DNA of 64,000 bases, from assembly GCA_963709345.1 (NCBI GenBank), contig CAVPVX010000007.1, positions 64,001 through 128,000 on the forward strand. Direction: 5' to 3'. This stretch comes from an uncultured Actinomycetes bacterium (GTDB lineage Bacteria > Actinomycetota > Thermoleophilia > UBA2241). Under the pieces are notes generated by a model. That model was not told the origin of the DNA. It did not search any database and worked only from the letters and a program-made list of their open reading frames with translations. A program made the translations under genes and the position numbers. Positions 1-64,000 of this stretch are shown here, piece after piece. How positions within the stretch are numbered: position 1 is the first letter of the stretch; every line of letters begins with the position of its first letter.

Positions 1-264
1 GCGCTCCAGCTCATCCACGATCCTGATGGTGCCGTCGACGCCGACGTCGGCGGCGATCAGCAGCTCCTCCACCTGCTCGTACAGCCGCCGGTCGACGCCC
101 ACGTAGACGGCGCTCTTGAGCCCGCCGACGACAGCGCCACGGGCCTTGCCGAGGTTGCGGCGCAGGCGGCCGAAGAGGCCCCTGCGCTCCGCCGCTTCTT
201 CTTCCAGGACGGCCGCCGGCACATCGGTCTCGGCGATGCCCTTGAACAGTTCGTGCCACTCCAC
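1..264 (-). CDS. ftsY: Signal recognition particle receptor FtsY, N-terminal part (runs off the window edge)
   Basis: Manual translation from GTG at 264: VEWHELFKG...GLFGRLRRNLGKAR...LYEQVEELLIAADVGVDGTIRIVDELE, with the FtsY N-domain motif EELLIxADVG; directly downstream of smc. Confidence 0.85.
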   Translation of the reverse strand, partial: MEWHELFKGIAETDVPAAVLEEEAAERRGLFGRLRRNLGKARGAVVGGLKSAVYVGVDRRLYEQVEELLIAADVGVDGTIRIVDELER

Positions 265-312
265 CTGAGTCAGACTCCCGTCCGCGGGCGCCGCAGACCG
301 CCGCCCGTCGCT

Positions 313-3300
313 TCACTGTGCCGGCGCGACCGGCCTCGTCCGCTTCTGCGCGCGCTCCTCGCGCTCGATCTCTTCCTCAGCCATGCGCGCGCTCACGACC
401 TGCGATGCCCCGTCCGCGCCCATGGTGACGCCGTACAGCACGTCGGCGGCCTCCATGGTCCGCTTCTGGTGCGTGATGATCACGAACTGCGTGCGCTCGC
501 GGTAGTCGCGCAGCAGCTTCACCAGCCTGCCGATGTTGACGTCGTCCAGCGCCGCCTCGATCTCGTCGAGCACGTAGAAGGGGCACGGCCGCGCGAGAAC
601 GAGCGCCATCAGGAAGGCGATCGCCACCAGGGCACGCTCGCCGCCGGACAGCAACTGAAGCCGCTTCCCCAGCTTCTTGGCCGGCTTGACCTCGACGGCG
701 ACGCCACCCTGAGGGTGCTCCTCGTCCGGCTCGACGAGCTTGAGCGCGCCCCGTCCGCCCGGGAACAGCAGCGCCACCATGTGCTCGAACTGCTCCTGCA
801 CGGCAGCGAAGGTCGCGGCGAACTCGGCGTCGACCTGCGCCGTGAGCTCCTTGATCAGTGATCCCAGGTCATCGATGGACTTCTCGAGGTCGCGCCTCTG
901 CTCACGCAGAAAGCCGGCGCGCTCCGCCAACTCCGCACACTCGGCCTCGGCAAGGGGGTTCACGGGCCCGATGCGCTCCCTGCGCCTGGCGACGCGGTCG
1001 CGGCGTTCGCGCAGCGCCGCTTCCTCGGCCGCGTCGGCCGGGGGCGCGAATCCCGCCTGATCGAGCTTCTCGCTGATCGCTTCCAGCTCGGCGGCCAGCT
1101 CACCGCGGCGATCCTCCAGGCGGGCAAGGGCCACTTGTACCGTCGTCCTCCGCTCCCCCACGCCCTCGAGCTCCCGGCGCAGCCCGGCTTCGGACTCCGC
1201 GAGGCGGCGCAGTTCACCGCGGTCGAGGCCGGCTTCGTCGTCGTCGCCCGTGTCGAGCTGGGCGATGATCCGGGTCGAGTGGGCGCGCAGCGCCGCGGTA
1301 CGCGACTCGAGCGTCGCGCACGCGGTACGGACGTCGGGCAGCTCCGCCAGCCGCCTCTCCAGCTCGGAGAGCCGCTCCCGGTCCGCGGCGGCGCGACGGC
1401 GCGACGCCTCGCGCTGCTCCGCGGCGCGCGTGGCCGCGGCACGACGCTCGTCGAGCTCGACGCGCCGGCGCGTGACCGCCGCCAGTGAGTCGGCGTGCGC
1501 CGACTCGGCGTCGCGCAGCAGCGCCTCGGCCTCATCCGCCCGCGGCCGCTCGCGTTCCAGCGCGACGAGCGCAGCGGCAGCCGCGCCATCGGCTTCTTCC
1601 TTGCCCGCCAGAGCCTCCGCCGACTCAGCCGCCATGCCTTCCGCCGCCCGCCGGTCGCGCTGCATGACGTCGTCAAGGTCGCGCTGCCGAGCCCGGACCT
1701 GCTTGAGGTCGCGTTCGGCGGTCTCGGCCGCGATGCGCATCTCCCGCTCGGCGGCCTCCGCCTCTTCGGCGGAGGTGCGCGTCGAAGCGGCGCGCAGGCG
1801 ACATACGGCGAGGGCTGCCTCGTCGCGAGCCTCCCTCGCGGAAACGGAGGCGAGCTTCTCCGTCAGCCGCTCAAGCGTGGCGCGACGCTCCAGAAGAAGA
1901 GCCGCCGGCACCCCGCTGGCGAGCCCCATCTGACCGCCCAGCGGCCTGTAGAACTCGCCCTCCCGGGTCACCGCCAGCCCCGCGAAGCCCTCAGGCACGG
2001 CGCGCAGGTCGTCGACGATCACCACGTCGGCCAGAGCACCCTCGAGCTCGTCGTGGTCGCCAAAACCGACCTTGTCGGTCAGCGGCGCGGCGCCGGGGAA
2101 CGCGACCGCCGGTCGCCGGCGCCCCGGCACCACCAGCCGGGCCAGGCCGACGCCGGCGCGCTTGAGCGCCTCGAGCAGCGACCAATGGTCCACCCCTTCC
2201 GGGACCGCCAGCGCACCGGAGAGCTGGGCGAGAGCGGCCGCCAGCGCCCGCTCGTAGCCGGCTTCGCAGGTGACGCTCGCCGCGAGCGACACCGCTCCGG
2301 GGTACTCGTCGGCGATCTCGAGGACGTCGCCCCCGACGTCCTGGAGCTCGCGCAGAGCGGCGTTCAGGTGGTCCACCTCGGATTCGAGCGCGCGGCGTTC
2401 ACCGAGAGAGGAACGGTGCGCGTCCTCCGCGTCGCTCACCTCCCGGGCCGCATCCGCCGCCGCACCGGCCGCCGCCGCTGCCTCCGCGGCCGCCTCGCGC
2501 AGAGCCTCGCGCGCCGCAGCCTCGGCCTCGTGGGCGACGTGCTCCTGCACACCCTTCCCCGCCTCCTCAGCGGCAAGGGCGTCGTACTGGGCCGTGAGGC
2601 GCTTCTCTTCGCCCGCCAGCGCCTCCCGGCGCCGCTCCAGCCGCGCCGACATCGCAAGCGCGCCCTCCCGCTCCACGGTCAGATGGTCAAGAGCGGCCCG
2701 GCGAACGCTCAGCGCCTCGCGAGCGCTGCCCAGCCCACCGGTCGCCAGAGCGTGCGCCGCTTCGGCCGCTTCCAGCTCGGCAACGAGTCGCCGCTCCTCG
2801 TCCGGCCAGGTCTCGTCTTCGGGCCGCTCGGGCCGCCCGGCGAGTTCCGCGACGAGCCTCTCGCGCTCAGCCGCCGAGGCTCGCTCCACTTCGTCGAGGA
2901 GGTGCAGGCGCTGTTCCGCCAGGCGCCTGCCGCCCTCCAGCCGCCCGTCGAGGACGCGGGCACGAAGCAGACGACGCGACCGACGCTCGCGCTCGGCGAC
3001 GCGGCGGGCGAAGTCGTCCTCCTCGGCAGCGCGAGCGTCGGTGAGGCGGGTGATGCCCGCCTCCGCCCGTTCCCGCTCGGCGTCGGCGGCGGCCAGCTCC
3101 GCGCGCCGCGCGACCAGCTCCGCGTCGACGGCCTCGACCTCGCCGGTCAGCAGCCGTCCGCCGACCTCCGCCATCTCGCGCTCAGCCGTGCGCAGTTGCT
3201 CTGCGGCGCTGGCCTGACGGCGCAAAGGGGTGAGCTGCGACCCGACCTCGCGCTCGAGAAGCAGCGCACGCTCCAGATTGCGACCGACCTCGCGCAGCTT

Positions 3301-3837
3301 GAGGGCGGCGCGTTCACGACGCCGCTTGTACGCCCCGAGGCCTGCGGCTTCCTCGATCTGGCTGCGCCTATCCTCGGGCTTGCCTGCGAGGAACGATTCG
3401 ACCTTGCCTTGGCCGATGATCGAGTGCAGCTCTTTGCCGAAACCGACCTGCGCCATGAGCTCCACGACGTCGGTCAACCGGCACGACGACTGGTTGATCT
3501 GATACCGGGAGGAGCCGTCGCGCATGACGCGCCGGCTGATGCTCACCTCCGGGGTCGGCAGCGGCAGCCCTCCGTCGGCGTTGTCGAAGGTCAGCTCGAC
3601 CTCGGCCGACCCGCTCGCGCGCCGCCCGTCGCTGCCTGCGAAGATGACGTCCTGCATCGACGAACCGCGTACCGTGCTCGGGCTCTGCTCCCCCAGGGCC
3701 CAGATCACCGCGTCCGCGAGATTGCTCTTGCCGCTCCCGTTGGGTCCGATGACGACGCCGACGCCGGGCTCGAAGAGGAGCTCGGTCTGGCGCGGGAACG
3801 ACTTGAACCCCTTGAGGCGGAGTGCCTTGAGGTACAC
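313..3837 (-). CDS. smc: Chromosome segregation protein SMC
   Basis: LKGFKSF, Walker A GPNGSGKSN, long coiled coils, hinge, LLSGGE signature, LDEIEAALD Walker B. Confidence 0.97.
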   Translation of the reverse strand: MYLKALRLKGFKSFPRQTELLFEPGVGVVIGPNGSGKSNLADAVIWALGEQSPSTVRGSSMQDVIFAGSDGRRASGSAEVELTFDNADGGLPLPTPEVSISRRVMRDGSSRYQINQSSCRLTDVVELMAQVGFGKELHSIIGQGKVESFLAGKPEDRRSQIEEAAGLGAYKRRRERAALKLREVGRNLERALLLEREVGSQLTPLRRQASAAEQLRTAEREMAEVGGRLLTGEVEAVDAELVARRAELAAADAERERAEAGITRLTDARAAEEDDFARRVAERERRSRRLLRARVLDGRLEGGRRLAEQRLHLLDEVERASAAERERLVAELAGRPERPEDETWPDEERRLVAELEAAEAAHALATGGLGSAREALSVRRAALDHLTVEREGALAMSARLERRREALAGEEKRLTAQYDALAAEEAGKGVQEHVAHEAEAAAREALREAAAEAAAAAGAAADAAREVSDAEDAHRSSLGERRALESEVDHLNAALRELQDVGGDVLEIADEYPGAVSLAASVTCEAGYERALAAALAQLSGALAVPEGVDHWSLLEALKRAGVGLARLVVPGRRRPAVAFPGAAPLTDKVGFGDHDELEGALADVVIVDDLRAVPEGFAGLAVTREGEFYRPLGGQMGLASGVPAALLLERRATLERLTEKLASVSAREARDEAALAVCRLRAASTRTSAEEAEAAEREMRIAAETAERDLKQVRARQRDLDDVMQRDRRAAEGMAAESAEALAGKEEADGAAAAALVALERERPRADEAEALLRDAESAHADSLAAVTRRRVELDERRAAATRAAEQREASRRRAAADRERLSELERRLAELPDVRTACATLESRTAALRAHSTRIIAQLDTGDDDEAGLDRGELRRLAESEAGLRRELEGVGERRTTVQVALARLEDRRGELAAELEAISEKLDQAGFAPPADAAEEAALRERRDRVARRRERIGPVNPLAEAECAELAERAGFLREQRRDLEKSIDDLGSLIKELTAQVDAEFAATFAAVQEQFEHMVALLFPGGRGALKLVEPDEEHPQGGVAVEVKPAKKLGKRLQLLSGGERALVAIAFLMALVLARPCPFYVLDEIEAALDDVNIGRLVKLLRDYRERTQFVIITHQKRTMEAADVLYGVTMGADGASQVVSARMAEEEIEREERAQKRTRPVAPAQ

Positions 3838-3839
3838 GC

Positions 3840-4694
3840 TCAGCCGGCCTTCGCGGCCGCGGCGGACGTGTCCGCCGGGTTCTTGCCGGCCGGCGCGCCC
3901 GGGGATGCTGCGGAGGCCTCGGGTGCGGCGGCGCCTTCCGGCGCCTCGCCGGCCACGGCGTCCGCCGGAGCCGGCCGCGCGCGCCGGCCGCGCAGGCGCG
4001 CTCGGCGAGACTTGCGACGGGCCTGCCTCTGAAGCTCATGGAGGGCTTCAGAGGCCGCCTCCTGCTCTGCGCGCTTCTTGCTGGTGCCGAAGCCGTGCCC
4101 GAGCGTCTCGCCGTCGACGACGGCCTCGATCTCGAACTCACGGTCGTGCGCCGGGCCGCTGTAGCCGAGCACGCGGTAGCCGACCGATCGGCCGCCGCGC
4201 GCGAGATGCTCCTGCAGTTCCGTCTTGTGATCGATGTAGCTGCTCTCCGCGTAGAGGATGTGCTCTTCAAAGACCTCGATGACGGCGGGGCGCACGGCCT
4301 CGTAGCCGAAGGTGACGTAGACGGCGCCGATGAGGGCCTCGGTGAGGTCCGCGAGAACGTTCTGGTTGGTCTGCAACTGCGACGCGTCGCCGGCCTCCGC
4401 CGACGAACCGGCGTACTGCTTGAGCAGCTTGCCGAGACCGAGCTTCGACGCCACCCTGGCGCAGGTCGCCCGGCTCACGACGTACGCGCGCAGACGCGCG
4501 AGGTGTCCCTCGGCGAAGCCGGGAAAGCGGCGGTACAACTCGGTCGTGATGCACAGACTGAGCACGCTGTCGCCGAGGAACTCGAGTCGCTCGTACGACT
4601 GCGCCCGGTCGGCCGCCCACGAGGTGTGCGTGAACACCTGGCGCATGCTGGCCGGGTCGAGCTGTTCGGCGAGCGTGAGGAGTCGGTTGGTCAC
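3840..4694 (-). CDS. rnc: Ribonuclease III with C-terminal basic and low-complexity tail
   Basis: ERLEFLGDSVL signature, EALIGA, dsRBD (DHKTELQE...GFGTSKKRAEQEAA); start placed at GTG 4694. Confidence 0.95.
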   Translation of the reverse strand: MTNRLLTLAEQLDPASMRQVFTHTSWAADRAQSYERLEFLGDSVLSLCITTELYRRFPGFAEGHLARLRAYVVSRATCARVASKLGLGKLLKQYAGSSAEAGDASQLQTNQNVLADLTEALIGAVYVTFGYEAVRPAVIEVFEEHILYAESSYIDHKTELQEHLARGGRSVGYRVLGYSGPAHDREFEIEAVVDGETLGHGFGTSKKRAEQEAASEALHELQRQARRKSRRARLRGRRARPAPADAVAGEAPEGAAAPEASAASPGAPAGKNPADTSAAAAKAG

Positions 4695-4770
4695 AGTCTC
4701 ACACGGCGACGAGGGGACGCCTCCCGGCTGCAGGAGACACCCCCTCGTCACCCCCTGCGGGATCGCCTGG

Positions 4771-5016
4771 CTAGGCGTCGACCCGCGTCATGACGAAGTC
4801 GACCGCGTCGCCGACCGTCTTGATCTGTGCGGCTTCTTCGTCGCTGATCTTGATGCCGAACTTCTCTTCCATGGTCATCACGAGCTCGACCAGGTCGAGC
4901 GAGTCCGTCTCGAGGTCTTCCTGGAAGCGGGCCTCCAGGGTCACTTTGTCGTCGTCGACGCTGAGCGTCTCGACGAGGATCCCCTTGACGTGCTCGAACA
5001 CCTCTTCACGGGTCAT
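4771..5016 (-). CDS. acpP: Acyl carrier protein
   Basis: DLETDSLDLVELVM phosphopantetheine-serine motif; start ATG 5016 (MTREEVF). Confidence 0.95.
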   Translation of the reverse strand: MTREEVFEHVKGILVETLSVDDDKVTLEARFQEDLETDSLDLVELVMTMEEKFGIKISDEEAAQIKTVGDAVDFVMTRVDA

Positions 5017-5047
5017 CTGGCGAACCTCCGGGCGAGTTTGCGTGAGT

Positions 5048-6121
5048 CTACACCGAGCCGCCCTGCGTCCCAAGCTCACGCGAGATGGTCGGAAGGAGGT
5101 CGCTGACGGCGCCGCGCCGGGCCATGCGCACCGCCTGGGCGATGCCGCGGGCGCGGGAGTTGCCGTGGGCGATCACGACCGGCGCCTTCATGCCCACGAG
5201 CAGGGCGCCCCCGAACTCCTCCGGATCCAGCGCGTCCTTGAGGACCATGAGGTCATGACGCAGGAGCAGCCCGCCCAGCTTCGTCGCGAGGTTCAGATCG
5301 ATGGTCGCGCGCAGCGCCCCCAGGATGGCCTTCGCGGAGCCTTCGATCGTCTTGAGCGCCACGTTCCCGGTGAAGCCGTCGGTGACGACGACGTCAACAG
5401 TGCGGTTCATGATGTCGCGGCCCTCGATGTTGCCGGAGAACCTGATGCGCTCGTCGCCGGCGATAAGCCGATGGGCCTCGATGACGTCGGGAGTGCCCTT
5501 GCTCGGCTCCTCGCCGATGCTGAGGAGGCCGATGTCAGGATCGGAGATGCCCATCACCTCGCGGGCGAACGCCTGCCCCATCACCGCGAACTGACGCAGG
5601 TGTTCCGGGCGGACCTCCGCGTTGGCGCCGACGTCGAGGAAGGCGATCGGCGACGGCATGGCCGGCATGATGGTGCAGATGGCCGGCCGCTGCACGCCGG
5701 GGATCCGGCGGATGTAGAGGACGCTGCCGGCAACGACGGCTCCGGTGTTCCCGGCGCTCACGAAGGAGTCGGCCTCCCCGTCGTGCACCAGCTTGAGCCC
5801 TACGACGATGCTCGAGCCCGTCTTTGCCCGGGCAGCCGGCGCCGGCTCCTCGTCGTAGCCGATGACGTCGGGCGCGTGCACGATGGACACATGCTCACAG
5901 CCCTGTGGAAGGAGCGGGCGGACGCGCGCCTCGTCGCCGGTGAACACGATGTGCAACTGGGGGCCGGCGGCCTGAAGAGCGCCGCGGACGATCTCGTCCG
6001 GCGCGTTGTCGCCACCGGCCGCGTCGACGACCACCCTGATCACGCGGTCGTCGGTGAGAGCGCTCCAGGCCGCGGTGACGGAGTGTGGCGACGTGTACCC
6101 GCGACTTGCCGACCCGCTCAT
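5048..6121 (-). CDS. plsX: Phosphate acyltransferase PlsX
   Basis: VDAAGGDNAP, SAGNTGA, DVGAN, VVTDGFTGNVALK, AHGNS; the true start may be GTG 6043. Confidence 0.95.
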   Translation of the reverse strand: MSGSASRGYTSPHSVTAAWSALTDDRVIRVVVDAAGGDNAPDEIVRGALQAAGPQLHIVFTGDEARVRPLLPQGCEHVSIVHAPDVIGYDEEPAPAARAKTGSSIVVGLKLVHDGEADSFVSAGNTGAVVAGSVLYIRRIPGVQRPAICTIMPAMPSPIAFLDVGANAEVRPEHLRQFAVMGQAFAREVMGISDPDIGLLSIGEEPSKGTPDVIEAHRLIAGDERIRFSGNIEGRDIMNRTVDVVVTDGFTGNVALKTIEGSAKAILGALRATIDLNLATKLGGLLLRHDLMVLKDALDPEEFGGALLVGMKAPVVIAHGNSRARGIAQAVRMARRGAVSDLLPTISRELGTQGGSV

Positions 6122-7200
6122 ACCCGCAGGTCGTCCACCAGGCGATCGACGTCGACGGACGCGTCGATGAGTTCCGCGACAAGGTCGATCTTGGCGCGCT
6201 CCTTGACGCGGAGCCGGCCGAACAGACGCCGCAGGCCGTCGGCGGCGGCCACGGTGTCGGTCTCGACCGACACCAGCGCGACGCCGCGCTCCTCGGCGCG
6301 CCCGAGCACGGCCGGGCTGGGCACGTAGTTCCCCGTGAGAACGACGGCGACAGTCGGCGTCTCGAGGGCGGCGAGGATGATCTCCGATCTGTCGCCGCCG
6401 ACGATCACGACCTTGTTCGGCGTAAGCTGGAAGTAGCGCAGCGCATGCTCCGGGCTCATCGCGCCGATCATGTACGTCTCGACGAGACGCTCGTTGTAGC
6501 GTTCGCCGCAGATGAAGGTGCCGTCCAGGGCATCGACGATCTCGCCGACCGACACCGCGGAAAGCACGCTGCTCGAGGCGATCGCGCCGTAGCTTTCTAC
6601 GTCGTTCTTGGCGAGAAAGCGCGTGTACTCGTCCTTGACGAGCGGGAGACGCGACTCCGGCACCATGTTGAAGAGGACGCCGAGGAGGTGCTCCTTGAGG
6701 GCGTCCTTGACGTAGATGATGTCGTCGAGCAGACGGGCGCCGGCGAACTTGGCCACCAGCAGCGTGCCCAGGTCCAATTCCGCCACGACCTCGGCGCCGC
6801 TGGTGCGCAGAAAGCGGCCCTGCCAGATCTCGCCGAGGCCCTCGCAGACCATGATGTCCTTGCCGGCGATGAGGCGCCCGTAGGCGGCGGTGACGCGGTT
6901 CATCGCGTCGACCTCCGACCCGGCGAGCACGTCGTGAAGGGCGTCTTCGTCCAGAACGACCGGACAGATGTCCGTGAGCTCGTCCTCGAGGCCCAGCAAG
7001 CCGGCGACGAACTCGGCGTCCTCGTCAACGAGCACGCTGCTGGTCCGTGAGGGCAGCGTGCCGACAGGCTTGAAGTAGCCGGCCTTCAGCCCACGGTTGC
7101 GCAGCGCGAGGCAGAGGCCGACGGCGATCGTCGTCTTGCCTCCGCCACCCTGGGTGGAGGCGATGTACAGAGACCTGAGCACCACACCCCCCGGCGTCAC
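6118..7200 (-). CDS. Phosphotransacetylase N-terminal-like protein (BioD-like P-loop plus DRTGG domain), no catalytic PTA domain
   Basis: GGGKT P-loop, YFKPVG, IGAM, IVGGDRSEI, LTG motifs. Confidence 0.85.
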   Translation of the reverse strand: MTPGGVVLRSLYIASTQGGGGKTTIAVGLCLALRNRGLKAGYFKPVGTLPSRTSSVLVDEDAEFVAGLLGLEDELTDICPVVLDEDALHDVLAGSEVDAMNRVTAAYGRLIAGKDIMVCEGLGEIWQGRFLRTSGAEVVAELDLGTLLVAKFAGARLLDDIIYVKDALKEHLLGVLFNMVPESRLPLVKDEYTRFLAKNDVESYGAIASSSVLSAVSVGEIVDALDGTFICGERYNERLVETYMIGAMSPEHALRYFQLTPNKVVIVGGDRSEIILAALETPTVAVVLTGNYVPSPAVLGRAEERGVALVSVETDTVAAADGLRRLFGRLRVKERAKIDLVAELIDASVDVDRLVDDLRV

Positions 7201-7383
7201 TCAGTCAGATTCGAGGACGATGACCTCGCGGCCCTTGTACGTGCCGCACTTCGTGCAGGCGCGATGCGGGAGCTTCGGGCTCTTGCACTGCGGGCACACG
7301 CTGGCCGTGTCGACGGTGAGCTTCTGCTGCGAACGGCGCTGGTCGCGACGCCGCTGCGATGTCTTCTTCTTGGGTACGGGCAT
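7201..7383 (-). CDS. rpmF: 50S ribosomal protein L32 (zinc-ribbon type)
   Basis: MPVPKKKTS...CPQC...PHRACTKCGTY. Confidence 0.97.
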   Translation of the reverse strand: MPVPKKKTSQRRRDQRRSQQKLTVDTASVCPQCKSPKLPHRACTKCGTYKGREVIVLESD

Positions 7384-7414
7384 GGACCTTCTCCTCGGCT
7401 CAATCAGACACGGA

Positions 7415-7423
7415 ACTGTACCA
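7415..7423 (-). promoter_or_regulatory. Extended -10 element (TGGTACAGT) upstream of rpmF
   Basis: TGnTAnnnT match about 30 nt upstream of the rpmF start. Confidence 0.45.
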
Positions 7424-7435
7424 CACGGCGAACGC

Positions 7436-7903
7436 TCACGCCTCCTCGTGCCGGTGCTCCGGATCGGCGTTGAGGTCGGCGCCGCAGACCGGGCACAGGC
7501 CCCGGCAGTCGTCGCGACAGAGGATGCGGGACGGCAACGCCTCGGCGATCACGTCGCGTACCCAGCTCTCCAGGTCCACCTGATGGGCGACGACGTACCC
7601 CTCGTCCTCTTCGCCCTCTCCCTCCGACTCCCCGTGGCGCACGTACTCCACCCCGTGGGCGCTCACGGGCAGTTCCGCGTCGGCGAGACAACGCTGACAC
7701 GCCCCCCCCACGACGGTGTCGACGTCGAGAGTCAGGGTGAGATTGTCACCGACACGCGCCGCCGTGACCACAGCATCCACCACGCCGTCCTCCACCTCGT
7801 ACTCGAGACCACCGAACACGAACGGGGTGACGGCTACCGGCAGGCTGCGCCAAGTCTCACTGGCCTTGCCGAAGCGCAGCGAATGAAGGTCGAAGCGGCG
7901 CAC
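7436..7903 (-). CDS. YceD/DUF177 family protein
   Basis: CQRCL and LCRDDCRGLCPVCGADLN motifs; upstream of rpmF. Confidence 0.9.
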   Translation of the reverse strand: MRRFDLHSLRFGKASETWRSLPVAVTPFVFGGLEYEVEDGVVDAVVTAARVGDNLTLTLDVDTVVGGACQRCLADAELPVSAHGVEYVRHGESEGEGEEDEGYVVAHQVDLESWVRDVIAEALPSRILCRDDCRGLCPVCGADLNADPEHRHEEA

Positions 7904-7936
7904 GAGACTACCTGTCGCGGTGACGCTGCGACGCGC

Positions 7937-8404
7937 TCAGGGCTGCAGGGCGTCGTCCGCAGGGCGGCCCTGCAGACGTTCCCGGCCGCGACGCACCGCC
8001 GCGATGAACTTGTCGAGGTTCATCTCGAGGTTGCCGAGCACTTCGTCGGCGTAGTCCTCGGCGCCCAGACGAACCTCGCGTTCACGATCGCGAGCCTCTT
8101 CCATGATCTGCTGGGCGTTCGTTTCGGCCAGCCTGACGATCTCCGTCTCTGTCGCGAGCCGGTCGGCGCGCTCCTGGGCCTCCGCGAGAACCCTGTCGGC
8201 CTCTTGCTTGGCCTCGGAGAGCATCTCCTGCCGCTCCTTCACGATCCAGCGCGCCTGCTTGATCTCCTCGGGGATCGTCGACCGCATCTGGTCGAGGAGG
8301 TCGTAGATCTCCTCGCGGTCGATCATGACACTGTCCGTCAGCGGGACGGAACGTGCGTTGTGGATGATGTCATCCATCTTGTCGATAAGGACCAGAACGT
8401 CCAT
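7937..8404 (-). CDS. Coiled-coil protein (DivIVA-like/ATPase-subunit-like family) usually found between coaD and yceD
   Basis: ARSVPL...IPEEIKQARWIVKER...GAEDYADEVL pattern and conserved position. Confidence 0.75.
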   Translation of the reverse strand: MDVLVLIDKMDDIIHNARSVPLTDSVMIDREEIYDLLDQMRSTIPEEIKQARWIVKERQEMLSEAKQEADRVLAEAQERADRLATETEIVRLAETNAQQIMEEARDREREVRLGAEDYADEVLGNLEMNLDKFIAAVRRGRERLQGRPADDALQP

Positions 8405-8428
8405 GGTCAGCGACCCTCCTTGGGTGGC

Positions 8429-8926
8429 CTAGCTGCGCGGCGGATAGAGTTCCGCCAGGCGGCGGGCGACGGCCGGAGGCACCAGATCGGTAACTGAACC
8501 TCCGAACGCGGCGATCTCTCTGACCCCGCTGGAACTGAGGAAGCTGTGCTCCGGCGAGGCCATCATGAAGACAGTTTCTATGTCGGGCGCCAACTTCCTA
8601 TTGAGCTGCGCCATCGCGAACTCGTACTCGAAGTCGGAGATGGCGCGCAGACCTTTGAGGATGACGTGCGCTTCCCACCTGCGGGCGAACTCGACGACGA
8701 GCTCGTTGAAGCGGTCGACGACGATCGTCTCGCGGCCTGCGAGAGCTTCACGCAGAAACGCCTCGCGCTCATCCGGGGTGAAGAGCGGCGACTTGCGTTG
8801 CGGCACCTCGATCAGCCCGACGACCACACGGCCGAACTTGCAGGCACCGCGCTGGATGATGTCGAGGTGGCCCACCGTGACCGGATCGAAGGTGCCCGGG
8901 CAGATGGCGGTCACGTTGCGCGGCAT
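8429..8926 (-). CDS. coaD: Pantetheine-phosphate adenylyltransferase
   Basis: PGTFDPVTVGHLDII, KGLRAISDFEYE, FLSSSGVREIA. Confidence 0.97.
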   Translation of the reverse strand: MPRNVTAICPGTFDPVTVGHLDIIQRGACKFGRVVVGLIEVPQRKSPLFTPDEREAFLREALAGRETIVVDRFNELVVEFARRWEAHVILKGLRAISDFEYEFAMAQLNRKLAPDIETVFMMASPEHSFLSSSGVREIAAFGGSVTDLVPPAVARRLAELYPPRS

Positions 8927-8941
8927 CGGCGGTCCTTCTCT

Positions 8942-9670
8942 TCAGCTCGGTGGTCGGTCATCGTCTGCGTCCACTCCTTCTGCGTGCCGCGGGCGGCCCG
9001 TCGCGACGAACGTGACGCGTGTGTCCCCGTACCGCTTCTCCCGGACCACAGGCCAGGGCAATCCCGCCGGAGTGAGCGCACCGGACTCCACGACGAGTAC
9101 GGCACCCGGTGCGAGCACTGGCCCGAGAAGTCCTACGAGGTCGGGCCGGACCTGCTCGTACCGATCGTACGGCGGGTCCGCAAACACCAGAGTATACCGC
9201 GCGGCGCGGCGGGCGTCAGCCGCAAGAGCCCGCCGGACGTCCGCCGCCAGCACCACCGCGCGAGCCGACGCCGGCTCCGGCACGATGATTCCTGTACCGG
9301 CGCCGGCCGGCGCCTCGGTCGCCGCGGCACCGGGGCGCACCACCCGGACGCCGACACGCGCCAGATTCTCGCGGAGGGCGCGCAGCGCCGCGGGCGCCGA
9401 CTCGACGAACGTGCAGCTGGCGGCGCCTCGTGACAGCGCCTCGATCCCGAGGGCGCCGCTCCCCGCGAAGAGGTCGAGCACGGCGTGCCCGGCCAGCGGC
9501 TCGGCGAAAGCGCTCGCCTCGCGGGCTGCAGCCGCAGCGGCAGCCGCCTCCGGGAGCGCCAGCAGAACCCCGAACATGGCCTCGCGGACCTTGTCCGAGG
9601 TCGGCCGGGTGGCGTGCCCCGCGGGCGCTCGGAGCCGCCGCCCTCGCCACACTCCTCCGACGATCCTCAC
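8942..9670 (-). CDS. rsmD: 16S rRNA m2G966 methyltransferase RsmD
   Basis: RIVGG..RGRRL, TRPTSDKVRE, LDLFAGSGALGIEALSRGA, DPPY; two Ala-rich insertions. Confidence 0.92.
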   Translation of the reverse strand: MRIVGGVWRGRRLRAPAGHATRPTSDKVREAMFGVLLALPEAAAAAAAAREASAFAEPLAGHAVLDLFAGSGALGIEALSRGAASCTFVESAPAALRALRENLARVGVRVVRPGAAATEAPAGAGTGIIVPEPASARAVVLAADVRRALAADARRAARYTLVFADPPYDRYEQVRPDLVGLLGPVLAPGAVLVVESGALTPAGLPWPVVREKRYGDTRVTFVATGRPRHAEGVDADDDRPPS

Positions 9671-9793
9671 CCTCTGATCTCCGGGAAGCCGCGGTGCCGC
9701 GTCCACAGGTGACGTTCACATGGGCAACGCTCGACAGCCCGCGCCGCGGCGCCGTTTGCCCCATGCCGCCTGGGTGGAGCCACGAAACTCAGC

Positions 9794-9934
9794 ATGACAC
9801 ACCGCAAAGCAGAGACACTCGCGATCCTCCTCGCCGTCGGCCTGAGCCTGCCGCTCGGGGCGTACGGCGCCACCACACGCGGGTTCTCGTGGCGCTGGTT
9901 CCTCGCCGTCGCCCAGACGGAGTCCGCCGACTGA
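9794..9934 (+). CDS. Putative 46-aa small membrane protein
   Basis: MTHRKAETLAILLAVGLSLPLGAYGATTRGFSWRWFLAVAQTESAD; fills the rsmD-pdp gap, has a hydrophobic segment and GC3-rich codons; below the ORF-track length cutoff. Confidence 0.55.
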   Translation: MTHRKAETLAILLAVGLSLPLGAYGATTRGFSWRWFLAVAQTESAD

Positions 9935-9937
9935 CGT

Positions 9938-11230
9938 TCACTCCTCGCGACCGAGGACGATCGGCCGCACCTCTGGGGCCTCATCGCCGATCGTGAACGC
10001 CGTCTCCAGCACCGCGCCGGCCTCGCCCCTCCTGTCCGGATCACGCGAGCAGACCGTGGCGAGAGGCTCGCCGGCGCTCACCGCGTCGCCCACCAAGCGC
10101 TCGAGGACCACGCCGGCGGCGGCGTCGACGGAGTCGTCAACCGTGCGGCGCCCCGCTCCAGCCACCTGGGCGGCGCGCCCGACCGCGAGAGCGTCCACAG
10201 CCGTCACGTAGCCGGCCCGAGCAGCGATCGTCTCGTGACCGGCGAGACGGTGGAACTCGCCGGGGCGCCAGTCGCCACCCTGCACGTAGCACCAGCGCTC
10301 GAAGTGTTCGGCGGCGCGCCCGTCGTCGAGCGCCGCCTCCGCCCGTCTCGCGGCCTCGTCACGCGTCAGGCCCAGGTCGGACAGCGGGAGCAACTCGGCG
10401 GCGAGCGCGATCGTCACCTCACGCACGTCGGCGGGCCCGCCGCCCCCGAGCACCTGCCACGCCTCTTCCACCTCGAGCCGGTTGCCGACGGCGCGGCCGA
10501 GGGGCGCCTCCATGGCAGTGAACAGACAGGTCGTCGGCCGATCGTACGCTTCGCCGATGAGCCGGCACAGGCGCCCGAGCTCTCGCGCACGCTCGAGATC
10601 GGGCATGAAGGCGCCGGCACCCACCTTGAGATCCAGGACAACGGCAGACGTCCCGCTAGCCACCTTCTTCGCCATGATGCTGGCCGCGATCAGGCCGTCG
10701 CACTCCACCGTCCCGGTGACGTCCCGCAGCGCGTAGAGCAGGCGGTCGGCGGGCACCACGCGCTCGCTCTGGCTCACCACCGCAACGCCGATGCGCTCGA
10801 GCTGCCGCACGAAGTCGCCCTGCGGCAGGCGCACGCGAAACCCGGGGATCGACTCGAGCTTGTCCAGCGTCCCGCCTGTGTGCCCGAGACCCCGCCCGGA
10901 CATCTTGCCGAAGACCGCGCCGCACGCGGCGACCAGGGGCGCGAGCACGAGCGTCACCTTGTCGCCCACGCCGCCGCTCGAGTGCTTGTCGAGCACCGGA
11001 CGCCGCAGCACACGCAGATCGAGCGTCTTGCCGCTGTCGACCAGGGCACGCGCGAGCGAGACGGTCTCGGAGTCGCTCAGGCCGCGCAGCACCATGGCCA
11101 TGAGCAGGGCGCTCGCTTGGTACGAAGGGACGGCGCCGCTGACCACCCCATCGACGAAGGCACGCACGCGGGCCTCGTCGAGCTCGCGTCCGTCCCGCTT
11201 CCAGGCGATCACGTCGTGTACGAATTCCAT
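9938..11230 (-). CDS. pdp: Pyrimidine-nucleoside (thymidine) phosphorylase
   Basis: DKHSSGGVGDK, KMSGRGLGHTGGTLDKLESIPG, LYALRDVTGTV. Confidence 0.95.
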   Translation of the reverse strand: MEFVHDVIAWKRDGRELDEARVRAFVDGVVSGAVPSYQASALLMAMVLRGLSDSETVSLARALVDSGKTLDLRVLRRPVLDKHSSGGVGDKVTLVLAPLVAACGAVFGKMSGRGLGHTGGTLDKLESIPGFRVRLPQGDFVRQLERIGVAVVSQSERVVPADRLLYALRDVTGTVECDGLIAASIMAKKVASGTSAVVLDLKVGAGAFMPDLERARELGRLCRLIGEAYDRPTTCLFTAMEAPLGRAVGNRLEVEEAWQVLGGGGPADVREVTIALAAELLPLSDLGLTRDEAARRAEAALDDGRAAEHFERWCYVQGGDWRPGEFHRLAGHETIAARAGYVTAVDALAVGRAAQVAGAGRRTVDDSVDAAAGVVLERLVGDAVSAGEPLATVCSRDPDRRGEAGAVLETAFTIGDEAPEVRPIVLGREE

Positions 11231-11248
11231 GTCGTCCTCCGCCCCCGC

Positions 11249-12034
11249 CTACGCCAGTTCCGGCCAGCGCCCGCCCACGGCGGCCACGAGGCCCGTCGCC
11301 AGCAGACCTGCGAGCCGGCCGCCGGCCGCGAGAACGTCGTCGTGCGAACCCACCGCCGCCGCCTCGTTGGCGACCAGCGCCAGAAGACAGCACTCTACGC
11401 CCGTGGCCGTGGCGGCGCGAGCCTCCGCCGCGGCCGACATGCCGACCACGTCGCCGTACCGTGAGAGCCACTCCGCCTCGGCCGGCGTCTCGAACTGCGG
11501 CCCGGAGACGGCCACGTACACCCCCGCGCCCGGCGCCGCGCCGGCGCCGAGCGCGCCGGCGACACGAGCGCACGCCTGACGGGAGCAGACGGGCAGACGG
11601 GGTGGGGCATCCGCCTCGGGCGCACGCTGCAGGTCCACGACCGCCGCGCACGCGACGATGACGCCCGGCGGCGCGTGCGGGCCCAGGCCGCCGCACGAGT
11701 TCGTCAGCACGAGGCGGCCCACCCCCGCGGCTGCCAGGCCGCGGACGGGCGCCTCCAGTTCGGCGTCGGACCAGCCCTCGTACAGATGCGGGCGCCCGCA
11801 GGCCAGCGCCAGGCGCAGTTCCGCGCCGTCGGAGCGGGTCCCGCGAACCAGTCGCAGAACGTTCAGGTGGCCCGGCACGGCGGTGCACGGCCACCCCAGC
11901 TCCTCGTAGTCGATCTCCGCCTCGAGCGAGGAGCCGGCCGGTGGCGCCGCAAGCCCGGAGCCGAACACGACGGCCGCGTGCGGCCGAAAGGCGGCCACGC
12001 GGCGGAGACCGGACGGGAGCGGCACGTCCTTCAC
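11249..12034 (-). CDS. punA: Purine-nucleoside phosphorylase (PunA/XapA type, somewhat divergent)
   Basis: FGSGL, VPGH, GRPHLYEG, LTNSCGGL, GPQFETPAE, VGMS; start GTG 12034 overlaps the deoB stop. Confidence 0.8.
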   Translation of the reverse strand: MKDVPLPSGLRRVAAFRPHAAVVFGSGLAAPPAGSSLEAEIDYEELGWPCTAVPGHLNVLRLVRGTRSDGAELRLALACGRPHLYEGWSDAELEAPVRGLAAAGVGRLVLTNSCGGLGPHAPPGVIVACAAVVDLQRAPEADAPPRLPVCSRQACARVAGALGAGAAPGAGVYVAVSGPQFETPAEAEWLSRYGDVVGMSAAAEARAATATGVECCLLALVANEAAAVGSHDDVLAAGGRLAGLLATGLVAAVGGRWPELA

Positions 12035-13164
12035 TCGATCGCCCGCCCCGCCAGAGGCGGCCCCTCGCCGGTCAGACGCGCGAACGCCGTGGCGCCGACG
12101 TCCTCCTGGGCGCCGTCGTAGCGGCCCGGGGTGAGCCCCAGCGCGAGCAGCGGTGAGTACTCGCGGGAGTGGTCGGTGCCCTCCGACGTGGGGTCCACAC
12201 CGTGATCGGCACAGAGGATCATGACGTCGCCGGGCGCGAGCAGGGCCTCCCACGCCGGCAGTGCCGCGTCCACGGCGGCGAGACCTGAGGCGAAGCCGTC
12301 GACGTCGTTGCGGTGACCCCACACCGAGTCGAAGTCGACGAGGTTGGCGAACAACAGCCCCCCCTCCATCTCGCGGAGGTGCCGGCTGCACGCGGCGATG
12401 CCCGTGGTGTTGTCGGTGGTGTGGTCGTCGACGTCCACACCGCGCTGCACGAAGATCTCGCCGATCTTGCCGACGCCGATCACGGGAACGCCGCGGTCCT
12501 GCAGAAGGTCCAGATAGGTGGGGCCGGGCGGCGCCAGCGAGAAGTCCCGCCGCCGAGGCGTACGCGCGTAGTGCCCCGTCTCGCCGTCAAAAGGACGGGC
12601 GATGACGCGCCCTACCGCGTGCTCTCCGCAAAGGATCTCACGCGCCGCCGCGCACCACTCGTAGAGCCGCTCGACCGGCACGACGTCTTCGTGGCAGGCG
12701 ATCTGGAAGACGGAGTCCGCCGAGGTATAGACGATCGGCCGTCCGCTGGCCACGTGCTCGTCGCCGAGCTCCTCGAGGATGCCCGTGCCGGAGGCCGGCC
12801 GGTTGCAGAGCACGCGCCGGCCGACCACCTCCTCGAAGGGCCGGATGACCGCCTCGGGAAAGCCGTCCGGATACGTCGGGAAGGGCCGCTCGAGCACGAC
12901 GCCCATCATCTCCCAGTGGCCGGTGGTCGTGTCCTTGCCGGCCCCACGCTCAAGCAGGCGGCCGTAGGTCGCCTCCGGCCGCGGTGCGTCCATCGGCAGG
13001 CCGACGACCTCACCGAGCCCGAGCCCCGCAAGGTTCGGGAGCGGGACGCCGGTGCGCCCGATCACGTGCCCGAGCGTGTCGGAGCCCTCGTCACCGTAAG
13101 CGCCGGCATCCGGCAGTGCCCCCGCGCCACACCCGTCCAGCACGCACACGAACACCGTCGTCAT
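12031..13164 (-). CDS. deoB: Phosphopentomutase
   Basis: VLDGCGAG, GKDTTTGHWE, YTSADSVFQIACH, GRVIARPF, NLVDFDSVWGHRND, DHSRE. Confidence 0.96.
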   Translation of the reverse strand: MTTVFVCVLDGCGAGALPDAGAYGDEGSDTLGHVIGRTGVPLPNLAGLGLGEVVGLPMDAPRPEATYGRLLERGAGKDTTTGHWEMMGVVLERPFPTYPDGFPEAVIRPFEEVVGRRVLCNRPASGTGILEELGDEHVASGRPIVYTSADSVFQIACHEDVVPVERLYEWCAAAREILCGEHAVGRVIARPFDGETGHYARTPRRRDFSLAPPGPTYLDLLQDRGVPVIGVGKIGEIFVQRGVDVDDHTTDNTTGIAACSRHLREMEGGLLFANLVDFDSVWGHRNDVDGFASGLAAVDAALPAWEALLAPGDVMILCADHGVDPTSEGTDHSREYSPLLALGLTPGRYDGAQEDVGATAFARLTGEGPPLAGRAIE

Positions 13165-14120
13165 GTCTCCTCCTCCCCAACGGGCCCCGGCGGTTTCCGC
13201 CGCGCCCGCGGGTGCGTCTCCAGAAAGACCTCTCGCAGGTGTTCGACGGTCACATGCGTGTAGAGCTGCGTGGTGGCCACGTTCGCGTGACCGAGCATCT
13301 CCTGCACGCTGCGCAGGTCGGCTCCGGCCGCCAGCAGATGCGTCGCGAACGAGTGCCTGAACGTGTGCGCGCTGGCGGCGCCGAGCAGGTCGGCGCGCGC
13401 GAGTACGCCGCGCAGGATGTAGTCGAACCCCTGCCGCGTCAGGGGGCCGCCGCGGGAATTCAGGATCAGCTCCGGACGGCGCCTGCCGTGGAGAAGAGCC
13501 CGCCGGCCATCGCTCACATACCGCTGCACCGCGCACTCCGCCGCCGCACCCATCGGTACCACGCGCTCCTTGTCACCCTTGCCGACGCAGCGTACCAGCC
13601 CGCCTTCGACGTCCACGTCGCCCTCGCGCAGGCCGAGCAACTCACTCACGCGCAGGCCGCAGCCGTAGAGCAACTCCAGGGCCGCAAGATCTCGCTGCCC
13701 GAGCGGGCCGGCCCGCACGACCGACTCCAGCACCGTCTCGACTTCTTCGACCGAGAGGACGCGCGGCAGGTCCCGCGGTCTCTTCGGCGTGCGCAGACGC
13801 GCCGCCGGATCGTCGTCGCGCACCCCTTCGCGGACGAGGTAGGCGAAGAAGACCCGCAGGCCGGCCGTGCGCCGGGCCACGCTCGCCGACGCGCCGTCGC
13901 CCCCGGGCCCGGCGAAGTAGGCGCGCACCTCGGCCTCGGTCACCGCCCCCGGAGCGGCTCCCTCCGGCCCGAGAAAGGCCGCGAAGCGGGCGAGGTCGCG
14001 CCCGTAGGCGGCAACGGTGTTCGGGCTGAGGCCGCGCTCGTAGCGCACGTAGTCCAGAAAGCCCTGCACGAGAGGGTCGACCGCCGTAGCCGGCGGCCGA
14101 CCCTCTGCCCCACGCGCCAT
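13161..14120 (-). CDS. xerD: Tyrosine recombinase XerD
   Basis: ERGLSPNT.AAY..DL, LYGCGLRVSEL, GKGDKERVVP, HTFRHSFATHLL, QEMLGH, TTQLY. Confidence 0.93.
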   Translation of the reverse strand: MARGAEGRPPATAVDPLVQGFLDYVRYERGLSPNTVAAYGRDLARFAAFLGPEGAAPGAVTEAEVRAYFAGPGGDGASASVARRTAGLRVFFAYLVREGVRDDDPAARLRTPKRPRDLPRVLSVEEVETVLESVVRAGPLGQRDLAALELLYGCGLRVSELLGLREGDVDVEGGLVRCVGKGDKERVVPMGAAAECAVQRYVSDGRRALLHGRRRPELILNSRGGPLTRQGFDYILRGVLARADLLGAASAHTFRHSFATHLLAAGADLRSVQEMLGHANVATTQLYTHVTVEHLREVFLETHPRARRKPPGPVGEEET

Positions 14121-14139
14121 GCCGCGCCGCCCGCGGCCG

Positions 14140-16916
<2,777 letters not shown>

Positions 16917-17096
16917 TCACCGGTCGAAGAGCCGCCGCCGTCGATCGTCCCGGGACCATCCACCAGGAGACGCGCCCAAGGCACGGCAAAGCTGCTGCAG
17001 ACACGTGAGAGATTTTGTGGGGCCGGGAGCTCGCCCGCTCGAAGTCGACGGACCGGCACCATGCTATGCCCGGCTAGCCCACGGATCACGGAGGGA

Positions 17097-17124
17097 AGTA
17101 TACCATCGGGCGGAGGCGCCGCAA
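17097..17124 (-). promoter_or_regulatory. Housekeeping sigma promoter of pyrG (TTGCGG-N16-TATACT with TG extension)
   Basis: Motifs read directly in the recN-pyrG intergenic region. Confidence 0.6.
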
Positions 17125-17140
17125 GGCGCGGAGCGGCGGC

Positions 17141-18790
17141 TCAGGCGGCTCCGGCCGCCTTCGCCAGGAGGCTCTCGGCGTGGCTGCGTGCCGCCGTGTC
17201 GTCGGGGGCCGCGCCGAGCATGCGGCAGAGCTCGGCGAGGCGCTCGTCGCCATCGACCCGGCGCACGACGGTGACCGTCGTTCCCGCTCCGGGGTCGCTC
17301 TCCTTGACGATGGCGAACTGGCGCTCGGCGAAGGCGGCCACCTGTGGCAGGTGCGTGATGCAGAGCACCTGGCGGCGCGCCGCCAGACGCAGCAGGCGCT
17401 CGCCGAGGGCCGCCGCCGTGACGCCGCCGATACCGGTGTCTACCTCGTCGAAGATCAGCGTCTCGACGTCGTCCCCGAGCGTCACGATCCCACGGATGGC
17501 CAGCATCACGCGTGACAGCTCCCCACCGGACGCCGTCTCGCGGAGCGGGCGGGCCGGTACTCCTGGGTTGGCGCCGAAGATGAACTCGACCTCGTCGGCG
17601 CCGTGCGCGCCCAGAGCATCCCATCCCGACCCGCGCGGCGTCACGGCGATGCTGAAGACCGCGTGAGGCATGGCGAGGCGCCGCAACTCCTCCTGGATAC
17701 GCTCCGCAACGAGCGGCGCGAGCCGCCTGCGCTCGGTGCTCAGCGCCTCTGCGGCGCCCACAGCCTCGTCCTGCGCCGCCGCGACCGCAGCCACGAGCGC
17801 GTCCTCGTCGGCGGCGAACTCCTCGAGGGCCGCCAGACGCGCCCGCGCCGTCTCGAGAAAGGCAAGCACCTCGTCGGCCGAGCCCCCGTACTTGCGCATC
17901 AGCGCTTTGAGGCTGTCGTACCGAAGCTCCAGCGCGTCGCGATGCGCGGCGTCGACGTCCAGACCGTCCAGATAGTCACGCAACGCCGCCGCCAGGTCGT
18001 CGAGTTCGACGGTGAGTGCTCCCAGGCGCTGCGCCAGCGGCTCCACGCTCTCGTCGAGCAGAGCGGCCTCGGCGACCAGACGCTGCGCCACGCGCACGCC
18101 GTCCAGCGCGGCCCCCTCGGTCTCTCCGGCAAGGAGAGCGAGCGCGCCGCCGGTGCGCTCCAGCAACTTGCCCGCGTGGCGAGCGCGCTCCCGCTCGTGC
18201 CCGAGGCGCTCGTCCTCGCCGGGCTCCACCTCGGCCGCTTCGATCTCGCCCACCTGGTACCGCAGCATGTCGATCTCGCGCTCGCGGTCCCGGCCGGCTC
18301 CGCGCAACTCGTCGAGTTCGCGCGTGAGCGCCCGAGCGCGCGCAAACGTCGTCGCAAAGGTGGCCTGAAGCGGCTCCACCGTGGCTGCCGCCGCAGCGTC
18401 GAGCAGGTCCAGTTGCCGCTCGAGTTGCAGCAGACGCGTATGCTCGAGCTGTCCGTAGAAGGCGAGGCGCCGCCGCAGGGCGTCTTCGACGGCGGCGGCG
18501 GAGCTCAGCAGCCCGTCCATGCGTGCCCGTGAGCGCCCGCCGCGCGGGAGCTCACGCGCCACGGCCAGGGTCTCGTCGTCGCTCTCGAAGAGGGCCTGCA
18601 CGAGCGCCCGCTTCGCGCCGGGCCGCACCAGTTCGTCGCCGCCCTTCTGGCCCATGAGCAGGCCGATGGCCTGCGCGAGCAGGCTCTTGCCGGCGCCGGT
18701 CTCGCCGGTGATGACGTTGAGGCCCGGCGAGAACTCCAGCCGCGCCCCGGCGATGAGCACCAGGTCGTCGATGCTGAGCTCAGCGAGCAT
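17141..18790 (-). CDS. recN: DNA repair protein RecN
   Basis: ITGETGAGKS, ASGGELSRVML, FDEVDTGIGG, CITHLPQVAA. Confidence 0.96.
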   Translation of the reverse strand: MLAELSIDDLVLIAGARLEFSPGLNVITGETGAGKSLLAQAIGLLMGQKGGDELVRPGAKRALVQALFESDDETLAVARELPRGGRSRARMDGLLSSAAAVEDALRRRLAFYGQLEHTRLLQLERQLDLLDAAAAATVEPLQATFATTFARARALTRELDELRGAGRDREREIDMLRYQVGEIEAAEVEPGEDERLGHERERARHAGKLLERTGGALALLAGETEGAALDGVRVAQRLVAEAALLDESVEPLAQRLGALTVELDDLAAALRDYLDGLDVDAAHRDALELRYDSLKALMRKYGGSADEVLAFLETARARLAALEEFAADEDALVAAVAAAQDEAVGAAEALSTERRRLAPLVAERIQEELRRLAMPHAVFSIAVTPRGSGWDALGAHGADEVEFIFGANPGVPARPLRETASGGELSRVMLAIRGIVTLGDDVETLIFDEVDTGIGGVTAAALGERLLRLAARRQVLCITHLPQVAAFAERQFAIVKESDPGAGTTVTVVRRVDGDERLAELCRMLGAAPDDTAARSHAESLLAKAAGAA

Positions 18791-19649
18791 CGCGGCGGTC
18801 GAAGAGCTTCTCCTCGACGTTCTGGTAGAACGACCCCTCGCTCTGCATCAGCAGCCGCGCGACCTGCGGGCCCGCGGCGATGCGGACCTCGTCACCGCAG
18901 CACATCCGGCCGACGATCTCGCCGTCCACGACCACCTCGGCCTCCTGCAACGGCGAGACGTTGCGCGCGCTGATCACGTGGTCGGGGCGCAGCACGACGG
19001 GGCGAAAGCCCAGCGAGTGCGGGGCGATGAAGTTGAGCACGAGCACGTCGGCGTTCCACTCGACGATGGGGCCGCCGCACGACAGGTTGTAGGCGGTGGA
19101 CCCCGTCGGCGAGGCGATGATGAGACCGTCACAGAACATGCTCCCCACGGTGACGCCGGCGACCTCATACTCCAACTGCAGCACGTGGCGAGGCGCGACC
19201 CGGCTGAGGATGACGTCGTTCACGGCGCTGAAGCGCTCGCCGTTCAGGTGGACGTCGACGGTCAGCAGCTCGATGACGCGGTAGTCGCCACCCAGGATCG
19301 CCTCCAGCCCGGCCATCCACCCCTCGCGGGGCAACGAAGCGAGAAAGCCTACGTTCCCGTAGTTGACGCCCAAGGTGGGTACGACACTGCCGAGCAGCCG
19401 GCCGAGGCTCCGCAGGATGGTCCCGTCGCCGCCGAAGACGAGGCACAGGTCGGCGGTCCGCAGGCCGGCCTCGTCGACGAGCGCGTAGCCCAGTTCGCCC
19501 GCGCCTCGGTGCTTGGCGGCTTCGTCGGCAGGGATCAGCAGCTCGATGCCGAGAGGGCCGGCGGCCGCGGCCAGATCCGCAAGGGCAGCCGCCGTGGCGT
19601 CGGCGAACACGTGCGTGAGCACGGCGACCCGCCGCAGCGGCTCAGCCAT
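18780..19649 (-). CDS. nadK: NAD(+) kinase
   Basis: GGDGT, GVNYGNVGFL, ND motif, DGLIIASPTGSTAYNLSCGGP. Confidence 0.95.
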   Translation of the reverse strand: MAEPLRRVAVLTHVFADATAAALADLAAAAGPLGIELLIPADEAAKHRGAGELGYALVDEAGLRTADLCLVFGGDGTILRSLGRLLGSVVPTLGVNYGNVGFLASLPREGWMAGLEAILGGDYRVIELLTVDVHLNGERFSAVNDVILSRVAPRHVLQLEYEVAGVTVGSMFCDGLIIASPTGSTAYNLSCGGPIVEWNADVLVLNFIAPHSLGFRPVVLRPDHVISARNVSPLQEAEVVVDGEIVGRMCCGDEVRIAAGPQVARLLMQSEGSFYQNVEEKLFDRRDAR

Positions 19650-20439
19650 GAGCCGTCTCGACGGCGTGGCGGACCAGATCCGGCGCGGGCGCGGAAGCCT
19701 GCCGGCCGGCCTCCGCGTCGATGAAGAGGATGAAGTACTCCACGTTGCCCTTCGGTCCGGGATGCCCAGAGTCGCAGACACCCAGTACGGTCGCCCCGCG
19801 GCTCTCGAGCCAGCCGGCGACCTTCTCGAGGACGTCGCGGTGGACGGCGGCGTCTCGGACCACCCCGCCCTTACCGACGCGCTCCCGCCCCGCCTCGAAC
19901 TGCGGCTTCACGAGCACGAGGCCGCGATAGCCTCTGCGCAGGCATTCTAGCACCGGGTCCAGCGCGAGCGTCAGAGAGATGAACGACAGGTCCGCGGTGA
20001 CGAACGAGGGCGCGAACGGGAGACGTTCCGCCGTGAGCTCCCTCGCGTTCGTGCGCTCGAGGACGGTGACGCGCGAATCCTCGCGCAGGCGCCAGTCGAG
20101 CTGCCCGTACCCGACGTCGACGGCCACGACGCGCGCCGCCCCGCCCTGCAGCAGGCGGTCGACGAAGCCACCGGTGGAGCTTCCGAGGTCGACGACGTCC
20201 TCGCCCGAGACTTCGACGTCAAGAGCAGCCATGGCGTGGTCGAGCTTGTCGCCGCCGCGCGAGACGAAGCGTCGCCGCGCGGCCACGGCGACGGCGGCCG
20301 CCGCATCCACGGGAGCGCCCGGCTTGTCCACCAGGCGCCCGTCCACCGTGACCTCACCCGCCATGACCGCGGCCCGCGCCTGCGTGCGCGACTCGAAGAA
20401 GCCGCGGGAAACGAGCACGACGTCGAGGCGCTCGCGCAC
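19642..20439 (-). CDS. tlyA: TlyA family rRNA 2'-O-methyltransferase
   Basis: S4 domain, FVSRGGDKL, DLGSSTGGF, DLSFISL, LVKPQFE, GPKGNVEY. Confidence 0.95.
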   Translation of the reverse strand: MRERLDVVLVSRGFFESRTQARAAVMAGEVTVDGRLVDKPGAPVDAAAAVAVAARRRFVSRGGDKLDHAMAALDVEVSGEDVVDLGSSTGGFVDRLLQGGAARVVAVDVGYGQLDWRLREDSRVTVLERTNARELTAERLPFAPSFVTADLSFISLTLALDPVLECLRRGYRGLVLVKPQFEAGRERVGKGGVVRDAAVHRDVLEKVAGWLESRGATVLGVCDSGHPGPKGNVEYFILFIDAEAGRQASAPAPDLVRHAVETAHG

Positions 20440-20447
20440 CCGCGTCC

Positions 20448-22331
20448 CTACCTGACGCGCGTCAGGGACGGGCTGCCGGCGCAGGCGGCGAGGGCGACGG
20501 CTTCCGCCGTCACGCCGAGGTCGGTGAGCACCCGGGTGCGCTCGCCATGCGGGACGAAGACGTCGGGCAGCCCGACGCGGACCACGTCGGCGGACGACCC
20601 GACCACTTCGAGGACCGCGCTGCCGAAGCCGCCGGTGAGCACGTTCTCCTCGATGGTGACGAGACGCCGGTGGGTGTTCGCCAATTCCTTCACGAGATCG
20701 GCGTCGAGCGGCTTGACGAAGCGCGCGTCCACGACGGTCGGCGAGTGTCCCTCCGCTTCGAGCAGCGCGGCGGCATCACGAGCGATGCCGACGCCGGTCC
20801 CGATGCCGATGAGCGCGACGTCCCGACCCTGCTGCAGCACCACGCCGCGCCCCACCTCGACCGGCTCCGGGACCTCGGCCGGGACGAACGGCGCGGCGAG
20901 GCCGCGCGGGTAGCGAAGCGCGGCCGGGCCGTCGAGCGTGAGTGCCGTGGCGAGCATGCGCTGCAGTTCATCCTGGCTCGACGGCGCCATCACCGTCATG
21001 CCGGGGATGATCCGCAGGAAAGAGAGGTCGAAGGCGCCGTGGTGCGTCGGGCCGTCGTCGCCGACCAGCCCGGCACGGTCGACTGCGAAGACCACCGGCA
21101 GTGCCTGCAGGCCGATGTCCTGGACGAGCATGTCGAAGGTCCGCTGCAAGAAGGTCGAGTAGAGCGCGACCACCGGGCGCATACCCCCGATGGCCAGGCC
21201 GGCCGCGAACACGGCGGCGTGCTCTTCGGCGATGCCGACGTCGTAGAAGCGGTCGGGGAACCGCCGTTCGAAGCCCTCGAGTCCGGTTCCCTGCGTCATG
21301 GCGGCGGTGATCGCGACGATGCGCTCGTCGCGCTCGGCCAGGCGCACCAGCGCCTCACCGAACGCGTCGGTGTAGGTGCTGCCGGCGGCCGCCGCCTTCC
21401 GCACGCCGTTGCCGAGGTCGAAGGGTCCGGTCCCATGGAAGGTGTCCGGGTGCGCCTCCGCCGGCTCGTAGCCCTTGCCCTTGACCGTCTTGACGTGGAC
21501 GACCACGGGGCGGCGCGTGTCTATCGCCTGACGGATGCTCTCACGCAGTGCGTGCATGTCGTGGCCGTCGACGACGCCGATGTAGGCGAAGCCAAGCTCC
21601 TCGAACAGCATTCCGGGCACGAGCAGCGCCTTCATCGACTCCTTGACGTCCTTGCCGAGCCGGTAGGCCTGCTGTCCGATCGCCGGGATCCTGGCGACAC
21701 CGCGCTCAATGTCCTCCCGGAGCCGCGTCAGCGTCGGATCGAGCCGGATGCGGTTCAGGTAGAGCTGCAGCGCGCCGACGTTGGCGCGGATCGACATCTC
21801 GTTGTCGTTGATCACGACGACCAGTGGCGTGCGCAGGTGGCCGGCCTGGTTCAGCGCTTCGAAGGCGACCCCTCCGGTGAGCGCGCCGTCCCCGAGCACA
21901 CAGACCACGCTGCCGGCGCCCTCGCGCGCCAGGCGCTCCGCCTCGACCAGACCGAGGCCGTAGCTGATGGAGGTCGAGGCGTGGCCGGTGCCGATCACGT
22001 CGTGAGGCGACTCGGTCCGGCACGGGAAGCCGGAGAGACCGCCGTACTGGCGCATGGTCCCAAAGCGCTCGCGACGACCGGTGAGCAGCTTGTGCGCATA
22101 GCACTGGTGGCCCACGTCCCAGACTATCTTGTCGCGCGGGCTCTGGAGGATGCTGTGCAGGGCGACGGTCAGCTCGACCGTGCCGAGACTGGCGGCAAGG
22201 TGCCCCCCGGTCTCGCTCACGCAGGAGAGGATGGCCTCGCGGACCTCGTCGGCGAGCAGCGTCAGCTCACGCTCGGAATACTGCTGGAGGTCGGCGGGGT
22301 CGGAGATCTTGTCCAGATACCGCATCGTCAC
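20448..22331 (-). CDS. dxs: 1-deoxy-D-xylulose-5-phosphate synthase
   Basis: GGHLAASLG, WDVGHQ, GDGALTGG, NDNEMSI, DVGIAEEHA, DRAGLVGDDGPTHHG. Confidence 0.98.
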   Translation of the reverse strand: MTMRYLDKISDPADLQQYSERELTLLADEVREAILSCVSETGGHLAASLGTVELTVALHSILQSPRDKIVWDVGHQCYAHKLLTGRRERFGTMRQYGGLSGFPCRTESPHDVIGTGHASTSISYGLGLVEAERLAREGAGSVVCVLGDGALTGGVAFEALNQAGHLRTPLVVVINDNEMSIRANVGALQLYLNRIRLDPTLTRLREDIERGVARIPAIGQQAYRLGKDVKESMKALLVPGMLFEELGFAYIGVVDGHDMHALRESIRQAIDTRRPVVVHVKTVKGKGYEPAEAHPDTFHGTGPFDLGNGVRKAAAAGSTYTDAFGEALVRLAERDERIVAITAAMTQGTGLEGFERRFPDRFYDVGIAEEHAAVFAAGLAIGGMRPVVALYSTFLQRTFDMLVQDIGLQALPVVFAVDRAGLVGDDGPTHHGAFDLSFLRIIPGMTVMAPSSQDELQRMLATALTLDGPAALRYPRGLAAPFVPAEVPEPVEVGRGVVLQQGRDVALIGIGTGVGIARDAAALLEAEGHSPTVVDARFVKPLDADLVKELANTHRRLVTIEENVLTGGFGSAVLEVVGSSADVVRVGLPDVFVPHGERTRVLTDLGVTAEAVALAACAGSPSLTRVR

Positions 22332-22374
22332 CGGAGTATAGCACCGGCATCTCGTGGACCGACCGGCAGGGGGG

Positions 22375-23253
22375 TCAGCACCGCCGCTGGTGGATGTACG
22401 CGGTCACGGCGAACAGGTCGGGCGCGCGGTCGGGGAGCTCCCGCAGCAGATCACGCGCCCGCGCTTCAGCCTGGTCGGCCAACTCGGCCGCGCGCTCCAT
22501 GCCGAACCACGAGACGTACGTCGCCTTGTCCTGGGCACGGTCCTTGCCGACGCTCTTGCCGAGCTCCGCAGCCGCGCCGGTCTCGTCAAGGATGTCGTCG
22601 ACGATCTGGAACAGCAGGCCGAGTTCGGCGGCGTAGGCGCGATACGGCGTCACATCGTCCGCGCCGGTGAGCAGGGCCCCGCAGACGACCGCAGCCTCTA
22701 TCAGCCGTCCCGTCTTGAGCGCATGCAGGGTGCGCAGGTCGTCGTCGCCCGCGGCCGCCCCGGCCACGTCCATGTACTGCCCGCCGACCATGCCCTGCAC
22801 GCCGGTGGCTCGGGAGATCTCGGCGGCCGCGGCGAGCACCCGTTCCGGCTCGCCGTGCTGGCCCGTCAGCAGCAGACGGAAGGCCTCGGCGAAGAGCCCG
22901 TCGCCGGCAAGGATGGCGATGTCCTCGCCGTAGGCGACGTGGCACGTCGGGCGGCCGCGCCGTAACGTATCGTCGTCGATGGCCGGCAGATCGTCGTGGA
23001 TCAGGGAGTACGTGTGGATGAGCTCGAAGGCGCAGGCCGCGGGCAGGACCGAACGCGGGTCGGCGCCGCGGCTGCGAGCCGTCGCCAGCGTGAGGACCGG
23101 GCGGATGCGCTTGCCGCCGGCGAGAAGCGAATAGCGCATCGCCTCGGCGAGCGTGGCGGCGCGTGGGTCGGCGCCGAAGTCGAGCCGCCGAAGATGCGTC
23201 TCGACGAGCTCGAGCAGATCGGCGGGGTAGCCGGCCGCCGGGTCGCCGTTCAC
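22375..23253 (-). CDS. ispA: Farnesyl/geranylgeranyl diphosphate synthase
   Basis: GGKRIRP, SLIHDDLPAIDDD..RRG, FQIVDDILD, LGKSVGKD. Confidence 0.93.
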   Translation of the reverse strand: MNGDPAAGYPADLLELVETHLRRLDFGADPRAATLAEAMRYSLLAGGKRIRPVLTLATARSRGADPRSVLPAACAFELIHTYSLIHDDLPAIDDDTLRRGRPTCHVAYGEDIAILAGDGLFAEAFRLLLTGQHGEPERVLAAAAEISRATGVQGMVGGQYMDVAGAAAGDDDLRTLHALKTGRLIEAAVVCGALLTGADDVTPYRAYAAELGLLFQIVDDILDETGAAAELGKSVGKDRAQDKATYVSWFGMERAAELADQAEARARDLLRELPDRAPDLFAVTAYIHQRRC

Positions 23254-23263
23254 GGCCGCCGCC

Positions 23264-23476
23264 TCACCCCGCGACGCGGCCCAGGCGTTCGAGCAGCCGG
23301 CCGGCCTCTTCGACCTGCTCGGTCGCCCGCTCGAGAAGGCTCATCTCGACCTCCGGGGACGATGCCGCTGCGAGGCGCGGCTCGAGCTCCTCGAGCTGGC
23401 GCAGGGTCTCACGCAGTCGCGCCAGCGCCTCCGCCCTCGACCTCGCGGTCGCCTTGTCAGTCGTTGCGTCCGCCAT
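23264..23476 (-). CDS. Small helical protein, possible divergent exonuclease VII small subunit (XseB-like)
   Basis: 70 aa, EALARL..LEE.., sits between nusB and ispA where xseB usually lies. Confidence 0.45.
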   Translation of the reverse strand: MADATTDKATARSRAEALARLRETLRQLEELEPRLAAASSPEVEMSLLERATEQVEEAGRLLERLGRVAG

Positions 23477-23888
23477 CGTCACCCTCCCGGTCGCGCAACA
23501 CGCCTCCGAGGATCCCATTGACGAGCACCCCGGCTTCATCCGTCGAGTACCGTTTCGCGAGCCGCACCGCCTCGTCGATCGCGACTTCCGGAGGCGTTGC
23601 CTCCGTCTCGATCTCCCAGAGCGCCAGGCGCAGGATGCTCCGCTCGAGCGGGGCGATGCGCTGCACCGCCCAGCTCGTCGAGTGCGCCTCGAGCTCGGCG
23701 TCAAGGTCGTCGATCCGGTCGAGCACCCCGCGTACGGCGGTCACCGTGAACTCGTCGGGCGCGTACCCCTCGCGCAGACGCTGCCCCTTGACGAGGTCGC
23801 TCATCGGCAGATCCGTGACCTCGCGCTGGTACAGCAGGAAGAGAGCGTCCCGGCGCGCCTGCTTGCGGCTGGGTGGCGCCGCCGTCAC
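23457..23888 (-). CDS. nusB: Transcription antitermination factor NusB
   Basis: RKQARRDALFLLYQ, W...R...LERSILRLA, AIDEAVRLAKRY, VNGILG. Confidence 0.95.
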   Translation of the reverse strand: MTAAPPSRKQARRDALFLLYQREVTDLPMSDLVKGQRLREGYAPDEFTVTAVRGVLDRIDDLDAELEAHSTSWAVQRIAPLERSILRLALWEIETEATPPEVAIDEAVRLAKRYSTDEAGVLVNGILGGVLRDREGDDGGRND

Positions 23889-23910
23889 CGCTCCGCGACC
23901 CGGGTCGTCC

Positions 23911-25752
23911 TCACGCGGCCTCGATGGCGAAGAGCGGCTGGCCGTACTGCACCGTCTCACCGTCGGTCACGAGGATCTCGCGCACCACGCCGCCGACGTC
24001 GGCGGTCAGCTCGTTCATCATCTTCATCATCTCGAGGATGCACAGCGTCTGCCCGGCCTCCACCGAGTCACCGACCTCCACGAACACGGGAGCCTGCGGC
24101 GACGGCGACCGGTAGAAGGTCGCCACCCACTTCGAGCGCACCACATGGAACCCATTGGACCCGTCGTCGGCGGCGACCGCCGGAGCCGCGGCCGCGGGCT
24201 GCGGCGCCTGCGGCGCCGCCGGCGCGGCCGCTTCGGCGCCCGCCTTTCGCACCGTGATCTTGAGGTCGCCTTCTTCGATCACGACCTCGTCGACCTCGCT
24301 CTCCTCGATCATGCCGAGGATGTCCTTGACGCGGTCGGCGCTCTGCTCCAGCAGCGCCGCCCCCGGCTGCGAGGCCAGGTAGTGATCGTGCACGCCGAAC
24401 ACATCCGACTCAGGACCGACGTGGTGCCGCTCGAGGTAGGTGCGCGCCGTCTGCGGGAAGAGCGCGTAGCTCAGCAGGTCCTCCTCGGAGCGCGCCAGCG
24501 CGCCGACCTCCTCGCGGTAGTCCTCGAGCGTCTCATCGATCAAGTCCGCGGGGCGCACGCCGATGGGCTCCTCACCCTCGAGCACACGTGCCAGGACCTC
24601 CAGGGAGACTGGCCCCGGCGCGGCGCCGTACATGCCGCGCAAGTACTGCTTCATCTCGTCGGGGACGATGTGCCAGCGACGACCGGAGAGCACGTTGAGG
24701 ACGGCCTGGGTGCCCACGATCTGGCTCATCGGCGTGACCAGCGGCGGGAAGCCGACCTCGGCGCGGACGATCGGGATCTCCACGAGCACCTCAGGCAGGC
24801 GGTCGAGAGCGTCCTGCTCCTTGAGCTGGCTCTCGAGGTTGCTGATCATACCGCCGGGTACCTGGTGCGAATAGACCTGCATGTGCGTCAGCGACGTGAC
24901 GCCACGATCCCAGCCGCCGTCCTGCCGCACCGTCTCGAAGTACTTCGCCATCTCGAAGAGCTTCTCGAGATCGAGACCGCTGTCATACGGCGTACCGATG
25001 AGCGCAGTCACGACCATCTCGGTGGCCGGCTGCGAGTTGCCGAACGCCAGGGGTACGGTCGCCGTGTCGATGACGTCGACCCCGGCCTCCACGGCCTTCA
25101 GGTACGTCATCGGAGCCAGCCCGCCGATGTAGTGGCAGTGCAACTGGATGGGGACCTTGAGCTCCGCCTTGAGGCGGCCGACGAGCTGCTCGGCATAGAA
25201 CGGCGAGAGCAGCGCCGCCATGTCCTTGATGCAGATGGAGTCGGCGCCCATGTCGACGAGCTGGTGGGCGACGTCGACGTAGTGGTCGAGCGAGTGCACC
25301 GGCGAGATCGTGTAGACGACGGCGCCCTGGAAGTGCTTCCCGGTCTCTTTGATCGCGGCCGCGGCCGTCTCGAAGTTGCGGATGTCGTTGAGAGCGTCGA
25401 AGACACGGAAGATGTCCATGCCGTTCTCCGCCGCCTTGTAGACGAAGCGCCGCACGATGTCGTCGCCGTAGTGGCGATAGCCCACGACGTTCTGACCGCG
25501 CAGCAGCATCTGCAGCGGGGTGCGCACCACGTGCTTCTTGATGAGCCGCAGGCGCTCCCAGGGATCCTCGTCGAGGAACCGCAGCGAGGCGTCAAAGGTG
25601 GCTCCGCCCCAGCATTCGAGCGAGTTGAAGCCGATCTCGTCCATGAGCTCGAGGATCGGGAGCATCTCGTGGGTGCGCATACGCGTCGCCCACAGCGACT
25701 GGTGGCCATCGCGCAACGTGGTGTCGGTGACTCTTACCGGACGGGCTCGCAT
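23911..25752 (-). CDS. Pyruvate carboxylase subunit B / oxaloacetate decarboxylase alpha carboxyltransferase fused to an AccB-like biotin carrier
   Basis: DTTLRDGHQSL, WGGATFD, QMLLRGQN, IKDMA, HCH, PGGMISNL, PPLVTPMSQIVG; C-terminal FYRSPSP...EMMKMMNE. Confidence 0.9.
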   Translation of the reverse strand: MRARPVRVTDTTLRDGHQSLWATRMRTHEMLPILELMDEIGFNSLECWGGATFDASLRFLDEDPWERLRLIKKHVVRTPLQMLLRGQNVVGYRHYGDDIVRRFVYKAAENGMDIFRVFDALNDIRNFETAAAAIKETGKHFQGAVVYTISPVHSLDHYVDVAHQLVDMGADSICIKDMAALLSPFYAEQLVGRLKAELKVPIQLHCHYIGGLAPMTYLKAVEAGVDVIDTATVPLAFGNSQPATEMVVTALIGTPYDSGLDLEKLFEMAKYFETVRQDGGWDRGVTSLTHMQVYSHQVPGGMISNLESQLKEQDALDRLPEVLVEIPIVRAEVGFPPLVTPMSQIVGTQAVLNVLSGRRWHIVPDEMKQYLRGMYGAAPGPVSLEVLARVLEGEEPIGVRPADLIDETLEDYREEVGALARSEEDLLSYALFPQTARTYLERHHVGPESDVFGVHDHYLASQPGAALLEQSADRVKDILGMIEESEVDEVVIEEGDLKITVRKAGAEAAAPAAPQAPQPAAAAPAVAADDGSNGFHVVRSKWVATFYRSPSPQAPVFVEVGDSVEAGQTLCILEMMKMMNELTADVGGVVREILVTDGETVQYGQPLFAIEAA

Positions 25753-25774
25753 GAGGGTCTCCTGTTCCCGGCGC

Positions 25775-26341
25775 TCAGGCGCGGCCGAGATACTCGCCGG
25801 AACGGGTGTCGACCTTGACGCGCTCGCCCTCCTCGATGAACAGGGGGACGTGAACGGTCGCCCCCGATTCGAGCGTGGCGGGCTTGGTCGCGCCCTGGGC
25901 GGTGTTGCCCTGGACTCCCGGATCCGACTTCGTGATCAGCAACTCGACGAAGTTGGGGGCGGCGACCTCGAATGGCTCGCCGTTCAGGTACATCAGCTCG
26001 ACCTCCATGTTCTCGACGACCCAGGTGAGGGCGGCCTCGGCCATGGCCGGCGTCACCGACACCTGCTCGAAGGACTCGTTGTCCATGACGACGACCTCGT
26101 CCTCGGTCGCGTACAGAAAGGCCATCTTGCGCGACTCCGTGCGCATGCGGGCGAACTTCTCGCCGGCGCGGAACGTCTTGTCGAGCACCGCGCCGGTGGC
26201 GATGTTGCGTACCTTGGTGCGCACGAACGCGCCACCCTTGCCGGGCTTCACGTGCTGGAAATCCACGATCGTGAACGGCTGGCCCTCGATCTCGATGGCC
26301 ATACCGGTCTTGAAATGGTTGGTCGATACGACGTCTGCCAT
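25775..26341 (-). CDS. efp: Elongation factor P
   Basis: QHVKPGKGGAFVR, KPATLESG, VPLFI, DTRSGEY. Confidence 0.97.
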   Translation of the reverse strand: MADVVSTNHFKTGMAIEIEGQPFTIVDFQHVKPGKGGAFVRTKVRNIATGAVLDKTFRAGEKFARMRTESRKMAFLYATEDEVVVMDNESFEQVSVTPAMAEAALTWVVENMEVELMYLNGEPFEVAAPNFVELLITKSDPGVQGNTAQGATKPATLESGATVHVPLFIEEGERVKVDTRSGEYLGRA

Positions 26342-26504
26342 GTGGGCCTACTCAGGGGTCGCGGGGACTGGCGTTCACAAGTGAAGGGTCATGATACCGC
26401 AAGCCCGGCCGCCTGTGCAGCGATCGGCGGGCATCCCGGGCGGCGGTAGGATCCGTTTCTCGTCGCCACTACGCCTCCCGTCGGCGCGCCACGCGGCGAC
26501 GCCT

Positions 26505-27581
26505 TCACGCGACTACCAGCAGGTCCTTCGGAGTGGTCGTCAGACTTTCGCAGCCGTTCGCCGTGACCAGGACGGTATCCTCGATGCGCACGCCGGCGAC
26601 GCCCTCGAGGTAGATTCCGGGCTCGACGGTGCAGACCATGCCCGCTTCGAGGCGGTCACCGCGAGTGCGGCCGAGGCCCGGAGCTTCATGGACGGCCAGC
26701 CCGACGCCGTGCCCCGTGCCGTGACCGAATCCCTCGCCGTAGCCGGCGTCGTCGATGACGGCGCGAGCCGCGGCATCGACGTCGCGGCGGCCGTGTGCGC
26801 CGTCACGGACGGCGGCCAGCCCTGCGAGTTGAGCCTCGAGCACAACGTCGTAGACGCGGCGCAACTCCGCGGCCGGCTCCCCCGTCGCGTACGTGCGCGT
26901 GATGTCGCTGCAGTACCCCGCGACGCGCGCGCCTGTGTCGACGACGACGAGCTCTCCCGCCGCGATGACTCTCTCGCCGGGCAGCGCGTGCGCCTGGGCG
27001 CCGTGAGCGCCGGCGGCGACGATCGCGGGGAACGCCTCGCCCTCCGCGCCGAGGCGGTGGTACTCGGCCTGAAGATCCCACGCCACGTCGCGCTCGCACC
27101 GCCCGACCAGACCGCGGCCGATCACCGCGGCGAGCGCCTCGTCGGTGACGGCGGCGGCCCGGCGCAGGGCCGCGACCTCCGTCGCGTCCTTCACGGCGCG
27201 AAGCCGCGAGACGCGGGCGCCCACGTCGCGAAGACCGCCGCGGTGTACGCGCCGCACGCGCCGGTAGCCGGCGTGACTGATGTCGTCGCCCTGGTAGCCC
27301 AGCCGGGCGGCGGGCCCAAGGGCCTCAGCCGCCCGCGCACTGTGCGCCAACAGATCACCGCCCGTCACCTCGCTCAGCGAGAACTCCGCGACCTCCTCGC
27401 GCACCTGCTCCCAGAAGCGTGAGTCTGTGCAGATGAAGGCCGCCTCGGCGCCCACGACGAGCGTCGCGTCCTCACCGCGGAAGCCGGAGAGATAGCGCAC
27501 GTCCACGGGGTCGGTCACGAGGATCCCGTCGAGCCCGAGGTCCTTGACGACATCGCGGCAGCGGCGGAGTCGGGAGGTCAC
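26505..27581 (-). CDS. Xaa-Pro aminopeptidase (M24)
   Basis: DTGA...YCSDITRT, HGTGHGVGLAVHE, TVEPGIY, GVRIED. Confidence 0.93.
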   Translation of the reverse strand: MTSRLRRCRDVVKDLGLDGILVTDPVDVRYLSGFRGEDATLVVGAEAAFICTDSRFWEQVREEVAEFSLSEVTGGDLLAHSARAAEALGPAARLGYQGDDISHAGYRRVRRVHRGGLRDVGARVSRLRAVKDATEVAALRRAAAVTDEALAAVIGRGLVGRCERDVAWDLQAEYHRLGAEGEAFPAIVAAGAHGAQAHALPGERVIAAGELVVVDTGARVAGYCSDITRTYATGEPAAELRRVYDVVLEAQLAGLAAVRDGAHGRRDVDAAARAVIDDAGYGEGFGHGTGHGVGLAVHEAPGLGRTRGDRLEAGMVCTVEPGIYLEGVAGVRIEDTVLVTANGCESLTTTPKDLLVVA

Positions 27582-28045
27582 GGGCGCTCTCCCTTATGCA
27601 CGAGTGCCGCCAGCGCCGCTACGGCCTCGGCGTAGCCCCGCGGCCCCTTGCCGGAGACACGCACGTCGACCACGTCGGCGATCACCGAGACCCGCCTCCA
27701 GGGCTCCCGTCGCTCGACGTCCGACAGGTGCACCTCGGCGATGGGCGCGTCGACCAGTTCGAGCGCGTCCCGAAGCGCGTAGCTGTAGTGCGTCCAGGCC
27801 CCGGGGTTCACGATCACGGCCCCGGCGCCCTCACAGGAGAGCTGATGGAGCTTCTCCACCAGATCGCCCTCGTGGTTCGTCTGATAGGAGTGGACGACGA
27901 AACCCCGCTCCTCGCCGCACTCCCTCACGTAGTCTTCCAGCTCGGGAAGCGTCAGCGTCCCGTACACGTCGGGGTCCCTCTGCCCGAGCATGTCGAGGTT
28001 GACGCCGTGCAGCACCCACAACGTCTTCAGCGTCGCGTCAGCCAT
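27578..28045 (-). CDS. aroQ: Type II 3-dehydroquinate dehydratase
   Basis: HGVNLDMLGQRDPDVYG, NPGAWTHYS, EVHLS. Confidence 0.95.
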   Translation of the reverse strand: MADATLKTLWVLHGVNLDMLGQRDPDVYGTLTLPELEDYVRECGEERGFVVHSYQTNHEGDLVEKLHQLSCEGAGAVIVNPGAWTHYSYALRDALELVDAPIAEVHLSDVERREPWRRVSVIADVVDVRVSGKGPRGYAEAVAALAALVHKGERP

Positions 28046-29112
28046 TCCACCGCCTCCAACTGGAGTTCGCTCGGCACGCGCGCGCCGACCAGCGGCGCGC
28101 CCACAGCCCGGAGAAGCACGAATCCCACGCCCTCGGGGCCGGCCTTCTTGTCGCGCGACACGAGGTCGCACACGTCCGCGGGCGCCACGCCGGTGAGACG
28201 CCGCGGCAACCCCAGGCCGTCGAGCATCGCCTGCGCCGCCTCATCGTCGGCGGCGCTCAGCCCGCACAGCCGGCGCGAGAGCCACAGCGCGGCGCGAAGC
28301 CCGAGCGCCACGGCCTCGCCGTGCGTCCAGCGCGAGAACTCCGTGGCCGCCTCGATCGCATGCCCTATCGTATGACCGAGGTTGAGCTGCGCCCTCAGCC
28401 CCGCCTCGCGCTCGTCCAGCTTGACCACGCCCGCCTTGAAGGCGATCGAGCCGGCGACCAGTTCCTGCGTGACGGCCTCGGCACGGAGGTCGTCGTGGGC
28501 CAGACGAACGACCCGCCGAAACACGTCGCCGCCGGCGAGAAGCCCGTGCTTGGCCACCTCGGCGGCGCCGCTGCGCAACTCGCGGAGCGGCAGCGTCGCC
28601 AGCGTCCCCAGATCGGCGACCACGAGATGCGGCTGGTAGAACGACCCCACGTAGTTCTTGCCGACGCGGAAGTCGACCGCGACCTTGCCGCCGACCGAGG
28701 CGTCCACCTGCGAGAGCAGGGTGGTCGGCGCCTGGACGAAGCCGACGCCGCGCTGATAGGTGGCCGCCACGAAGCCGGTGAGGTCGCCCATGACGCCGCC
28801 ACCGAGAGCGAGGAGCGTGTCGCCCCTCGTCACGCCGCGGTCGTAGAGCACCCCGTAGAGTTCCTCGGCACGGCGAAGGCTCTTCTCGCCTTCGCCCGCG
28901 GGCAGGACCACGTGCGAGACGGGAATGTCGGCAGCGCGCAGAGAGGCACGCACGTCCTCAATGTACAGCGGCGCCACGTGCTCGTCGCAACAGACGACCA
29001 CCTGCCCGCTTCCGCGTTCGCGCCGCACGAGTCGGCCGACCTCGTCCAGCACGCCGCGTCCGACGACGATCGGATACGTGCGGGAGGGGGCTTGCACCGT
29101 GAGGCGTTTCAC
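28027..29112 (-). CDS. aroB: 3-dehydroquinate synthase
   Basis: GEGEKS, GGGVMGDLTGF, PTTLLSQVDASVGGK, LNLGHTIGHAIE, HGEAV. Confidence 0.96.
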   Translation of the reverse strand: MKRLTVQAPSRTYPIVVGRGVLDEVGRLVRRERGSGQVVVCCDEHVAPLYIEDVRASLRAADIPVSHVVLPAGEGEKSLRRAEELYGVLYDRGVTRGDTLLALGGGVMGDLTGFVAATYQRGVGFVQAPTTLLSQVDASVGGKVAVDFRVGKNYVGSFYQPHLVVADLGTLATLPLRELRSGAAEVAKHGLLAGGDVFRRVVRLAHDDLRAEAVTQELVAGSIAFKAGVVKLDEREAGLRAQLNLGHTIGHAIEAATEFSRWTHGEAVALGLRAALWLSRRLCGLSAADDEAAQAMLDGLGLPRRLTGVAPADVCDLVSRDKKAGPEGVGFVLLRAVGAPLVGARVPSELQLEAVEWLTRR

Positions 29113-29699
29113 GCGGGGTCTCCCGGATTCTCAGCGTCTGCCGTGCCGGGCGAGTCGCCCGACCGCAGCGCTGTGACGATCTCGGTTGCCAGCGCCTTGG
29201 GGTCCTTGCTGCCGTCGTTCTCCACCACCAGCGTCGCGACATCCCGGTACAGCGGGGTCCGGGACTCCAGCAGTCTCGAGAATCCCTCCTCGTCGCGCGC
29301 CAGCGGGCGCCTGCCGAGGCCGGACGCGCGCACGCGCTCCCAGAGCACCGGCGGCGACGCCGTCAGCCAGACGACGTGCGGAAGGCGACGGACGGCCTCG
29401 CGAACCTCCCGGCTCAGCACGGCGCCGCCGCCCAGCGAGAGGACCGTGGGCACCGCGAGAGCGCGGGCGGCCGCGGCGGCCGCGACGTCACGCTCGGTGG
29501 CGCGGAACGCGGACTCGCCGCGGCGCGCGAAGAGCTCGTCTATGGGCCCTTCGATGCGGGTCACGAGGTCGTCGCTGTCGGTGAAGGGCAAGCCGAGAAC
29601 GTCTGCGAGCGCTCGGCCCACGGCGCTCTTGCCGGCGCCCATGAACCCCACCACAGCGACCGCGCCCTGCGACTCCGACCGAACCACCGCCGTGCTCAC
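29109..29699 (-). CDS. aroK: Shikimate kinase
   Basis: GFMGAGKS, GESAFR, LGGGAV, RPL. Confidence 0.94.
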   Translation of the reverse strand: MSTAVVRSESQGAVAVVGFMGAGKSAVGRALADVLGLPFTDSDDLVTRIEGPIDELFARRGESAFRATERDVAAAAAARALAVPTVLSLGGGAVLSREVREAVRRLPHVVWLTASPPVLWERVRASGLGRRPLARDEEGFSRLLESRTPLYRDVATLVVENDGSKDPKALATEIVTALRSGDSPGTADAENPGDPA

Positions 29700-30901
29700 C
29701 TCTCCCGGACGCGCCGGCGAAAGGCCTTCGCCGCCGCCGCGAACTCCGTCACCGTCGCGCCGCCGAACCGCTCGAGAGCGGCGTCGGCCAGAGCGAGCGC
29801 CACGACCGCCTCGAGCACCACCCCGGCAGCGGGCACGGCGCAGACATCCGACCGCTCGAACCGCGACTCGACCTCCCGATGCGAGCCGAGCTCCACGCTA
29901 GCCAGAGGCTCGCGCAGCGTGGCGATCGGCTTCATCGCGACCCGCAGGACGATCGGCTCGCCGGTCGAGATGCCGCCTTCGACGCCTCCGGCGTTGTTGC
30001 TGCGGCGCGCGAAACCTCGTTCCGAGTCGTAGCCGAGGGGATCGTGCACCCGGCTGCCCGGCAGCTCGGCTGTGGCAAAGCCGAGGCCGAACTCCACGCC
30101 CTTCATCGCCGGCACCGTCATCGCCGCGGCCGCCAGACGCGCCTGAAGGCGCCGGTCGCCCTGCACGTACGTGCCGACGCCGGGCGGATAGCCGAACGCC
30201 AGGATCTCGATGACGCCTCCCAACGTGTCGCCCCGCGCGCCGGCGGCGTCGATGGCCGCGCACATGCGCCGTCCCGATTCGCGGTCGAGGCAGCGCACGG
30301 GGTCGGCCTCGACCGTCGCAACGTCGCCCAGCGTCATCGACGCCGTACTGCGCTCGCCTCCCAGGGCGACCACGTGGCTGACCACAGTGCAGCCGACTCC
30401 GGCGAGGAGCAGCTTGGCGACGGCGCCGCAGGCGACCTTCATCGCCGTCTCGCGCGCGCTCGCGCGCTCGATGACGTCACGGATGTCGGAAAGGTCGTAC
30501 AGAAGCGCCCCGCCGAGATCGGCGTGCCCCGGTCTCGGCACCAGCACCGGCGCATCCGTCCCGGAGCCCAGAGACGGCGCCCCGCCCGGCTCGAGCGCCG
30601 CGCCGGCCTCGGGAGGCGCCTCGACCGCCATGGTGGCGCCCCAGTTGGCGGCATCACGATTCGTGATGCACAGCGCGACCGGCGCGCCCGTCGTGGCGCC
30701 GTGGCGGACGCCGCCGAGGATCTTCACGGCGTCCTTCTCTATCTCCTGGCGGCCGCCGCGGCCGTAGCCGCCCTGCCGCCGCGCAAGATCCGCGTCGATG
30801 TCCGCCGCGGCAAGAGCCAGGCCTGCCGGGCATCCCTCGAGGATGCCGGTCAAGCATTCGCCGTGCGATTCACCGGCCGTGAGATATCTGAGACGGCTCA
30901 T
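29696..30901 (-). CDS. aroC: Chorismate synthase
   Basis: TAGESHG, PRPGHAD, ERASARET, SNNAGGVEGGISTG, MKPIATL, ERSDVC. Confidence 0.97.
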   Translation of the reverse strand: MSRLRYLTAGESHGECLTGILEGCPAGLALAAADIDADLARRQGGYGRGGRQEIEKDAVKILGGVRHGATTGAPVALCITNRDAANWGATMAVEAPPEAGAALEPGGAPSLGSGTDAPVLVPRPGHADLGGALLYDLSDIRDVIERASARETAMKVACGAVAKLLLAGVGCTVVSHVVALGGERSTASMTLGDVATVEADPVRCLDRESGRRMCAAIDAAGARGDTLGGVIEILAFGYPPGVGTYVQGDRRLQARLAAAAMTVPAMKGVEFGLGFATAELPGSRVHDPLGYDSERGFARRSNNAGGVEGGISTGEPIVLRVAMKPIATLREPLASVELGSHREVESRFERSDVCAVPAAGVVLEAVVALALADAALERFGGATVTEFAAAAKAFRRRVRER

Positions 30902-30963
30902 GCTCCCTACCTTATCCGCGCCGCGAGCGCCGGCACAAGGCGCGAGGGCGCCGGCACAACGAA

Positions 30964-30992
30964 CGACGGGGCGGCCTGCGGCCGCCCCGTCG
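30964..30992 (-). terminator. Hairpin terminator at the end of the pilM-N-O-P operon
   Basis: 13-bp inverted repeat CGACGGGGCGGCC/GGCCGCCCCGTCG. Confidence 0.65.
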
Positions 30993-31015
30993 CGAGAATC
31001 GCTTGCCTGACCGGC

Positions 31016-31813
31016 CTACTTGATGACCACCTGACCGGCGCGCAACGTGAGCGTCTGGTCGCCGTGCCTGATGGTGACGGTCTGCGCGCTGACGTCGATG
31101 GCGAGGATCTCGATCTCTCCCCACGCCGTGCTGAAGACGTCGCCGACCTTCTTGTCGGTGTAGGTCTTGCCGTCCACCTCGAAGGTGGCCAGTGCCGTGC
31201 CGTTCTGGCTGCTCACGCTGAGCACGGTGATGGAGTGGCCACCGCTGCCACCGCCGCCGGACGCACCGATGGACGTGACCGCCAGCGTGTACATGTCGCC
31301 GTTCTCCAGCGTGACCTGGACAGACTCGCCGAGGTTGACCTTGACCGAGCCGTCACCGTTCTCGAGGGCGCCGTCGATCACCGAGAAGGTGACGTCGCCG
31401 GACGTGACGCTCGAGATCGTGAATGCAGCCGCAGATCCGCCCGGGACCTTGTCGCCCTGCGTCACGTTGTACGTCGTGCCGTCGACCTTGACCTTGGCCG
31501 AGAGATCGCTCTTCGGTGCTGCCGTACTCGTGGGGCTCGGCGTCGGCTGGGACGGCGTCCCGAACGGAATGAACGGGTCCTTGCTCGTGAACTTGTCGAG
31601 CAGCGGCTCCTCCTTGGCGGGATCCGCCGGAGCCAGCCCGGCAGCCTCGCCGTCGTCGGCGTAGATGCTCTGCACGGAAGCGTCCGCGGCGCCGCCCACC
31701 GTGCCGCCGGCGACGCTGTCGCTGCTCTGCGCAAGCGCGACGGCGAGAGCGAGCGCCGCCCCGACGATGAGCGCGATGATGACGTACGTGACGACGCGCC
31801 GGTTGCTGCTCAC
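31016..31813 (-). CDS. Membrane-anchored PilP-like pilus assembly protein with two tandem beta-rich domains
   Basis: N-terminal TM helix, KDPFIP motif, repeated V(K/E)VDG.TY...(G)D modules; directly follows pilO. Confidence 0.55.
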   Translation of the reverse strand: MSSNRRVVTYVIIALIVGAALALAVALAQSSDSVAGGTVGGAADASVQSIYADDGEAAGLAPADPAKEEPLLDKFTSKDPFIPFGTPSQPTPSPTSTAAPKSDLSAKVKVDGTTYNVTQGDKVPGGSAAAFTISSVTSGDVTFSVIDGALENGDGSVKVNLGESVQVTLENGDMYTLAVTSIGASGGGGSGGHSITVLSVSSQNGTALATFEVDGKTYTDKKVGDVFSTAWGEIEILAIDVSAQTVTIRHGDQTLTLRAGQVVIK

Positions 31814-32436
31814 TGCGCACCTCCCTCCGCCGGTGCGGCTGCCGCTTGCGCCGAGCCGCCCCAGAGATACGCGTTGAGCGCCAGGGACACCGTGAGCGGC
31901 GGAGACCCGCCCGTGGTCGACTCGGTGGTCGCGGCGGTCGCGTTCATCTGTGTCACCTGCAACAGGCGCCCGGTGACGCGGAAACTGGCGTTGCGGAAGG
32001 CCACGTACTGCTCCAGGCGATACAGGAAGTCCTCGACGTCGAAGAAGCGGCCCGTCACCTCCAGCGTCACCGCCTGGATGCCGAACGGGTTGCCCGCCTG
32101 CGTCTCACCGCGGGTGATGCTCGTGATCCCCACGCCGGACTCCTCCGCCGTCTTCGTCAGCTCGATGATCAGCCCGGGCATGCCCTCGCTTTCGGGCAGC
32201 ATCTTGCCGAGGCGGACGACCTCGGCGCGCGACTGCGGCGCGGTCTTCTTGTACGACTCGAGGCGCGCCTCCTCCTCGTTCGCCTGGCTGAGCGCGCTCT
32301 GGGCCGACTGCACCTGCTGATCGAGGTCGCTGACCTTCTGCCGCACGGGATTGAAGAGCAGGAAGTACCACGCGACGATGAGTACGACGGCGACGATGCC
32401 GGTGATGATGTAGATCTCCTTACCCCGGGCCTTCAT
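31810..32436 (-). CDS. pilO: Type IV pilus assembly protein PilO
   Basis: TM plus coiled coil, KMLP....MPGLI..L...AEESGV, VTG.FFD..DFL..L; follows pilN. Confidence 0.85.
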   Translation of the reverse strand: MKARGKEIYIITGIVAVVLIVAWYFLLFNPVRQKVSDLDQQVQSAQSALSQANEEEARLESYKKTAPQSRAEVVRLGKMLPESEGMPGLIIELTKTAEESGVGITSITRGETQAGNPFGIQAVTLEVTGRFFDVEDFLYRLEQYVAFRNASFRVTGRLLQVTQMNATAATTESTTGGSPPLTVSLALNAYLWGGSAQAAAAPAEGGAQ

Positions 32437-33110
32437 TGTCCGGCCTCCGTCTGCAGGGTCGTCTTGGGCGGCTGCTGCATGTACGGGCGCAACTGAGCGG
32501 TCACCGTGAACTGCTTGTAGGTGGCCGTCGGCGCCGTCGTCGCCGTGCCGGTCGCGGCGCCTGCCGCAGAGTCGGTCGACGAAATGAGCTGAATGCCCTT
32601 GAGTTGCGGGATGAGGCCGAGCCGCGTCATGAACTCGGCCACGTCGCGGTGCTTCTCGGTCACACCGGTGAAGGTGACGTCGACGGTCGGCGCTCCGGCC
32701 GGAGCGCCGGCCTCGGCGGTGGCCGCGCCAGGCAGCATCGCCGGCGGCACCGTAGCGGCCAGCGACTGCAGGCGCACGTTCTCGGGAATCACCAGGCTGA
32801 GCTGCTGCAGGATGATCGAGAACGGGACGCTCGTCTGGTGGATGGCCTTGGCGACGTCGGTCATGGACGTGCGCTGGTTCTGAAGCTCCATGTACGGCCG
32901 CAGTTCGGCGATCCTCGCCTGTACCGCCGCCGTCTGCGCGGTGATGCTGTCGAGCTCAGACTGCTTGGCGCCGGCGTCGCTGTTGTACTTGAAGTACACG
33001 GAACCCAGGACGACGACGACGAACACCAGGATCAGGATCGCGTAGATGAGGCCACGCTCTCGCGACGCCTTGATGCGGTCTTCCGGTGGCAGAAGGTTGA
33101 TGCGCTTCAT
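32433..33110 (-). CDS. pilN: Type IV pilus assembly protein PilN
   Basis: INLLP N-terminal motif, TM helix, IPENVRL. Confidence 0.9.
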   Translation of the reverse strand: MKRINLLPPEDRIKASRERGLIYAILILVFVVVVLGSVYFKYNSDAGAKQSELDSITAQTAAVQARIAELRPYMELQNQRTSMTDVAKAIHQTSVPFSIILQQLSLVIPENVRLQSLAATVPPAMLPGAATAEAGAPAGAPTVDVTFTGVTEKHRDVAEFMTRLGLIPQLKGIQLISSTDSAAGAATGTATTAPTATYKQFTVTAQLRPYMQQPPKTTLQTEAGQ

Positions 33111-33115
33111 CGTGC

Positions 33116-34219
33116 CTACCCCTCGTCGTCGATCGCCAGGCCGACCGCGATGGCCAGCCTGGGAGCGATGAGCTCGAGCTCCGCCTGCGGGATCTTCGAC
33201 TTGTTGTCGGCGATGAACTGAAGGGGGTTGCCCAGCGCCACGGGCAGATGCAGGGCGCTCCCCAGGTAGTCGGTCATGTTGCGCGTGAGTGCCCCCTCGC
33301 CGGTGACGAGGATGCGGGCGATCGGCGCGCTCTCCTGCAGAGAGTGGAAGTAGTCGACCGAGCGCCGGATCTCGTCGGCGAACGCCTCACAGCTCGCGTC
33401 CAGGACCTCGCGGACCTCGGACACGGTCACCGACTCGTAGTCTCCGGCGGCGGGGGCGCTGCCGCTCAGGCCGACGTTCAGGCGCAGCAGGTCGGCCTCC
33501 TGATGCTCGACGCCGCGATGGGTGATGAGCGACTGCACGAGCCCCTCGTACCCGAGATTGACGACGCGCGTGAAGAGCGGCACGCCGCCGGAAGCGACGA
33601 CGAGATTCGTGATGCCGGCGCCGATGTTGATCAGCGCGCTGGCTCCCTCCGCGTCGGGCGCGCCCTGGTCGACGAACGCCACCGGCGGCGCGACGGAACG
33701 CAGCAGCGCGAACGCCTGCAGGTCGATCCCGTCGGCCGTGAGACCCGCCTTCTTCGCCACATCCATGAACTGGGCGATCATGTCGCGCTGGGCGGCCACG
33801 ATGAGCACCTTCTGGCGGCCCGTACCTTCTTCGTCGCCGGGTGCGACAGAGAGAACCTGGAAGTCGAGGATCGCCTCGTCCAGCGGGATCGGGATCGACT
33901 CCTGAGCCTGGAACTCGATCGCCGACCGCAACTCCTTGGGATCGATGATCGGGAACTCCATCGTGCGCACGACGATCTTCTGGTTGGCGACGCCGAAGGA
34001 GAATCGCCGCCCGGCAAAACCGGCGGCCTTCCAGAACGTCTTGAGCTCCGCCGCCAAGCCGTCGACGTCGACGACCTCGCCCTCGAACATGAGGCCGTCG
34101 GGCAACGCACGCGCTGCGGCGGCCATCAGCGTGTGTCCCTGGCGACTGCTCTTGACCTGGGTACCGACCATGGAGGATTGCTCCACGTCGATGCCTACGC
34201 GCACCGCGTTCTTCGCCAT
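33116..34219 (-). CDS. pilM: Type IV pilus assembly protein PilM
   Basis: Actin-like fold: VGIDV, IPIPLDEAILDF, INIGAGITN, EIRRSVDYF, AIAVGLA. Confidence 0.92.
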   Translation of the reverse strand: MAKNAVRVGIDVEQSSMVGTQVKSSRQGHTLMAAAARALPDGLMFEGEVVDVDGLAAELKTFWKAAGFAGRRFSFGVANQKIVVRTMEFPIIDPKELRSAIEFQAQESIPIPLDEAILDFQVLSVAPGDEEGTGRQKVLIVAAQRDMIAQFMDVAKKAGLTADGIDLQAFALLRSVAPPVAFVDQGAPDAEGASALINIGAGITNLVVASGGVPLFTRVVNLGYEGLVQSLITHRGVEHQEADLLRLNVGLSGSAPAAGDYESVTVSEVREVLDASCEAFADEIRRSVDYFHSLQESAPIARILVTGEGALTRNMTDYLGSALHLPVALGNPLQFIADNKSKIPQAELELIAPRLAIAVGLAIDDEG

Positions 34220-34252
34220 GCTCGCCTCTCCGCTTGCCTTACCCTAGCGCCT

Positions 34253-34280
34253 GTGTCGGCAGCCTCGACGGATACCTTTA
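34253..34280 (-). promoter_or_regulatory. sigma28/WhiG-type promoter of pilM (TAAA-N16-GCCGACAC)
   Basis: Matches the FliA/SigD/WhiG consensus TAAA-N15-GCCGATAA; 33 nt upstream of the pilM ATG. Confidence 0.7.
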
Positions 34281-34402
34281 GGCGCTCACACATCCGAGCC
34301 GGCGCGATACCCCTGCCCCCCGGCCCCGGGACGCACACTCTCTCACATGGAAAGGGTGGCGTACAGAGCATTCGCGCCGCTGGCGCCTCATCCTTCATGC
34401 GA

Positions 34403-35563
34403 TCAGGATCCGACCTCGCGCAGCACCGGCGCGCAGGCGCCGGTCAGCGGGTTTGCCCGCCAGTCGGATGACACGACCACGTGCAGTGGCGCGTCCACCC
34501 TGAGACGCTCGCTGCACACGCTCCCTCGGACCCGCGCGGCACCGGCTACCACCAGCTCGCCGCACACCACGAGGGAGCCGGAGAGCGTCGTCTCGCCGGC
34601 GCCGTCACCCAGGATCGCGTCACCCTGCACGACCACGATCAGGCGCGCGGCGTCCGCCGGCCGGCTGCCGACGATGCGCACCTCGTCGAAGGGAGGCGTG
34701 ATGAGACACCATCCGTCCGCCTCTCCTGAGCCGCCTGCGGGCAGGTTCAGGCGATCGAGGCGCAGGGTCTCGCCGCTCAAAGCTGCTCCCATGGGCGCGG
34801 CGCGCTCGGCCGCAGCGGCCAGGAACGCGGCGGTCGGCCGCGCCACACAGGCCTCGCACCCCACGCCCGCGGTGTGCTCGTCGGTGTCGAACGGCCACTG
34901 GCGCTGCTCTGGGATCTCGTGGATCTCGACGCCGTGCCCGTAGATCCCGGCTACGGCGTGCACTGCGGCCTCCGGGTACAGCTCCCCGTGCACGAGGTCG
35001 GCCGGGACGCCGGCGGGCGTAGCCGGCCCGGCGCCCTGCGCGAAGCCGACGAGCTCACGACCGCGCAGGCTCCCCCCGACGTAGACGCCGCTGCCGGTGA
35101 CGACGAGCGGCGCGCTCACATCGGCGTCGCCGGCGCAGACCACCCCGGAGGCCCACGTCTCGGCGCGCAGTTCCAGCCCCGCCTCGACCACCCTTCTGGC
35201 CCGTCCGCTGCGCACCTCGACCCGAGCGCGCACTCGCGGCCAGACGTCACCGGCCACGGGCGGCGCGGGCGACCACTCCGCACTCCAGGACTCGGCGGAC
35301 GGCGATTCGCCGGCGGCCCCCCCAGGGCCACCGCCGGACGCCACGCCCGCCCTCGACGCCGGCGACCAGCGCAGTGCAGCGGCGACCTCGCCGAGCGCCT
35401 CGCCGGTCAGCGCGTCGGCGCGCCATGCCGCCGCATCGTTCGTCTCCACGGCGTGGACGGCGCCGACCGCGGCCACGACGACCAGAACGAAGGCGGCGGC
35501 CAGCACCATCACGACGAGCGCTGCCAGCATGGCGTATCCTTCCGAGCCCCGGGGCGAGATCAT
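34403..35563 (-). CDS. PilX-like minor pilin/adhesin
   Basis: G|YAMLAAL type III signal lacking E5 (PilX/GspK-like), beta-rich C-terminus; last gene of the minor pilin cassette. Confidence 0.6.
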   Translation of the reverse strand: MISPRGSEGYAMLAALVVMVLAAAFVLVVVAAVGAVHAVETNDAAAWRADALTGEALGEVAAALRWSPASRAGVASGGGPGGAAGESPSAESWSAEWSPAPPVAGDVWPRVRARVEVRSGRARRVVEAGLELRAETWASGVVCAGDADVSAPLVVTGSGVYVGGSLRGRELVGFAQGAGPATPAGVPADLVHGELYPEAAVHAVAGIYGHGVEIHEIPEQRQWPFDTDEHTAGVGCEACVARPTAAFLAAAAERAAPMGAALSGETLRLDRLNLPAGGSGEADGWCLITPPFDEVRIVGSRPADAARLIVVVQGDAILGDGAGETTLSGSLVVCGELVVAGAARVRGSVCSERLRVDAPLHVVVSSDWRANPLTGACAPVLREVGS

Positions 35564-36120
35564 CCCGGACCCACCATGACGTCCGTCCTGCAGTCGGCGG
35601 ACTGCCCGCCGACCTCCACCGTCAGGGCGAACGACACGAGCCGCACATCGCCCCAGTCGGCCGTCTGCATCTCGCGCCCGCCCAGCACGCGGCCGTCGGC
35701 AGTCTCGTAGGCGACCGAGAACACCGTGACCCCGTCGCTCAGGTACGTGCCGGGCGCGTTGCGCCACAGGACGCGCCGGGAGGGATTCCACGCGATCACC
35801 ACGACCTCGGCCGCCCTGTCGAGGCGATCGTGCCTCAGTTCGAGAGTGAGTGACGGATCTCGCCCTGAAGAGGGCCGCGCCACCGCGGTGGCGCGGCGCA
35901 CATCGCGGGCCACGGCCCGCGCGGCCGCGACCGCGGCCGTCCGCGCCTGGGCGTCGGCGTCCGTGCGCGCCGCGACCGCGGCGATGTTCCACAGCCACGC
36001 CCAGGCACTCGCAAGCACGACCGCCGCGATCGCCGTGGCCACAAGCAGTTCGATGAGCGTGACACCTCGCGATTCGCGGAGCGCCCGCCGTGACACCGCT
36101 GACCGGCGGCCGGAGATCAT
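35560..36120 (-). CDS. Minor pilin (PilW-like)
   Basis: Prepilin motif RG|VTLIELLVA. Confidence 0.75.
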   Translation of the reverse strand: MISGRRSAVSRRALRESRGVTLIELLVATAIAAVVLASAWAWLWNIAAVAARTDADAQARTAAVAAARAVARDVRRATAVARPSSGRDPSLTLELRHDRLDRAAEVVVIAWNPSRRVLWRNAPGTYLSDGVTVFSVAYETADGRVLGGREMQTADWGDVRLVSFALTVEVGGQSADCRTDVMVGPG

Positions 36121-36749
36121 GCGCCGCCTCCATCCGCACCGCCGGCCGTGTGCGCTGGAGGCAGCGACCCGACCCTGATGCAGCAGTCGCGCCGAACACC
36201 CTCGCGAGTGGCGCTCACCCGCAGCTCGAGGGCTCCGGCCGGCGGCGGCACAGCACACCACACCGCCCAGCCGATGACCGCGCCCGCTCCCAGGGGCTCC
36301 GCGCCGCCGGCAGCCAGGAACCGCGCCACCGTCGTCAACGTGACGCCATCGACTTCCCGAACGGTGACGAAGGACCCGGGGGGAGCCTCGCCCGCGCCCG
36401 GACCCGCCACGAACCGGGCGGACTCGGTGTTGTGCACCGTCGCGGCGTGTGGGAACACCGCGCCGACCGCATCGGACGCTTCACGCTCCCCGGGGTACTC
36501 GTCCTCGGTCATGGCCGGGTACGCCGGCGCGCAGTAGGGCAGCGCGCGAAACCTCTCGACCTCGCGGCTCAGGGCGCGGTCGACAGCCATGGTTCGACTC
36601 AGCCTCGAGCCGGCAGCCGAAGCGTTCACGACGGTCGCCGTCACCACGGTGACCGTGAGCAGCAGGAGGGCGGCCGCGACGACGACCTCGAACAGCGAGA
36701 ACGCAGACTCACGCAAGGCACGCGATGGGCGGCGCACCGTCACGGGCAC
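36117..36749 (-). CDS. Minor pilin (PilV-like)
   Basis: Prepilin motif SA|FSLFEVVVA. Confidence 0.7.
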   Translation of the reverse strand: MPVTVRRPSRALRESAFSLFEVVVAAALLLLTVTVVTATVVNASAAGSRLSRTMAVDRALSREVERFRALPYCAPAYPAMTEDEYPGEREASDAVGAVFPHAATVHNTESARFVAGPGAGEAPPGSFVTVREVDGVTLTTVARFLAAGGAEPLGAGAVIGWAVWCAVPPPAGALELRVSATREGVRRDCCIRVGSLPPAHTAGGADGGGA

Positions 36750-37177
36750 CGCACACAGCCGGACAGCTGGATCACGACGTCACGCGAGTGCATGCCGCCG
36801 CTCACGGTGAAGCGGCCGGCGCGAGGGCTCGACGAGCCCGGCACTCGCGCCCACCCCCACTCCGTGAACTCGAGGGTGTCGCCCGGGTAGTTGCTGGTGA
36901 CGGACGCGCAGAGACTACCGCTCACCGCGGTCGCCCCGTCCGAACCGGTCACGGTGTAGTCGCCGTCGGGCTCGACGGCGATGCGCACCGAGCCGGCACG
37001 CGCCTGCGCCTCGGCCTGCGCGGCGCGCAGCACCAGCGCAAGCTTGCGCGCGCCCTGCCCGCCGGCGACCGAAGCCCGCACCCGCGAGGCGCTCGGCACC
37101 GCGATCGCCGCAAGGACTGCGACCACGGCGAGGACGGTGAGCACCTCGAACAGCGTCGTACCGCCTTCACGCCGCAC
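36740..37177 (-). CDS. Minor pilin (FimT/FimU/GspH-like)
   Basis: GG|TTLFEVLTVLAVVAVLAAIAVPS, LR.AQAEA, F...G, C-terminal VVIQLSGCVR. Confidence 0.78.
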   Translation of the reverse strand: MRREGGTTLFEVLTVLAVVAVLAAIAVPSASRVRASVAGGQGARKLALVLRAAQAEAQARAGSVRIAVEPDGDYTVTGSDGATAVSGSLCASVTSNYPGDTLEFTEWGWARVPGSSSPRAGRFTVSGGMHSRDVVIQLSGCVRCP

Positions 37178-37204
37178 TGATCACCTCCGGGCCGTTGCCT
37201 GTGC

Positions 37205-37240
37205 GCCCCGCCGGCGGGACAAGGCCGCTGCCGGCGGGGC
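37205..37240. repeat. 11-bp perfect inverted repeat in the minor-pilin leader
   Basis: GCCCCGCCGGC-N14-GCCGGCGGGGC. Confidence 0.6.
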
Positions 37241-37276
37241 AGGTGCCACGCTACGCTGTGGGGAGCGCTTGGGGGA

Positions 37277-37304
37277 GGATGACGAACCGCCGGCTGGGAT
37301 GACG
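37277..37304 (-). promoter_or_regulatory. Tandem direct repeat CGTCATCC x2 (20-bp period), candidate regulator binding site
   Basis: Plus-strand GGATGACG at 37277 and 37297, upstream of a TAGCGT -10-like box. Confidence 0.45.
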
Positions 37305-37332
37305 TTGGCGAGATGCCGCCGAGCGCGGTGGG

Positions 37333-38106
37333 TCAGCGGCCGAGCGCCAGCCCGAGATAGGCGTCGATCAGCGCGTTGCCGGCGAAGAGGGCGACCACGG
37401 CCCCAGCAGCGAGGAACGGGCCGAAGGGGATCGCCGTCTTGCCGTCGCCCTTGCTCGCGGCGACCACCACGACACCGATGACGGCGCCGCTGAGGAAGCC
37501 GATGAAGAGCGCCGGCACGACCGCCGCGCCGAGGTAGATGCCCATGCACAGGGCGAGCTTGACGTCGCCGAACCCCATCCCCTCCAGGTGACGCACCCTG
37601 AAGTACACCTCGCTGATGAGGAAGAGGAAGGCGGCCGCCCCGAGGCCGGCGACCGGCCACTGCCACCACGCGCCGTCGCCGAGGACGATCATCAGCGGCA
37701 GGCCGACCGCGGCCACCGGCAGGATGACGATGTCGGGGATGATCCTGATCTCGAGGTCGACCTGGCTGATCAGCACCAGCGCCGAGACGAAGAGCAGGTG
37801 TGGGACGAGCAGCCACGAGAGACCATCCATGAGCGCGACACCCACGAAGAGCGCGGCCGTGAGAGCCTCTCCCGCGGGGTAGCGCCAGGAGATCGGCGCC
37901 CCGCAGTCCCGGCAGCGGCCGCGCAGCAGCAGCCAGCTCACGACCGGGATGTTGTCGTAGGCGCGGATCTGATGGCCGCAGTGCGGACAGTGCGAGCGGC
38001 CCTCCCGGATGCTCTCGTCGTGCGCCAGCCGGTACGCCCAGGCGTTGATGAAGCTGCCGATGATGAGGCCGTAGACGAGCGCGATGATGACGAGCAGCAC
38101 GGTCAT
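37333..38106 (-). CDS. pilD: Prepilin peptidase/N-methyltransferase PilD
   Basis: GSFIN, SHCPHC, DNIPVVSW...GRCRDC, D-containing IPD, GMGFGDVKL, IPFGPFL. Confidence 0.96.
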   Translation of the reverse strand: MTVLLVIIALVYGLIIGSFINAWAYRLAHDESIREGRSHCPHCGHQIRAYDNIPVVSWLLLRGRCRDCGAPISWRYPAGEALTAALFVGVALMDGLSWLLVPHLLFVSALVLISQVDLEIRIIPDIVILPVAAVGLPLMIVLGDGAWWQWPVAGLGAAAFLFLISEVYFRVRHLEGMGFGDVKLALCMGIYLGAAVVPALFIGFLSGAVIGVVVVAASKGDGKTAIPFGPFLAAGAVVALFAGNALIDAYLGLALGR

Positions 38107-38113
38107 GGCAGCC

Positions 38114-38554
38114 TCACGGCACGACGAAGTCGGCCTGGTCCTTGAGGAAGACCGTCAGACGATACGGCCGCGGCTGCGGGCCGGCCGTCTCCCGCGTGTA
38201 CGTGTAGTCGCCGAGCGAGCGCGCGGCGACCGTCCGCATGAGAGCCCCGTCGGAGAACGGGTTCTTCGGCCACTGGTCGGCATCCAGGTACATCGAGAGC
38301 GTGGCCGGGTCGCAGTGGCCGGGCCACGGGTCGTCGGCGTCCGACTCCGTCACGTAGCTGAGCAGCGCGATGGCGATGTGCCGGGCGCCGGAGCGCGCGG
38401 CCGCGTTCTTGGCACGCTCGCGCTGGCCCAGGTACATCGGGATCGCGATCGCTGCAAGGATGCCGATGATGACGATCACGAGAAGGACTTCGATCAGGCT
38501 GAAGCCGGCAGATGCTCCGCCCGGCCGGCCCCTTCGCACCCTGGCCATGCTCAT
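38114..38554 (-). CDS. Second type IV pilin (PilA paralog)
   Basis: G|[22 protein letters not shown]; shares WPxNPF and FVV motifs with pilA. Confidence 0.85.
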   Translation of the reverse strand: MSMARVRRGRPGGASAGFSLIEVLLVIVIIGILAAIAIPMYLGQRERAKNAAARSGARHIAIALLSYVTESDADDPWPGHCDPATLSMYLDADQWPKNPFSDGALMRTVAARSLGDYTYTRETAGPQPRPYRLTVFLKDQADFVVP

Positions 38555-39311
38555 CACTCGACGTAGTCCTTGAACAGCTCGGCGATGAGCGCGTCGAAGT
38601 CGGCCTTGGGCATGGTGTCGTAGAGCGGCGCCACGGCCTTCATGCGCGCCTCCTTCTCCTTCGGCAGGATGCGCTCCAGGCCGTCGACCGCCTTCTGGCG
38701 CGCGTACTTGTCGCCGGCGAGGTACGCCTGACCCCACATGAGGATCGCCTTCTCGTCGTCGCCGCCCTTGGAGAGCAGAGCGGCGGCGAGCCGCGGCAGG
38801 TACGCGGGACTGCCGGGGATCGCCGCCGCCTTCTCGTACCACTGCGCGGCCGCCAGATCGTTCTTGCTCCTTGCTGCCTGCGCCGTATTGATACGCGAAG
38901 AAGCCGAGATAGGCAGGGAAGCGCCACTCGTCCGGGTTCGCCTCTGAAGCCCCTCTCGAGCAGATTCGTACGCCGACGTCAGGGCGACCCGCGTCGACCA
39001 GCGCGAAGGCGCCAAAGCAGGTAGGCCCGCAGGAAGTGCGGACTGAGCGTCGTCACCAGGTCGACCATCTGCGGCAGGGAGTCGAGCTGTCCGTCACCCT
39101 CGAGGTGCTCGCCGTAGTACTGGACCATGCTCAGGTAGTAGACGTCGGCGATCGAGGTGCGAAAGCTGGGCGAGAAGTCCTCGAAGAACTGCGGCGACGG
39201 CACGAACACCCGCGGGTCGGCCGGCGCCCGGTCCGGCCGCGTCACCTGGTACGCGACGACCACGCCGGCGCAGGCCAGCACGACGAGCGTCGCGACCACG
39301 CGCCGCAGCAC
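38554..39311 (-). CDS. Membrane-anchored TPR-like protein (Myxococcus PilG/Geobacter XapA-like), broken by several indels
   Basis: Joining frames gives ...MVQYYG...LSPHFLRAY.FGAFAL...NPDEWRFPAYLGFF...AAQWYEKAAAIPGSPAYL; lies next to the ABC transporter genes. Confidence 0.65.
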
Positions 39312-39312
39312 G

Positions 39313-40078
39313 TCAGAACTCCTTGCGGCGGAACACGAGGGCGGCGAGCGCCAGCACTACGACGACGTAGGCGAACAGGTAGCCGCTCCACAGGGCGATC
39401 TCGCCCCACGCCAGCGTGTCCTCGCCGACCACTCCGGCCTTGACGTCCACGGCCGAGAAGTTCGGGATGATCACGTAGACGACCCACGAGAGCGCCTCGG
39501 TGACCACGTTCTTGCCGAGGCGCGTCAGCGCCAGCACGTTGTGGCTGAGCTGCCCGGCCACGAAGACGCAGATGCCGAGCACGCTGGCGAGGATCGCCGA
39601 GCCCATCGTCGAGAAGAAGATGGTCACCGCCATCACGGCCAGCAGTTGCACGTAGATCATGAGCACGGCGACGAGGAGCATGCCGGACGCGTCGCCGGCC
39701 ACCGCCCACACGAGCAGGAAGAGGAAGACGCCCATGCCCGCCAGCACCACGGCCATGGTCGCGCACAGGCCGAGGAACTTGCCGGTGATGAAGGCGCCGC
39801 GGCTCACCGGCTTGGAGAACAGCACGAACACGGTGCGCTTCTCGACCTCCTTGTGCACCAGCCCGGCGGCCACGAACACGGCGACGATGAGCCCGAAGAA
39901 GGTGACCGCGACGAGCCCGAAGTCCTTCATCATGCGCCCCTGCTCGCCGAGGCTGATGCTGCCGAGCCACAGCCCACCGACGATCATGATGAGCGCGAAG
40001 ACGACGATGACCGCCAGCACGCGGTCGCGGATCGTCTCCTTGAAGGTGTTGACGGCGATGGCGGCCGACCTGCTTCAC
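39313..40078 (-). CDS. ABC transporter permease (PilI-like), one +1 indel near the start
   Basis: AIAVNTFKETIRDRV, KEVEKRT....SKPVSR....GKFLG, multiple TM helices, VFRRKEF. Confidence 0.85.
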
Positions 40079-40859
40079 GCCGTCACCACCTTCATGAAGA
40101 AGTCCTCGAGCGTGGGCGCCTCCTCGAGCGCCTCATCCACGCTCCCGTGCCACACGACGCGCCCCTCGCGCATGATCGCGATCGTGCGAGCAGAGCTCGT
40201 GCACGTCGCTGAGGATGTGCGAGTTGAAGAGCACGGTCTTGCCGCGCTCGTGCAGGCTCTCGATGATGCGCTTGACCTCGACGCGCCCGACCGGGTCGAG
40301 CCCCGTCATGGGCTCGTCGAGCAGCACGAGCTCGGGGTCGTTGACGAGCGCCTGGGCGATGCCGATGCGCTGCAGCATGCCCTTGGAGTACTTGCGCAGA
40401 TGCGTATCCGCAGCCGCCTCGAGGCCCACGTCGGCGAGCAGGCCGTCCACCCGCTCCCGGCGCGCGCCCGCCTCGAGGCCGAAGAGCCGGCCGCAGAAGC
40501 CGAGGAACTCGCGCCCGGAGAGGTAGTCGTAGAAGTACGGGTTCTCGGGCAGGTAGCCGACGTGCGCGAGGCCCTCCGACGCCCAGATCCACCGTGCCCG
40601 ACGTGGGCCGCATCAGCCCGAGGGCGACCTTGACGGTGGTCGTCTTGCCGGCGCCGTTGGGCCCGAGGAGGCCGAACACGGCGCCGTGGTCCACCTGCAG
40701 ATCGACGCCCCTCAGGATCTCGACGGCGCGTCGCCGGAACCCCACGTGGACGGTCTTGCGCAGACCGCTGATCGAGCACGGCCGGACCTGACCCTGCGCG
40801 CCCGTCGCCGCGCCCGACTCGATCGCCTGACCGTCCTGCGTCGTCACTCTCGCAGCCAC
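40075..40859 (-). CDS. ABC transporter ATP-binding protein (PilH-like), two indels
   Basis: GPNGAGKTT; shifted frame [13 protein letters not shown]...YSKGMLQR...[10 protein letters not shown]...SHIL; final frame [12 protein letters not shown]. Confidence 0.85.
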
Positions 40860-41005
40860 CTCTCGCGTCCATCGTCACGTACGGCACTGCCCCGGGTCTG
40901 CCGCCGGAGCCGCCGGGCGCCGCAGCCTCTGGGCGCCCGGTGCGTCCGGATGTTCGCCACGGACCGCGCGCAGTCCTGCGCGTGGACTGCGGACGAAGGA
41001 ACGCA

Positions 41006-41036
41006 GAAGGGCGGGGCCTCGCGGCCCCGCCCCTTC
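41006..41036 (-). terminator. Intrinsic terminator downstream of pilA
   Basis: GGGCGGGGCC-GCGA-GGCCCCGCCC hairpin followed by TTCT. Confidence 0.7.
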
Positions 41037-41069
41037 ACACGCAGCTTCTTGCCTGCTAGCGATCAGGAC

Positions 41070-41458
41070 TCAGCGAACGACGAAGTTGCCCGCCGTCAGT
41101 CACCCCAAGGAGGGTGTAGTCAGTCCCAGCGGCAGACACGTACGTGAAGTTGCCCAGCGTACCCGCGTTCGCCATGGCGCCGCCGGTGAACGGGTTGTCC
41201 GGCCACGGGTCGAGCTCAGCGAGTGACCGCGGCGACCATGGCGGCCGTCAGTCGGATAGACGTCGTTGTTGTCGACGGCGAGCTCTGGACGCCGATCTGG
41301 ATGGCGTGGACGCCTTCCTTGACGCCGGCGTCCTTGGCCTTCTCACGCTGGTTGAGGAACATCGGGATCGCGATCGCGGCGAGGATGCCGATGATGATGA
41401 TCACGATCAGCAGCTCGATGAGGGTGAAACCCTTCTGGCTCTTGCGGAACCTCTTCAT
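41070..41458 (-). CDS. pilA: Major type IV pilin (3' half disrupted by indels in this assembly)
   Basis: [10 protein letters not shown]|[22 protein letters not shown]; other frames continue AVDNNDVYP...[11 protein letters not shown]...TLGNFTY...DYTLLG...NFVV; has its own promoter, leader and terminator. Confidence 0.85.
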
Positions 41459-41551
41459 GTCTTGGTCTCCTCTCGGTACGACTTCTCTGACGTTGACTCT
41501 GGCCTGGTGCTCCACCGCGGGGCCTGGTCCTCCTGCTCCCGCGGCGCCCCA

Positions 41552-41594
41552 CAAAAAGAGCCTGTGGGCTCCGGAACTCCGGGCACCACAGGCT
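41552..41594 (-). terminator. Riboswitch-controlled intrinsic terminator in the pilA leader
   Basis: AGCCTGTGG...CCACAGGCT stem followed by CTTTTTG. Confidence 0.8.
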
Positions 41595-41613
41595 GCGAGG
41601 TGTGAAACTCAGT

Positions 41614-41687
41614 GGCGGTAGCCCAGCCGACTCGGGGAGTCCTGTGGCTTTGCGCCCCACCTTCGCAAGTGGTTTGCCCTTTGCGCC
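41614..41687 (-). ncRNA. c-di-GMP-I (GEMM-I) riboswitch aptamer
   Basis: GGCGCAAAGGGCAAACCACTT-GCGA-AGGTGGGGCGCAAAGCCACAGG...GGGCTACCGCC matches the GEMM-I hallmarks GGCAAACC, GNRA loop, GCAAAGCC and GGGyTACC. Confidence 0.9.
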
Positions 41688-41728
41688 TTCCCTCCTATAG
41701 TGCCTCCTCGCCGGTTTCCTAGACACAT

Positions 41729-41755
41729 ACTTCGGCAGTTCGCCGCAACTCTTTA
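41729..41755 (-). promoter_or_regulatory. sigma28/WhiG-type promoter of the riboswitch-pilA unit (TAAA-N15-GCCGAAGT)
   Basis: Direct match with canonical 15-nt spacing, about 40 nt upstream of the aptamer. Confidence 0.75.
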
Positions 41756-41820
41756 CTGTTCTGACAACACTCTGCCCCACGCGGTGCGCCGCGGACTAGG
41801 ACGAACGTCTAGGGAGCGTC

Positions 41821-42562
41821 TCAGAAGACCTTGCGGCCGAGCACTTCCTTGAGCCGCCCGAGCGCCTTGATGCGACTCGCGCGAGACCTTCTTCTGCGTG
41901 AGCCCCAGCTCCTCCGCCACCTCGCTCTGCGTGAGGTCCTTGAAGAAGAGGAGGTAGATGAGCCGCCTCTGGAAGGCGGAGAGCCGGTCCATGGCCGCGT
42001 ACAGCGAGATGCGGTCCTCTATGGGGAGCGCGAACGACGCCTGGCGGACCGAGTGCACCATGCCCGGGTCGGCCTCGGCCTGGAGCTCGTCCGGTGTGAA
42101 CGGCTCGTCCTGACTGTGGAGCTGGATGCGCGAGTAGAGGTTCATCACCTCGAGGATGCCGGCCTCGTTGATGTTCAGCGCCTCGGCGAGCTCGGCCACC
42201 TCCGGCGGCCGGCCGAGCTTGTGCGAGAGCTCGCTGGATTTCCCCTGGATCTGGCCGTACACCTTCTTGACCCAGCGCGGCTGGCGCAGCAGCAGCGAGT
42301 CGCGCAGGTGGTGACGCAGCTCGCCGTCCACGATCGCCGTGGCGTAGGTGCTGAAGCGCACGCCGCGCCGCGCGTCGAAGCGCTGGGCCGCCTTGATCAG
42401 GCCGAGATTGGCGACCTGCAGCAGATCCTCGTAGGGCTCGCTCGCGTACGAGAAGCGCTTGAGGATGTGGTGCAGCAGGTTCTGGTTGCGGCGCACGACC
42501 TGGTCGAGCGCCGCCGGTGAGCCCGTCTCCGCGTAGGCGGCGAGGAGCTGCTCGTTCTCCAC
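41821..42562 (-). CDS. SigB/SigF/SigG-family RNA polymerase sigma factor embedded in the pilus operon (one +1 indel near the C-terminus)
   Basis: EDLLQVANLGLIKAAQRFD..RGVRFSTYA, LGRPP...ELAE.L, LTQSEVAEELGLTQKKVSR; removing one base near 41872 gives IKALGRLKEVLGRKVF*. Confidence 0.9.
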
Positions 42563-42577
42563 GCCACCCCCCGGGGT

Positions 42578-43792
42578 CTACTTGACGATGTTCATCATGT
42601 TGAAGATCGGCAGGTACATCGAGATCACGACGGTGCCGACGATGACGCCGACGCCGAGCATGAGGATGGGCTCGAGGATCGACGTGAGCGACTTGATGCT
42701 CGCGTTGACCTCGTCCTCGTAGAAGTCGGCGATCTTGCTCAGCATCGCATCGAGCGAGCCGGTCTCCTCCCCCACCGAGATCATCTGCGTGACCATGGGG
42801 GGGAACACCGAGACACTGGCTCAACGGCTCGGTGATGGACTGGCCCTCCTTGACGCTGGTCTGGACGTTGACCATCGCGTCCTCGATGACCACGTTGCCG
42901 GCCGCCTGGCCGGTGATCTCGATGGCCTGGAGGATGGGCACGCCGGAGCTGACGAGCGTGCCCAGTGTGCGCGAGAAGCGCGCCACGGCCAGCTTGCGCA
43001 CGATCTCGCCGATGCCCATGGGCACGTGCAGCTTGAAGCGGTCCCACACGTGCTGGCCGCGATCCGTGTGCTTGAGGCGGATCAGGCCCCAGATGAGGGC
43101 GATGATCGCCAGCGAAGACGATCAGCGCCCCACCAGCTGCGGAACACGCCCGAGATGCTCACCATGATCCGCGTGAGCAGCGGCAGCTGCGCGTCGCCGA
43201 GATCCTTGTACATGCCCGCGAAGATCGGGATCAGGAACAGCACCATGCCGATGAGCACCAGGATCGCGAAGCTGCCGATGAGCACCGGGTACACCATCGC
43301 CGACTTGACGGCGCGGCGGATCGCGTCTTCCTTCTCGAGTTGCTCGGCGAGGCGGTTGAGCACCTCGTCGAGGATGCCGCCGATCTCGCCGGCCCGGACC
43401 ATGCTGACGTAGAGCCGGCTGAAGACCTTGGGGTGCTTCTCCAGTGCGTCCGAGAGGCTGATGCCGGCCTCCACGTCCGCGCGGATCTGGCCGATGACCA
43501 CGGCGAACTTCTTGTTCGGCGTCTGCTCCTCGAGCACGTAGAGGCAGCGCAGCATCGAGAGGCCCGAGTTGACCATGGTCGCGAACTGGCGCGAGAAGAC
43601 GGTGAGATCCTTGGCCTTGATGCGGCCGCCGATCTGGATGCTGCCCAGCCCCTGCTTGACCTCGTTGAGGTCGAGCACGGTGAAGCCCTTGTTGCGCAGC
43701 GCCGCGGCAGCGGCGACCTTGGTCTCGCCCTCGATCTCGCCGCTGGCCTGGGTGCCGCGGGCGTCGAGCGCCTTGTAGGTGAAGTTAGCCAT
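42578..43792 (-). CDS. pilC: Type IV pilus platform protein PilC (three indels)
   Basis: FSRQFATMVNSGL, MVRAGEIGG.L, AMVYP; ARFSRTLGTLVSSGVP; FPPMVTQMISVGEETG.LD, LEP, MYLPIF. Confidence 0.9.
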
Positions 43793-43865
43793 TGCTCCCT
43801 TGACGCCCCCTTGGCGGCCGGTCATCCCGGCGCGCCCTTCGACGACTGGCGTTCACTTGTCTCTC

Positions 43866-43892
43866 TTATCGGCCCCGGCCGCGAATCCTGCA
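43866..43892 (-). promoter_or_regulatory. sigma28/WhiG-type promoter of pilC (TGCA-N15-GCCGATAA)
   Basis: Perfect sigma28 -10 octamer in the pilT-pilC gap; degenerate -35. Confidence 0.65.
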
Positions 43893-43896
43893 GCGC

Positions 43897-44979
<1,083 letters not shown>

Positions 44980-45007
44980 TTCCTCACACGCAGGTTGCCA
45001 GATCGGA

Positions 45008-46969
45008 TCAGATGATCACGCGGGCGATCTCTTCCACCGAAGTCATGCCGAGCAGCACCTTGTCGATGCCGTCCTCGCGCAGTGACTTCATCCCCTCAGC
45101 CGCGGCCACGCGGCTGATCTCGTCCGCGCTCTTGCGTTCGACCGTCAGCCTGCGGATGGCCTCGCTGACGATCATCACTTCGTAGAGCCCCAGCCGGCCC
45201 TTGTAGCCCGTACTGTTGCACCTCGAGCAGCCTTTTGCACGGTGCAGAACGACGTCATCCCGGTCACAAACCTCGGGCGGAAAATCGTTCTTGCGCAGCA
45301 TCTCCTTGGTGGCCGTGTAAGGCTCCTTGCAGTTGGAGCACAGACGCCGTGCCAGGCGCTGCGCCAACACGGCGTCGACCGCCGACGACGTCAGGAAGGG
45401 TTCGATGCCCATCTCCGTGAGGCGCGAGAGCGCCCCGGGGGCGTCGTTGGTGTGCAGCGTGCTCAGGACGAGGTGGCCGGTGAGCGCCGACTCGACGGCG
45501 ATCTGCGCCGTCTCGCGGTCGCGGATCTCGCCGACCATCACGATGTCTGGGTCGCAGCGCAGGATCGAGCGCAGCGCCGCGGCGAAGGTCATGCCGGCGC
45601 GCGTGTTCACCTGCACCTGGTTGATGCCGGTGAGGCGGTACTCCACCGGGTCCTCGACCGTGATGATGTTCTTCTCGGGATTGTTGAGGATGTTCAGCGC
45701 CGCGTAGAGCGTGGTCGACTTGCCGGAGCCCGTGGGCCCGGTGACGAGGATCGCGCCGTACGGCTTGGTGAACGACTTCTGGAAGCGTTTGAGCGCCTTC
45801 TCGCTGAAGCCCAGGTCCTCGAGGTTGAGCATCACGTTGCTCTTGTCGAGGAGGCGCATGACGACCTTCTCGCCGTACACCGTCGGCAGCGTGGCCACAC
45901 GCATGTCGATGGGCTTGCCGCCGACGATGAGCCCCATGCGGCCGTCCTGCGGAACGCGGCGCTCGGCGATGTCGAGCTCGGCCATGATCTTGAGGCGGCT
46001 CAGCACGCCGGCCTGCATGCGTCTCGGGATCGACATGATCTCGTGGAGCACGCCGTCGATGCGGAAGCGGATCACGAGCTCCTTCGCCTGGGGCTCGAAG
46101 TGGATGTCGCTGGCCCCGTCGTCCACGGACTGCGCGATCACGGAGTTCACCAGCTTGATGATCGGCGCCTCGTCGGTCGCGTCACGGATGTCGGTGAGCG
46201 ACTCCTCAGCCATCTCCGCCTGCGCCTGCTCGTCGGCGCTCTCGCCGATGTCGGCTCTGGAGCGGTAGATGCGCGCGATCGCCGTGTACACGTCCTCCTC
46301 GCTGGCGATCGCCGGCTGGATCTGGAACCCGGTGATGATCGCGAGGTCGTCGCGGGCCTGCAGGTTCTGCGGGTCGACCATCGCCACCAGCAGCGTGCCG
46401 TCGTCGAGGAAGCGCACCGGCAGCGCCCCGTAGCGGCGCGCCAGCTTCTCGTCGATGTAGGCGGTCGCGGCGCCGTCGAAGCGGGTCGCCGTGAGGTCGA
46501 GGAAGCTGACGCCGAACTTGCTCGCCAGCGCCTTGCTCAGATCCAGCTGCGTGACGATCCCGTCCTCGAGCAGGATCTGGCCCAGACGCTTGCGCGTCTC
46601 TTTCTGGCGGGAGAGCGCCTGCGTGACCTGCTCCTCGGTCACGAGGCCCATCTCTTTGAGGATGTCGCCGAGACGCAGCTTGCTGGTGCGTTCGCTGCGC
46701 ACGATGCTCTCAAGGACGTCGTCTGCCGTCACCGCATGGGGCTCCTCGCCGCCGGGCACGGACTCGGCGGCCGGCGTCCCGTTCCCGCCGGCCGGGCCCG
46801 CGTCTTCCCGGAGGAAGTCGTCCACGGCGTCGCCGACGGCGACGACCGTTGGGGCCGCGTCCTTGGGTCGTTCGGCCGATCCCATGAGCGGTTCCAGCTC
46901 GTCTCCTCCGTCGCCGGTCAGAATGCCTCTGCCGGTACTGTCGGTCACTCTGTCATCATCGGACTGCAT
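45008..46969 (-). CDS. pilB: Type IV pilus assembly ATPase PilB with a putative MshEN-type N-terminal domain
   Basis: RLGDIL...GLV..EQ...AL..Q and RLGQIL..GI (MshEN-like), ASDIHFEP, GPTGSGKST, LRCDPD, CSNC/CSRC zinc motifs. Confidence 0.95.
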   Translation of the reverse strand: MQSDDDRVTDSTGRGILTGDGGDELEPLMGSAERPKDAAPTVVAVGDAVDDFLREDAGPAGGNGTPAAESVPGGEEPHAVTADDVLESIVRSERTSKLRLGDILKEMGLVTEEQVTQALSRQKETRKRLGQILLEDGIVTQLDLSKALASKFGVSFLDLTATRFDGAATAYIDEKLARRYGALPVRFLDDGTLLVAMVDPQNLQARDDLAIITGFQIQPAIASEEDVYTAIARIYRSRADIGESADEQAQAEMAEESLTDIRDATDEAPIIKLVNSVIAQSVDDGASDIHFEPQAKELVIRFRIDGVLHEIMSIPRRMQAGVLSRLKIMAELDIAERRVPQDGRMGLIVGGKPIDMRVATLPTVYGEKVVMRLLDKSNVMLNLEDLGFSEKALKRFQKSFTKPYGAILVTGPTGSGKSTTLYAALNILNNPEKNIITVEDPVEYRLTGINQVQVNTRAGMTFAAALRSILRCDPDIVMVGEIRDRETAQIAVESALTGHLVLSTLHTNDAPGALSRLTEMGIEPFLTSSAVDAVLAQRLARRLCSNCKEPYTATKEMLRKNDFPPEVCDRDDVVLHRAKGCSRCNSTGYKGRLGLYEVMIVSEAIRRLTVERKSADEISRVAAAEGMKSLREDGIDKVLLGMTSVEEIARVII

Positions 46970-47795
46970 CTCGCATCACTTCCAGCGGCGCCGGCATGCC
47001 CGTCCACAGCGTGAACGCCTCGGCGGCCTGCCTCACCAGCATCTCGACGCCGTCGACCACCGTGGCCCCGCGAGCCCGCGCCACAGCGAGCAAGTCGGTC
47101 GGCGCGGTGGTGTATACCGCATCGAAGACGATTTGCCCCGCCGTTACAGTATCGGCCAGCAGCGCAGGGACTTTACCTTCGCCCGGCATCCCCAGCGGCG
47201 TCGCGTTGACCACCACCCGGTGCGCCGCGACGTCGGCGGCCGTCAGCGAAGACAACGCCTGGATCCGGCACACGGCGCCCGGAACGCCTGCGGCCATCAA
47301 CTCCACGAGACGCTCGGCCGCTCCGGGAGTGCGGTTGACGAGCGTGAGCGCGGCGCCCATGCGCGCCAGCGCCAGCGCCGCGGCCCGCGCCGCTCCTCCG
47401 GCGCCGAGGATCAGCGCCGGCTCGCCGCGCAGCGTGTCTCCCACGACCTCCGCCAAGGCTCCTCGCACGCCCTCCACATCGGTGTTGGACCCGCTAAGGC
47501 GGCCGTCGTCCACAACGATCGTGTTCACGGCCTCCACGATCCGCGCGTCCCCGGTCACCTCATCCAGATAGGGAAGGACGGCGCCCTTGTGCGGGATGGT
47601 GACGTTGGCGCCGCGGCAGCCCAGGGCCGCGAGGCCCCGCATCGCGGCGCCGACGCCGGCGGCGCGTACCGAGAAGGGCACGTAGACGTAGTCGAGTCCA
47701 AGCGCCTCGAAGGCGGCGTTGTGGAGCCGCGGCGACAGCGAGTGCGCTACGGGGTCGCCGATGATGCCGATGACCTGTGTGGTGCCCGTGACCGT
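46956..47795 (-). CDS. aroE: Shikimate dehydrogenase (apparent ACG start)
   Basis: In-frame upstream of the ORF call: VTGTTQVIGIIGDPVAHSLSPRLHN; then NVTIPHK, AVNT, NTDVEG, GAGGAARA, NATPLGM. Confidence 0.93.
   Translation of the reverse strand, partial: TVTGTTQVIGIIGDPVAHSLSPRLHNAAFEALGLDYVYVPFSVRAAGVGAAMRGLAALGCRGANVTIPHKGAVLPYLDEVTGDARIVEAVNTIVVDDGRLSGSNTDVEGVRGALAEVVGDTLRGEPALILGAGGAARAAALALARMGAALTLVNRTPGAAERLVELMAAGVPGAVCRIQALSSLTAADVAAHRVVVNATPLGMPGEGKVPALLADTVTAGQIVFDAVYTTAPTDLLAVARARGATVVDGVEMLVRQAAEAFTLWTGMPAPLEVMRDAVR
47149..47175 (-). promoter_or_regulatory. sigma28/WhiG-type promoter for pilB located inside aroE (TAAA-N15-GCCGATAC)
   Basis: Near-perfect consensus about 180 nt upstream of the pilB start. 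Confidence 0.7.
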
Positions 47796-47880
47796 GGTGG
47801 CCCCCTCAATTCCGCGCCGGACCGTGCCGGGCGCCCTCTACCATTAGTCGCGCCCCGTCACGCTCCTGCCCGGCGGCGCC

Positions 47881-49038
47881 TCAATCGGCGTTGGCGTTCG
47901 CGTTCGCCTTCGCCTGGTCGGCGAGGAACTGATCGTACGACGTGGAGAAGTAGTGCCGCCCCGTGCCGTCGTTGCGAGCCACATAGTAGAGGTAGTCCAC
48001 ATCCGCCGGGTCCGCCGCCGCCCGAAGCGCGGCCTTGCCGGGGTTGGAGATCGGCGTGGGCGGCAGGCCCTCATGCTTGTAGGTGTTGTACGGTGAGTCG
48101 ATCTTGAGGTCGTCGAAGGTGAGCAGCGGCTTGGTCTCGCCGAGGGCGTACTGGATCGTGGCGTCGATCTGCAGGAGCATGCCCTTGCGGAGCCGGTTCC
48201 AGATGACCGCCGCCACCACAGGGCGCTCCGCCGCGACCATAGCCTCGCGGTCGATCATCGAGGCGATGATCACCACGTCGTACTCGGTGAGGTTGGCCGC
48301 CTTGGCCCGCGCCAGGTCGATCTTGTCGAAGTTCGCCGTGAACGCGTCGAGTTGCGTGGCGACCATGCTCCTTGCCTTGGCCTTCGGGTCCACCTCGTAG
48401 GTCGCCGGGAACAGCATGCCTTCGAGCGTCACGCCCTTCTTGTAGCCCTGCAACTCGAAAGGCTGCGGATCGTCGCGCGCCGCCGTGAGGTACTTGCCGG
48501 CGGTGATCGACGGGACTCCCTCGGCGACGATCGCCGCCGCCTGCTCGAGCGTCGTTCCTTCGGGGATCGAGACCTTGACCGAGGGCGGCTTGACCCCCTG
48601 CAGGAGCTTGGCAACAAGCTCGGGATACGGCTCGTTGACGCGCAATGTGTAAGTGCCGGGCATGAAGCGCGTGGCGTAGCCGTCGGACTCGGCCCTGATC
48701 ACGAACGCGCGCGCGTGCTTGACGACGCCCTTGTCCTCGAGCTGGGCGGCGATGCTGCCGAGGTTCTCGCCCTCCTTGACGACGACGGTCACGGTGGCCC
48801 CGATCTCACCGTCCGAGAAGTAGGCGCGGGCGTAGCCGACACCAAGGCCGAGGACCAGGGAGAGGATCGCGACGAGGAGGTACCCGAGCAGCCGGCCGCG
48901 CCGGCGCCGCTTGCCGGACCCGCGCCGGCTCGACTGGCGGCGCTCGAACCCGGGATCGTCGCCGACGAACGACATCTCGGATCGGTAGATGGAGCGGCGC
49001 GCCTGCGGCGCGCCCTCTTCCTCATGATATCCGGTCAT
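47881..49038 (-). CDS. mltG: Endolytic transglycosylase MltG (YceG)
   Basis: TM helix, IPEG, LEGMLFPATY, IASMIDRE, NRL...M.LQIDAT, SPYNTY..GLPPTPISNPG. Confidence 0.93.
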   Translation of the reverse strand: MTGYHEEEGAPQARRSIYRSEMSFVGDDPGFERRQSSRRGSGKRRRRGRLLGYLLVAILSLVLGLGVGYARAYFSDGEIGATVTVVVKEGENLGSIAAQLEDKGVVKHARAFVIRAESDGYATRFMPGTYTLRVNEPYPELVAKLLQGVKPPSVKVSIPEGTTLEQAAAIVAEGVPSITAGKYLTAARDDPQPFELQGYKKGVTLEGMLFPATYEVDPKAKARSMVATQLDAFTANFDKIDLARAKAANLTEYDVVIIASMIDREAMVAAERPVVAAVIWNRLRKGMLLQIDATIQYALGETKPLLTFDDLKIDSPYNTYKHEGLPPTPISNPGKAALRAAADPADVDYLYYVARNDGTGRHYFSTSYDQFLADQAKANANANAD

Positions 49039-49417
49039 CCGCCATCCTGAGATAGTCCTCGAGCAGCGTGGCCGCCGCGCGCGCATCGCGCGCCGCGCTG
49101 CCGCCGCGCTGGTCGGCAAGCGTGGACGTGAAACGCTCGTCGAACAGATCGACGGGCACGTCGAGGGCGGCGGCCAGCCGGTCCGCGAAGGCCCGGGCCA
49201 GACGCGCCTGCCCATGCTCGCCGCCGTCGAGCGACAGCGGCAAGCCTACCACGACGCGTCCGGGCTTCTCAGCCTCCACCAGCACCAGAAGCGCGGCGAA
49301 GCCGGCGTCGGTGCCCACACGCTCCACGACCGTGAGCGGCCGCGCCAACGTCCCCGTCTCGTCGGAGACGGCGACGCCGGTGCGCACCGTGCCGTGGTCC
49401 AGGGCGAGGACCTTCAC
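49022..49417 (-). CDS. ruvX: Pre-16S rRNA maturation nuclease YqgF/RuvX
   Basis: LALDHG..RTGVAVSD, VVGLP, DERFTS, DARAAA.LL. Confidence 0.92.
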   Translation of the reverse strand: MKVLALDHGTVRTGVAVSDETGTLARPLTVVERVGTDAGFAALLVLVEAEKPGRVVVGLPLSLDGGEHGQARLARAFADRLAAALDVPVDLFDERFTSTLADQRGGSAARDARAAATLLEDYLRMADDRIS

Positions 49418-49418
49418 C

Positions 49419-52046
49419 TCAGCCGCCCAGGACGCTCCGCACCGCCGCAGCCCCGGCCTCGAGCGCCGCCGGGATGCCGCCGATGTCGGGGCCACCCCCG
49501 CGAGCGAGCGTGGGCTTGCCGCCGCCCTTGCCGCCGATCGCGGGCAGCATGGCCTTCATCACGTCGCCGGCCTTGACGCCGCGCCCCACGGCCGCGTCAC
49601 CGGCCGCGACCACGGCTACCGCCCGGCCGTCGACGTCGGCCAGGAGCACCAGCACCGAGTCCGGCCGCTTGGCGCGCAGCTCGTCGGCAAGGGTGAGCAG
49701 ATCGTCGGCCGCGTCCACCTCGGGCGCCGCGGCCACCACGGCGAGACCCTCGATCTCGTCGGCGCCGGCGAGCAGCTCGCCGGCGAGGTCGCGCCGCTCG
49801 CCGCTCTCCGCCGCCTTGAGCTTCTTCTGCAGGTCCGCGACCTGGGCGCTGAGCTTCTGGACGCCGGCCGGAACGCGATCGGGACGCACAGCCAGCGCTC
49901 CGGCCAGCGCCTCCCACTCGTGCTCCAGCCCGCGGTAGTGGTCGACAGCCGCAGCCGAGGTGATCGCCTCGATGCGGCGCGTGTTGGCGCCCACCGACTG
50001 GCTCGACATGATCTTGAACAGGCCGATCTGCGAGGTCGTCGACACGTGCGTGCCGCCGCACAGCTCACGGCTGAAATCGTCGATCTCGAGCACCCTCACG
50101 AACTCCCCGTACTTCTCCTCGAACTGGCCGATGGCGCCGATCTCGGTCGCGTACTCGCGCGTCGTGACAAACGGCCGCACCGGGTGGTTCTCGGTGATGC
50201 GCCGGTTCACCAGGTCCTCGACCTGGCGGAGCTGCTCCGCGGTCGGCGTATCGCGCACCGAGAAGTCGAAGCGAAGCCGCTCGGGATTGACGTAGGAGCC
50301 GGCCTGCCGGACGTTGCCGCCGAGCACGATGCGCAGGGCGTTGTGCAGCAGGTGCGTGGCCGTGTGGTTGCAGGCCGTCTGGTGCCTGCGCACGGCGTTG
50401 ACCATCGCCTTGGCGCGCTCGCCGGCGATCACGGCGGCCTCAACGGGGCGCGCGACGATCACCTGGTCGTTCTCGAAGCGCACGACGCTCTCGACCTCGA
50501 GCTTGCCCGAGTCGGTGTGGATCCAGCCCGTGTCGGCGACCTGCCCGCCTCCCTCGGCGTAGAAGGGCGACTCGGCCAGCTTCACTGCGACCCTGCCATC
50601 GGCGAGCTCCTCGCAGGCACGGATCACCGTGAACACCTCCAGGCGCTCGTAGCCGACGAACTCGGCGATCGCCTCGGTGTTGCGGCGCTGGAACTCTTCC
50701 AGCTCACCGGGGCCCGAGGCGAAGGCGCCTTCCTTCTGCGCCGCCCGGGCGCGCCGGCGCTGCTCGTCCATGAGGTGCTCGAAGCTCTCCTCGTCGACGG
50801 TCATCTCCTGCTCGGCGGCGATCTCGCGCGTGAGGTCGAAGGGGAAGCCGTAGGTGTCGTGCAGCTCAAAGGCGACCTTGGCGGGAAGCTCGGTGCCGGC
50901 GTCGCGGGCGCGCCGCAGGGCCTCGTCCAGGATGCCCATACCCTGGTCGAGCGTGCGACGGAAGCGCACTTCTTCCTCGCCGATCACACGCTCGATCTCG
51001 GGGCGCGCCGCCTCCAGCTCCGGATAGGCGGCGCCCATCATCCCGACCACCTCACCCACGAGCGTCGTGAGGAACGGGCGGTCGACGCCGATGGAGACGC
51101 CCTGTTGGACGGCCCGGCGGATGATCCGCCGCAGCACGTAGTCGCGGCCGTCGTTGCCGGGCAGCACGCCGTCCATGATGAGGAAGGCGGCGCCCCGCGC
51201 GTGCTCCGTCATGGTGCGCAGAGCGCGGGTGACGGTGGGTGAGGCCGCAGGCTCGACGCCCGCCAGCTCCGCTCCCTTCGCCACCAGCGGCGCGAAGAGA
51301 TCGGTCTCGAAGACGTTCGTCACGCCCTGACAGATGCTGGCGATGCGCTCCAGCCCCATCCCGGTGTCGATGCTGCCTTTCGCCAGCGGCGTGAGCGCGC
51401 CCGACTCGTCCATGTCGAACTGGACGAACACCAGGTTCCAGTACTCGAGATAGCGGTCGCAGTCGCAGCCCGGCCTGCACGCGGGGTCGTCGCAGCCCAT
51501 TTCGGGCCCGAAGTCGTAGTAGAGCTCGGAGCACGGGCCGCACGGTCCCGTCGGGCCGGCGGGGCCCCAGAAGTTGTCGCCGCGCCCCAGCCGAACTATG
51601 CGCTCGTCGGGAAAGCCGTGCGAACGCCACAACTCCGCGGCCTCTTCGTCGCCCGGCACCTGGTCGTCGCCGCCGAACACGCTCACCCACACCTTGCCGC
51701 GGTCGATGCCGAGCAGGTCGGAGAGCTCAAGGGACCAGGCGATGGCCTCCGTCTTGAAGTAGTCGCCGAACGAGAAGTTGCCGAGCATCTCGAAGAAGGT
51801 CAGGTGACGCGCGGTCTTCCCCACGTTCTCGATGTCCGAGGTGCGGAAGGAGCGTTGGCAGGTCGTGATGCGGGTGCACGGCGGCGCCCCGACGCCGAGG
51901 AAGTACGGCTTGTACTGCTGCATGCCGGCGGTGGTGAAGAGGACACTGGCGTCACCGGCGGGCACAAGGCTCGCAGGCTCGCCGGAAAGGTGGCCACGGT
52001 CGACGAAGAAGCGTCGGTACAGGTCGCGGATGTCGGCAGCGTTCAC
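49419..52046 (-). CDS. alaS: Alanine--tRNA ligase
   Basis: FTTAGMQQ, HLTFFEMLGNFSFGDYFK, IDTGMGLER, NHTATHLL, ELCGGTH, GGKGGG. Confidence 0.98.
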   Translation of the reverse strand: MNAADIRDLYRRFFVDRGHLSGEPASLVPAGDASVLFTTAGMQQYKPYFLGVGAPPCTRITTCQRSFRTSDIENVGKTARHLTFFEMLGNFSFGDYFKTEAIAWSLELSDLLGIDRGKVWVSVFGGDDQVPGDEEAAELWRSHGFPDERIVRLGRGDNFWGPAGPTGPCGPCSELYYDFGPEMGCDDPACRPGCDCDRYLEYWNLVFVQFDMDESGALTPLAKGSIDTGMGLERIASICQGVTNVFETDLFAPLVAKGAELAGVEPAASPTVTRALRTMTEHARGAAFLIMDGVLPGNDGRDYVLRRIIRRAVQQGVSIGVDRPFLTTLVGEVVGMMGAAYPELEAARPEIERVIGEEEVRFRRTLDQGMGILDEALRRARDAGTELPAKVAFELHDTYGFPFDLTREIAAEQEMTVDEESFEHLMDEQRRRARAAQKEGAFASGPGELEEFQRRNTEAIAEFVGYERLEVFTVIRACEELADGRVAVKLAESPFYAEGGGQVADTGWIHTDSGKLEVESVVRFENDQVIVARPVEAAVIAGERAKAMVNAVRRHQTACNHTATHLLHNALRIVLGGNVRQAGSYVNPERLRFDFSVRDTPTAEQLRQVEDLVNRRITENHPVRPFVTTREYATEIGAIGQFEEKYGEFVRVLEIDDFSRELCGGTHVSTTSQIGLFKIMSSQSVGANTRRIEAITSAAAVDHYRGLEHEWEALAGALAVRPDRVPAGVQKLSAQVADLQKKLKAAESGERRDLAGELLAGADEIEGLAVVAAAPEVDAADDLLTLADELRAKRPDSVLVLLADVDGRAVAVVAAGDAAVGRGVKAGDVMKAMLPAIGGKGGGKPTLARGGGPDIGGIPAALEAGAAAVRSVLGG

Positions 52047-52074
52047 GGGGGATCCCTCCGCGTGTAGAGGTGGT

Positions 52075-53007
52075 CTAGCGGGAGCCTGCGTCGGGGGCTT
52101 GCCCGGCCGGCGGGCTGTCGAGGTCCCCGATCTCGTCGCGCAGCTTCTCGAGTGAGCGCCGGATGAGACGCGAGACGTGCATCTGCGAGATGCCGACCCG
52201 CTCGGCTATCTGACTCTGCGTGAGCCCCTCAAAGAAGCGCAGGTGCAAGATGTACCGCTCGCGCTTGTCGAGTTTCGCGAAGCCCGGCGCGAGCGTCGTG
52301 CGGTCTTCCATCGTGTCGTAGGCCTCTTCCTCACCGCCGAGGTAGTCGATGAGACCGGCGTCCTCCTCGCCCGACTCCCCATTGGGCGACGCCTGCAGCG
52401 AGACCGAGTTGTACGCCTGGCTCGTCTCGAGAGCCTCGAGCACTTCTTCCGGCGTGGCGCTGGCCGCTTCGGCGAGCTCTTTGATCGTCGGCGAGCGCTG
52501 CAGCTTGGGGACCAGTTCGTCGATCACCTTGTTCAGGCGGATGTTGAGCTCCTGCAGCCCTCGGGGGACGCGTACCGACCAACCCTTGTCGCGGAAGTAA
52601 CGCTTGATCTCACCGACGATGTTCGGCGTCGCGTATGTCGTGAGCTCGACGCCGCGGCTGAGGTCGAAGCGGTCGATGGCCTTGATGAGGCCGATGGCGC
52701 CGACCTGGACGAGGTCGTCGAAGTGCTCGCCGCGCGAGGCGTAGCGTCGCGCCAGCGAGCGCACCAGCGGCAGGTACATGGTGATGAGCTGCTCGCGCGC
52801 CATACGGTCGCCGTGCAGGTGGTACCGACGCAGCAGGTACTGGTCCAGCTTCTCCGAGTCGTCGCGCCCCCGCCCCTTGGGGTCGGGCGTCGGTCCGGTG
52901 GCGCCCGGCGCCGCCTCGTCGTCATCGGGGTGCACCCCGCGCGCCTGGCCGGGCGGCGCCTGGAGGTCGAGCGGGTCGCTGACTCGCTTGTCGTCGCGTG
53001 GACTCAC
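52075..53007 (-). CDS. SigB/SigF family sigma factor
   Basis: DDLVQVGAIGLIKAIDRFD, GEIKRYFRDKGWSVRVPR, LTQSQIAERVGISQMHVSRL. Confidence 0.94.
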   Translation of the reverse strand: MSPRDDKRVSDPLDLQAPPGQARGVHPDDDEAAPGATGPTPDPKGRGRDDSEKLDQYLLRRYHLHGDRMAREQLITMYLPLVRSLARRYASRGEHFDDLVQVGAIGLIKAIDRFDLSRGVELTTYATPNIVGEIKRYFRDKGWSVRVPRGLQELNIRLNKVIDELVPKLQRSPTIKELAEAASATPEEVLEALETSQAYNSVSLQASPNGESGEEDAGLIDYLGGEEEAYDTMEDRTTLAPGFAKLDKRERYILHLRFFEGLTQSQIAERVGISQMHVSRLIRRSLEKLRDEIGDLDSPPAGQAPDAGSR

Positions 53008-53396
53008 GCGCCGCTCCCCGTGCCGCGCTTGACCAGCACCACGTTGAACCCGCCCGGCACATCCTCCACCGAGACGTCGTCCATGAGACGGCGCAGCAAG
53101 ACACACAGGTCGATGCAGCCACCGGGAGTGCTCCCGACCTGCACGCGGAGATCGTCGGTACGAAAGACGCCGGTGGCGAGACGCAGGACGCCGTCGCCGA
53201 CCTCCATGGCCACCGTGAGCCGCTCGGGGCGCTCCGCCTCAAGAACCGCCTGCAGCAGCCGGTCGGTCGCAAGGAGCAGGTCGTCGAGCTCCTCGAGCGA
53301 GAACTCGAGCCGGTCGCCGATGCCGCCGAGGACCATGCGCACGGTCGACAGAGCGCGCAGCTCGGCCGGCACCTCGAGGGTGATCGTCTCCGCCAT
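53004..53396 (-). CDS. RsbW/UsfX-like anti-sigma factor (degenerate HATPase)
   Basis: LEVPA...L..VR, F..EELDDL.LA, LMDDV, VLVKR; overlaps the sigma gene start. Confidence 0.75.
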   Translation of the reverse strand: MAETITLEVPAELRALSTVRMVLGGIGDRLEFSLEELDDLLLATDRLLQAVLEAERPERLTVAMEVGDGVLRLATGVFRTDDLRVQVGSTPGGCIDLCVLLRRLMDDVSVEDVPGGFNVVLVKRGTGSGA

Positions 53397-53404
53397 GGCC
53401 TGTC

Positions 53405-53665
53405 TCAAGCGTCGGGTGGAGCGCCCGCGGACTGCAGCTGCCGGCTGAACTCGGCCTCGCGATCGCGCGCCGCGCTCGCGCCCTCGGCGAAGGCGCGGGC
53501 GGCCCGCTCCCTGGTCTCGTCGATCAGCCGCGCGGCGTCGCCCGGCAGCCGGCGCATGATCTGCAGGTAGCCGTCGCCGGTACACGCGCGGCGGTCGCGC
53601 AAGTAGTACGTGAGCGCGAGGCCGGCAACGGCGCCGCCGGCGATCAGTCTGGTCGAGAATCCCAC
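53405..53665 (-). CDS. YtxH-like small membrane-anchored protein
   Basis: N-terminal GGAVAG helix and helical tail; follows the DUF948 gene. Confidence 0.5.
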   Translation of the reverse strand: MGFSTRLIAGGAVAGLALTYYLRDRRACTGDGYLQIMRRLPGDAARLIDETRERAARAFAEGASAARDREAEFSRQLQSAGAPPDA

Positions 53666-53668
53666 GTG

Positions 53669-54298
53669 TCAGCCCTTGGCTTTCTCGTCGCCGACGGGCC
53701 CGTCCTTGGCGGCGCCGGCGGCGTCTTCGGCGGCGTCTTCGGCGGCGTCTTCGGCGGCGTCTTCGGCGGCGTCCGCGGCGGAGCTCATCGTCTCCTCGGC
53801 CGCGCTCGCGGCCGCTTCCGAGGCACGCGCGGCGGCGCCCGCGTCGGCGGCGGCGTCCGCCGCATCCGCCCAGCTCGTGGCGGTATCGGCTCCGCGGCCG
53901 GCGCTCGCGCCCTTGTCACGGCGCATGAAGCTGGAGACGGCGCCCTGGAGCCCCGCGCTGAAGGCTGCGGCCTTGCGCGCCGGGGTGGTCACGGCGCCCT
54001 CGACGGCGTTGGCCATGGTGTCGATCTTGTCGGTGATGTCGGCGACGTCCTTGGTGATCTGGTCGACGTTGCCGAGGTTGGCGTTCACGCCGTCGAGAGT
54101 CGTGCCTGCCTTCTGCATCAGAGGTAGCGCCTCCTGATCGACGTCGGCGAGTACCTTGTCGACCCTCTCCAGAGTCTTGCCGGCCTTGACGAGGGCGTAC
54201 ACCGCGGCAACGGCCACGACGACGAAGAAGAACGCCGCCGCGTAGCTCAGAACGATCGTCGGGGTACTCATCGCGAGAGTCGCGAACGAGAAGTCCAT
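53669..54298 (-). CDS. DUF948 (YtxG/YoxC-like) protein with an acidic repeat tail
   Basis: TM helix, K...TL..V...L, TTL..VNANL..VD.IT coiled coil. Confidence 0.7.
   Translation of the reverse strand: MDFSFATLAMSTPTIVLSYAAAFFFVVVAVAAVYALVKAGKTLERVDKVLADVDQEALPLMQKAGTTLDGVNANLGNVDQITKDVADITDKIDTMANAVEGAVTTPARKAAAFSAGLQGAVSSFMRRDKGASAGRGADTATSWADAADAAADAGAAARASEAAASAAEETMSSAADAAEDAAEDAAEDAAEDAAGAAKDGPVGDEKAKG
53717..53773. repeat. 12-bp tandem repeat (GGCGGCGTCTTC x4.75) encoding (EDAA)n
   Basis: Seen directly in the sequence. Confidence 0.9.
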
Positions 54299-54387
54299 GC
54301 ACTTCTCCTTCCGTGCAGAACGAACTGCGTCAGTGTGAACGAAGCGTATCATACCGCGTGCGCTCGGCAGGCACGGGAACGACCGCG

Positions 54388-55455
54388 TCAGGCGCGGCCC
54401 GGCAGGCCGCCGGCGATGATGCCGCCGCCCACGATGAGGTCGTCGCGGTAGAACACCGCGGACTGGCCCGGGGCGAGACCTGAAAACTCCTCGGCGAGCG
54501 TCACCGCGAGTTCGCCGTCGGCGCGACGCTGCAAACGGGCGACCGGCACCGCCGGGGAACGATAGCGCAGCTGCACGGAGAGCCCGTCACCGTCGCCGAG
54601 ACCACGATCGACCACTTCCCGAACCCGCGCGGCGCGCACGGCGAGGCGGTCGCGGCCGCCGACGACCACCTCGTTCTCGGCGGCCCTCCGCTCGATCACG
54701 TAGAGCGCGTACTCGGCGCTCACGCCCAGACCGCGCCGCTGTCCGACGGTGTACCGCCATTGACCGCGGTGTCGCCCCAGAACGGCGCCCGCTTCGTCCA
54801 CGATGTCGCCGTCGCCCGGCTCGGTCCCCCGTGCGTCGAGAAACCGCTGGTATCCCTCGACGGCGAAGCAGACTTCCTGACTCTCCGGCTCACCGGCCGC
54901 TTCAAGGCCGGCCGCGGCGGCGAGCGCGCGCACCTCGGTCTTGTTCAGCTCTCCCAATGGGAACTCCAGTCGCGCCAGCACGTCCGGCGGCACCGCCCAG
55001 AGCATGTACGACTGGTCCTTGTGACGGTCGGCGGCGCGAGCCACGAAGGGCTCGCCCGCGTGCCACACGAGCCTCGCGTAGTGCCCTGTGACGAGCCGCG
55101 CGAGCCCCAGCTCGCCGGCAAGCCCGGCGAGCGCCGCCAGGCGCAGCGGGTTGCACGCAGCGCACGGGTTCGGTGTCTCGCCTCCCAGGTATCCGCGCTC
55201 GAAGGAGCCCACCACGGCGTCCTCGAAAGCAGCCTCGAGGTCGAGCACGTGGTGCCGCAGACCGAGAGACGCCGCCGTCCGCGCCGCCCGTTGAAGGGAA
55301 CCCGGCGAACAGCAGCTCCGCCGGTCCGAGCCGGGCCACAGGCGCGCCGTCGCGGTCTCGACGCCGCACCCGTCGCCGCTCAGCAGGAGCGCAGCGACGG
55401 CGCTGTCGACCCCACCGCTCAGCGCGACGAGGGCGCCTGCGCTTTTGGGGACGAT
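54388..55455 (-). CDS. mnmA: tRNA 2-thiouridine(34) synthase MnmA (no canonical start codon; overlaps the iscU 3' end in the -1 frame)
   Basis: ALSGGVDSAV, SCCS, TPNPCAACN, TGHYAR, KDQSY, ESQEVCF, YTVGQRRGL, APGQSAVFY. Confidence 0.92.
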   Translation of the reverse strand: MVPKSAGALVALSGGVDSAVAALLLSGDGCGVETATARLWPGSDRRSCCSPGSLQRAARTAASLGLRHHVLDLEAAFEDAVVGSFERGYLGGETPNPCAACNPLRLAALAGLAGELGLARLVTGHYARLVWHAGEPFVARAADRHKDQSYMLWAVPPDVLARLEFPLGELNKTEVRALAAAAGLEAAGEPESQEVCFAVEGYQRFLDARGTEPGDGDIVDEAGAVLGRHRGQWRYTVGQRRGLGVSAEYALYVIERRAAENEVVVGGRDRLAVRAARVREVVDRGLGDGDGLSVQLRYRSPAVPVARLQRRADGELAVTLAEEFSGLAPGQSAVFYRDDLIVGGGIIAGGLPGRA

Positions 55456-55853
55456 GAGAGGACCTCCACGACCTCGGCCTCGCGACCGGCATTCAACAGG
55501 TAGTCCCGGATCGCCAGGTGGAGCGCATCGGCGGCCAGGTTGGAGCAGTGCAGCTTCTGCGGCGGCAGGCCGCCCAGCGCCTCGGCCACGTCGGTGTTGG
55601 AGATGGCCGCCGCCTCCTTGAGCGTCCTGCCCTTCACCATGACGGTGACCATACTCGACGTCGCCACCGCGGCGCCGCAGCCGAACGTCTTGAACCGCGC
55701 GTCGGTGATGCGGTCGTGAGCGTCGACGGCGATGCTGATCCGAAGGACGTCGCCGCAGGTCCCGTCTCCGATCTCGCCGACCCCGCCGGCGCCTTCGATG
55801 TCACCGACGTTACGCGGCTCGATGAAGTGATCCATGACGGAGTCGGAGTACAT
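55419..55853 (-). CDS. iscU: Fe-S scaffold protein IscU/NifU-N
   Basis: YS..VMDHF..PRNVG, CGD, KTFGCG, LGGLPPQKLHCSNL. Confidence 0.93.
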   Translation of the reverse strand: MYSDSVMDHFIEPRNVGDIEGAGGVGEIGDGTCGDVLRISIAVDAHDRITDARFKTFGCGAAVATSSMVTVMVKGRTLKEAAAISNTDVAEALGGLPPQKLHCSNLAADALHLAIRDYLLNAGREAEVVEVLSSSPKAQAPSSR

Positions 55854-55856
55854 CGG

Positions 55857-57014
55857 TCATCCCTTCGTGTAGAGCGGGCTCATGCGCCGCAGCTTCTCGA
55901 CGATCGGCGGGAACGCCTGGAGGAACGCCTCGACCTCGGCGGTCGTGTTCCCCCGGCCGAGGCTGAGCCGCAGGCTCCCGTGCGCTTCCTTGACGGGCAC
56001 GCCCAGAGCGAGCACCACGGGCGACGGCTCCTCCGAGCCGGTCGCGCAGGCCGAGCCGCTCGAGACCATGAATCCCTGAGCGTCCAGGTGCAGGAGCATG
56101 GATTCGCCCTCGACGTAGCGCACCGTGATGGCCACGTTCCCCGGGAGCCGCCGGGTGGGGTGCCCCAACAGCGTGACGTCCGGAACGCTCTCGTGCAGCC
56201 GCCGGACGATCTCGTCACGCAGCGCCTCGACACGCGGGCGCGCCTCCGGCATCGCCTCCGTGGCGAGCGTCATCGCCTCACCGAGCCCGACGACACCGGG
56301 CACGTTCTCGGTGCCCGAGCGCAGCCGGCGCTCCTGCCCGCCGCCGTGGACGATCGGCGTGAGCCGCGTCCCCCGCTTGACGTAGAGCGCCCCGACGCCC
56401 TTGGGGCCGTACAGCTTGTGCCCGGACAGACTCAGGAGGTCGACTCCGAGGTCACACACGTCCACGGGAAGCGCGCCGACAGCCTGGACGGCGTCGGTGT
56501 GGAAGACGGCGCCCCGGGCGTGCGCGATGCGCGCCAGCTCCGCGACCGGCTGGATCGTCCCTACCACGTTGTTCGCGAGCATGATGGAGACGAGCCGCGT
56601 CTCGCTGCGAAAGGCCTGCTCGTAGGCGTCACGATCGACCACTCCCCAAGCGTCTACCGGCACGCGGTCCACGGCCCAGCCGGCGCGCTCGAGAGCCCGC
56701 GCCGGCTCCATGACGGCAGGGTGCTCGACGGCGCTCACGATCAGGTGACCGGGAGGAGACCCCCGCAGGTAGCCGAGCAGCGCGAGGTTGTCGGCCTCGG
56801 TGCCGCCGCTGGTGAAGACGATCTCCTTCTCGCCGGCGCCGAGCGCGGCGGCCACGCGGGCGCGAGCCTCGTCGACGGCCGCGCGCGCGACGCGGCCCAG
56901 GCGGTGCAGCTCCGATGGGTTACCGTACCCCTCGCTGAAGAAAGGCAGCATCGCCTCGAGGACACGGGGGTGCACCGGCGTGGTCGCCGCATGATCGAAG
57001 TACACGCTCGTCAT
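55857..57014 (-). CDS. iscS: Cysteine desulfurase
   Basis: YFDHAATTP, GNPS, FTSGGTEADN, HTDAVQ, SGHKLYGPKG, SSGSAC. Confidence 0.96.
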   Translation of the reverse strand: MTSVYFDHAATTPVHPRVLEAMLPFFSEGYGNPSELHRLGRVARAAVDEARARVAAALGAGEKEIVFTSGGTEADNLALLGYLRGSPPGHLIVSAVEHPAVMEPARALERAGWAVDRVPVDAWGVVDRDAYEQAFRSETRLVSIMLANNVVGTIQPVAELARIAHARGAVFHTDAVQAVGALPVDVCDLGVDLLSLSGHKLYGPKGVGALYVKRGTRLTPIVHGGGQERRLRSGTENVPGVVGLGEAMTLATEAMPEARPRVEALRDEIVRRLHESVPDVTLLGHPTRRLPGNVAITVRYVEGESMLLHLDAQGFMVSSGSACATGSEEPSPVVLALGVPVKEAHGSLRLSLGRGNTTAEVEAFLQAFPPIVEKLRRMSPLYTKG

Positions 57015-57424
57015 CGAGACACCGTCTCCCTCGTCAGATCGTCCAGAGTGATGCTGTTCAGAGCTCCGCTGATCGCACTGTCGAGCTTGCGCCACGCCAC
57101 CCGCGACGCACACGACCCGGCGCGCTCGCAGGCGGCCCCGTCGGGAACGCACTCCACCAGGGCCAGCGGACCATCCAGAGTGGTCACCACATCTCCCACG
57201 GCGATCCCGGCGGCGTCCGCGGCGAGCCGATATCCGCCGGCCGCGCCGCGCGTCGCCTTGACCAGACCACCCTCCCGCAGCCTCCCGAGGATCCGCTCGA
57301 GAAAGGCGGCGGGAATGCCCTCCTCCGCGGCGATCTCCGACAGGGGGACGGGCCGCGCGTCGCCTTCGCGGGCCAGATAGACCATGGCCCTCAGGCCGTA
57401 CTCACAGCGTGAAGTGATGCGCAC
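57011..57424 (-). CDS. Rrf2 family transcriptional regulator (IscR-like, three Cys)
   Basis: RITSRCEYGLRAM, RGAAGGYRL, C-x6-C-x5-C. Confidence 0.9.
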   Translation of the reverse strand: MRITSRCEYGLRAMVYLAREGDARPVPLSEIAAEEGIPAAFLERILGRLREGGLVKATRGAAGGYRLAADAAGIAVGDVVTTLDGPLALVECVPDGAACERAGSCASRVAWRKLDSAISGALNSITLDDLTRETVSR

Positions 57425-57449
57425 GAGGCTCCAGATGCCGGACGGGAAG

Positions 57450-57501
57450 AATCCCAACCGAAATGGTTGGCATTATGCTACCACGCCCGTCCCCCCGTCA
57501 A
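57450..57501 (-). promoter_or_regulatory. Promoter (TTGACG-N18-CATAAT) with a downstream palindromic Rrf2 operator CCAACC-N5-GGTTGG
   Basis: Motifs seen directly upstream of the Rrf2 gene. Confidence 0.65.
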
Positions 57502-57506
57502 ACGGA

Positions 57507-57529
57507 AGCGGCGCCCCGAGGGCGCCGCT
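57507..57529 (-). terminator. Hairpin terminator
   Basis: AGCGGCGCCC-N3-GGGCGCCGCT followed by TCCGTTT. Confidence 0.6.
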
Positions 57530-57559
57530 CATACGATCCTCGGGATGCGCGCCCTGAGC

Positions 57560-58096
57560 TCAGAGGCCGCGCACGGCGTCGGCGATCTCCTGCTCCATCA
57601 CTTCGAAGCCGATCCAGCCGGTGTAGAGCTGGGCCACCTGGCCGTCGCCGCGGATGATCGCGAGGATCGGCGGGTCGCTGACGCGCAACTGCATCAGGGT
57701 GTCGCCCAACTGCTTGGACTCGCGCGCCTCGAAGGCGAGGAACGTGCTGTCGGCCGCGTAGTTCGCCTTGACGTCGTTGAAGTACGAGAGCATCTCCATG
57801 TCGTCGGTAGCGCCGCTGACGTAGACGAGGAGGACGATGCCGCGCTTCTCTTCGAGCCGCTTCGTGATGAAGCTCGGGGTCTCGGCCGTGGGCTCGATCG
57901 TCAGAGGGGCGTAGCCCGTCATACCGTAGCTGCTGACGGTGTTGTACGAATCGGGCGCTTCGAGCGCCGCGGGAGCGGTCGCCTCAGCCGCCGCCAAAAC
58001 GCGTACGGCGACGACCCCGCCGAACAGGAGCGCCCCCACCACGAGGATCAGCGCCGCGGTGAGCAGGAACGTCCGGTTCCGTTTGAAGATCCCCAT
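57560..58096 (-). CDS. Membrane-anchored thioredoxin-like protein lacking cysteines
   Basis: N-terminal TM helix; IVLLVY-SGATDD in place of CxxC; V.DPP...IIRGDG.V...YTGW pattern. Confidence 0.55.
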   Translation of the reverse strand: MGIFKRNRTFLLTAALILVVGALLFGGVVAVRVLAAAEATAPAALEAPDSYNTVSSYGMTGYAPLTIEPTAETPSFITKRLEEKRGIVLLVYVSGATDDMEMLSYFNDVKANYAADSTFLAFEARESKQLGDTLMQLRVSDPPILAIIRGDGQVAQLYTGWIGFEVMEQEIADAVRGL

Positions 58097-58117
58097 GCCG
58101 GCCTCCTGAAGAGAAGC

Positions 58118-58264
58118 GCTCCACCTTGCCGTGCTCGCATTATTCTCGAACCTGCTATCGCAGGTGGGTGCTCTCCCGGCGCATCCACGGATGGTCCGAA
58201 GAACGAGCTCCCGATGTGTTCGTGTTGGCTCGAGAATGCCGCGAGGTCACAAACAAGGTCGAGC
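58118..58264 (-). ncRNA. ssrS: 6S RNA
   Basis: Rod fold GCTCGACCTTG/CAAGGTGGAGC and ATTCTCGAGCC/GGTTCGAGAAT, central bubble, GGGAGCTC/GAGCACCCACCTG hallmark motifs; downstream of aspS as in many Firmicutes. Confidence 0.85.
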
Positions 58265-58270
58265 CACGGC

Positions 58271-58299
58271 ATCCTAGCAAACGTCAACTGATTCAACAA
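58271..58299 (-). promoter_or_regulatory. Housekeeping promoter of 6S RNA (TTGTTG-N17-TAGGAT with TG extension)
   Basis: The -10 box ends 6 nt before the predicted 6S 5' end. Confidence 0.65.
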
Positions 58300-58301
58300 A
58301 C

Positions 58302-58328
58302 TAGTCGGCAGCCCTGCAAAAAGCTTGA
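58302..58328 (-). promoter_or_regulatory. sigma28/WhiG-type promoter upstream of 6S RNA (TCAA-N15-GCCGACTA)
   Basis: Same motif and spacing as the four pilus promoters. Confidence 0.6.
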
Positions 58329-58365
58329 GTGCTGCGCCTGAAGCGGTACCGCGCGCGGTGCGGGG

Positions 58366-60129
58366 TTACCCGAGGCGGACGCGCAACTCCTTGAGCTGAC
58401 CGGCGGTGACCGCCCCCGGCGCGGCCGTCATAGGGTCGCCGCCCGAGGACGTCTTGGGGAAGGCAATGACGTCGCGGATCGAGTCGGCGCCGGCGAGCAG
58501 CATGATGATGCGATCGAAGCCCAGGCCGATGCCCCCGTGCGGCGGCGCGCCGTAGTCCAGCGCCTCGAGGAACCAGCCGAAGGCCTCGTCGATACGCGCG
58601 TCGTCCATACCCAGAGCGCGCAGGATGGCGCGCTGGACGACGGCGTCGTGGTTGCGCAGGGAACCGGAGCCCAGCTCGACGCCGTTCAGCACCAGGTCGT
58701 ACTGCGCGCCGCGCACGGCGAGCGGGTCGCTCTCGAGGAGCGGCATCGTCGCCTCGGTCGGCAGGCTGAACGGGTTGTGGCCGTACGTGAGCGCACCCGT
58801 CTCCTTGTCGATCTCGAACAGCGGGAATTCCTCTACCCAGAGGAGCGCCCAGCGGTCGGAGGGCCTGGGCGCGAGGAGCCCGATGAGGGCGAGGCGCAGG
58901 GCGCCGAGCACCTCGGCGGCGACGGGCGACTCGTCGGCGGCGAAGACGATGAGGTCGCCGGGCTCGCCGCCGCAGCGCTCGACGAGCGCGGCCTGCTCGG
59001 CCTCCGCGAGGAACTTGACGATGGGGCCGCGCAGCGCGCGGCCTTCCTCGACGTACACGTAGGCCATGCCCTTGGCGCCGTGCTCTTTGGCGTGCTCGGT
59101 GAGTCTGTCGATCTGCGCCCGGCTGAGCGAACCGCCGCCGGGCGCCCGGATCGCGCGCACGACGCCGCCCGCTTCGACGGCGCCGCGGAAGACCTTGAAC
59201 GCGCTCGCCGCGAACGTCTCACTGAGCTCGACGATCTCGAAGCCGTAGCGCAGGTCGGGTTTGTCGCTGCCGTAGCGCAGCATCGCCTCGTCGTACGTGA
59301 GGCGCGGGAGCGGAGTGGCGGGCGGGGTCTCCCCCGCGCCCTCGAAGATCGCGGTCATGAGGCCCTCGAGCAACTCGCGGATCTCGGGCACGGTGAGGAA
59401 CGACATCTCGAGGTCGATCTGCGTGTGCTCGGGCTGGCGATCGGCGCGCAGGTCCTCGTCGCGGAAGCAGCGCGCGAACTGGTAGTAGCGGTCGACACCT
59501 CCCACCATGAGGATCTGCTTGAACATCTGTGGGGACTGCGGGAGCGCGTAGAAGCGGTGCGGCTGCAGGCGCGAGGGCACGAGGAAGTCACGAGCGCCCT
59601 CGGGCGAGGACTTCGTCAGGTCGGGCGTCTCGACCTCGAGGAAGCGGTTCGCGTTGAGGAACGCCCGCGCCGCCTGCGTCGCGGCATGCCGCAATTCGAG
59701 GTTGGCCAGCATCGGGGCGCGGCGCAGATCGAGATAGCGATACTTGAGACGGAGGGTCTCGTCGACGTCGACCTGCTCGGCGCTCTCGATCTCGAAGGGC
59801 GGTGTCTTGGCGCGGCCCAGGATCTCGAGAGCATCAACCTGCACCTCCACGTCGCCGCTCGGCAGGTTCGGGTTCACCGTCTCCGTGGAGCGGGCGACGA
59901 CCACGCCGCGGATGCCGAGCACGTATTCAGGACGCACCTGTTCGGCAAGCGCGTGCTCGGCGGCGGCGTGCGACGGGTCGACCACCAGTTGCACGAGGCC
60001 ACTGCGGTCGCGCAGGTCGATGAAGATGAGGCCGCCGTGGTCGCGCCGGCGAGCGACCCAGCCGGCCAGGCTCACGGCGCGGCCGACGTCACCGGCGCGC
60101 AGCTCTCCGGGATACGCATCGCGCAGCAT
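58366..60129 (-). CDS. aspS: Aspartate--tRNA ligase
   Basis: RRRDHGGLIFIDLRD, LRLKYRYLDLR, PEGARDF, LPQSPQ, FRDEDLRADRQPE, GAPPHGG. Confidence 0.97.
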   Translation of the reverse strand: MLRDAYPGELRAGDVGRAVSLAGWVARRRDHGGLIFIDLRDRSGLVQLVVDPSHAAAEHALAEQVRPEYVLGIRGVVVARSTETVNPNLPSGDVEVQVDALEILGRAKTPPFEIESAEQVDVDETLRLKYRYLDLRRAPMLANLELRHAATQAARAFLNANRFLEVETPDLTKSSPEGARDFLVPSRLQPHRFYALPQSPQMFKQILMVGGVDRYYQFARCFRDEDLRADRQPEHTQIDLEMSFLTVPEIRELLEGLMTAIFEGAGETPPATPLPRLTYDEAMLRYGSDKPDLRYGFEIVELSETFAASAFKVFRGAVEAGGVVRAIRAPGGGSLSRAQIDRLTEHAKEHGAKGMAYVYVEEGRALRGPIVKFLAEAEQAALVERCGGEPGDLIVFAADESPVAAEVLGALRLALIGLLAPRPSDRWALLWVEEFPLFEIDKETGALTYGHNPFSLPTEATMPLLESDPLAVRGAQYDLVLNGVELGSGSLRNHDAVVQRAILRALGMDDARIDEAFGWFLEALDYGAPPHGGIGLGFDRIIMLLAGADSIRDVIAFPKTSSGGDPMTAAPGAVTAGQLKELRVRLG

Positions 60130-61394
60130 CAGGTCTCCTTCTCGAGCCGTGTGGCGACCAGTGACGGCAACTCGGCGGCGGCGACGTCCTCTTCCCCGCC
60201 GCCCTTCATCCCGCGCAGACGCACGGCTCCCTCGTCGAGCTCCTCGAGGCCGACGAGCGCGGCGAACGAGGCGCCGGCGCGTCCGGCCTGCTTGAGCTGG
60301 CCCTTGGGGCTGCGCCCGGCCAGGTCGAGGTCGGCGGCGAGGCCGGCGGCGCGCAGGCTCTGCGCCAGCGCGAACGCCGCCGGTCGCGCCTCGTCGGCGA
60401 AGCAGACGACGTAGACGTCGGGCGTGCCGCCGACGGCGAGAGGCTCGCGCATCGCCAGGGCGATGCGCTCGAGGCCGCTGCCCCAACCCACGCCCGCCGT
60501 CGGAGACCCGCCGATCTGCTCGACGAGCCCGTCGTAGCGTCCGCCGCCGCCGACGCCGCTCTGCGCGCCGAGCCGGTCGGAGTTGAACTCGAAGGTGGTG
60601 CGCGTGTAGTAGTCGAGGCCGCGCACCAGACGGAAGTCGAGCTGCGGCTCCAGCCCGGCGCCGCGGACGAGAGCCAGCACGGCGTCGAAGTGATCGCGGC
60701 AGTCCGCGCACAGGTGGTCGCCGATGCGCGGAGCCTCGTCGAGCACCGCGCGGCAGCTCTCGACCTTGCAGTCGAACGTGCGCAGCGGGTTGAGGTCGAG
60801 CCGCTCGACGCAGTCGCCGCAGAGCTCGCCCTTGCGCTCGCGCAGGGAGTCACGCAGCTTGGCGACGTATGCCGGCCTGCAGGCCGCATCGCCCATGCTG
60901 TTCATAGTGAGGGTGGCGCCCTCCACGCCGAGCTCGGAGAAGATGGCCGCCAGCAGCGTGATGACCTCGGCGTCCACGGCGGGCTCGGCTGAACCGATCG
61001 CCTCGGCGCCGAACTGGTAGTGCTCGCGGTAGCGGCCGGCCTGGGGCTTCTCGTAGCGGAACATCGGGCAGTAGTACCAGAGCTTCACCGGCTGGGGCAG
61101 CTTGTGCATGCCGTGCTCGACGTAGGCGCGGCAGATCGGGGCCGTTCCCTCGGGGCGCAGCGTGAGCGAGCGGTCGCCCTTGTCGGTGAAGGTGTACATC
61201 TCCTTGCGCACGATGTCCGTGGCCGCGCCGACGCCGCGCTCGAACAGCCCCGTCTCCTCGAACTCGGGTGTGACCACGTGCCGGTACCCGTAAGCGGCGA
61301 AGACCCGCGCAGCCGCCGCGACTACGGCGTCACGCTGCTCGGCGTCGTCCGGAAGCAGGTCGTAGGTGCCCTTGGGGGCGCGCGGAGAGCTCAC
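60129..61394 (-). CDS. hisS: Histidine--tRNA ligase
   Basis: PKGTYD, LRPEGTA, FRYEKPQAGRYR, LVRGLDYYT, GGGRYDGL. Confidence 0.97.
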   Translation of the reverse strand: MSSPRAPKGTYDLLPDDAEQRDAVVAAAARVFAAYGYRHVVTPEFEETGLFERGVGAATDIVRKEMYTFTDKGDRSLTLRPEGTAPICRAYVEHGMHKLPQPVKLWYYCPMFRYEKPQAGRYREHYQFGAEAIGSAEPAVDAEVITLLAAIFSELGVEGATLTMNSMGDAACRPAYVAKLRDSLRERKGELCGDCVERLDLNPLRTFDCKVESCRAVLDEAPRIGDHLCADCRDHFDAVLALVRGAGLEPQLDFRLVRGLDYYTRTTFEFNSDRLGAQSGVGGGGRYDGLVEQIGGSPTAGVGWGSGLERIALAMREPLAVGGTPDVYVVCFADEARPAAFALAQSLRAAGLAADLDLAGRSPKGQLKQAGRAGASFAALVGLEELDEGAVRLRGMKGGGEEDVAAAELPSLVATRLEKET

Positions 61395-62041
61395 CAGCGA
61401 TACTCGGGGTCGTAGCGGAGCGGCGACAGGAACGGGTTGAGCGCGAGCTCACGGCCCAGCGACGTGTCCGGGCCGTGCCCGCTGTGGACGGCCGCGTCCG
61501 CAGGGAAGCGGCGCACGAGCATCGCGATCGAGTTGAGCAAGGCGTCCATGTCGCCGCCGGGAAGGTCGGTGCGCCCGACGCTGCCCTGGAAGAGGAGGTC
61601 GCCGACGAACAGATGCTCTTCGCCGATCGCAAAGGTGTACGAGCCACGCGAGTGCCCCGGCGTGGGAACGGCGAGCACCGGGATCGCGAGATCGAGCGAC
61701 TGCTCCCCGGCGATGGTCGTTGCCGTCTCGACCGGCTCGATGTCGAAGCCGGCCATGGAACCGAGGCCGCCGTCGGCCATCTGCCCGGCGTCCGCCTCAC
61801 CCACGTACACGGGGATGTCGAAGTGCCGCGCCAGCGGCGCCACGCCCCCGAAGTGGTCGAAGTGACCGTGCGTGACCAACACCGCGGCAGGCGCGAAGCC
61901 GAACTCGGTGAAGGCCTCGATGACGACACCGGCCTCGTCGCCGGGATCGATGACGAGCCCGGCCTCGCCGCGGACCACGATGAAGCAGTTGGCCTGCAGC
62001 GGTCCGAGCGGTAGGGCGAAGACTTCGAGAGGGTCGGGCAT
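61391..62041 (-). CDS. MBL-fold metallo-hydrolase (glyoxalase II-like)
   Basis: THGHFDH, TPGHS, GDLLF.GSVGRTD, GHG. Confidence 0.92.
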   Translation of the reverse strand: MPDPLEVFALPLGPLQANCFIVVRGEAGLVIDPGDEAGVVIEAFTEFGFAPAAVLVTHGHFDHFGGVAPLARHFDIPVYVGEADAGQMADGGLGSMAGFDIEPVETATTIAGEQSLDLAIPVLAVPTPGHSRGSYTFAIGEEHLFVGDLLFQGSVGRTDLPGGDMDALLNSIAMLVRRFPADAAVHSGHGPDTSLGRELALNPFLSPLRYDPEYRW

Positions 62042-62196
62042 GCGGCTACCTCGGGCGGTCGACGTTCGTGCGTGAGGGTATCAGACGGCGGCGAAGACGG
62101 TCGACCGCGCGCCCGTCGCCGGCGGAAGCAGAGGCTCCGCGCACGTGCTGGACCCGTCTTTCCGCCCAACGTCCCCGCGGTGACGAACGGCGTGCG

Positions 62197-64000
62197 TCAG
62201 CCGCCCACGACACGATAGGCGTCGTACACGGTGTGGATGCTGCGGATGTTGGCGAGGATGTTGTCGAGCTGGCGCACGTCGCCCACCTCGAGCGTGAACC
62301 GGTCGCGTACCACGCCATCGGGCAGCGTCTGCATGGAGCCGCCGATGATGTTCACCCCCGAGTCGGAGAGCGTGCGCGCGAGGTCTTCGAGCAGGTGGTT
62401 ACGGTCGAGAGCCTCGACCATGATCTCGACGCGGAAGGCCATGTCGCCCAGGCCCTGCCACCCCACCTTGGTGAACCGTTCCGGGTTCTTCATGAGGGCG
62501 CGCGCGTTCTTGCAGTCCTTGCGGTGGATGGTGATGCCCTTGCCGAGCGAGATGTAGCCGACGATGTCGTCACCCGGTATGGGCTTACAGCACTTGGCCA
62601 TGCGGACCATGATGTCGCTCATGCCCTCGACGGCGATCCCGAAGTCGCCCGAGAGCGCCTGCGGCTCCTCGACCTCCTGCACCGGCCGCGACGGCAGCAT
62701 CTCGGGCGGCGGCGTCGCCTCCTTCATGGTGCCGGCTCGCTGCATCACCTTGTTGGCGACCGTCTTGACGGGGATGCGGCCGGAACCCAGCGCCACGAAG
62801 AGATCGTCGGGCTTCTTGAACCCGATCTCCTTGCAGATCTGGGCGAACACCTTGGACGTCAGGATCTTCTGTGCCGGGAGACCCTCGCGGCGGAGGACCT
62901 CCTGCAGGAGGTCACGACCCGAGTGCTCGGAGTCTTCGCGCTGCTCGCGCCGGAAGTGCTGGCGGATCCTCTGACGTGCGCGCGTCGACTGGACGATGTC
63001 CAGCCAGTCTCGTGACGGGCCGTGGCTCGACTTGCTCGTGATGATCTCGATGATGTCGCCGCTGCTCAGCTTCGTGTGCAGCGGCACGATGCGACCGTTG
63101 AGCTTGGCGCCGACGGTGTGATTGCCGACGTCGGTGTGCACGGAGTAGGCGAAGTCGATCGGCGTGCTCCCCGCGGCAAGGCTCTTGACGTCGCCCTTGG
63201 GCGTGAACACGAACACCTCGTCCTCGAAGAGGTCGACGCGCAGGGTGTCCATGAACTCGCGCGGGTCGCCGGTCTCGGACTGCCACTCCATCATCTGGTG
63301 CAGCCACGCGAGCTTGTCCTGGTCGCGGTCGCCGCGGGCCTTGTAGAGCCAGTGCGCGGCGACGCCGAACTCGGCGGTCTGGTGCATGTCGAAGGTACGG
63401 ATCTGGATCTCGAGCGGCTTGCCGCCGGGGCCTATCACGGTCGTGTGCAGCGACTGGTACAGGTTGAACTTGGGCATCGCGATGTAGTCCTTGAAGCGCC
63501 CGGGGAGGGGCTTCCAGACCGAGTGGATGATGCCGACCGCCCCGTAGCAGTCCTTGATCGTCTCGACGAGCACGCGCAGGCCGGTGAGGTCGAAGATCTC
63601 GTTGAACTCCTTGCCGCCCCGGCTCATCTTCACGTAGATCGAGTAGAAGTGCTTGGCGCGGCCGGTGATCTCGGCGTTGATGCCGGCCGTGTCCAGCTCG
63701 GCGCGCAGGAAGCCGGCCGCCTCGCCGACGTAGTCCTCGCGGTCGGCGCGCCGTTGCGCCACCCACTTCTGGATCTCCTGGTACTTGCGTGGGTGGAGCG
63801 AGGCGAAGGCGAGGTCCTCCAGCTGCCACTTCAGGTTGTGGATGCCGAGCCGGTGCGCCAGAGGCGCGTACACCTCGAGCGTCTCCTTGGCCTTCTGGAT
63901 CTGCTTCTGCTTGCTCAGGTAGCACAACGTGTGCATGTTGTGGAGGCGGTCGCAGAGCTTGATCAGGATGACGCGGATGTCCGTGGCCATCGCGATGATC
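62197..64000 (-). CDS. relA: Bifunctional (p)ppGpp synthetase/hydrolase Rel (5' end lies outside the window)
   Basis: KLCDRLHN, YAPLAHRLG, GRAKH, FKDYIA, YQSLHT, EIQIRT, TGS domain, AKCC, ACT domain. Confidence 0.97.
   Translation of the reverse strand, partial: IIAMATDIRVILIKLCDRLHNMHTLCYLSKQKQIQKAKETLEVYAPLAHRLGIHNLKWQLEDLAFASLHPRKYQEIQKWVAQRRADREDYVGEAAGFLRAELDTAGINAEITGRAKHFYSIYVKMSRGGKEFNEIFDLTGLRVLVETIKDCYGAVGIIHSVWKPLPGRFKDYIAMPKFNLYQSLHTTVIGPGGKPLEIQIRTFDMHQTAEFGVAAHWLYKARGDRDQDKLAWLHQMMEWQSETGDPREFMDTLRVDLFEDEVFVFTPKGDVKSLAAGSTPIDFAYSVHTDVGNHTVGAKLNGRIVPLHTKLSSGDIIEIITSKSSHGPSRDWLDIVQSTRARQRIRQHFRREQREDSEHSGRDLLQEVLRREGLPAQKILTSKVFAQICKEIGFKKPDDLFVALGSGRIPVKTVANKVMQRAGTMKEATPPPEMLPSRPVQEVEEPQALSGDFGIAVEGMSDIMVRMAKCCKPIPGDDIVGYISLGKGITIHRKDCKNARALMKNPERFTKVGWQGLGDMAFRVEIMVEALDRNHLLEDLARTLSDSGVNIIGGSMQTLPDGVVRDRFTLEVGDVRQLDNILANIRSIHTVYDAYRVVGG

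Follow-up and report, generated by a model that had tools for sequence, protein, structure and literature searches.

The window, by which we mean the whole stretch of 64,000 nucleotides analysed, comes from a genome of the Thermoleophilia that is 98% complete. It contains a type IV pilus (pil) cluster, a 6S RNA locus and five sites that resemble promoters of the sigma factor WhiG. The features discussed below are:

31016..34219, minus strand: pilM, pilN and pilO (TIGR01175; PF05137, PF04350) and a PilP-like gene whose similarity to PilP is under the cut-off
34253..34280, minus strand: WhiG-type site TAAA-G-N15-GCCGACAC before pilM
34403..40859, minus strand: ABC transporter pair, accessory genes, a second pilin, the prepilin peptidase pilD and minor pilin-like genes
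41070..41458, minus strand: pilA, the major pilin (PF07963), 3' end approximate
41553..41593, minus strand: intrinsic terminator, probable OFF platform (complementarity and folding)
41614..41688, minus strand: c-di-GMP-I riboswitch aptamer (RF01051, 57.3 bits, gathering score 35)
41700..41724, minus strand: candidate SigX promoter GTCTA-N14-AGGCAC (family consensus GTCTA-N14-RGGYA)
41729..41755, minus strand: WhiG-type site TAAA-G-N14-GCCGAAGT before pilA
41821..42562, minus strand: embedded SigB/F/G-like sigma factor, here called SigX
42578..43792, minus strand: pilC, with two frame switches in the assembly
43866..43892, minus strand: WhiG-type site TGCA-G-N14-GCCGATAA before pilC-sigX
43897..44973, minus strand: pilT (TIGR01420)
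45008..46969, minus strand: pilB with a two-motif MshEN domain at residues 99-151 (PF05157)
46956..47810, minus strand: aroE, shikimate dehydrogenase (TIGR00507, 208.7 bits, cut-off 200.2), host of the predicted pilB promoter
47149..47175, minus strand: WhiG-type pilB promoter in aroE codons (sequence, alignment, codon counts)
57560..58096, minus strand: orf178, membrane-anchored cysteine-less thioredoxin-fold protein (AlphaFold, Foldseek)
58114..58267, minus strand: 6S RNA (Rfam RF00013, 72.6 bits, gathering score 46.4)
58271..58299, minus strand: sigma-A-type promoter TTGTTG-N17-TAGGAT with an extended -10 (TG), from sequence
58302..58328, minus strand: WhiG-type site TCAA-G-N14-GCCGACTA upstream of 6S RNA and orf178

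An earlier note on this DNA had proposed the five promoters, and each was recovered on the minus strand with its reported position and spacer and with a G directly after the -35 tetramer. Relative to TAAA/GCCGATAA, the sites carry one (pilB), two (pilC and pilM) or three mismatches (pilA and 6S). With spacers of 15 to 17, the window holds 29 matches at three mismatches or fewer, the top three of which are sites from the note, so that the plain consensus by itself fails to set the pilA and 6S sites apart. The pattern TMAAG-N14-GCCGA, which was shaped in part by the very sites counted, occurs four times where 0.17 would be expected (0 of 100 shuffles); three of these are the proposed sites and one lies at 24540 on the plus strand. 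Its N15 form, shaped in the same way, stands out less from the shuffled background (one match against 0.15 expected; 15 of 100 shuffles). As an independent test outside the window, T[AC]AA-Nx-GCCGA was counted in intergenic DNA no more than 250 nt from a start, using our own gene calls and spacers from 9 to 23, which gave nine matches at N15, 12 at N16 and 0-4 at each of the other 13 spacers.

The sites recur in relatives. Among other genomes of the genus they were found at 18 of 19 pilA, 18 of 24 pilC, 18 of 20 pilM and 14 of 14 6S loci (one truncated 6S locus dropped), and control spacers gave 0/76, 3/96 and 0/80 for pilA, pilC and pilM, respectively. The pilM site is also present at 29 of 31 loci of the family, and a pilA-type site was identified at the first riboswitch copies in 24/30 cases in family f1 and 12/14 in family f6. 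The pilC site, with its atypical TGCA -35, belongs mostly to one family (29/40, as against 3/26 and 1/14 in two others). At the level of sequence, the five sites are genuine and conserved, and WhiG, itself controlled by c-di-GMP, most likely uses them to switch on type IV pilus genes.

Both regulators whose presence the note had asked about are encoded in the genome. The whiG gene (C7:51093-51771) lies about 12 kb beyond the window and is frameshifted here but intact in most relatives. Because of the frameshift its two halves score below the TIGR02479 cut-off (142 and 117 bits; cut-off 189.6). Their best matches among solved structures are 6PFJ/6PFV (E 3e-42 and 2e-31), above FliA chains. By residue comparison, the protein has the contacts of the WhiG2 type, which are K, G and R in region 2 and T, L, Y, E and L in region 4 (PMC12871210). 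Region 2 retains K..GR (VKYVAGR) and region 4 retains LYYYExLTL (ALYYYENLTL), where Ala replaces Thr and the other four contact residues are kept. The single-motif rsiG (C2:21781-22074; E 3.6e-10 to R. radiotolerans RsiG 7LQ2) reads E-x3-S-x2-R-x3-H-x3-D and matches the definition E-x3-S-x2-R-x3-(Q/H)-x3-D through its His form, which in C. woesei binds c-di-GMP (PMC8325347). Matches to whiG were detected in 36 of 41 genomes (33 exceed the family cut-off) and rsiG in 37 of 41. In the genus g11, pilB was found in 0 of 14 genomes, and whiG and rsiG are both absent from the two genomes tested. Further candidate sites precede c-di-GMP enzymes (DGC/PDE genes) and all four proteins matched by an MshEN regular expression made for this analysis. 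The sites can thus be assigned to a WhiG/sigma28-type pilus regulon, as proposed. A flagellar sigma28 regulon (FliA/SigD/WhiG1) was rejected, since no PF00669 flagellin was found in the 98% complete genome.

Closer inspection of the pilB site, which the note had placed before pilB, showed that it lies within the aroE coding sequence, 217 nt ahead of the stop, in the codons GGT AAA GTC ... GCC GAT ACT (G-K-V-P-A-L-L-A-D-T). The site is present in 95 of 107 aroE genes linked to pilB and in 0 of 9 unlinked ones, kin counts that are not independent because the site label needs only six changes, at least three of them on well-supported branches, on a quick aroE tree (66 rows, site columns removed). 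Eight of the 12 linked genes that lack it have the site directly after aroE, and in R. taiwanensis a WhiG-type site stands before aroE. Codon usage at the site is constrained: Asp is GAT in 95/96 cases versus 460/1529 elsewhere (99% versus 30%), Lys is AAA in 43/44 versus 11/82 within the family (98% versus 13%), and CTA is used in 17/19 versus 23/581 Leu codons in two other families (89% versus 4%). The next-best aroE column reaches 16%. One DNA motif is written in two reading registers, xxT AAA G (N15) and xTC/A AAG (N16), and in G096 Lys is replaced by Gln and TCAAG is nonetheless retained. The site offers a clean natural case, across several families, of one DNA stretch that would serve an enzyme and a promoter, and regulon searches limited to intergenic DNA overlook such a promoter of the assembly ATPase.

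Between pilB and the pilC site lies pilT, which the note had missed. PilB itself scores 61.1 bits against NF053729 (cut-off 38) and carries the sequence motif of the MshEN receptor, defined as two 24-residue motifs joined by five residues (PMC11656802); it is predicted to bind c-di-GMP.

In the pilA leader, the 5' arm of the terminator is complementary to the 5' strand of P3 in the aptamer. Complementarity of at least 7 bp between this strand and the downstream arm was detected in 37 of 46 copies (10 of 56 copies were unparsed). In equilibrium folding of the window leader, the anti-terminator was not populated at any of the lengths (P=0.0). We regard an OFF switch that terminates with ligand bound as the probable design of this riboswitch.

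The note had counted the embedded sigma among the elements of the pilus programme. SigX is SigB/F/G-like and not the sigma28: its best-scoring family is TIGR02980 (166.8 bits, cut-off 234), from which it diverges, with TQKKVSR as region 4.2, and membership of the FliA/WhiG family was rejected (TIGR02479, 82.2 bits, also under its cut-off). In this assembly, sigX is frameshifted near its 3' end, with one surplus base compared with three relatives. SigX has a candidate promoter motif of its own. GTCTA-N14-RGGYA precedes 47 of 54 pilin riboswitch leaders in SigX loci (0-2 for other spacers), counted on the same leaders from which it was derived, and 0 of 29 pilin leaders in 14 genomes that lack SigX. 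No genome-wide enrichment was detected (four at N14 against 1-6 at other spacers). This co-occurrence of SigX and motif suggests a relay from WhiG to SigX, and on balance we favour SigX passing the signal to the pilin gene, somewhat less firmly than the OFF switch. An uncharacterised pilus-cluster sigma thereby gains a predicted promoter.

Class-wide, 19 of 27 6S loci have the WhiG-type site at one mismatch or fewer (2 of 27 for control spacers; 0 of 4 loci in family f6). The sigma-A-type promoter is placed for a start at the 6S 5' end, and TGnTAnnnT was found before 6S at 14/14 loci of the genus and 22/27 of the class. The protein encoded downstream, orf178, has no match in Pfam or NCBIfam; its Atlas neighbours are thioredoxin-like and its AlphaFold model (pLDDT 80) retrieves thioredoxins with Foldseek (E 7e-6). 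A CXXC active site is absent, the domain being without cysteine in 23 aligned homologues. Homologues occur in or next to pil clusters with WhiG sites of their own, and 10 of the 13 that are not preceded by 6S have the site at one mismatch or fewer. In G113 and G129, where orf178 comes before 6S, the site is 29-31 nt ahead of orf178, and in the 6S leader even the best match deviates at 2-3 positions. The site thus moves together with orf178, which is the likely target judging from gene order. The regulon reaches 6S, as the note had claimed, in a positional sense only: where the pair is separated, the site remains with orf178. A promoter ahead of 6S RNA is not necessarily selected for 6S. We nominate orf178 as a new conserved pilus-associated protein; an accessory role in the pilus is marginally favoured.

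Direct control of the 6S RNA level by WhiG, which would tie the pilus programme to a global sequestration of sigma-A, appears unlikely. The site does lie 23-130 nt ahead of 6S in the 14 genus and 19 class loci (23-25 nt from its 5' end in G193, G030, G155 and G139), so WhiG transcription would run through it, but the arrangement in G113 and G129, the orf178 homologues without a preceding 6S and the retained sigma-A promoter of 6S argue against selection for 6S. For the site inside aroE, protein constraint or codon bias in place of a promoter is the least probable of the alternatives considered. Lys and Asp are indeed retained at the aligned positions in most linked genes and independent gains or losses are few, but the conserved bases are synonymous, rare choices (GAT, AAA, CTA), the -35 is written in two registers, these residues are missing from most AroE proteins whose genes are not linked to pilB, and the site turns up again directly after or, in R. 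taiwanensis, before the gene.

Reading of the five sites by SigX or the stress sigma SigB (52075-53007) instead of WhiG is scarcely more probable. SigX does lie within the cluster, and the whiG copy of this assembly carries a frameshift; against this, SigX is SigB/F/G-like and co-occurs with another motif, and the five-site motif, which fits the published WhiG consensus XT(C/A)AX/GCCGA (PMC13595943), is also found where genomes have no SigX orthologue, which makes SigX an improbable reader of it. The frameshifts in whiG, pilC, sigX and pilA could also mean that this copy is decaying, with the circuit genuine in the lineage and dead in this genome, and those housekeeping genes that were examined at 47-64 kb align unsplit. 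We consider this quite improbable, although less so than the two preceding readings of the sites: each half of whiG shares 92-96% identity with intact relatives, every promoter site is intact, and scattered frame switches in the same genes number 0-31 in other genomes of the genus and five here, as expected from assembly indels.

The explanation that we hold to be highly probable as a whole combines WhiG promoters, RsiG/c-di-GMP gating, SigX feed-forward, and riboswitch and MshEN tiers; its promoter activities, sigma-site assignments and c-di-GMP gating are predictions. At high c-di-GMP, the homodimeric anti-sigma RsiG would keep WhiG inactive. When c-di-GMP drops, WhiG would transcribe pilB-pilT from within aroE, pilC-sigX, pilA, pilMNOP and 6S-orf178, with orf178 as the selected target of the last unit and 6S on its own housekeeping promoter. 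SigX from the pilC unit would probably add a second pilA promoter in a feed-forward relay. Both pilA transcripts would cross the riboswitch, and the MshEN domain of PilB would add control on the assembled motor.

More tentatively, and somewhat short of an even chance, a two-sigma c-di-GMP cascade of this kind may build type IV pili across much of the Thermoleophilia. If so, the promoter has lain in the aroE frame since early in the class, fixing codons and residues of the enzyme, and WhiG induces both a dedicated pilin sigma, whose motif is shared with Rubrobacter, and an unrecognised cysteine-less thioredoxin-fold pilus component, with a 6S RNA precursor as by-product. As c-di-GMP would stop transcription twice (RsiG, riboswitch) and activate the motor (MshEN), pili would be made at low and deployed at rising c-di-GMP.

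The note had presented its multi-tier programme as of an undescribed kind. In Rubrobacter radiotolerans, however, an (RsiG)2-(c-di-GMP)2-WhiG switch governs type IV pilus genes, and WhiG promoters with mapped start sites have been reported in the pil cluster of Rubrobacter and ahead of DGC/PDE genes (PMC8325347). Single-motif RsiG, WhiG, TAAA/GCCGATAA-type promoters and the pil cluster with DGC/PDE genes are common to both, and by its sequence features the circuit is a Rubrobacter-type WhiG-RsiG-c-di-GMP pilus regulon; the multi-tier picture is plausible. It differs in its lineage, in the intragenic pilB promoter (the search in PMC8325347 was intergenic only) and in the riboswitch before pilA; "riboswitch" and "MshEN" occur zero times in the main text of that paper, and the SigX relay and orf178 do not appear in its available sections. 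Phylum-wide predictions for WhiG1/WhiG2 (XT(C/A)AX-N16-GCCGA) include pili and c-di-GMP enzymes among the targets (PMC13595943, preprint PMC12871210), with intergenic sites and a 16-nt spacer only, in which they differ from the present analysis. The target table has no rows for Thermoleophil-, Conexibacter, Patulibacter, Gaiella or Solirubrobacter, and our results extend the circuit to the largely uncultured Thermoleophilia.

In Synechocystis, the group 3 sigma SigF likewise acts on a pilin promoter with a GGTAA-type -10 (PMC2532724). SigX differs in that its gene lies within the pil cluster, behind a WhiG-type promoter, and its candidate -35 is GTCTA, against TAGGC in Synechocystis (PMC2532724), the SigX target being a prediction. 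In Clostridioides difficile, c-di-GMP acts on pilin transcription (riboswitch) and the assembly ATPase (MshEN; MshE, PilB2), and the switch raises expression at high c-di-GMP (PMC11656802), whereas the one described here probably lowers it. Here, the riboswitch also lies beneath a sigma/anti-sigma tier. In the ssrS-ygfA operon of E. coli, 6S RNA and a downstream protein gene are co-transcribed from tandem promoters; at our locus the upstream promoter is of sigma28 type and stays linked to the protein gene.

By every testable feature, the system is a Rubrobacter-type WhiG-RsiG-c-di-GMP pilus regulon (WhiG being a sigma factor that c-di-GMP controls and RsiG an anti-sigma factor), with promoter use and the RsiG-WhiG complex putative here, and the undescribed kind of programme proposed in an earlier note on this DNA gives way to this match. 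It differs from the Rubrobacter regulon in its class (Thermoleophilia), in a predicted intragenic pilB promoter under codon-level constraint and in a probable second sigma tier and new conserved member, in a comparison with passages of PMC8325347, whose Fig. 6 may label the embedded sigma factor or aroE. Supplement searches of the target table of PMC13595943 returned no rows for this class.

The five WhiG-type strings before pilB, pilC, pilA, pilM and the 6S RNA gene are all present on the minus strand of the window where the earlier note had placed them, with the G it had described after each -35 element. They carry one (pilB), two (pilC and pilM) or three (pilA and 6S) mismatches to TAAA/GCCGATAA, and since 29 stretches of the window match it with no more than three mismatches, the consensus alone singles out only three of the five. 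Comparison with background frequency and with related genomes, as the note had suggested, supports the motif. In intergenic DNA at most 250 nt from a start codon, in the genome outside the window (genes from our own gene caller), T[AC]AA-Nx-GCCGA occurs 9 times at N15 and 12 times at N16, against 0-4 times at 13 other spacers. The site is kept in other genomes of the genus before pilA (18/19), pilC (18/24), pilM (18/20) and 6S (14/14), with control spacers (the same motif at wrong spacing) near zero. Apparent sites with at most one mismatch before pilT, sigX and an ABC gene were rejected because control spacers match often there in family f1 (25/172, 24/148 and 11/132, respectively).

Both whiG and rsiG, which the note had proposed to look for, are encoded in the genome. 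The whiG gene lies some 12 kb beyond the window, flanked by genes that we take, by eye from the translation, to be xerC-like and rpsB, and is split by one frameshift; both halves have 6PFJ/6PFV as best structure matches and share 92-96% identity with intact relatives. The WhiG family cut-off is passed in 33 of 41 genomes, and an RsiG match was detected in 37 of 41. Here RsiG is a single-motif protein encoded on contig C2 (E 3.6e-10 to 7LQ2) with His in place of Gln in its motif; the C. woesei RsiG with the same His is shown to bind c-di-GMP (PMC8325347). By eye, rsiG adjoins a divergent mglA-mglB-looking pair and precedes an FHA-like gene (G000:C2:19788-22540, G000 being the window's genome). 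Three f4 genomes encode rsiG 7-11 kb from the pilB start on the same contig (G037:C1:357097, G032:C24:78058 and G027:C15:14873), and two f3 genomes (G026 and G031) have multiple RsiG-like matches each, some in tandem. Genus g11 (G035, G040 and others) has small genomes, with a pilB match in 0/14 and whiG and rsiG absent in 2/2 tested; the whole circuit has possibly been lost there.

No flagellin was found in the genome, and 23 GGDEF and 12 HD_5 matches exceed the cut-off. We detected 69 candidate intergenic WhiG-type sites; among the genes behind them are four with a GGDEF motif, one of HD-GYP type, three more whose products match the MshEN regex, and a minor-pilin cluster. This candidate target spectrum is that reported for R. 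radiotolerans in PMC8325347, where 12 of 20 predicted intergenic WhiG sites have mapped starts; three of these lie within the pil cluster, and another five precede DGC/PDE genes. WhiG-like sites accompany a second minor-pilin-like cluster (G000:C9:23199-26960, +) and a second PilB-like ATPase (G000:C7:586947-589271, +), whose N-terminal domain looks like a receiver. Another, TCAC-N16-GCCGATAC, lies directly upstream of a second c-di-GMP-I riboswitch (G000:C7:261880-262000, +), behind which a secreted, protease-looking protein is encoded.

The pilB site lies inside aroE, 217 nt before the stop, where it reads in frame as GGT AAA GTC CCT GCG CTG CTG GCC GAT ACT. An alignment of 116 class-wide aroE genes (one further gene had no spanning match) was scored for sites with at most one mismatch to T[AC]AAG-N14/15-G[CT]CGA. 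The site occupies the same column in 95 of the 107 genes upstream of pilB (two of them assigned as linked by hand) versus 0 of the 9 unlinked genes; the next-best column reaches 16%. The Asp codon of the site is GAT in 95/96 cases versus 460/1529 other Asp codons, the Lys codon in the window genome's family is AAA in 43/44 versus 11/82, and the codon before Lys in two other families is CTA in 17/19 versus 23/581 Leu codons. Constraint on the predicted promoter thus acts at synonymous positions. Two registers are used: the window genome's family spells the motif xxT AAA G with N15, and four other families as well as one f12 genome spell it xTC/xTA AAG with N16; in one genome Lys is replaced by Gln and TCAAG is still kept. 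Eight of the 12 linked genes without the site have it in the gap directly after aroE, and R. taiwanensis has it directly before aroE. On a quick AroE tree (66 rows, site columns removed, a single site-bearing genome kept for each genus), the site label requires six changes, at least three of them on strong branches; the by-genus Fisher value (5e-5) overstates the association because kin share the site. Apparent loss of aroE with the promoter kept in five f4 genomes was dismissed, as the mltG-pilB gap is aroE-sized and aroE was recovered there. The two published WhiG searches (PMC8325347 and PMC13595943) were intergenic only and would miss a site inside aroE. In literature short of most subscription journals, we found no prior report of an aroE-internal pilB promoter, or of an internal promoter combining synonymous constraint and pili. 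TAAC-N16-GCCGATGA recurs inside pilB, about 140 nt before the stop, in f4/f6 (L072, L073, L074, L075 and L076), where it may act as another intragenic promoter, driving pilT.

The sigma factor that the earlier note saw embedded in the pil cluster is present, as SigX encoded after pilC; it scores as SigB/F/G-like, under the cut-off, and far lower as FliA/WhiG. Its nearest named relatives are mostly from Thermoleophilia; orthologues follow pilC in three families, whereas in Rubrobacteraceae they follow pilB or pilC or lie nearby, and several sigX genes there carry a WhiG-like site immediately ahead of them. Downstream of the WhiG site and upstream of the aptamer, GTC[TC]V-N14-DGGYW occurs in 47/54 riboswitch leaders of SigX loci (0-2 at other spacers), the motif being derived from the leaders on which it was counted. 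It occurs in 0/2 riboswitch leaders from loci without SigX. In 14 genomes where a SigX orthologue was not detected (best identity at most 37%), it occurs in 0/29 pilin leaders of 330 nt, of which 12/29 have a WhiG site. In R. taiwanensis, the leader of the pilin gene reads GTCTA-N14-GGGCC. The motif at pilA may instead be read by the stress SigB (52075-53007), and genome-wide motif scans yielded neither enrichment of the candidate motif nor a SigX or SigB regulon. This lack of enrichment fits a dedicated sigma factor, without amounting to proof. PMC2532724 offers Synechocystis SigF at pilA1 as a precedent for a pilin-promoter sigma factor. A second match to the candidate SigX motif, GTCCG-N14-GGGCAG (41796-41772, -), lies upstream of the pilA WhiG site, where GGGCAGAG also recurs in several relatives. 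In several relatives (loci L039, L042, L043, L047, L052, L053 and others), two pilin genes have a separate c-di-GMP-I riboswitch each; most second copies retain the candidate SigX motif, with a WhiG site in 1/10 (at most one mismatch). The stress-sigma unit (52075-54298, -) comprises a DUF948 gene, an rsbW-like gene and the SigB-type sigma gene ahead of alaS, and is kept as far as Rubrobacter.

Frames are broken in whiG, pilC, sigX, pilA and neighbours. These breaks may reflect decay of this copy; the count over the same genes, 5 in this genome and 0-31, scattered, in genus relatives, fits assembly indels.

In the pilA leader, a c-di-GMP-I aptamer is followed by a terminator. The terminator's 5' arm and the 5' strand of P3 share at least 7 bp of complementarity in 37 of 46 parsed copies (56 in total, 10 unparsed), which points to an OFF switch. 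Co-transcriptional folding of the window's leader never populated an anti-terminator pairing. The C. difficile pilus riboswitch, by contrast, raises expression at high c-di-GMP, and in V. cholerae higher c-di-GMP favours extension (both PMC11656802). PilB has a two-motif MshEN domain. If these signs hold, low c-di-GMP would allow transcription of the pilus genes here, and a rise in c-di-GMP would engage the motor.

The 6S RNA gene has a promoter of its own at its 5' end:

58299-58271, minus strand, 6S sigma-A-type promoter with extended -10

TGnTAnnnT is found there in 14/14 genus loci and 22/27 class loci, and the promoter is presumably sigma-A-dependent, judged against the sigma-A consensus. 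Above it, 23-130 nt from 6S, a WhiG-type site occurs in 19/27 class loci at no more than one mismatch versus 2/27 with control spacers; family f6 has it in 0/4 6S loci at that threshold. The note's extension of the pilus regulon to 6S holds in that the site precedes 6S in 14/14 genus loci, but the site tracks orf178, the gene starting 18 nt past the end of the 6S model. Where gene order is reversed (G113 and G129), the site lies 29-31 nt before orf178 and none precedes 6S. Among 13 homologues without detected 6S ahead, 10 have the site and three (G093, G095 and G151) only two-mismatch matches; an ORF after a site in G105, orf178-like by eye without a profile match, was left out of this count. 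As the site stays with orf178 when 6S is absent or reordered, orf178 is most likely the selected target and 6S a passenger, although a WhiG transcript from this site would still contain 6S. In E. coli, 6S RNA and a downstream gene are likewise paired as ssrS-ygfA. In literature short of most subscription journals and in the parts accessible, no prior report was found of sigma28 control of 6S or of this site, nor of a CXXC-less thioredoxin tied to pili or an orf178-type protein. The orf178 product matched no Pfam or NCBIfam family and is predicted to be membrane-anchored, with a thioredoxin-fold domain without cysteine. Several of its homologues are encoded within pil clusters: G184 and G221 have theirs between aroE and pilB, G151 has it between pilT and pilB, and in G026, G031, G036 and G137 it adjoins pilB, pilC or pilins.

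Follow-up and report, generated by a model that had tools for sequence, protein, structure and literature searches.

The minus strand of the window (the whole stretch of 64,000 nt that was analysed) encodes a genuine, canonical but compact 6S RNA, as established by its covariance-model match and its structure. Two overlapping promoter motifs lie directly upstream, a proximal one of the sigmaA type and a distal one of the WhiG/sigma28 type. The explanation that we prefer, with a probability of roughly 60%, is a compact 6S RNA gene with overlapping sigmaA and WhiG/sigma28-type promoters, in which WhiG would add sigmaA-independent synthesis. The features of the locus are listed in Table 1.

Table 1. 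Features at the 6S RNA locus, with positions counted within the window
Feature	Position	Strand	Basis
Downstream gene, 178-aa membrane-anchored protein	57560..58096	-	ORF
Pyrimidine-rich trailer CUUCUCUUC, then ribosome-binding site AGGAGG	58097..58116	-	Sequence
6S RNA (ssrS) gene	58114..58267	-	RF00013 match, fold z -5.03, covariation
Proximal sigmaA-type promoter (predicted)	58271..58299	-	Sequence and class conservation
Distal WhiG/sigma28-type promoter-like element	58302..58329	-	Sequence, class conservation, published consensus
Upstream gene aspS (aspartyl-tRNA synthetase)	58366..60711	-	Pfam tRNA-synt_2, GAD and OB anticodon domains

A compact 6S RNA

A stretch of 154 nt (58267-58114) matched the 6S RNA family of Rfam (RF00013) with 72.6 bits and an E-value of 2.2e-12, where the gathering score is 46.4 bits and the match covered model positions 1-187. 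The covariance model thus bore out the preliminary description, which had named the locus 6S RNA. A search of the whole genome found this single copy, with the same score.

The 154-nt sequence folded at -70.9 kcal/mol. The mean of 200 shuffled sequences was -51.65 kcal/mol (z = -5.03), and none of the 200 was as stable. The fold is a rod: a closing stem (GCUCGACCUUG/CAAGGUGGAGC) is followed by a central bubble with about 14 unpaired bases on its 5' side and a small hairpin on its 3' side, and then by a shortened apical stem. The primary transcript is predicted to extend from about 58264 to about 58117/58118, giving 147-148 nt. This agrees with the compact 147-nt rod with a central bubble that had been proposed (58264 to 58118), both in length and in fold.

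6S RNA was present in 124 of 151 genomes of the class, with full-model matches of about 150-176 nt. The RNAalifold consensus of 90 class sequences contained 40 pairs with 93.0% canonical cells, and double-sided changes were found at 28 of the 40. The usual 6S length of about 180-200 nt is not reached in this genome (147-154 nt), as had been remarked; that length is typical of the family and not a defining criterion, and the compact size is the norm of the class, not a peculiarity of this genome. The host context needs correction as well. Mycobacteria and streptomycetes had been brought in for comparison, and the host, an uncultured member of the Thermoleophilia, belongs to neither group.

Compared with the RF00013 model, the RNA has the same full-model match, closing stem, central bubble, apical stem and 3'-side hairpin. 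It is shorter by about 33 model positions and its apical stem is truncated. Escherichia coli SsrS has 184 nt and the 6S RNA of Aquifex aeolicus about 160 nt; 6S RNAs as short as some 160 nt have been published before. A few deep-branching actinobacteria with 6S RNA were reportedly listed by Barrick (2005) and Wehner (2014). In the literature searched, no report of 6S RNA was found for Rubrobacter or the Thermoleophilia, and earlier listings in deep-branching actinobacteria may exist. For the host phylum, recent papers, among them PMC9130861, describe a canonical 6S RNA as not identified, apart from a candidate in Streptomyces.

The proximal promoter

The proximal motif consists of a -35 hexamer TTGTTG (58299-58294), a spacer of 17 nt and a -10 hexamer TAGGAT (58276-58271). 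The latter is preceded by a TG extension at 58279-58278 (TGcTAGGAT, 58279-58271). From TTGTTG-N17-TGcTAGGAT, the 6S RNA would start near 58264.

A -10 of the form TAnnnT was found in this position at all 90 class loci with 6S RNA. The TG extension occurred at 70 of the 90 loci, including all 41 in the family of this genome, and TTG or TGG stood at 16-18 nt from the -10 at 69 of 90. A sigmaA-type promoter directly upstream, as had been suggested, is supported by this conservation. A generic scan for the sigma-70 consensus reported no promoter within 57900-58500, being too strict for this one; the putative promoter is recognisable only through conservation. The conserved motif itself, in which a weak -35 is combined with an extended -10, is observed; its use and start site are predicted.

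The distal promoter-like element

The distal element comprises a -35 box CTCAAG (58329-58324), a spacer of 14 nt and a -10 box GCCGACTA (58309-58302). The preliminary description had reported TCAA-N15-GCCGACTA just upstream as a sigma28-type promoter, and these letters are present (TCAA at 58328-58325). The predicted start at about 58293-58295 falls inside the sigmaA -35 hexamer.

The published WhiG consensus of Actinomycetota is XT(C/A)AX for the -35 and GCCGA for the -10 (PMC13595943). CTCAA-N15-GCCGA at 58329-58305 fits this pattern, taken with 15-16 nt between the boxes. The window contains one such motif where 0.12 are expected, and at least one occurred in 10 of 100 shuffles. The match alone is therefore within chance, and it is the comparative data that make the case.

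The motif was found within 130 nt upstream of the 6S RNA, on the strand of the 6S RNA, in 53 of 90 class genomes. It was found in only 1 of 90 when the reverse complement of the same 130-nt windows was searched; by background frequency, 0.02 occurrences are expected per 130 nt. By family, the counts were 38/41 (f1), 9/16 (f2), 5/17 (f4), 0/9 (f6) and 1/7 (f7), and the motif occurred in 15 of 40 genera; all these counts come from related genomes and hence from non-independent samples.

In the alignment of the genus, conservation starts abruptly and exactly at CTCAAG. The DNA beyond this box could not be aligned, even between 6S genes that are 99% identical. Five genus members (G003, G006, G009, G070 and G082) have a different intervening sequence, and in these the full CTCAA-N15/16-GCCGA lies about 20 nt further upstream. 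Among class relatives the position of the element ranges from -28 to -95. When the sequences were aligned on the distal -10, the boxes were at least 90% conserved.

Considering its letters and conservation, it is very likely that the distal element is real and that both of its boxes are under selection. A second, WhiG-type promoter at the 6S gene is likely because the motif fits the consensus, is found in 53 against 1 of 90 genomes, and has fixed boxes with a varying spacer and position. The proposed sigma28 type agrees with this, the sigma factor being of the WhiG (pilus/c-di-GMP) kind rather than the flagellar kind. Use of the distal promoter and its start site are predicted.

WhiG and its motif elsewhere in the genome

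WhiG targets include c-di-GMP enzymes and type IV pilus genes (PMC13595943). In the genome studied here, the motif takes the form CTCAA[G/C] or TAAAG, then N14-16, then GCCGA. Among the sites inspected, it precedes the pilus genes pilM and pilB, a c-di-GMP-I riboswitch that is accompanied by a pilin gene, and three genes for an HD-GYP protein, a GGDEF-GAF protein and a response regulator with an EAL domain. At another c-di-GMP riboswitch the -10 box is present as GCCGATAC, with CTCACC in place of the usual -35.

With a score above the curated cut-off, a sigma factor of the WhiG family was detected in 137 of the 151 genomes of the class and in all 15 genomes of the genus. In this genome, whiG (G000:C7:51093-51771) was recovered as two adjacent pieces with 142.3 and 117.4 bits; the best match of the C-terminal piece is NF004935 WhiG. 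The frame is split by an insertion of 1 nt relative to 11 relatives; among 12 loci of the genus, 7 have an unbroken frame. Other genes of the assembly are split too, with pilC spread over three frames. Perhaps the whiG frameshift comes from an assembly error; if it is real in this strain, the distal promoter would be idle there. A frameshift was also suspected in MnmA and was ruled out, the N-terminus being in frame.

The presence of motif and sigma factor was compared across genomes. Four surveyed genomes had no detected whiG, three of them without the motif and one (G140) with it, which is too few for a test. Of the 86 genomes with a certain or apparent whiG, 34 lack the motif before the 6S RNA. 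A sigma factor gene in the pilus cluster of the window (41753-42562) was considered as a second, FliA-like reader. The protein is SigB/F/G-like and, with 166.8 bits, was under the cut-off, and was therefore rejected as a reader of the motif.

Flanking genes and the 3' end

The 3' end of aspS lies 36 nt before the CTCAAG box. The true start of aspS is probably internal to the listed ORF. On the other side, the start codon of the 178-aa ORF lies 18 nt past the Rfam 3' end of the 6S RNA.

The 178-aa protein had no Pfam or NCBIfam family match. Homologues were found directly after the 6S RNA in four families, with pairwise E-values of 6e-19 to 2e-5, and by gene order this gene is linked to 6S RNA across the class. 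Its neighbours in the protein atlas are thioredoxin-like (scores 0.90-0.92), which is a lead only.

A generic scan found no separate terminator hairpin or terminator-like site in 57900-58500. Run-on of transcripts into the downstream gene is therefore probable. A T-rich stretch at the 3' end of the 6S RNA, after the closing stem, was present at 56 of 90 class loci.

RNA-library contigs covered parts of the region. X1, from a lake metatranscriptome, spans 58119-58250 with 95-99% identity and carries adapter sequence at both ends; its end at 58119 against the adapter is a weak hint of a discrete 6S 3' end. X2 comes from a more distant relative (<90% identity) and covers 57991-58238. X8 and X9 touch the downstream ORF only. 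No contig extends into 58260-58420, where the promoter motifs lie.

Alternative readings

The conserved upstream block could also be explained by a sigmaA promoter alone, with the stretch from CTCAAG to the -35 serving as a UP-like or activating stretch, as a transcription-factor site or as the remnant of an old -35. The whole block of 65 nt is conserved within the genus, including the spacers, which is more than a promoter needs; another bound factor may be the cause. The block also holds TTTTT at about -58 to -54. The letters of the boxes are not unambiguous in every family: in f4 and f6, TTGCCG occupies the place of the sigmaA -35 and is likely this hexamer, which may account for some of the GCCGA signal in these two families, and in f2 the sigmaA -35 position and the GCCGA box share letters. 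Moreover, the distal -10 (GCCGACTA here, mostly GCCGACAA in the genus) departs from the best sites of the own genome, GCCGATA[C/G], and whiG is broken in this assembly. Against this, the spacing of the boxes stays correct after the element has moved, at -64 in the five genus members named above and at -88 to -95 in G155, G027, G078 and G090. CTCAAG and GCCGA are constant between genera while the spacers vary, the dyad symmetry expected of a repressor site was not seen by eye, and the motif is the same as that before the pilus and c-di-GMP genes of the own genome. Overall, we regard a sigmaA promoter alone as unlikely, though it is the strongest competitor. The WhiG-type promoter might instead serve mainly the downstream membrane-protein gene, the 6S rod being a leader that is cut out as a by-product. 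The missing terminator between the 6S RNA and the ORF, a ribosome-binding site within 8-13 nt, the ORF family that follows the 6S RNA in four families and the X2 contig, which bridges the 3' part of the 6S RNA and the ORF in a library that may hold DNA, are in line with this. However, a transcript from the distal promoter must cross the whole 6S RNA and so also yields it, which makes the two readings compatible. The T-rich tails past the closing stem suggest that many transcripts end there, and the end of X1 points weakly in the same direction. We consider such a main role improbable.

The preliminary description had further proposed a built-in alternative fold, in which the longer isoform breaks the closing stem and changes its function. 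The complementarity itself exists: TGCCGTG (58271-58265) together with GCTCG can pair with CGAGC-ACGGCA (58137-58127), giving 7 + 4 pairs with one bulge in this genome and its nearest relative, G004. The fold is absent from both the minimum-energy structure and the ensemble of the long transcript, and forcing it costs 9.7 kcal/mol (-63.4 against -73.1 kcal/mol). In all 22 genus sequences, the ensemble pairing probability of the leader heptamer with the 3' arm was 0.00, and the closing-stem probability remained at 0.89-0.91 in the long isoform. The heptamer TGCCGTG was present in only 2 of the 22, TGGCGCG being the commonest form, and lineages differ in where the distal promoter lies and therefore in their leader. 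The proposed fold looks like chance, and a functional role for it is very improbable. Refolding into an mRNA leader fared no better, as duplexes between leader and trailer were not more stable than those of shuffled leaders (median z +0.51 in the 22 genus sequences). Pairing of the leader with the start-codon region in the read-through transcript of this genome was likewise at chance level (z = 0.07).

Proposed model and related systems

The textbook example of an RNA that regulates RNA polymerase is 6S RNA. By homology, we infer that the 6S RNA of this locus acts on the polymerase: it would mimic an open promoter and bind the housekeeping sigmaA holoenzyme, and synthesis of a product RNA would release it. 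In the two-promoter gene that we prefer, CTCAAG-N14-GCCGACTA would start transcripts about 30 nt upstream of the proximal start, and free WhiG would add 6S synthesis independent of sigmaA. The extra 6S RNA would leave less sigmaA holoenzyme free, to the advantage of the WhiG programme. The preliminary description had suggested that an alternative sigma factor may feed 6S RNA to tilt sigma competition, which is a reasonable inference. The extra 5' nucleotides of the long isoform, which have no conserved structure, are presumably trimmed or tolerated. Some transcripts probably run into the conserved membrane-protein gene, as in E. coli ssrS-ygfA.

More tentatively, and in our view with somewhat less than even odds, WhiG under c-di-GMP control would directly transcribe 6S RNA in the Thermoleophilia as a feed-forward for sigma competition, with the WhiG promoter as the sole input that escapes feedback. 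Release of WhiG from its anti-sigma factor would switch on pili and c-di-GMP enzymes and simultaneously raise 6S RNA. In E. coli, promoters whose -35 is weak and whose -10 is extended form the class reported as 6S-sensitive (PMC13492112). Since the sigmaA promoter of the 6S gene has these properties, it would limit its own activity, a feedback that only the WhiG promoter would escape.

In E. coli, ssrS is transcribed from two promoters in tandem, P1 and P2, together with ygfA, and the transcript is trimmed at its 5' and 3' ends (PMC12152304 and PMC2848244). The locus resembles ssrS-ygfA, judging from its letters, in two tandem promoter motifs, no strong terminator and a linked downstream protein gene; a longer precursor that needs trimming is predicted by analogy. 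Unlike in E. coli, the promoters overlap, with predicted starts about 30 nt apart, the downstream gene encodes an unrelated membrane-anchored protein instead of YgfA, and the distal promoter is of the sigma28/WhiG type and not of the sigma70/sigmaS type. The latter type is reportedly that of the distal E. coli ssrS promoter (Kim and Lee, 2004).

This genome shares both the consensus and the target classes with the Actinomycetota WhiG regulon described in PMC13595943, on which c-di-GMP acts through the anti-sigma factor RsiG. In that text, supplementary tables aside, Thermoleophilia, 6S and ssrS do not occur. The motif search described there covered up to 200 bp from the start codon with a spacer of 16 nt, whereas at the 6S gene the spacer measures 15 nt and the next start codon is about 210 nt away. 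A regulatory RNA directed at RNA polymerase would add a class to the known WhiG targets. An alternative-sigma motif upstream of 6S RNA has a parallel in Cupriavidus metallidurans, where a candidate ECF-type promoter with a mapped start lies 248 bp upstream of ssrS and is discussed as sigma competition, with 6S abundance unchanged (PMC13492112, available part). That case concerns one species and a different sigma family. In the literature searched, no paper was found that links 6S RNA with sigma28, FliA, WhiG or SigD.

Outside E. coli and Bacillus, little is known, to our knowledge, about how the synthesis of 6S RNA is itself controlled. The Thermoleophilia, an entire class that branches deeply among the actinobacteria, possess a canonical 6S RNA of very small size, and with its 147 nt the RNA would define how small a functional 6S RNA can be. 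If the wiring holds, the 6S gene of the Thermoleophilia would be connected to a sigma28-family, c-di-GMP-controlled sigma factor. Second-messenger signalling would then be linked to global sigma competition, and the class would offer a testable case of an alternative sigma factor that promotes its own access to the core polymerase.

6S RNA identity, fold and size

The 6S RNA model of Rfam (RF00013) was matched over its full length at window positions 58267-58114 (minus strand) with 72.6 bits (E 2.2e-12; gathering score 46.4 bits), and this was the single match in the whole 3.1-Mb genome. The covariance model confirms the identity given in the preliminary description. Its length of 147 nt also agrees with a predicted start at 58264 and an end at 58118. 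The 154-nt stretch folded into a rod of -70.9 kcal/mol (z -5.03), and none of 200 dinucleotide shuffles was as stable.

6S was present in 33 of 41 close relatives (among them 21 of 24 further genus members) and in 124 of 151 class genomes (106 of the 124 above the cut-off). In the same class survey, family f5 had no 6S in 12 genomes. Full-model matches across the class measured ~150-176 nt; hence, the compact size is a class trait. The alignment of 90 class sequences gave a consensus rod of 40 pairs with 93.0% canonical cells and both-sided changes in 28 pairs. It is virtually certain that this is a real 6S RNA, compact like those of its whole class, and it adds a member to a known family. The surveys Barrick 2005 and Wehner 2014 reportedly list some deep-branching actinobacteria with 6S. 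Passages of recent papers (PMC9130861) describe 6S as unidentified in actinobacteria except for one Streptomyces candidate, and our literature searches found no description of 6S in Thermoleophilia.

Features of the 6S locus and WhiG-type motifs in the source genome (G000; C7, contig containing the window)
Feature	Position	Strand	Description	Basis
6S closing stem		-	GCUCGACCUUG paired with CAAGGUGGAGC	fold
6S central bubble		-	~14 unpaired bases, 5' side	fold
6S small hairpin		-	3' side of central bubble	fold
6S apical stem		-	site of ~33 absent model positions	RF00013 match
6S trailer	start codon at 58096	-	after closing stem: first CUUCUCUUC, then AGGAGG, then start codon	sequence
Proximal -35	58299-58294	-	TTGTTG	sequence
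Proximal -10	58276-58271	-	TAGGAT, 17 nt after TTGTTG; TG at 58279-58278	sequence
Distal -35	58329-58324	-	CTCAAG	sequence
Distal -10	58309-58302	-	GCCGACTA, 14 nt after CTCAAG	sequence
WhiG-type motif	34280-34253	-	before pilM	
WhiG-type motif	41755-41729	-	TAAAG-N14-GCCGAAGT, before c-di-GMP-I riboswitch (41688-41614) and pilin-like gene	
WhiG-type motif	47175-47152	-	before pilB	
WhiG-type motif	other contig		before HD-GYP protein gene	
WhiG-type motif	other contig		before EAL response regulator gene	
WhiG-type motif	other contig		before GGDEF-GAF protein gene	
WhiG-type motif	other contig		before NlpC/P60-SLH protein gene	
WhiG-type motif	other contig		before CAP protein gene	
WhiG-type motif	other contig		before LuxR-type regulator gene	
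WhiG-type motif	other contig		before pseudopilin-like protein gene	
Near-WhiG motif	near G000:C7 261906	+	CTCACC-N17-GCCGATAC (-35 CTCACC, -10 box GCCGATAC), before c-di-GMP-I-GGC riboswitch	

Probable tandem promoters upstream of 6S

The generic consensus promoter scan did not call the proximal promoter. A TAnnnT -10 was found at the matching place in all 90 class 6S loci, with the TG extension in 70 of them (f1, the family of the source genome, 41/41; f2 0/16; f4 15/17; f6 7/9; f7 7/7). The Rfam 5' end lay 3 nt past the end of the -10 in 59 of the 90 loci, and the start near 58264 was predicted from this relative position. At the sequence level, the comparison shows a conserved putative extended -10 promoter of the sigmaA type.

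The sigma28-type element reported upstream of it, TCAA-N15-GCCGACTA in classical notation, is in the sequence and fits the WhiG consensus for Actinomycetota (-35 XT(C/A)AX, -10 GCCGA; from part of PMC13595943). The window has a single CTCAA-N15-GCCGA where 0.12 would be expected, and 10 of 100 shuffles contained the pattern at least once. Alone, this is weak evidence for a candidate promoter; the comparative evidence is strong. In the genus, conservation starts sharply at CTCAAG, and the DNA upstream of it is unalignable even between the source genome and G004, a relative whose 6S gene is 99% identical. Five genus members (G003, G006, G009, G070 and G082) had a different sequence at this place and a complete CTCAA-N15/16-GCCGA ~20 nt farther upstream.

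Across the class, 53 of 90 genomes and 15 of 40 genera had XT(C/A)AX-N14-16-GCCGA in the 130 nt that precede 6S on its own strand, these being counts from related and hence non-independent genomes. By family, the motif was found in 38/41 (f1), 9/16 (f2), 5/17 (f4), 0/9 (f6) and 1/7 (f7, or 4/7 with one mismatch permitted in the first two -10 bases). As a control, the 130-nt windows were also searched as reverse complements, and one of the 90 contained it. Background density was 0.023 per 130 nt (33 sites across 183,670 nt of flanking DNA) and 0.020 in the source genome itself. In an alignment anchored on the -10, at least 90% conservation was seen in the columns of (C)TCAAG and (T)GCCGA, while spacers varied between genera and the distance to 6S ranged from -28 to -95. 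The bipartite motif was kept in at least four arrangements among different lineages. A conserved WhiG-type motif, which overlaps the sigmaA promoter from upstream, is shown by this comparison. We put the probability that tandem sigmaA and WhiG-type promoters precede 6S at roughly 60%.

Proposed alternative fold of the longer transcript

According to the preliminary description, the TGCCGTG leader of the longer transcript can pair with the 3' arm in competition with the closing stem, and 6S may be refolded into an mRNA leader. The complementarity is present, but ensemble, energy and conservation all speak against the fold itself. The minimum-energy fold of the 178-nt transcript from ~58294 was the canonical rod (-73.1 kcal/mol; short form -71.0). 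Forcing the alternative helix gave -63.4 vs -73.1 kcal/mol, a cost of 9.7 kcal/mol. Pairing of the leader heptamer with the 3' arm had an ensemble probability of 0.00 in all 22 genus sequences, with the closing stem staying at 0.89-0.91, and TGCCGTG occurred in only two of them (the source genome and G004). As the distance of the distal promoter differs between lineages, no particular leader is required. An alternative fold of the longer isoform is thus very improbable. The read-through fold of the source genome had a helix between leader and trailer that covers the start codon, but this was not better than with shuffled leaders (z 0.07; median z +0.51 across the genus). The rod kept in the long form and the chance level of this helix do not agree with the suggested refolding into an mRNA leader.

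WhiG and its candidate targets

Of the 151 class genomes, 137 had a WhiG-family sigma factor above the curated cut-off, as did all 15 genus genomes. In the source genome, the whiG orthologue lies 12 kb before the window (G000:C7:51093-51771, minus strand), between an xerC-like gene and rpsB, and its C-terminal piece best matched NF004935 WhiG. Compared with 11 relatives from the genus, the gene has one inserted nucleotide, which splits it into two frames. Because the frame was intact (264-265 aa) in 7 of 12 genus loci examined and this assembly has pilC in three frames, this break may be an assembly error. A sigma gene in the pilus cluster (41753-42562, minus strand), considered as a FliA-like candidate, was rejected: it is SigB/SigF/SigG-like, with 166.8 bits under a cut-off of 234. 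It lies immediately upstream of the riboswitch-pilin unit.

The most widespread predicted WhiG targets are c-di-GMP enzymes and type IV pilus genes, according to part of PMC13595943; Thermoleophilia, 6S and ssrS do not occur in its text. Genome-wide, CT[AC]AA-N15/16-GCCGA had 52 sites against ~35 expected from box frequencies, 20 of them outside long high-GC3 ORFs on a rough ORF map.

The type IV pilus cluster (31016-47681, minus strand) comprises pilM/N/O, prepilin peptidase, pilin, pilC, a pilT-like gene and pilB. The motif before pilB falls inside a gene for shikimate dehydrogenase, in its 3' part. The c-di-GMP-I riboswitch scored 57.3 bits and precedes a pilin-like gene with an N_methyl motif (41216-41554, minus strand). 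With both a WhiG-type motif and a riboswitch before it, this gene would be under double c-di-GMP control, by sigma factor and riboswitch. The c-di-GMP-I-GGC riboswitch (G000:C7:261922-262001, plus strand; L082:123-202 in the fetched locus) scored 73.4 bits. The three frames of pilC (42578-43852, minus strand) are 43082-43852, a frame with the second T2SSF domain, and 42578-42820; an ABC ATPase (40133-40450, minus strand) has an apparently truncated N-terminus. These breaks are either indel errors of the assembly or decaying genes.

Downstream gene and transcripts

The terminator scan found no terminator-like site after 6S; a T-rich tail past the closing stem was seen in 56 of 90 class loci. 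The downstream gene (57560-58096, minus strand) encodes a 178-aa protein with an N-terminal membrane anchor and without a match to a Pfam or NCBIfam family. Homologues of 174-197 aa directly follow 6S in families f1, f2, f4 and f6, and seven proteins from outside the genus matched the source-genome protein with pairwise E values of 6e-19 to 2e-5. The gene's relatives all come from metagenome-assembled genomes labelled Thermoleophilia or Actinomycetota. Inspection by eye showed, 2-25 nt past 6S, the start of an ORF whose N-terminus is basic-then-hydrophobic or carries a lipobox; this held for 18 of 19 additional f1 loci, 13/14 in f4, 6/6 in f6 and 4/4 in genus g7 of f2. Gene order shows that the downstream gene is linked to 6S. 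The arrangement resembles the ssrS-ygfA unit of E. coli (part of PMC2848244).

This post-6S family (~175 aa, membrane-anchored or lipoprotein) was also seen at loci L012, L015, L017, L020, L025, L028 and L029. In a protein atlas, the protein lies near thioredoxin-fold proteins (0.90-0.92); the stretch that is often CxxC in these reads ATDD by eye. Downstream of the 6S unit, the genes at 55419-57457 (minus strand) code for an Rrf2-family regulator, a cysteine desulfurase-like class-V aminotransferase, a NifU-like scaffold protein and MnmA, and together make up a block for iron-sulfur and tRNA-thiolation functions.

Transcript evidence at the locus is thin. One lake metatranscriptome had contigs 95-99% identical over 58119-58250 with adapter sequence on both ends, and in a sediment run a contig of <90% identity spans 57991-58238, from 6S into the ORF. 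The RNA-library contigs examined reach 58250 at most, with the promoter region beyond them.

Proposed role of the putative second promoter

The predicted wiring of 6S to a sigma28-family factor would be new; our literature searches found no paper joining 6S to sigma28, FliA, WhiG or SigD. The nearest precedents are P1/P2 of E. coli and a candidate ECF-type promoter at the 6S gene of Cupriavidus (part of PMC13492112).

The sigmaA holoenzyme would initiate near 58264 and the WhiG holoenzyme at ~58295-58293. As the latter start lies within the sigmaA -35, both holoenzymes would compete for the same DNA. The additional 30 nt at the 5' end would leave the rod undisturbed and may be trimmed or tolerated, by analogy with the trimming of P1- and P2-derived 6S precursors in E. 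coli (part of PMC12152304). In E. coli, 6S reportedly inhibits the class of promoters whose -35 is weak or whose -10 is extended (part of PMC13492112); if this holds here too, the proximal promoter would be self-limiting. The WhiG promoter would then be an input escaping the 6S feedback on the proximal promoter. This corresponds to the first suggestion of the preliminary description, that an alternative sigma factor may boost 6S in sigma competition, and the extra 6S would favour WhiG's own programme.
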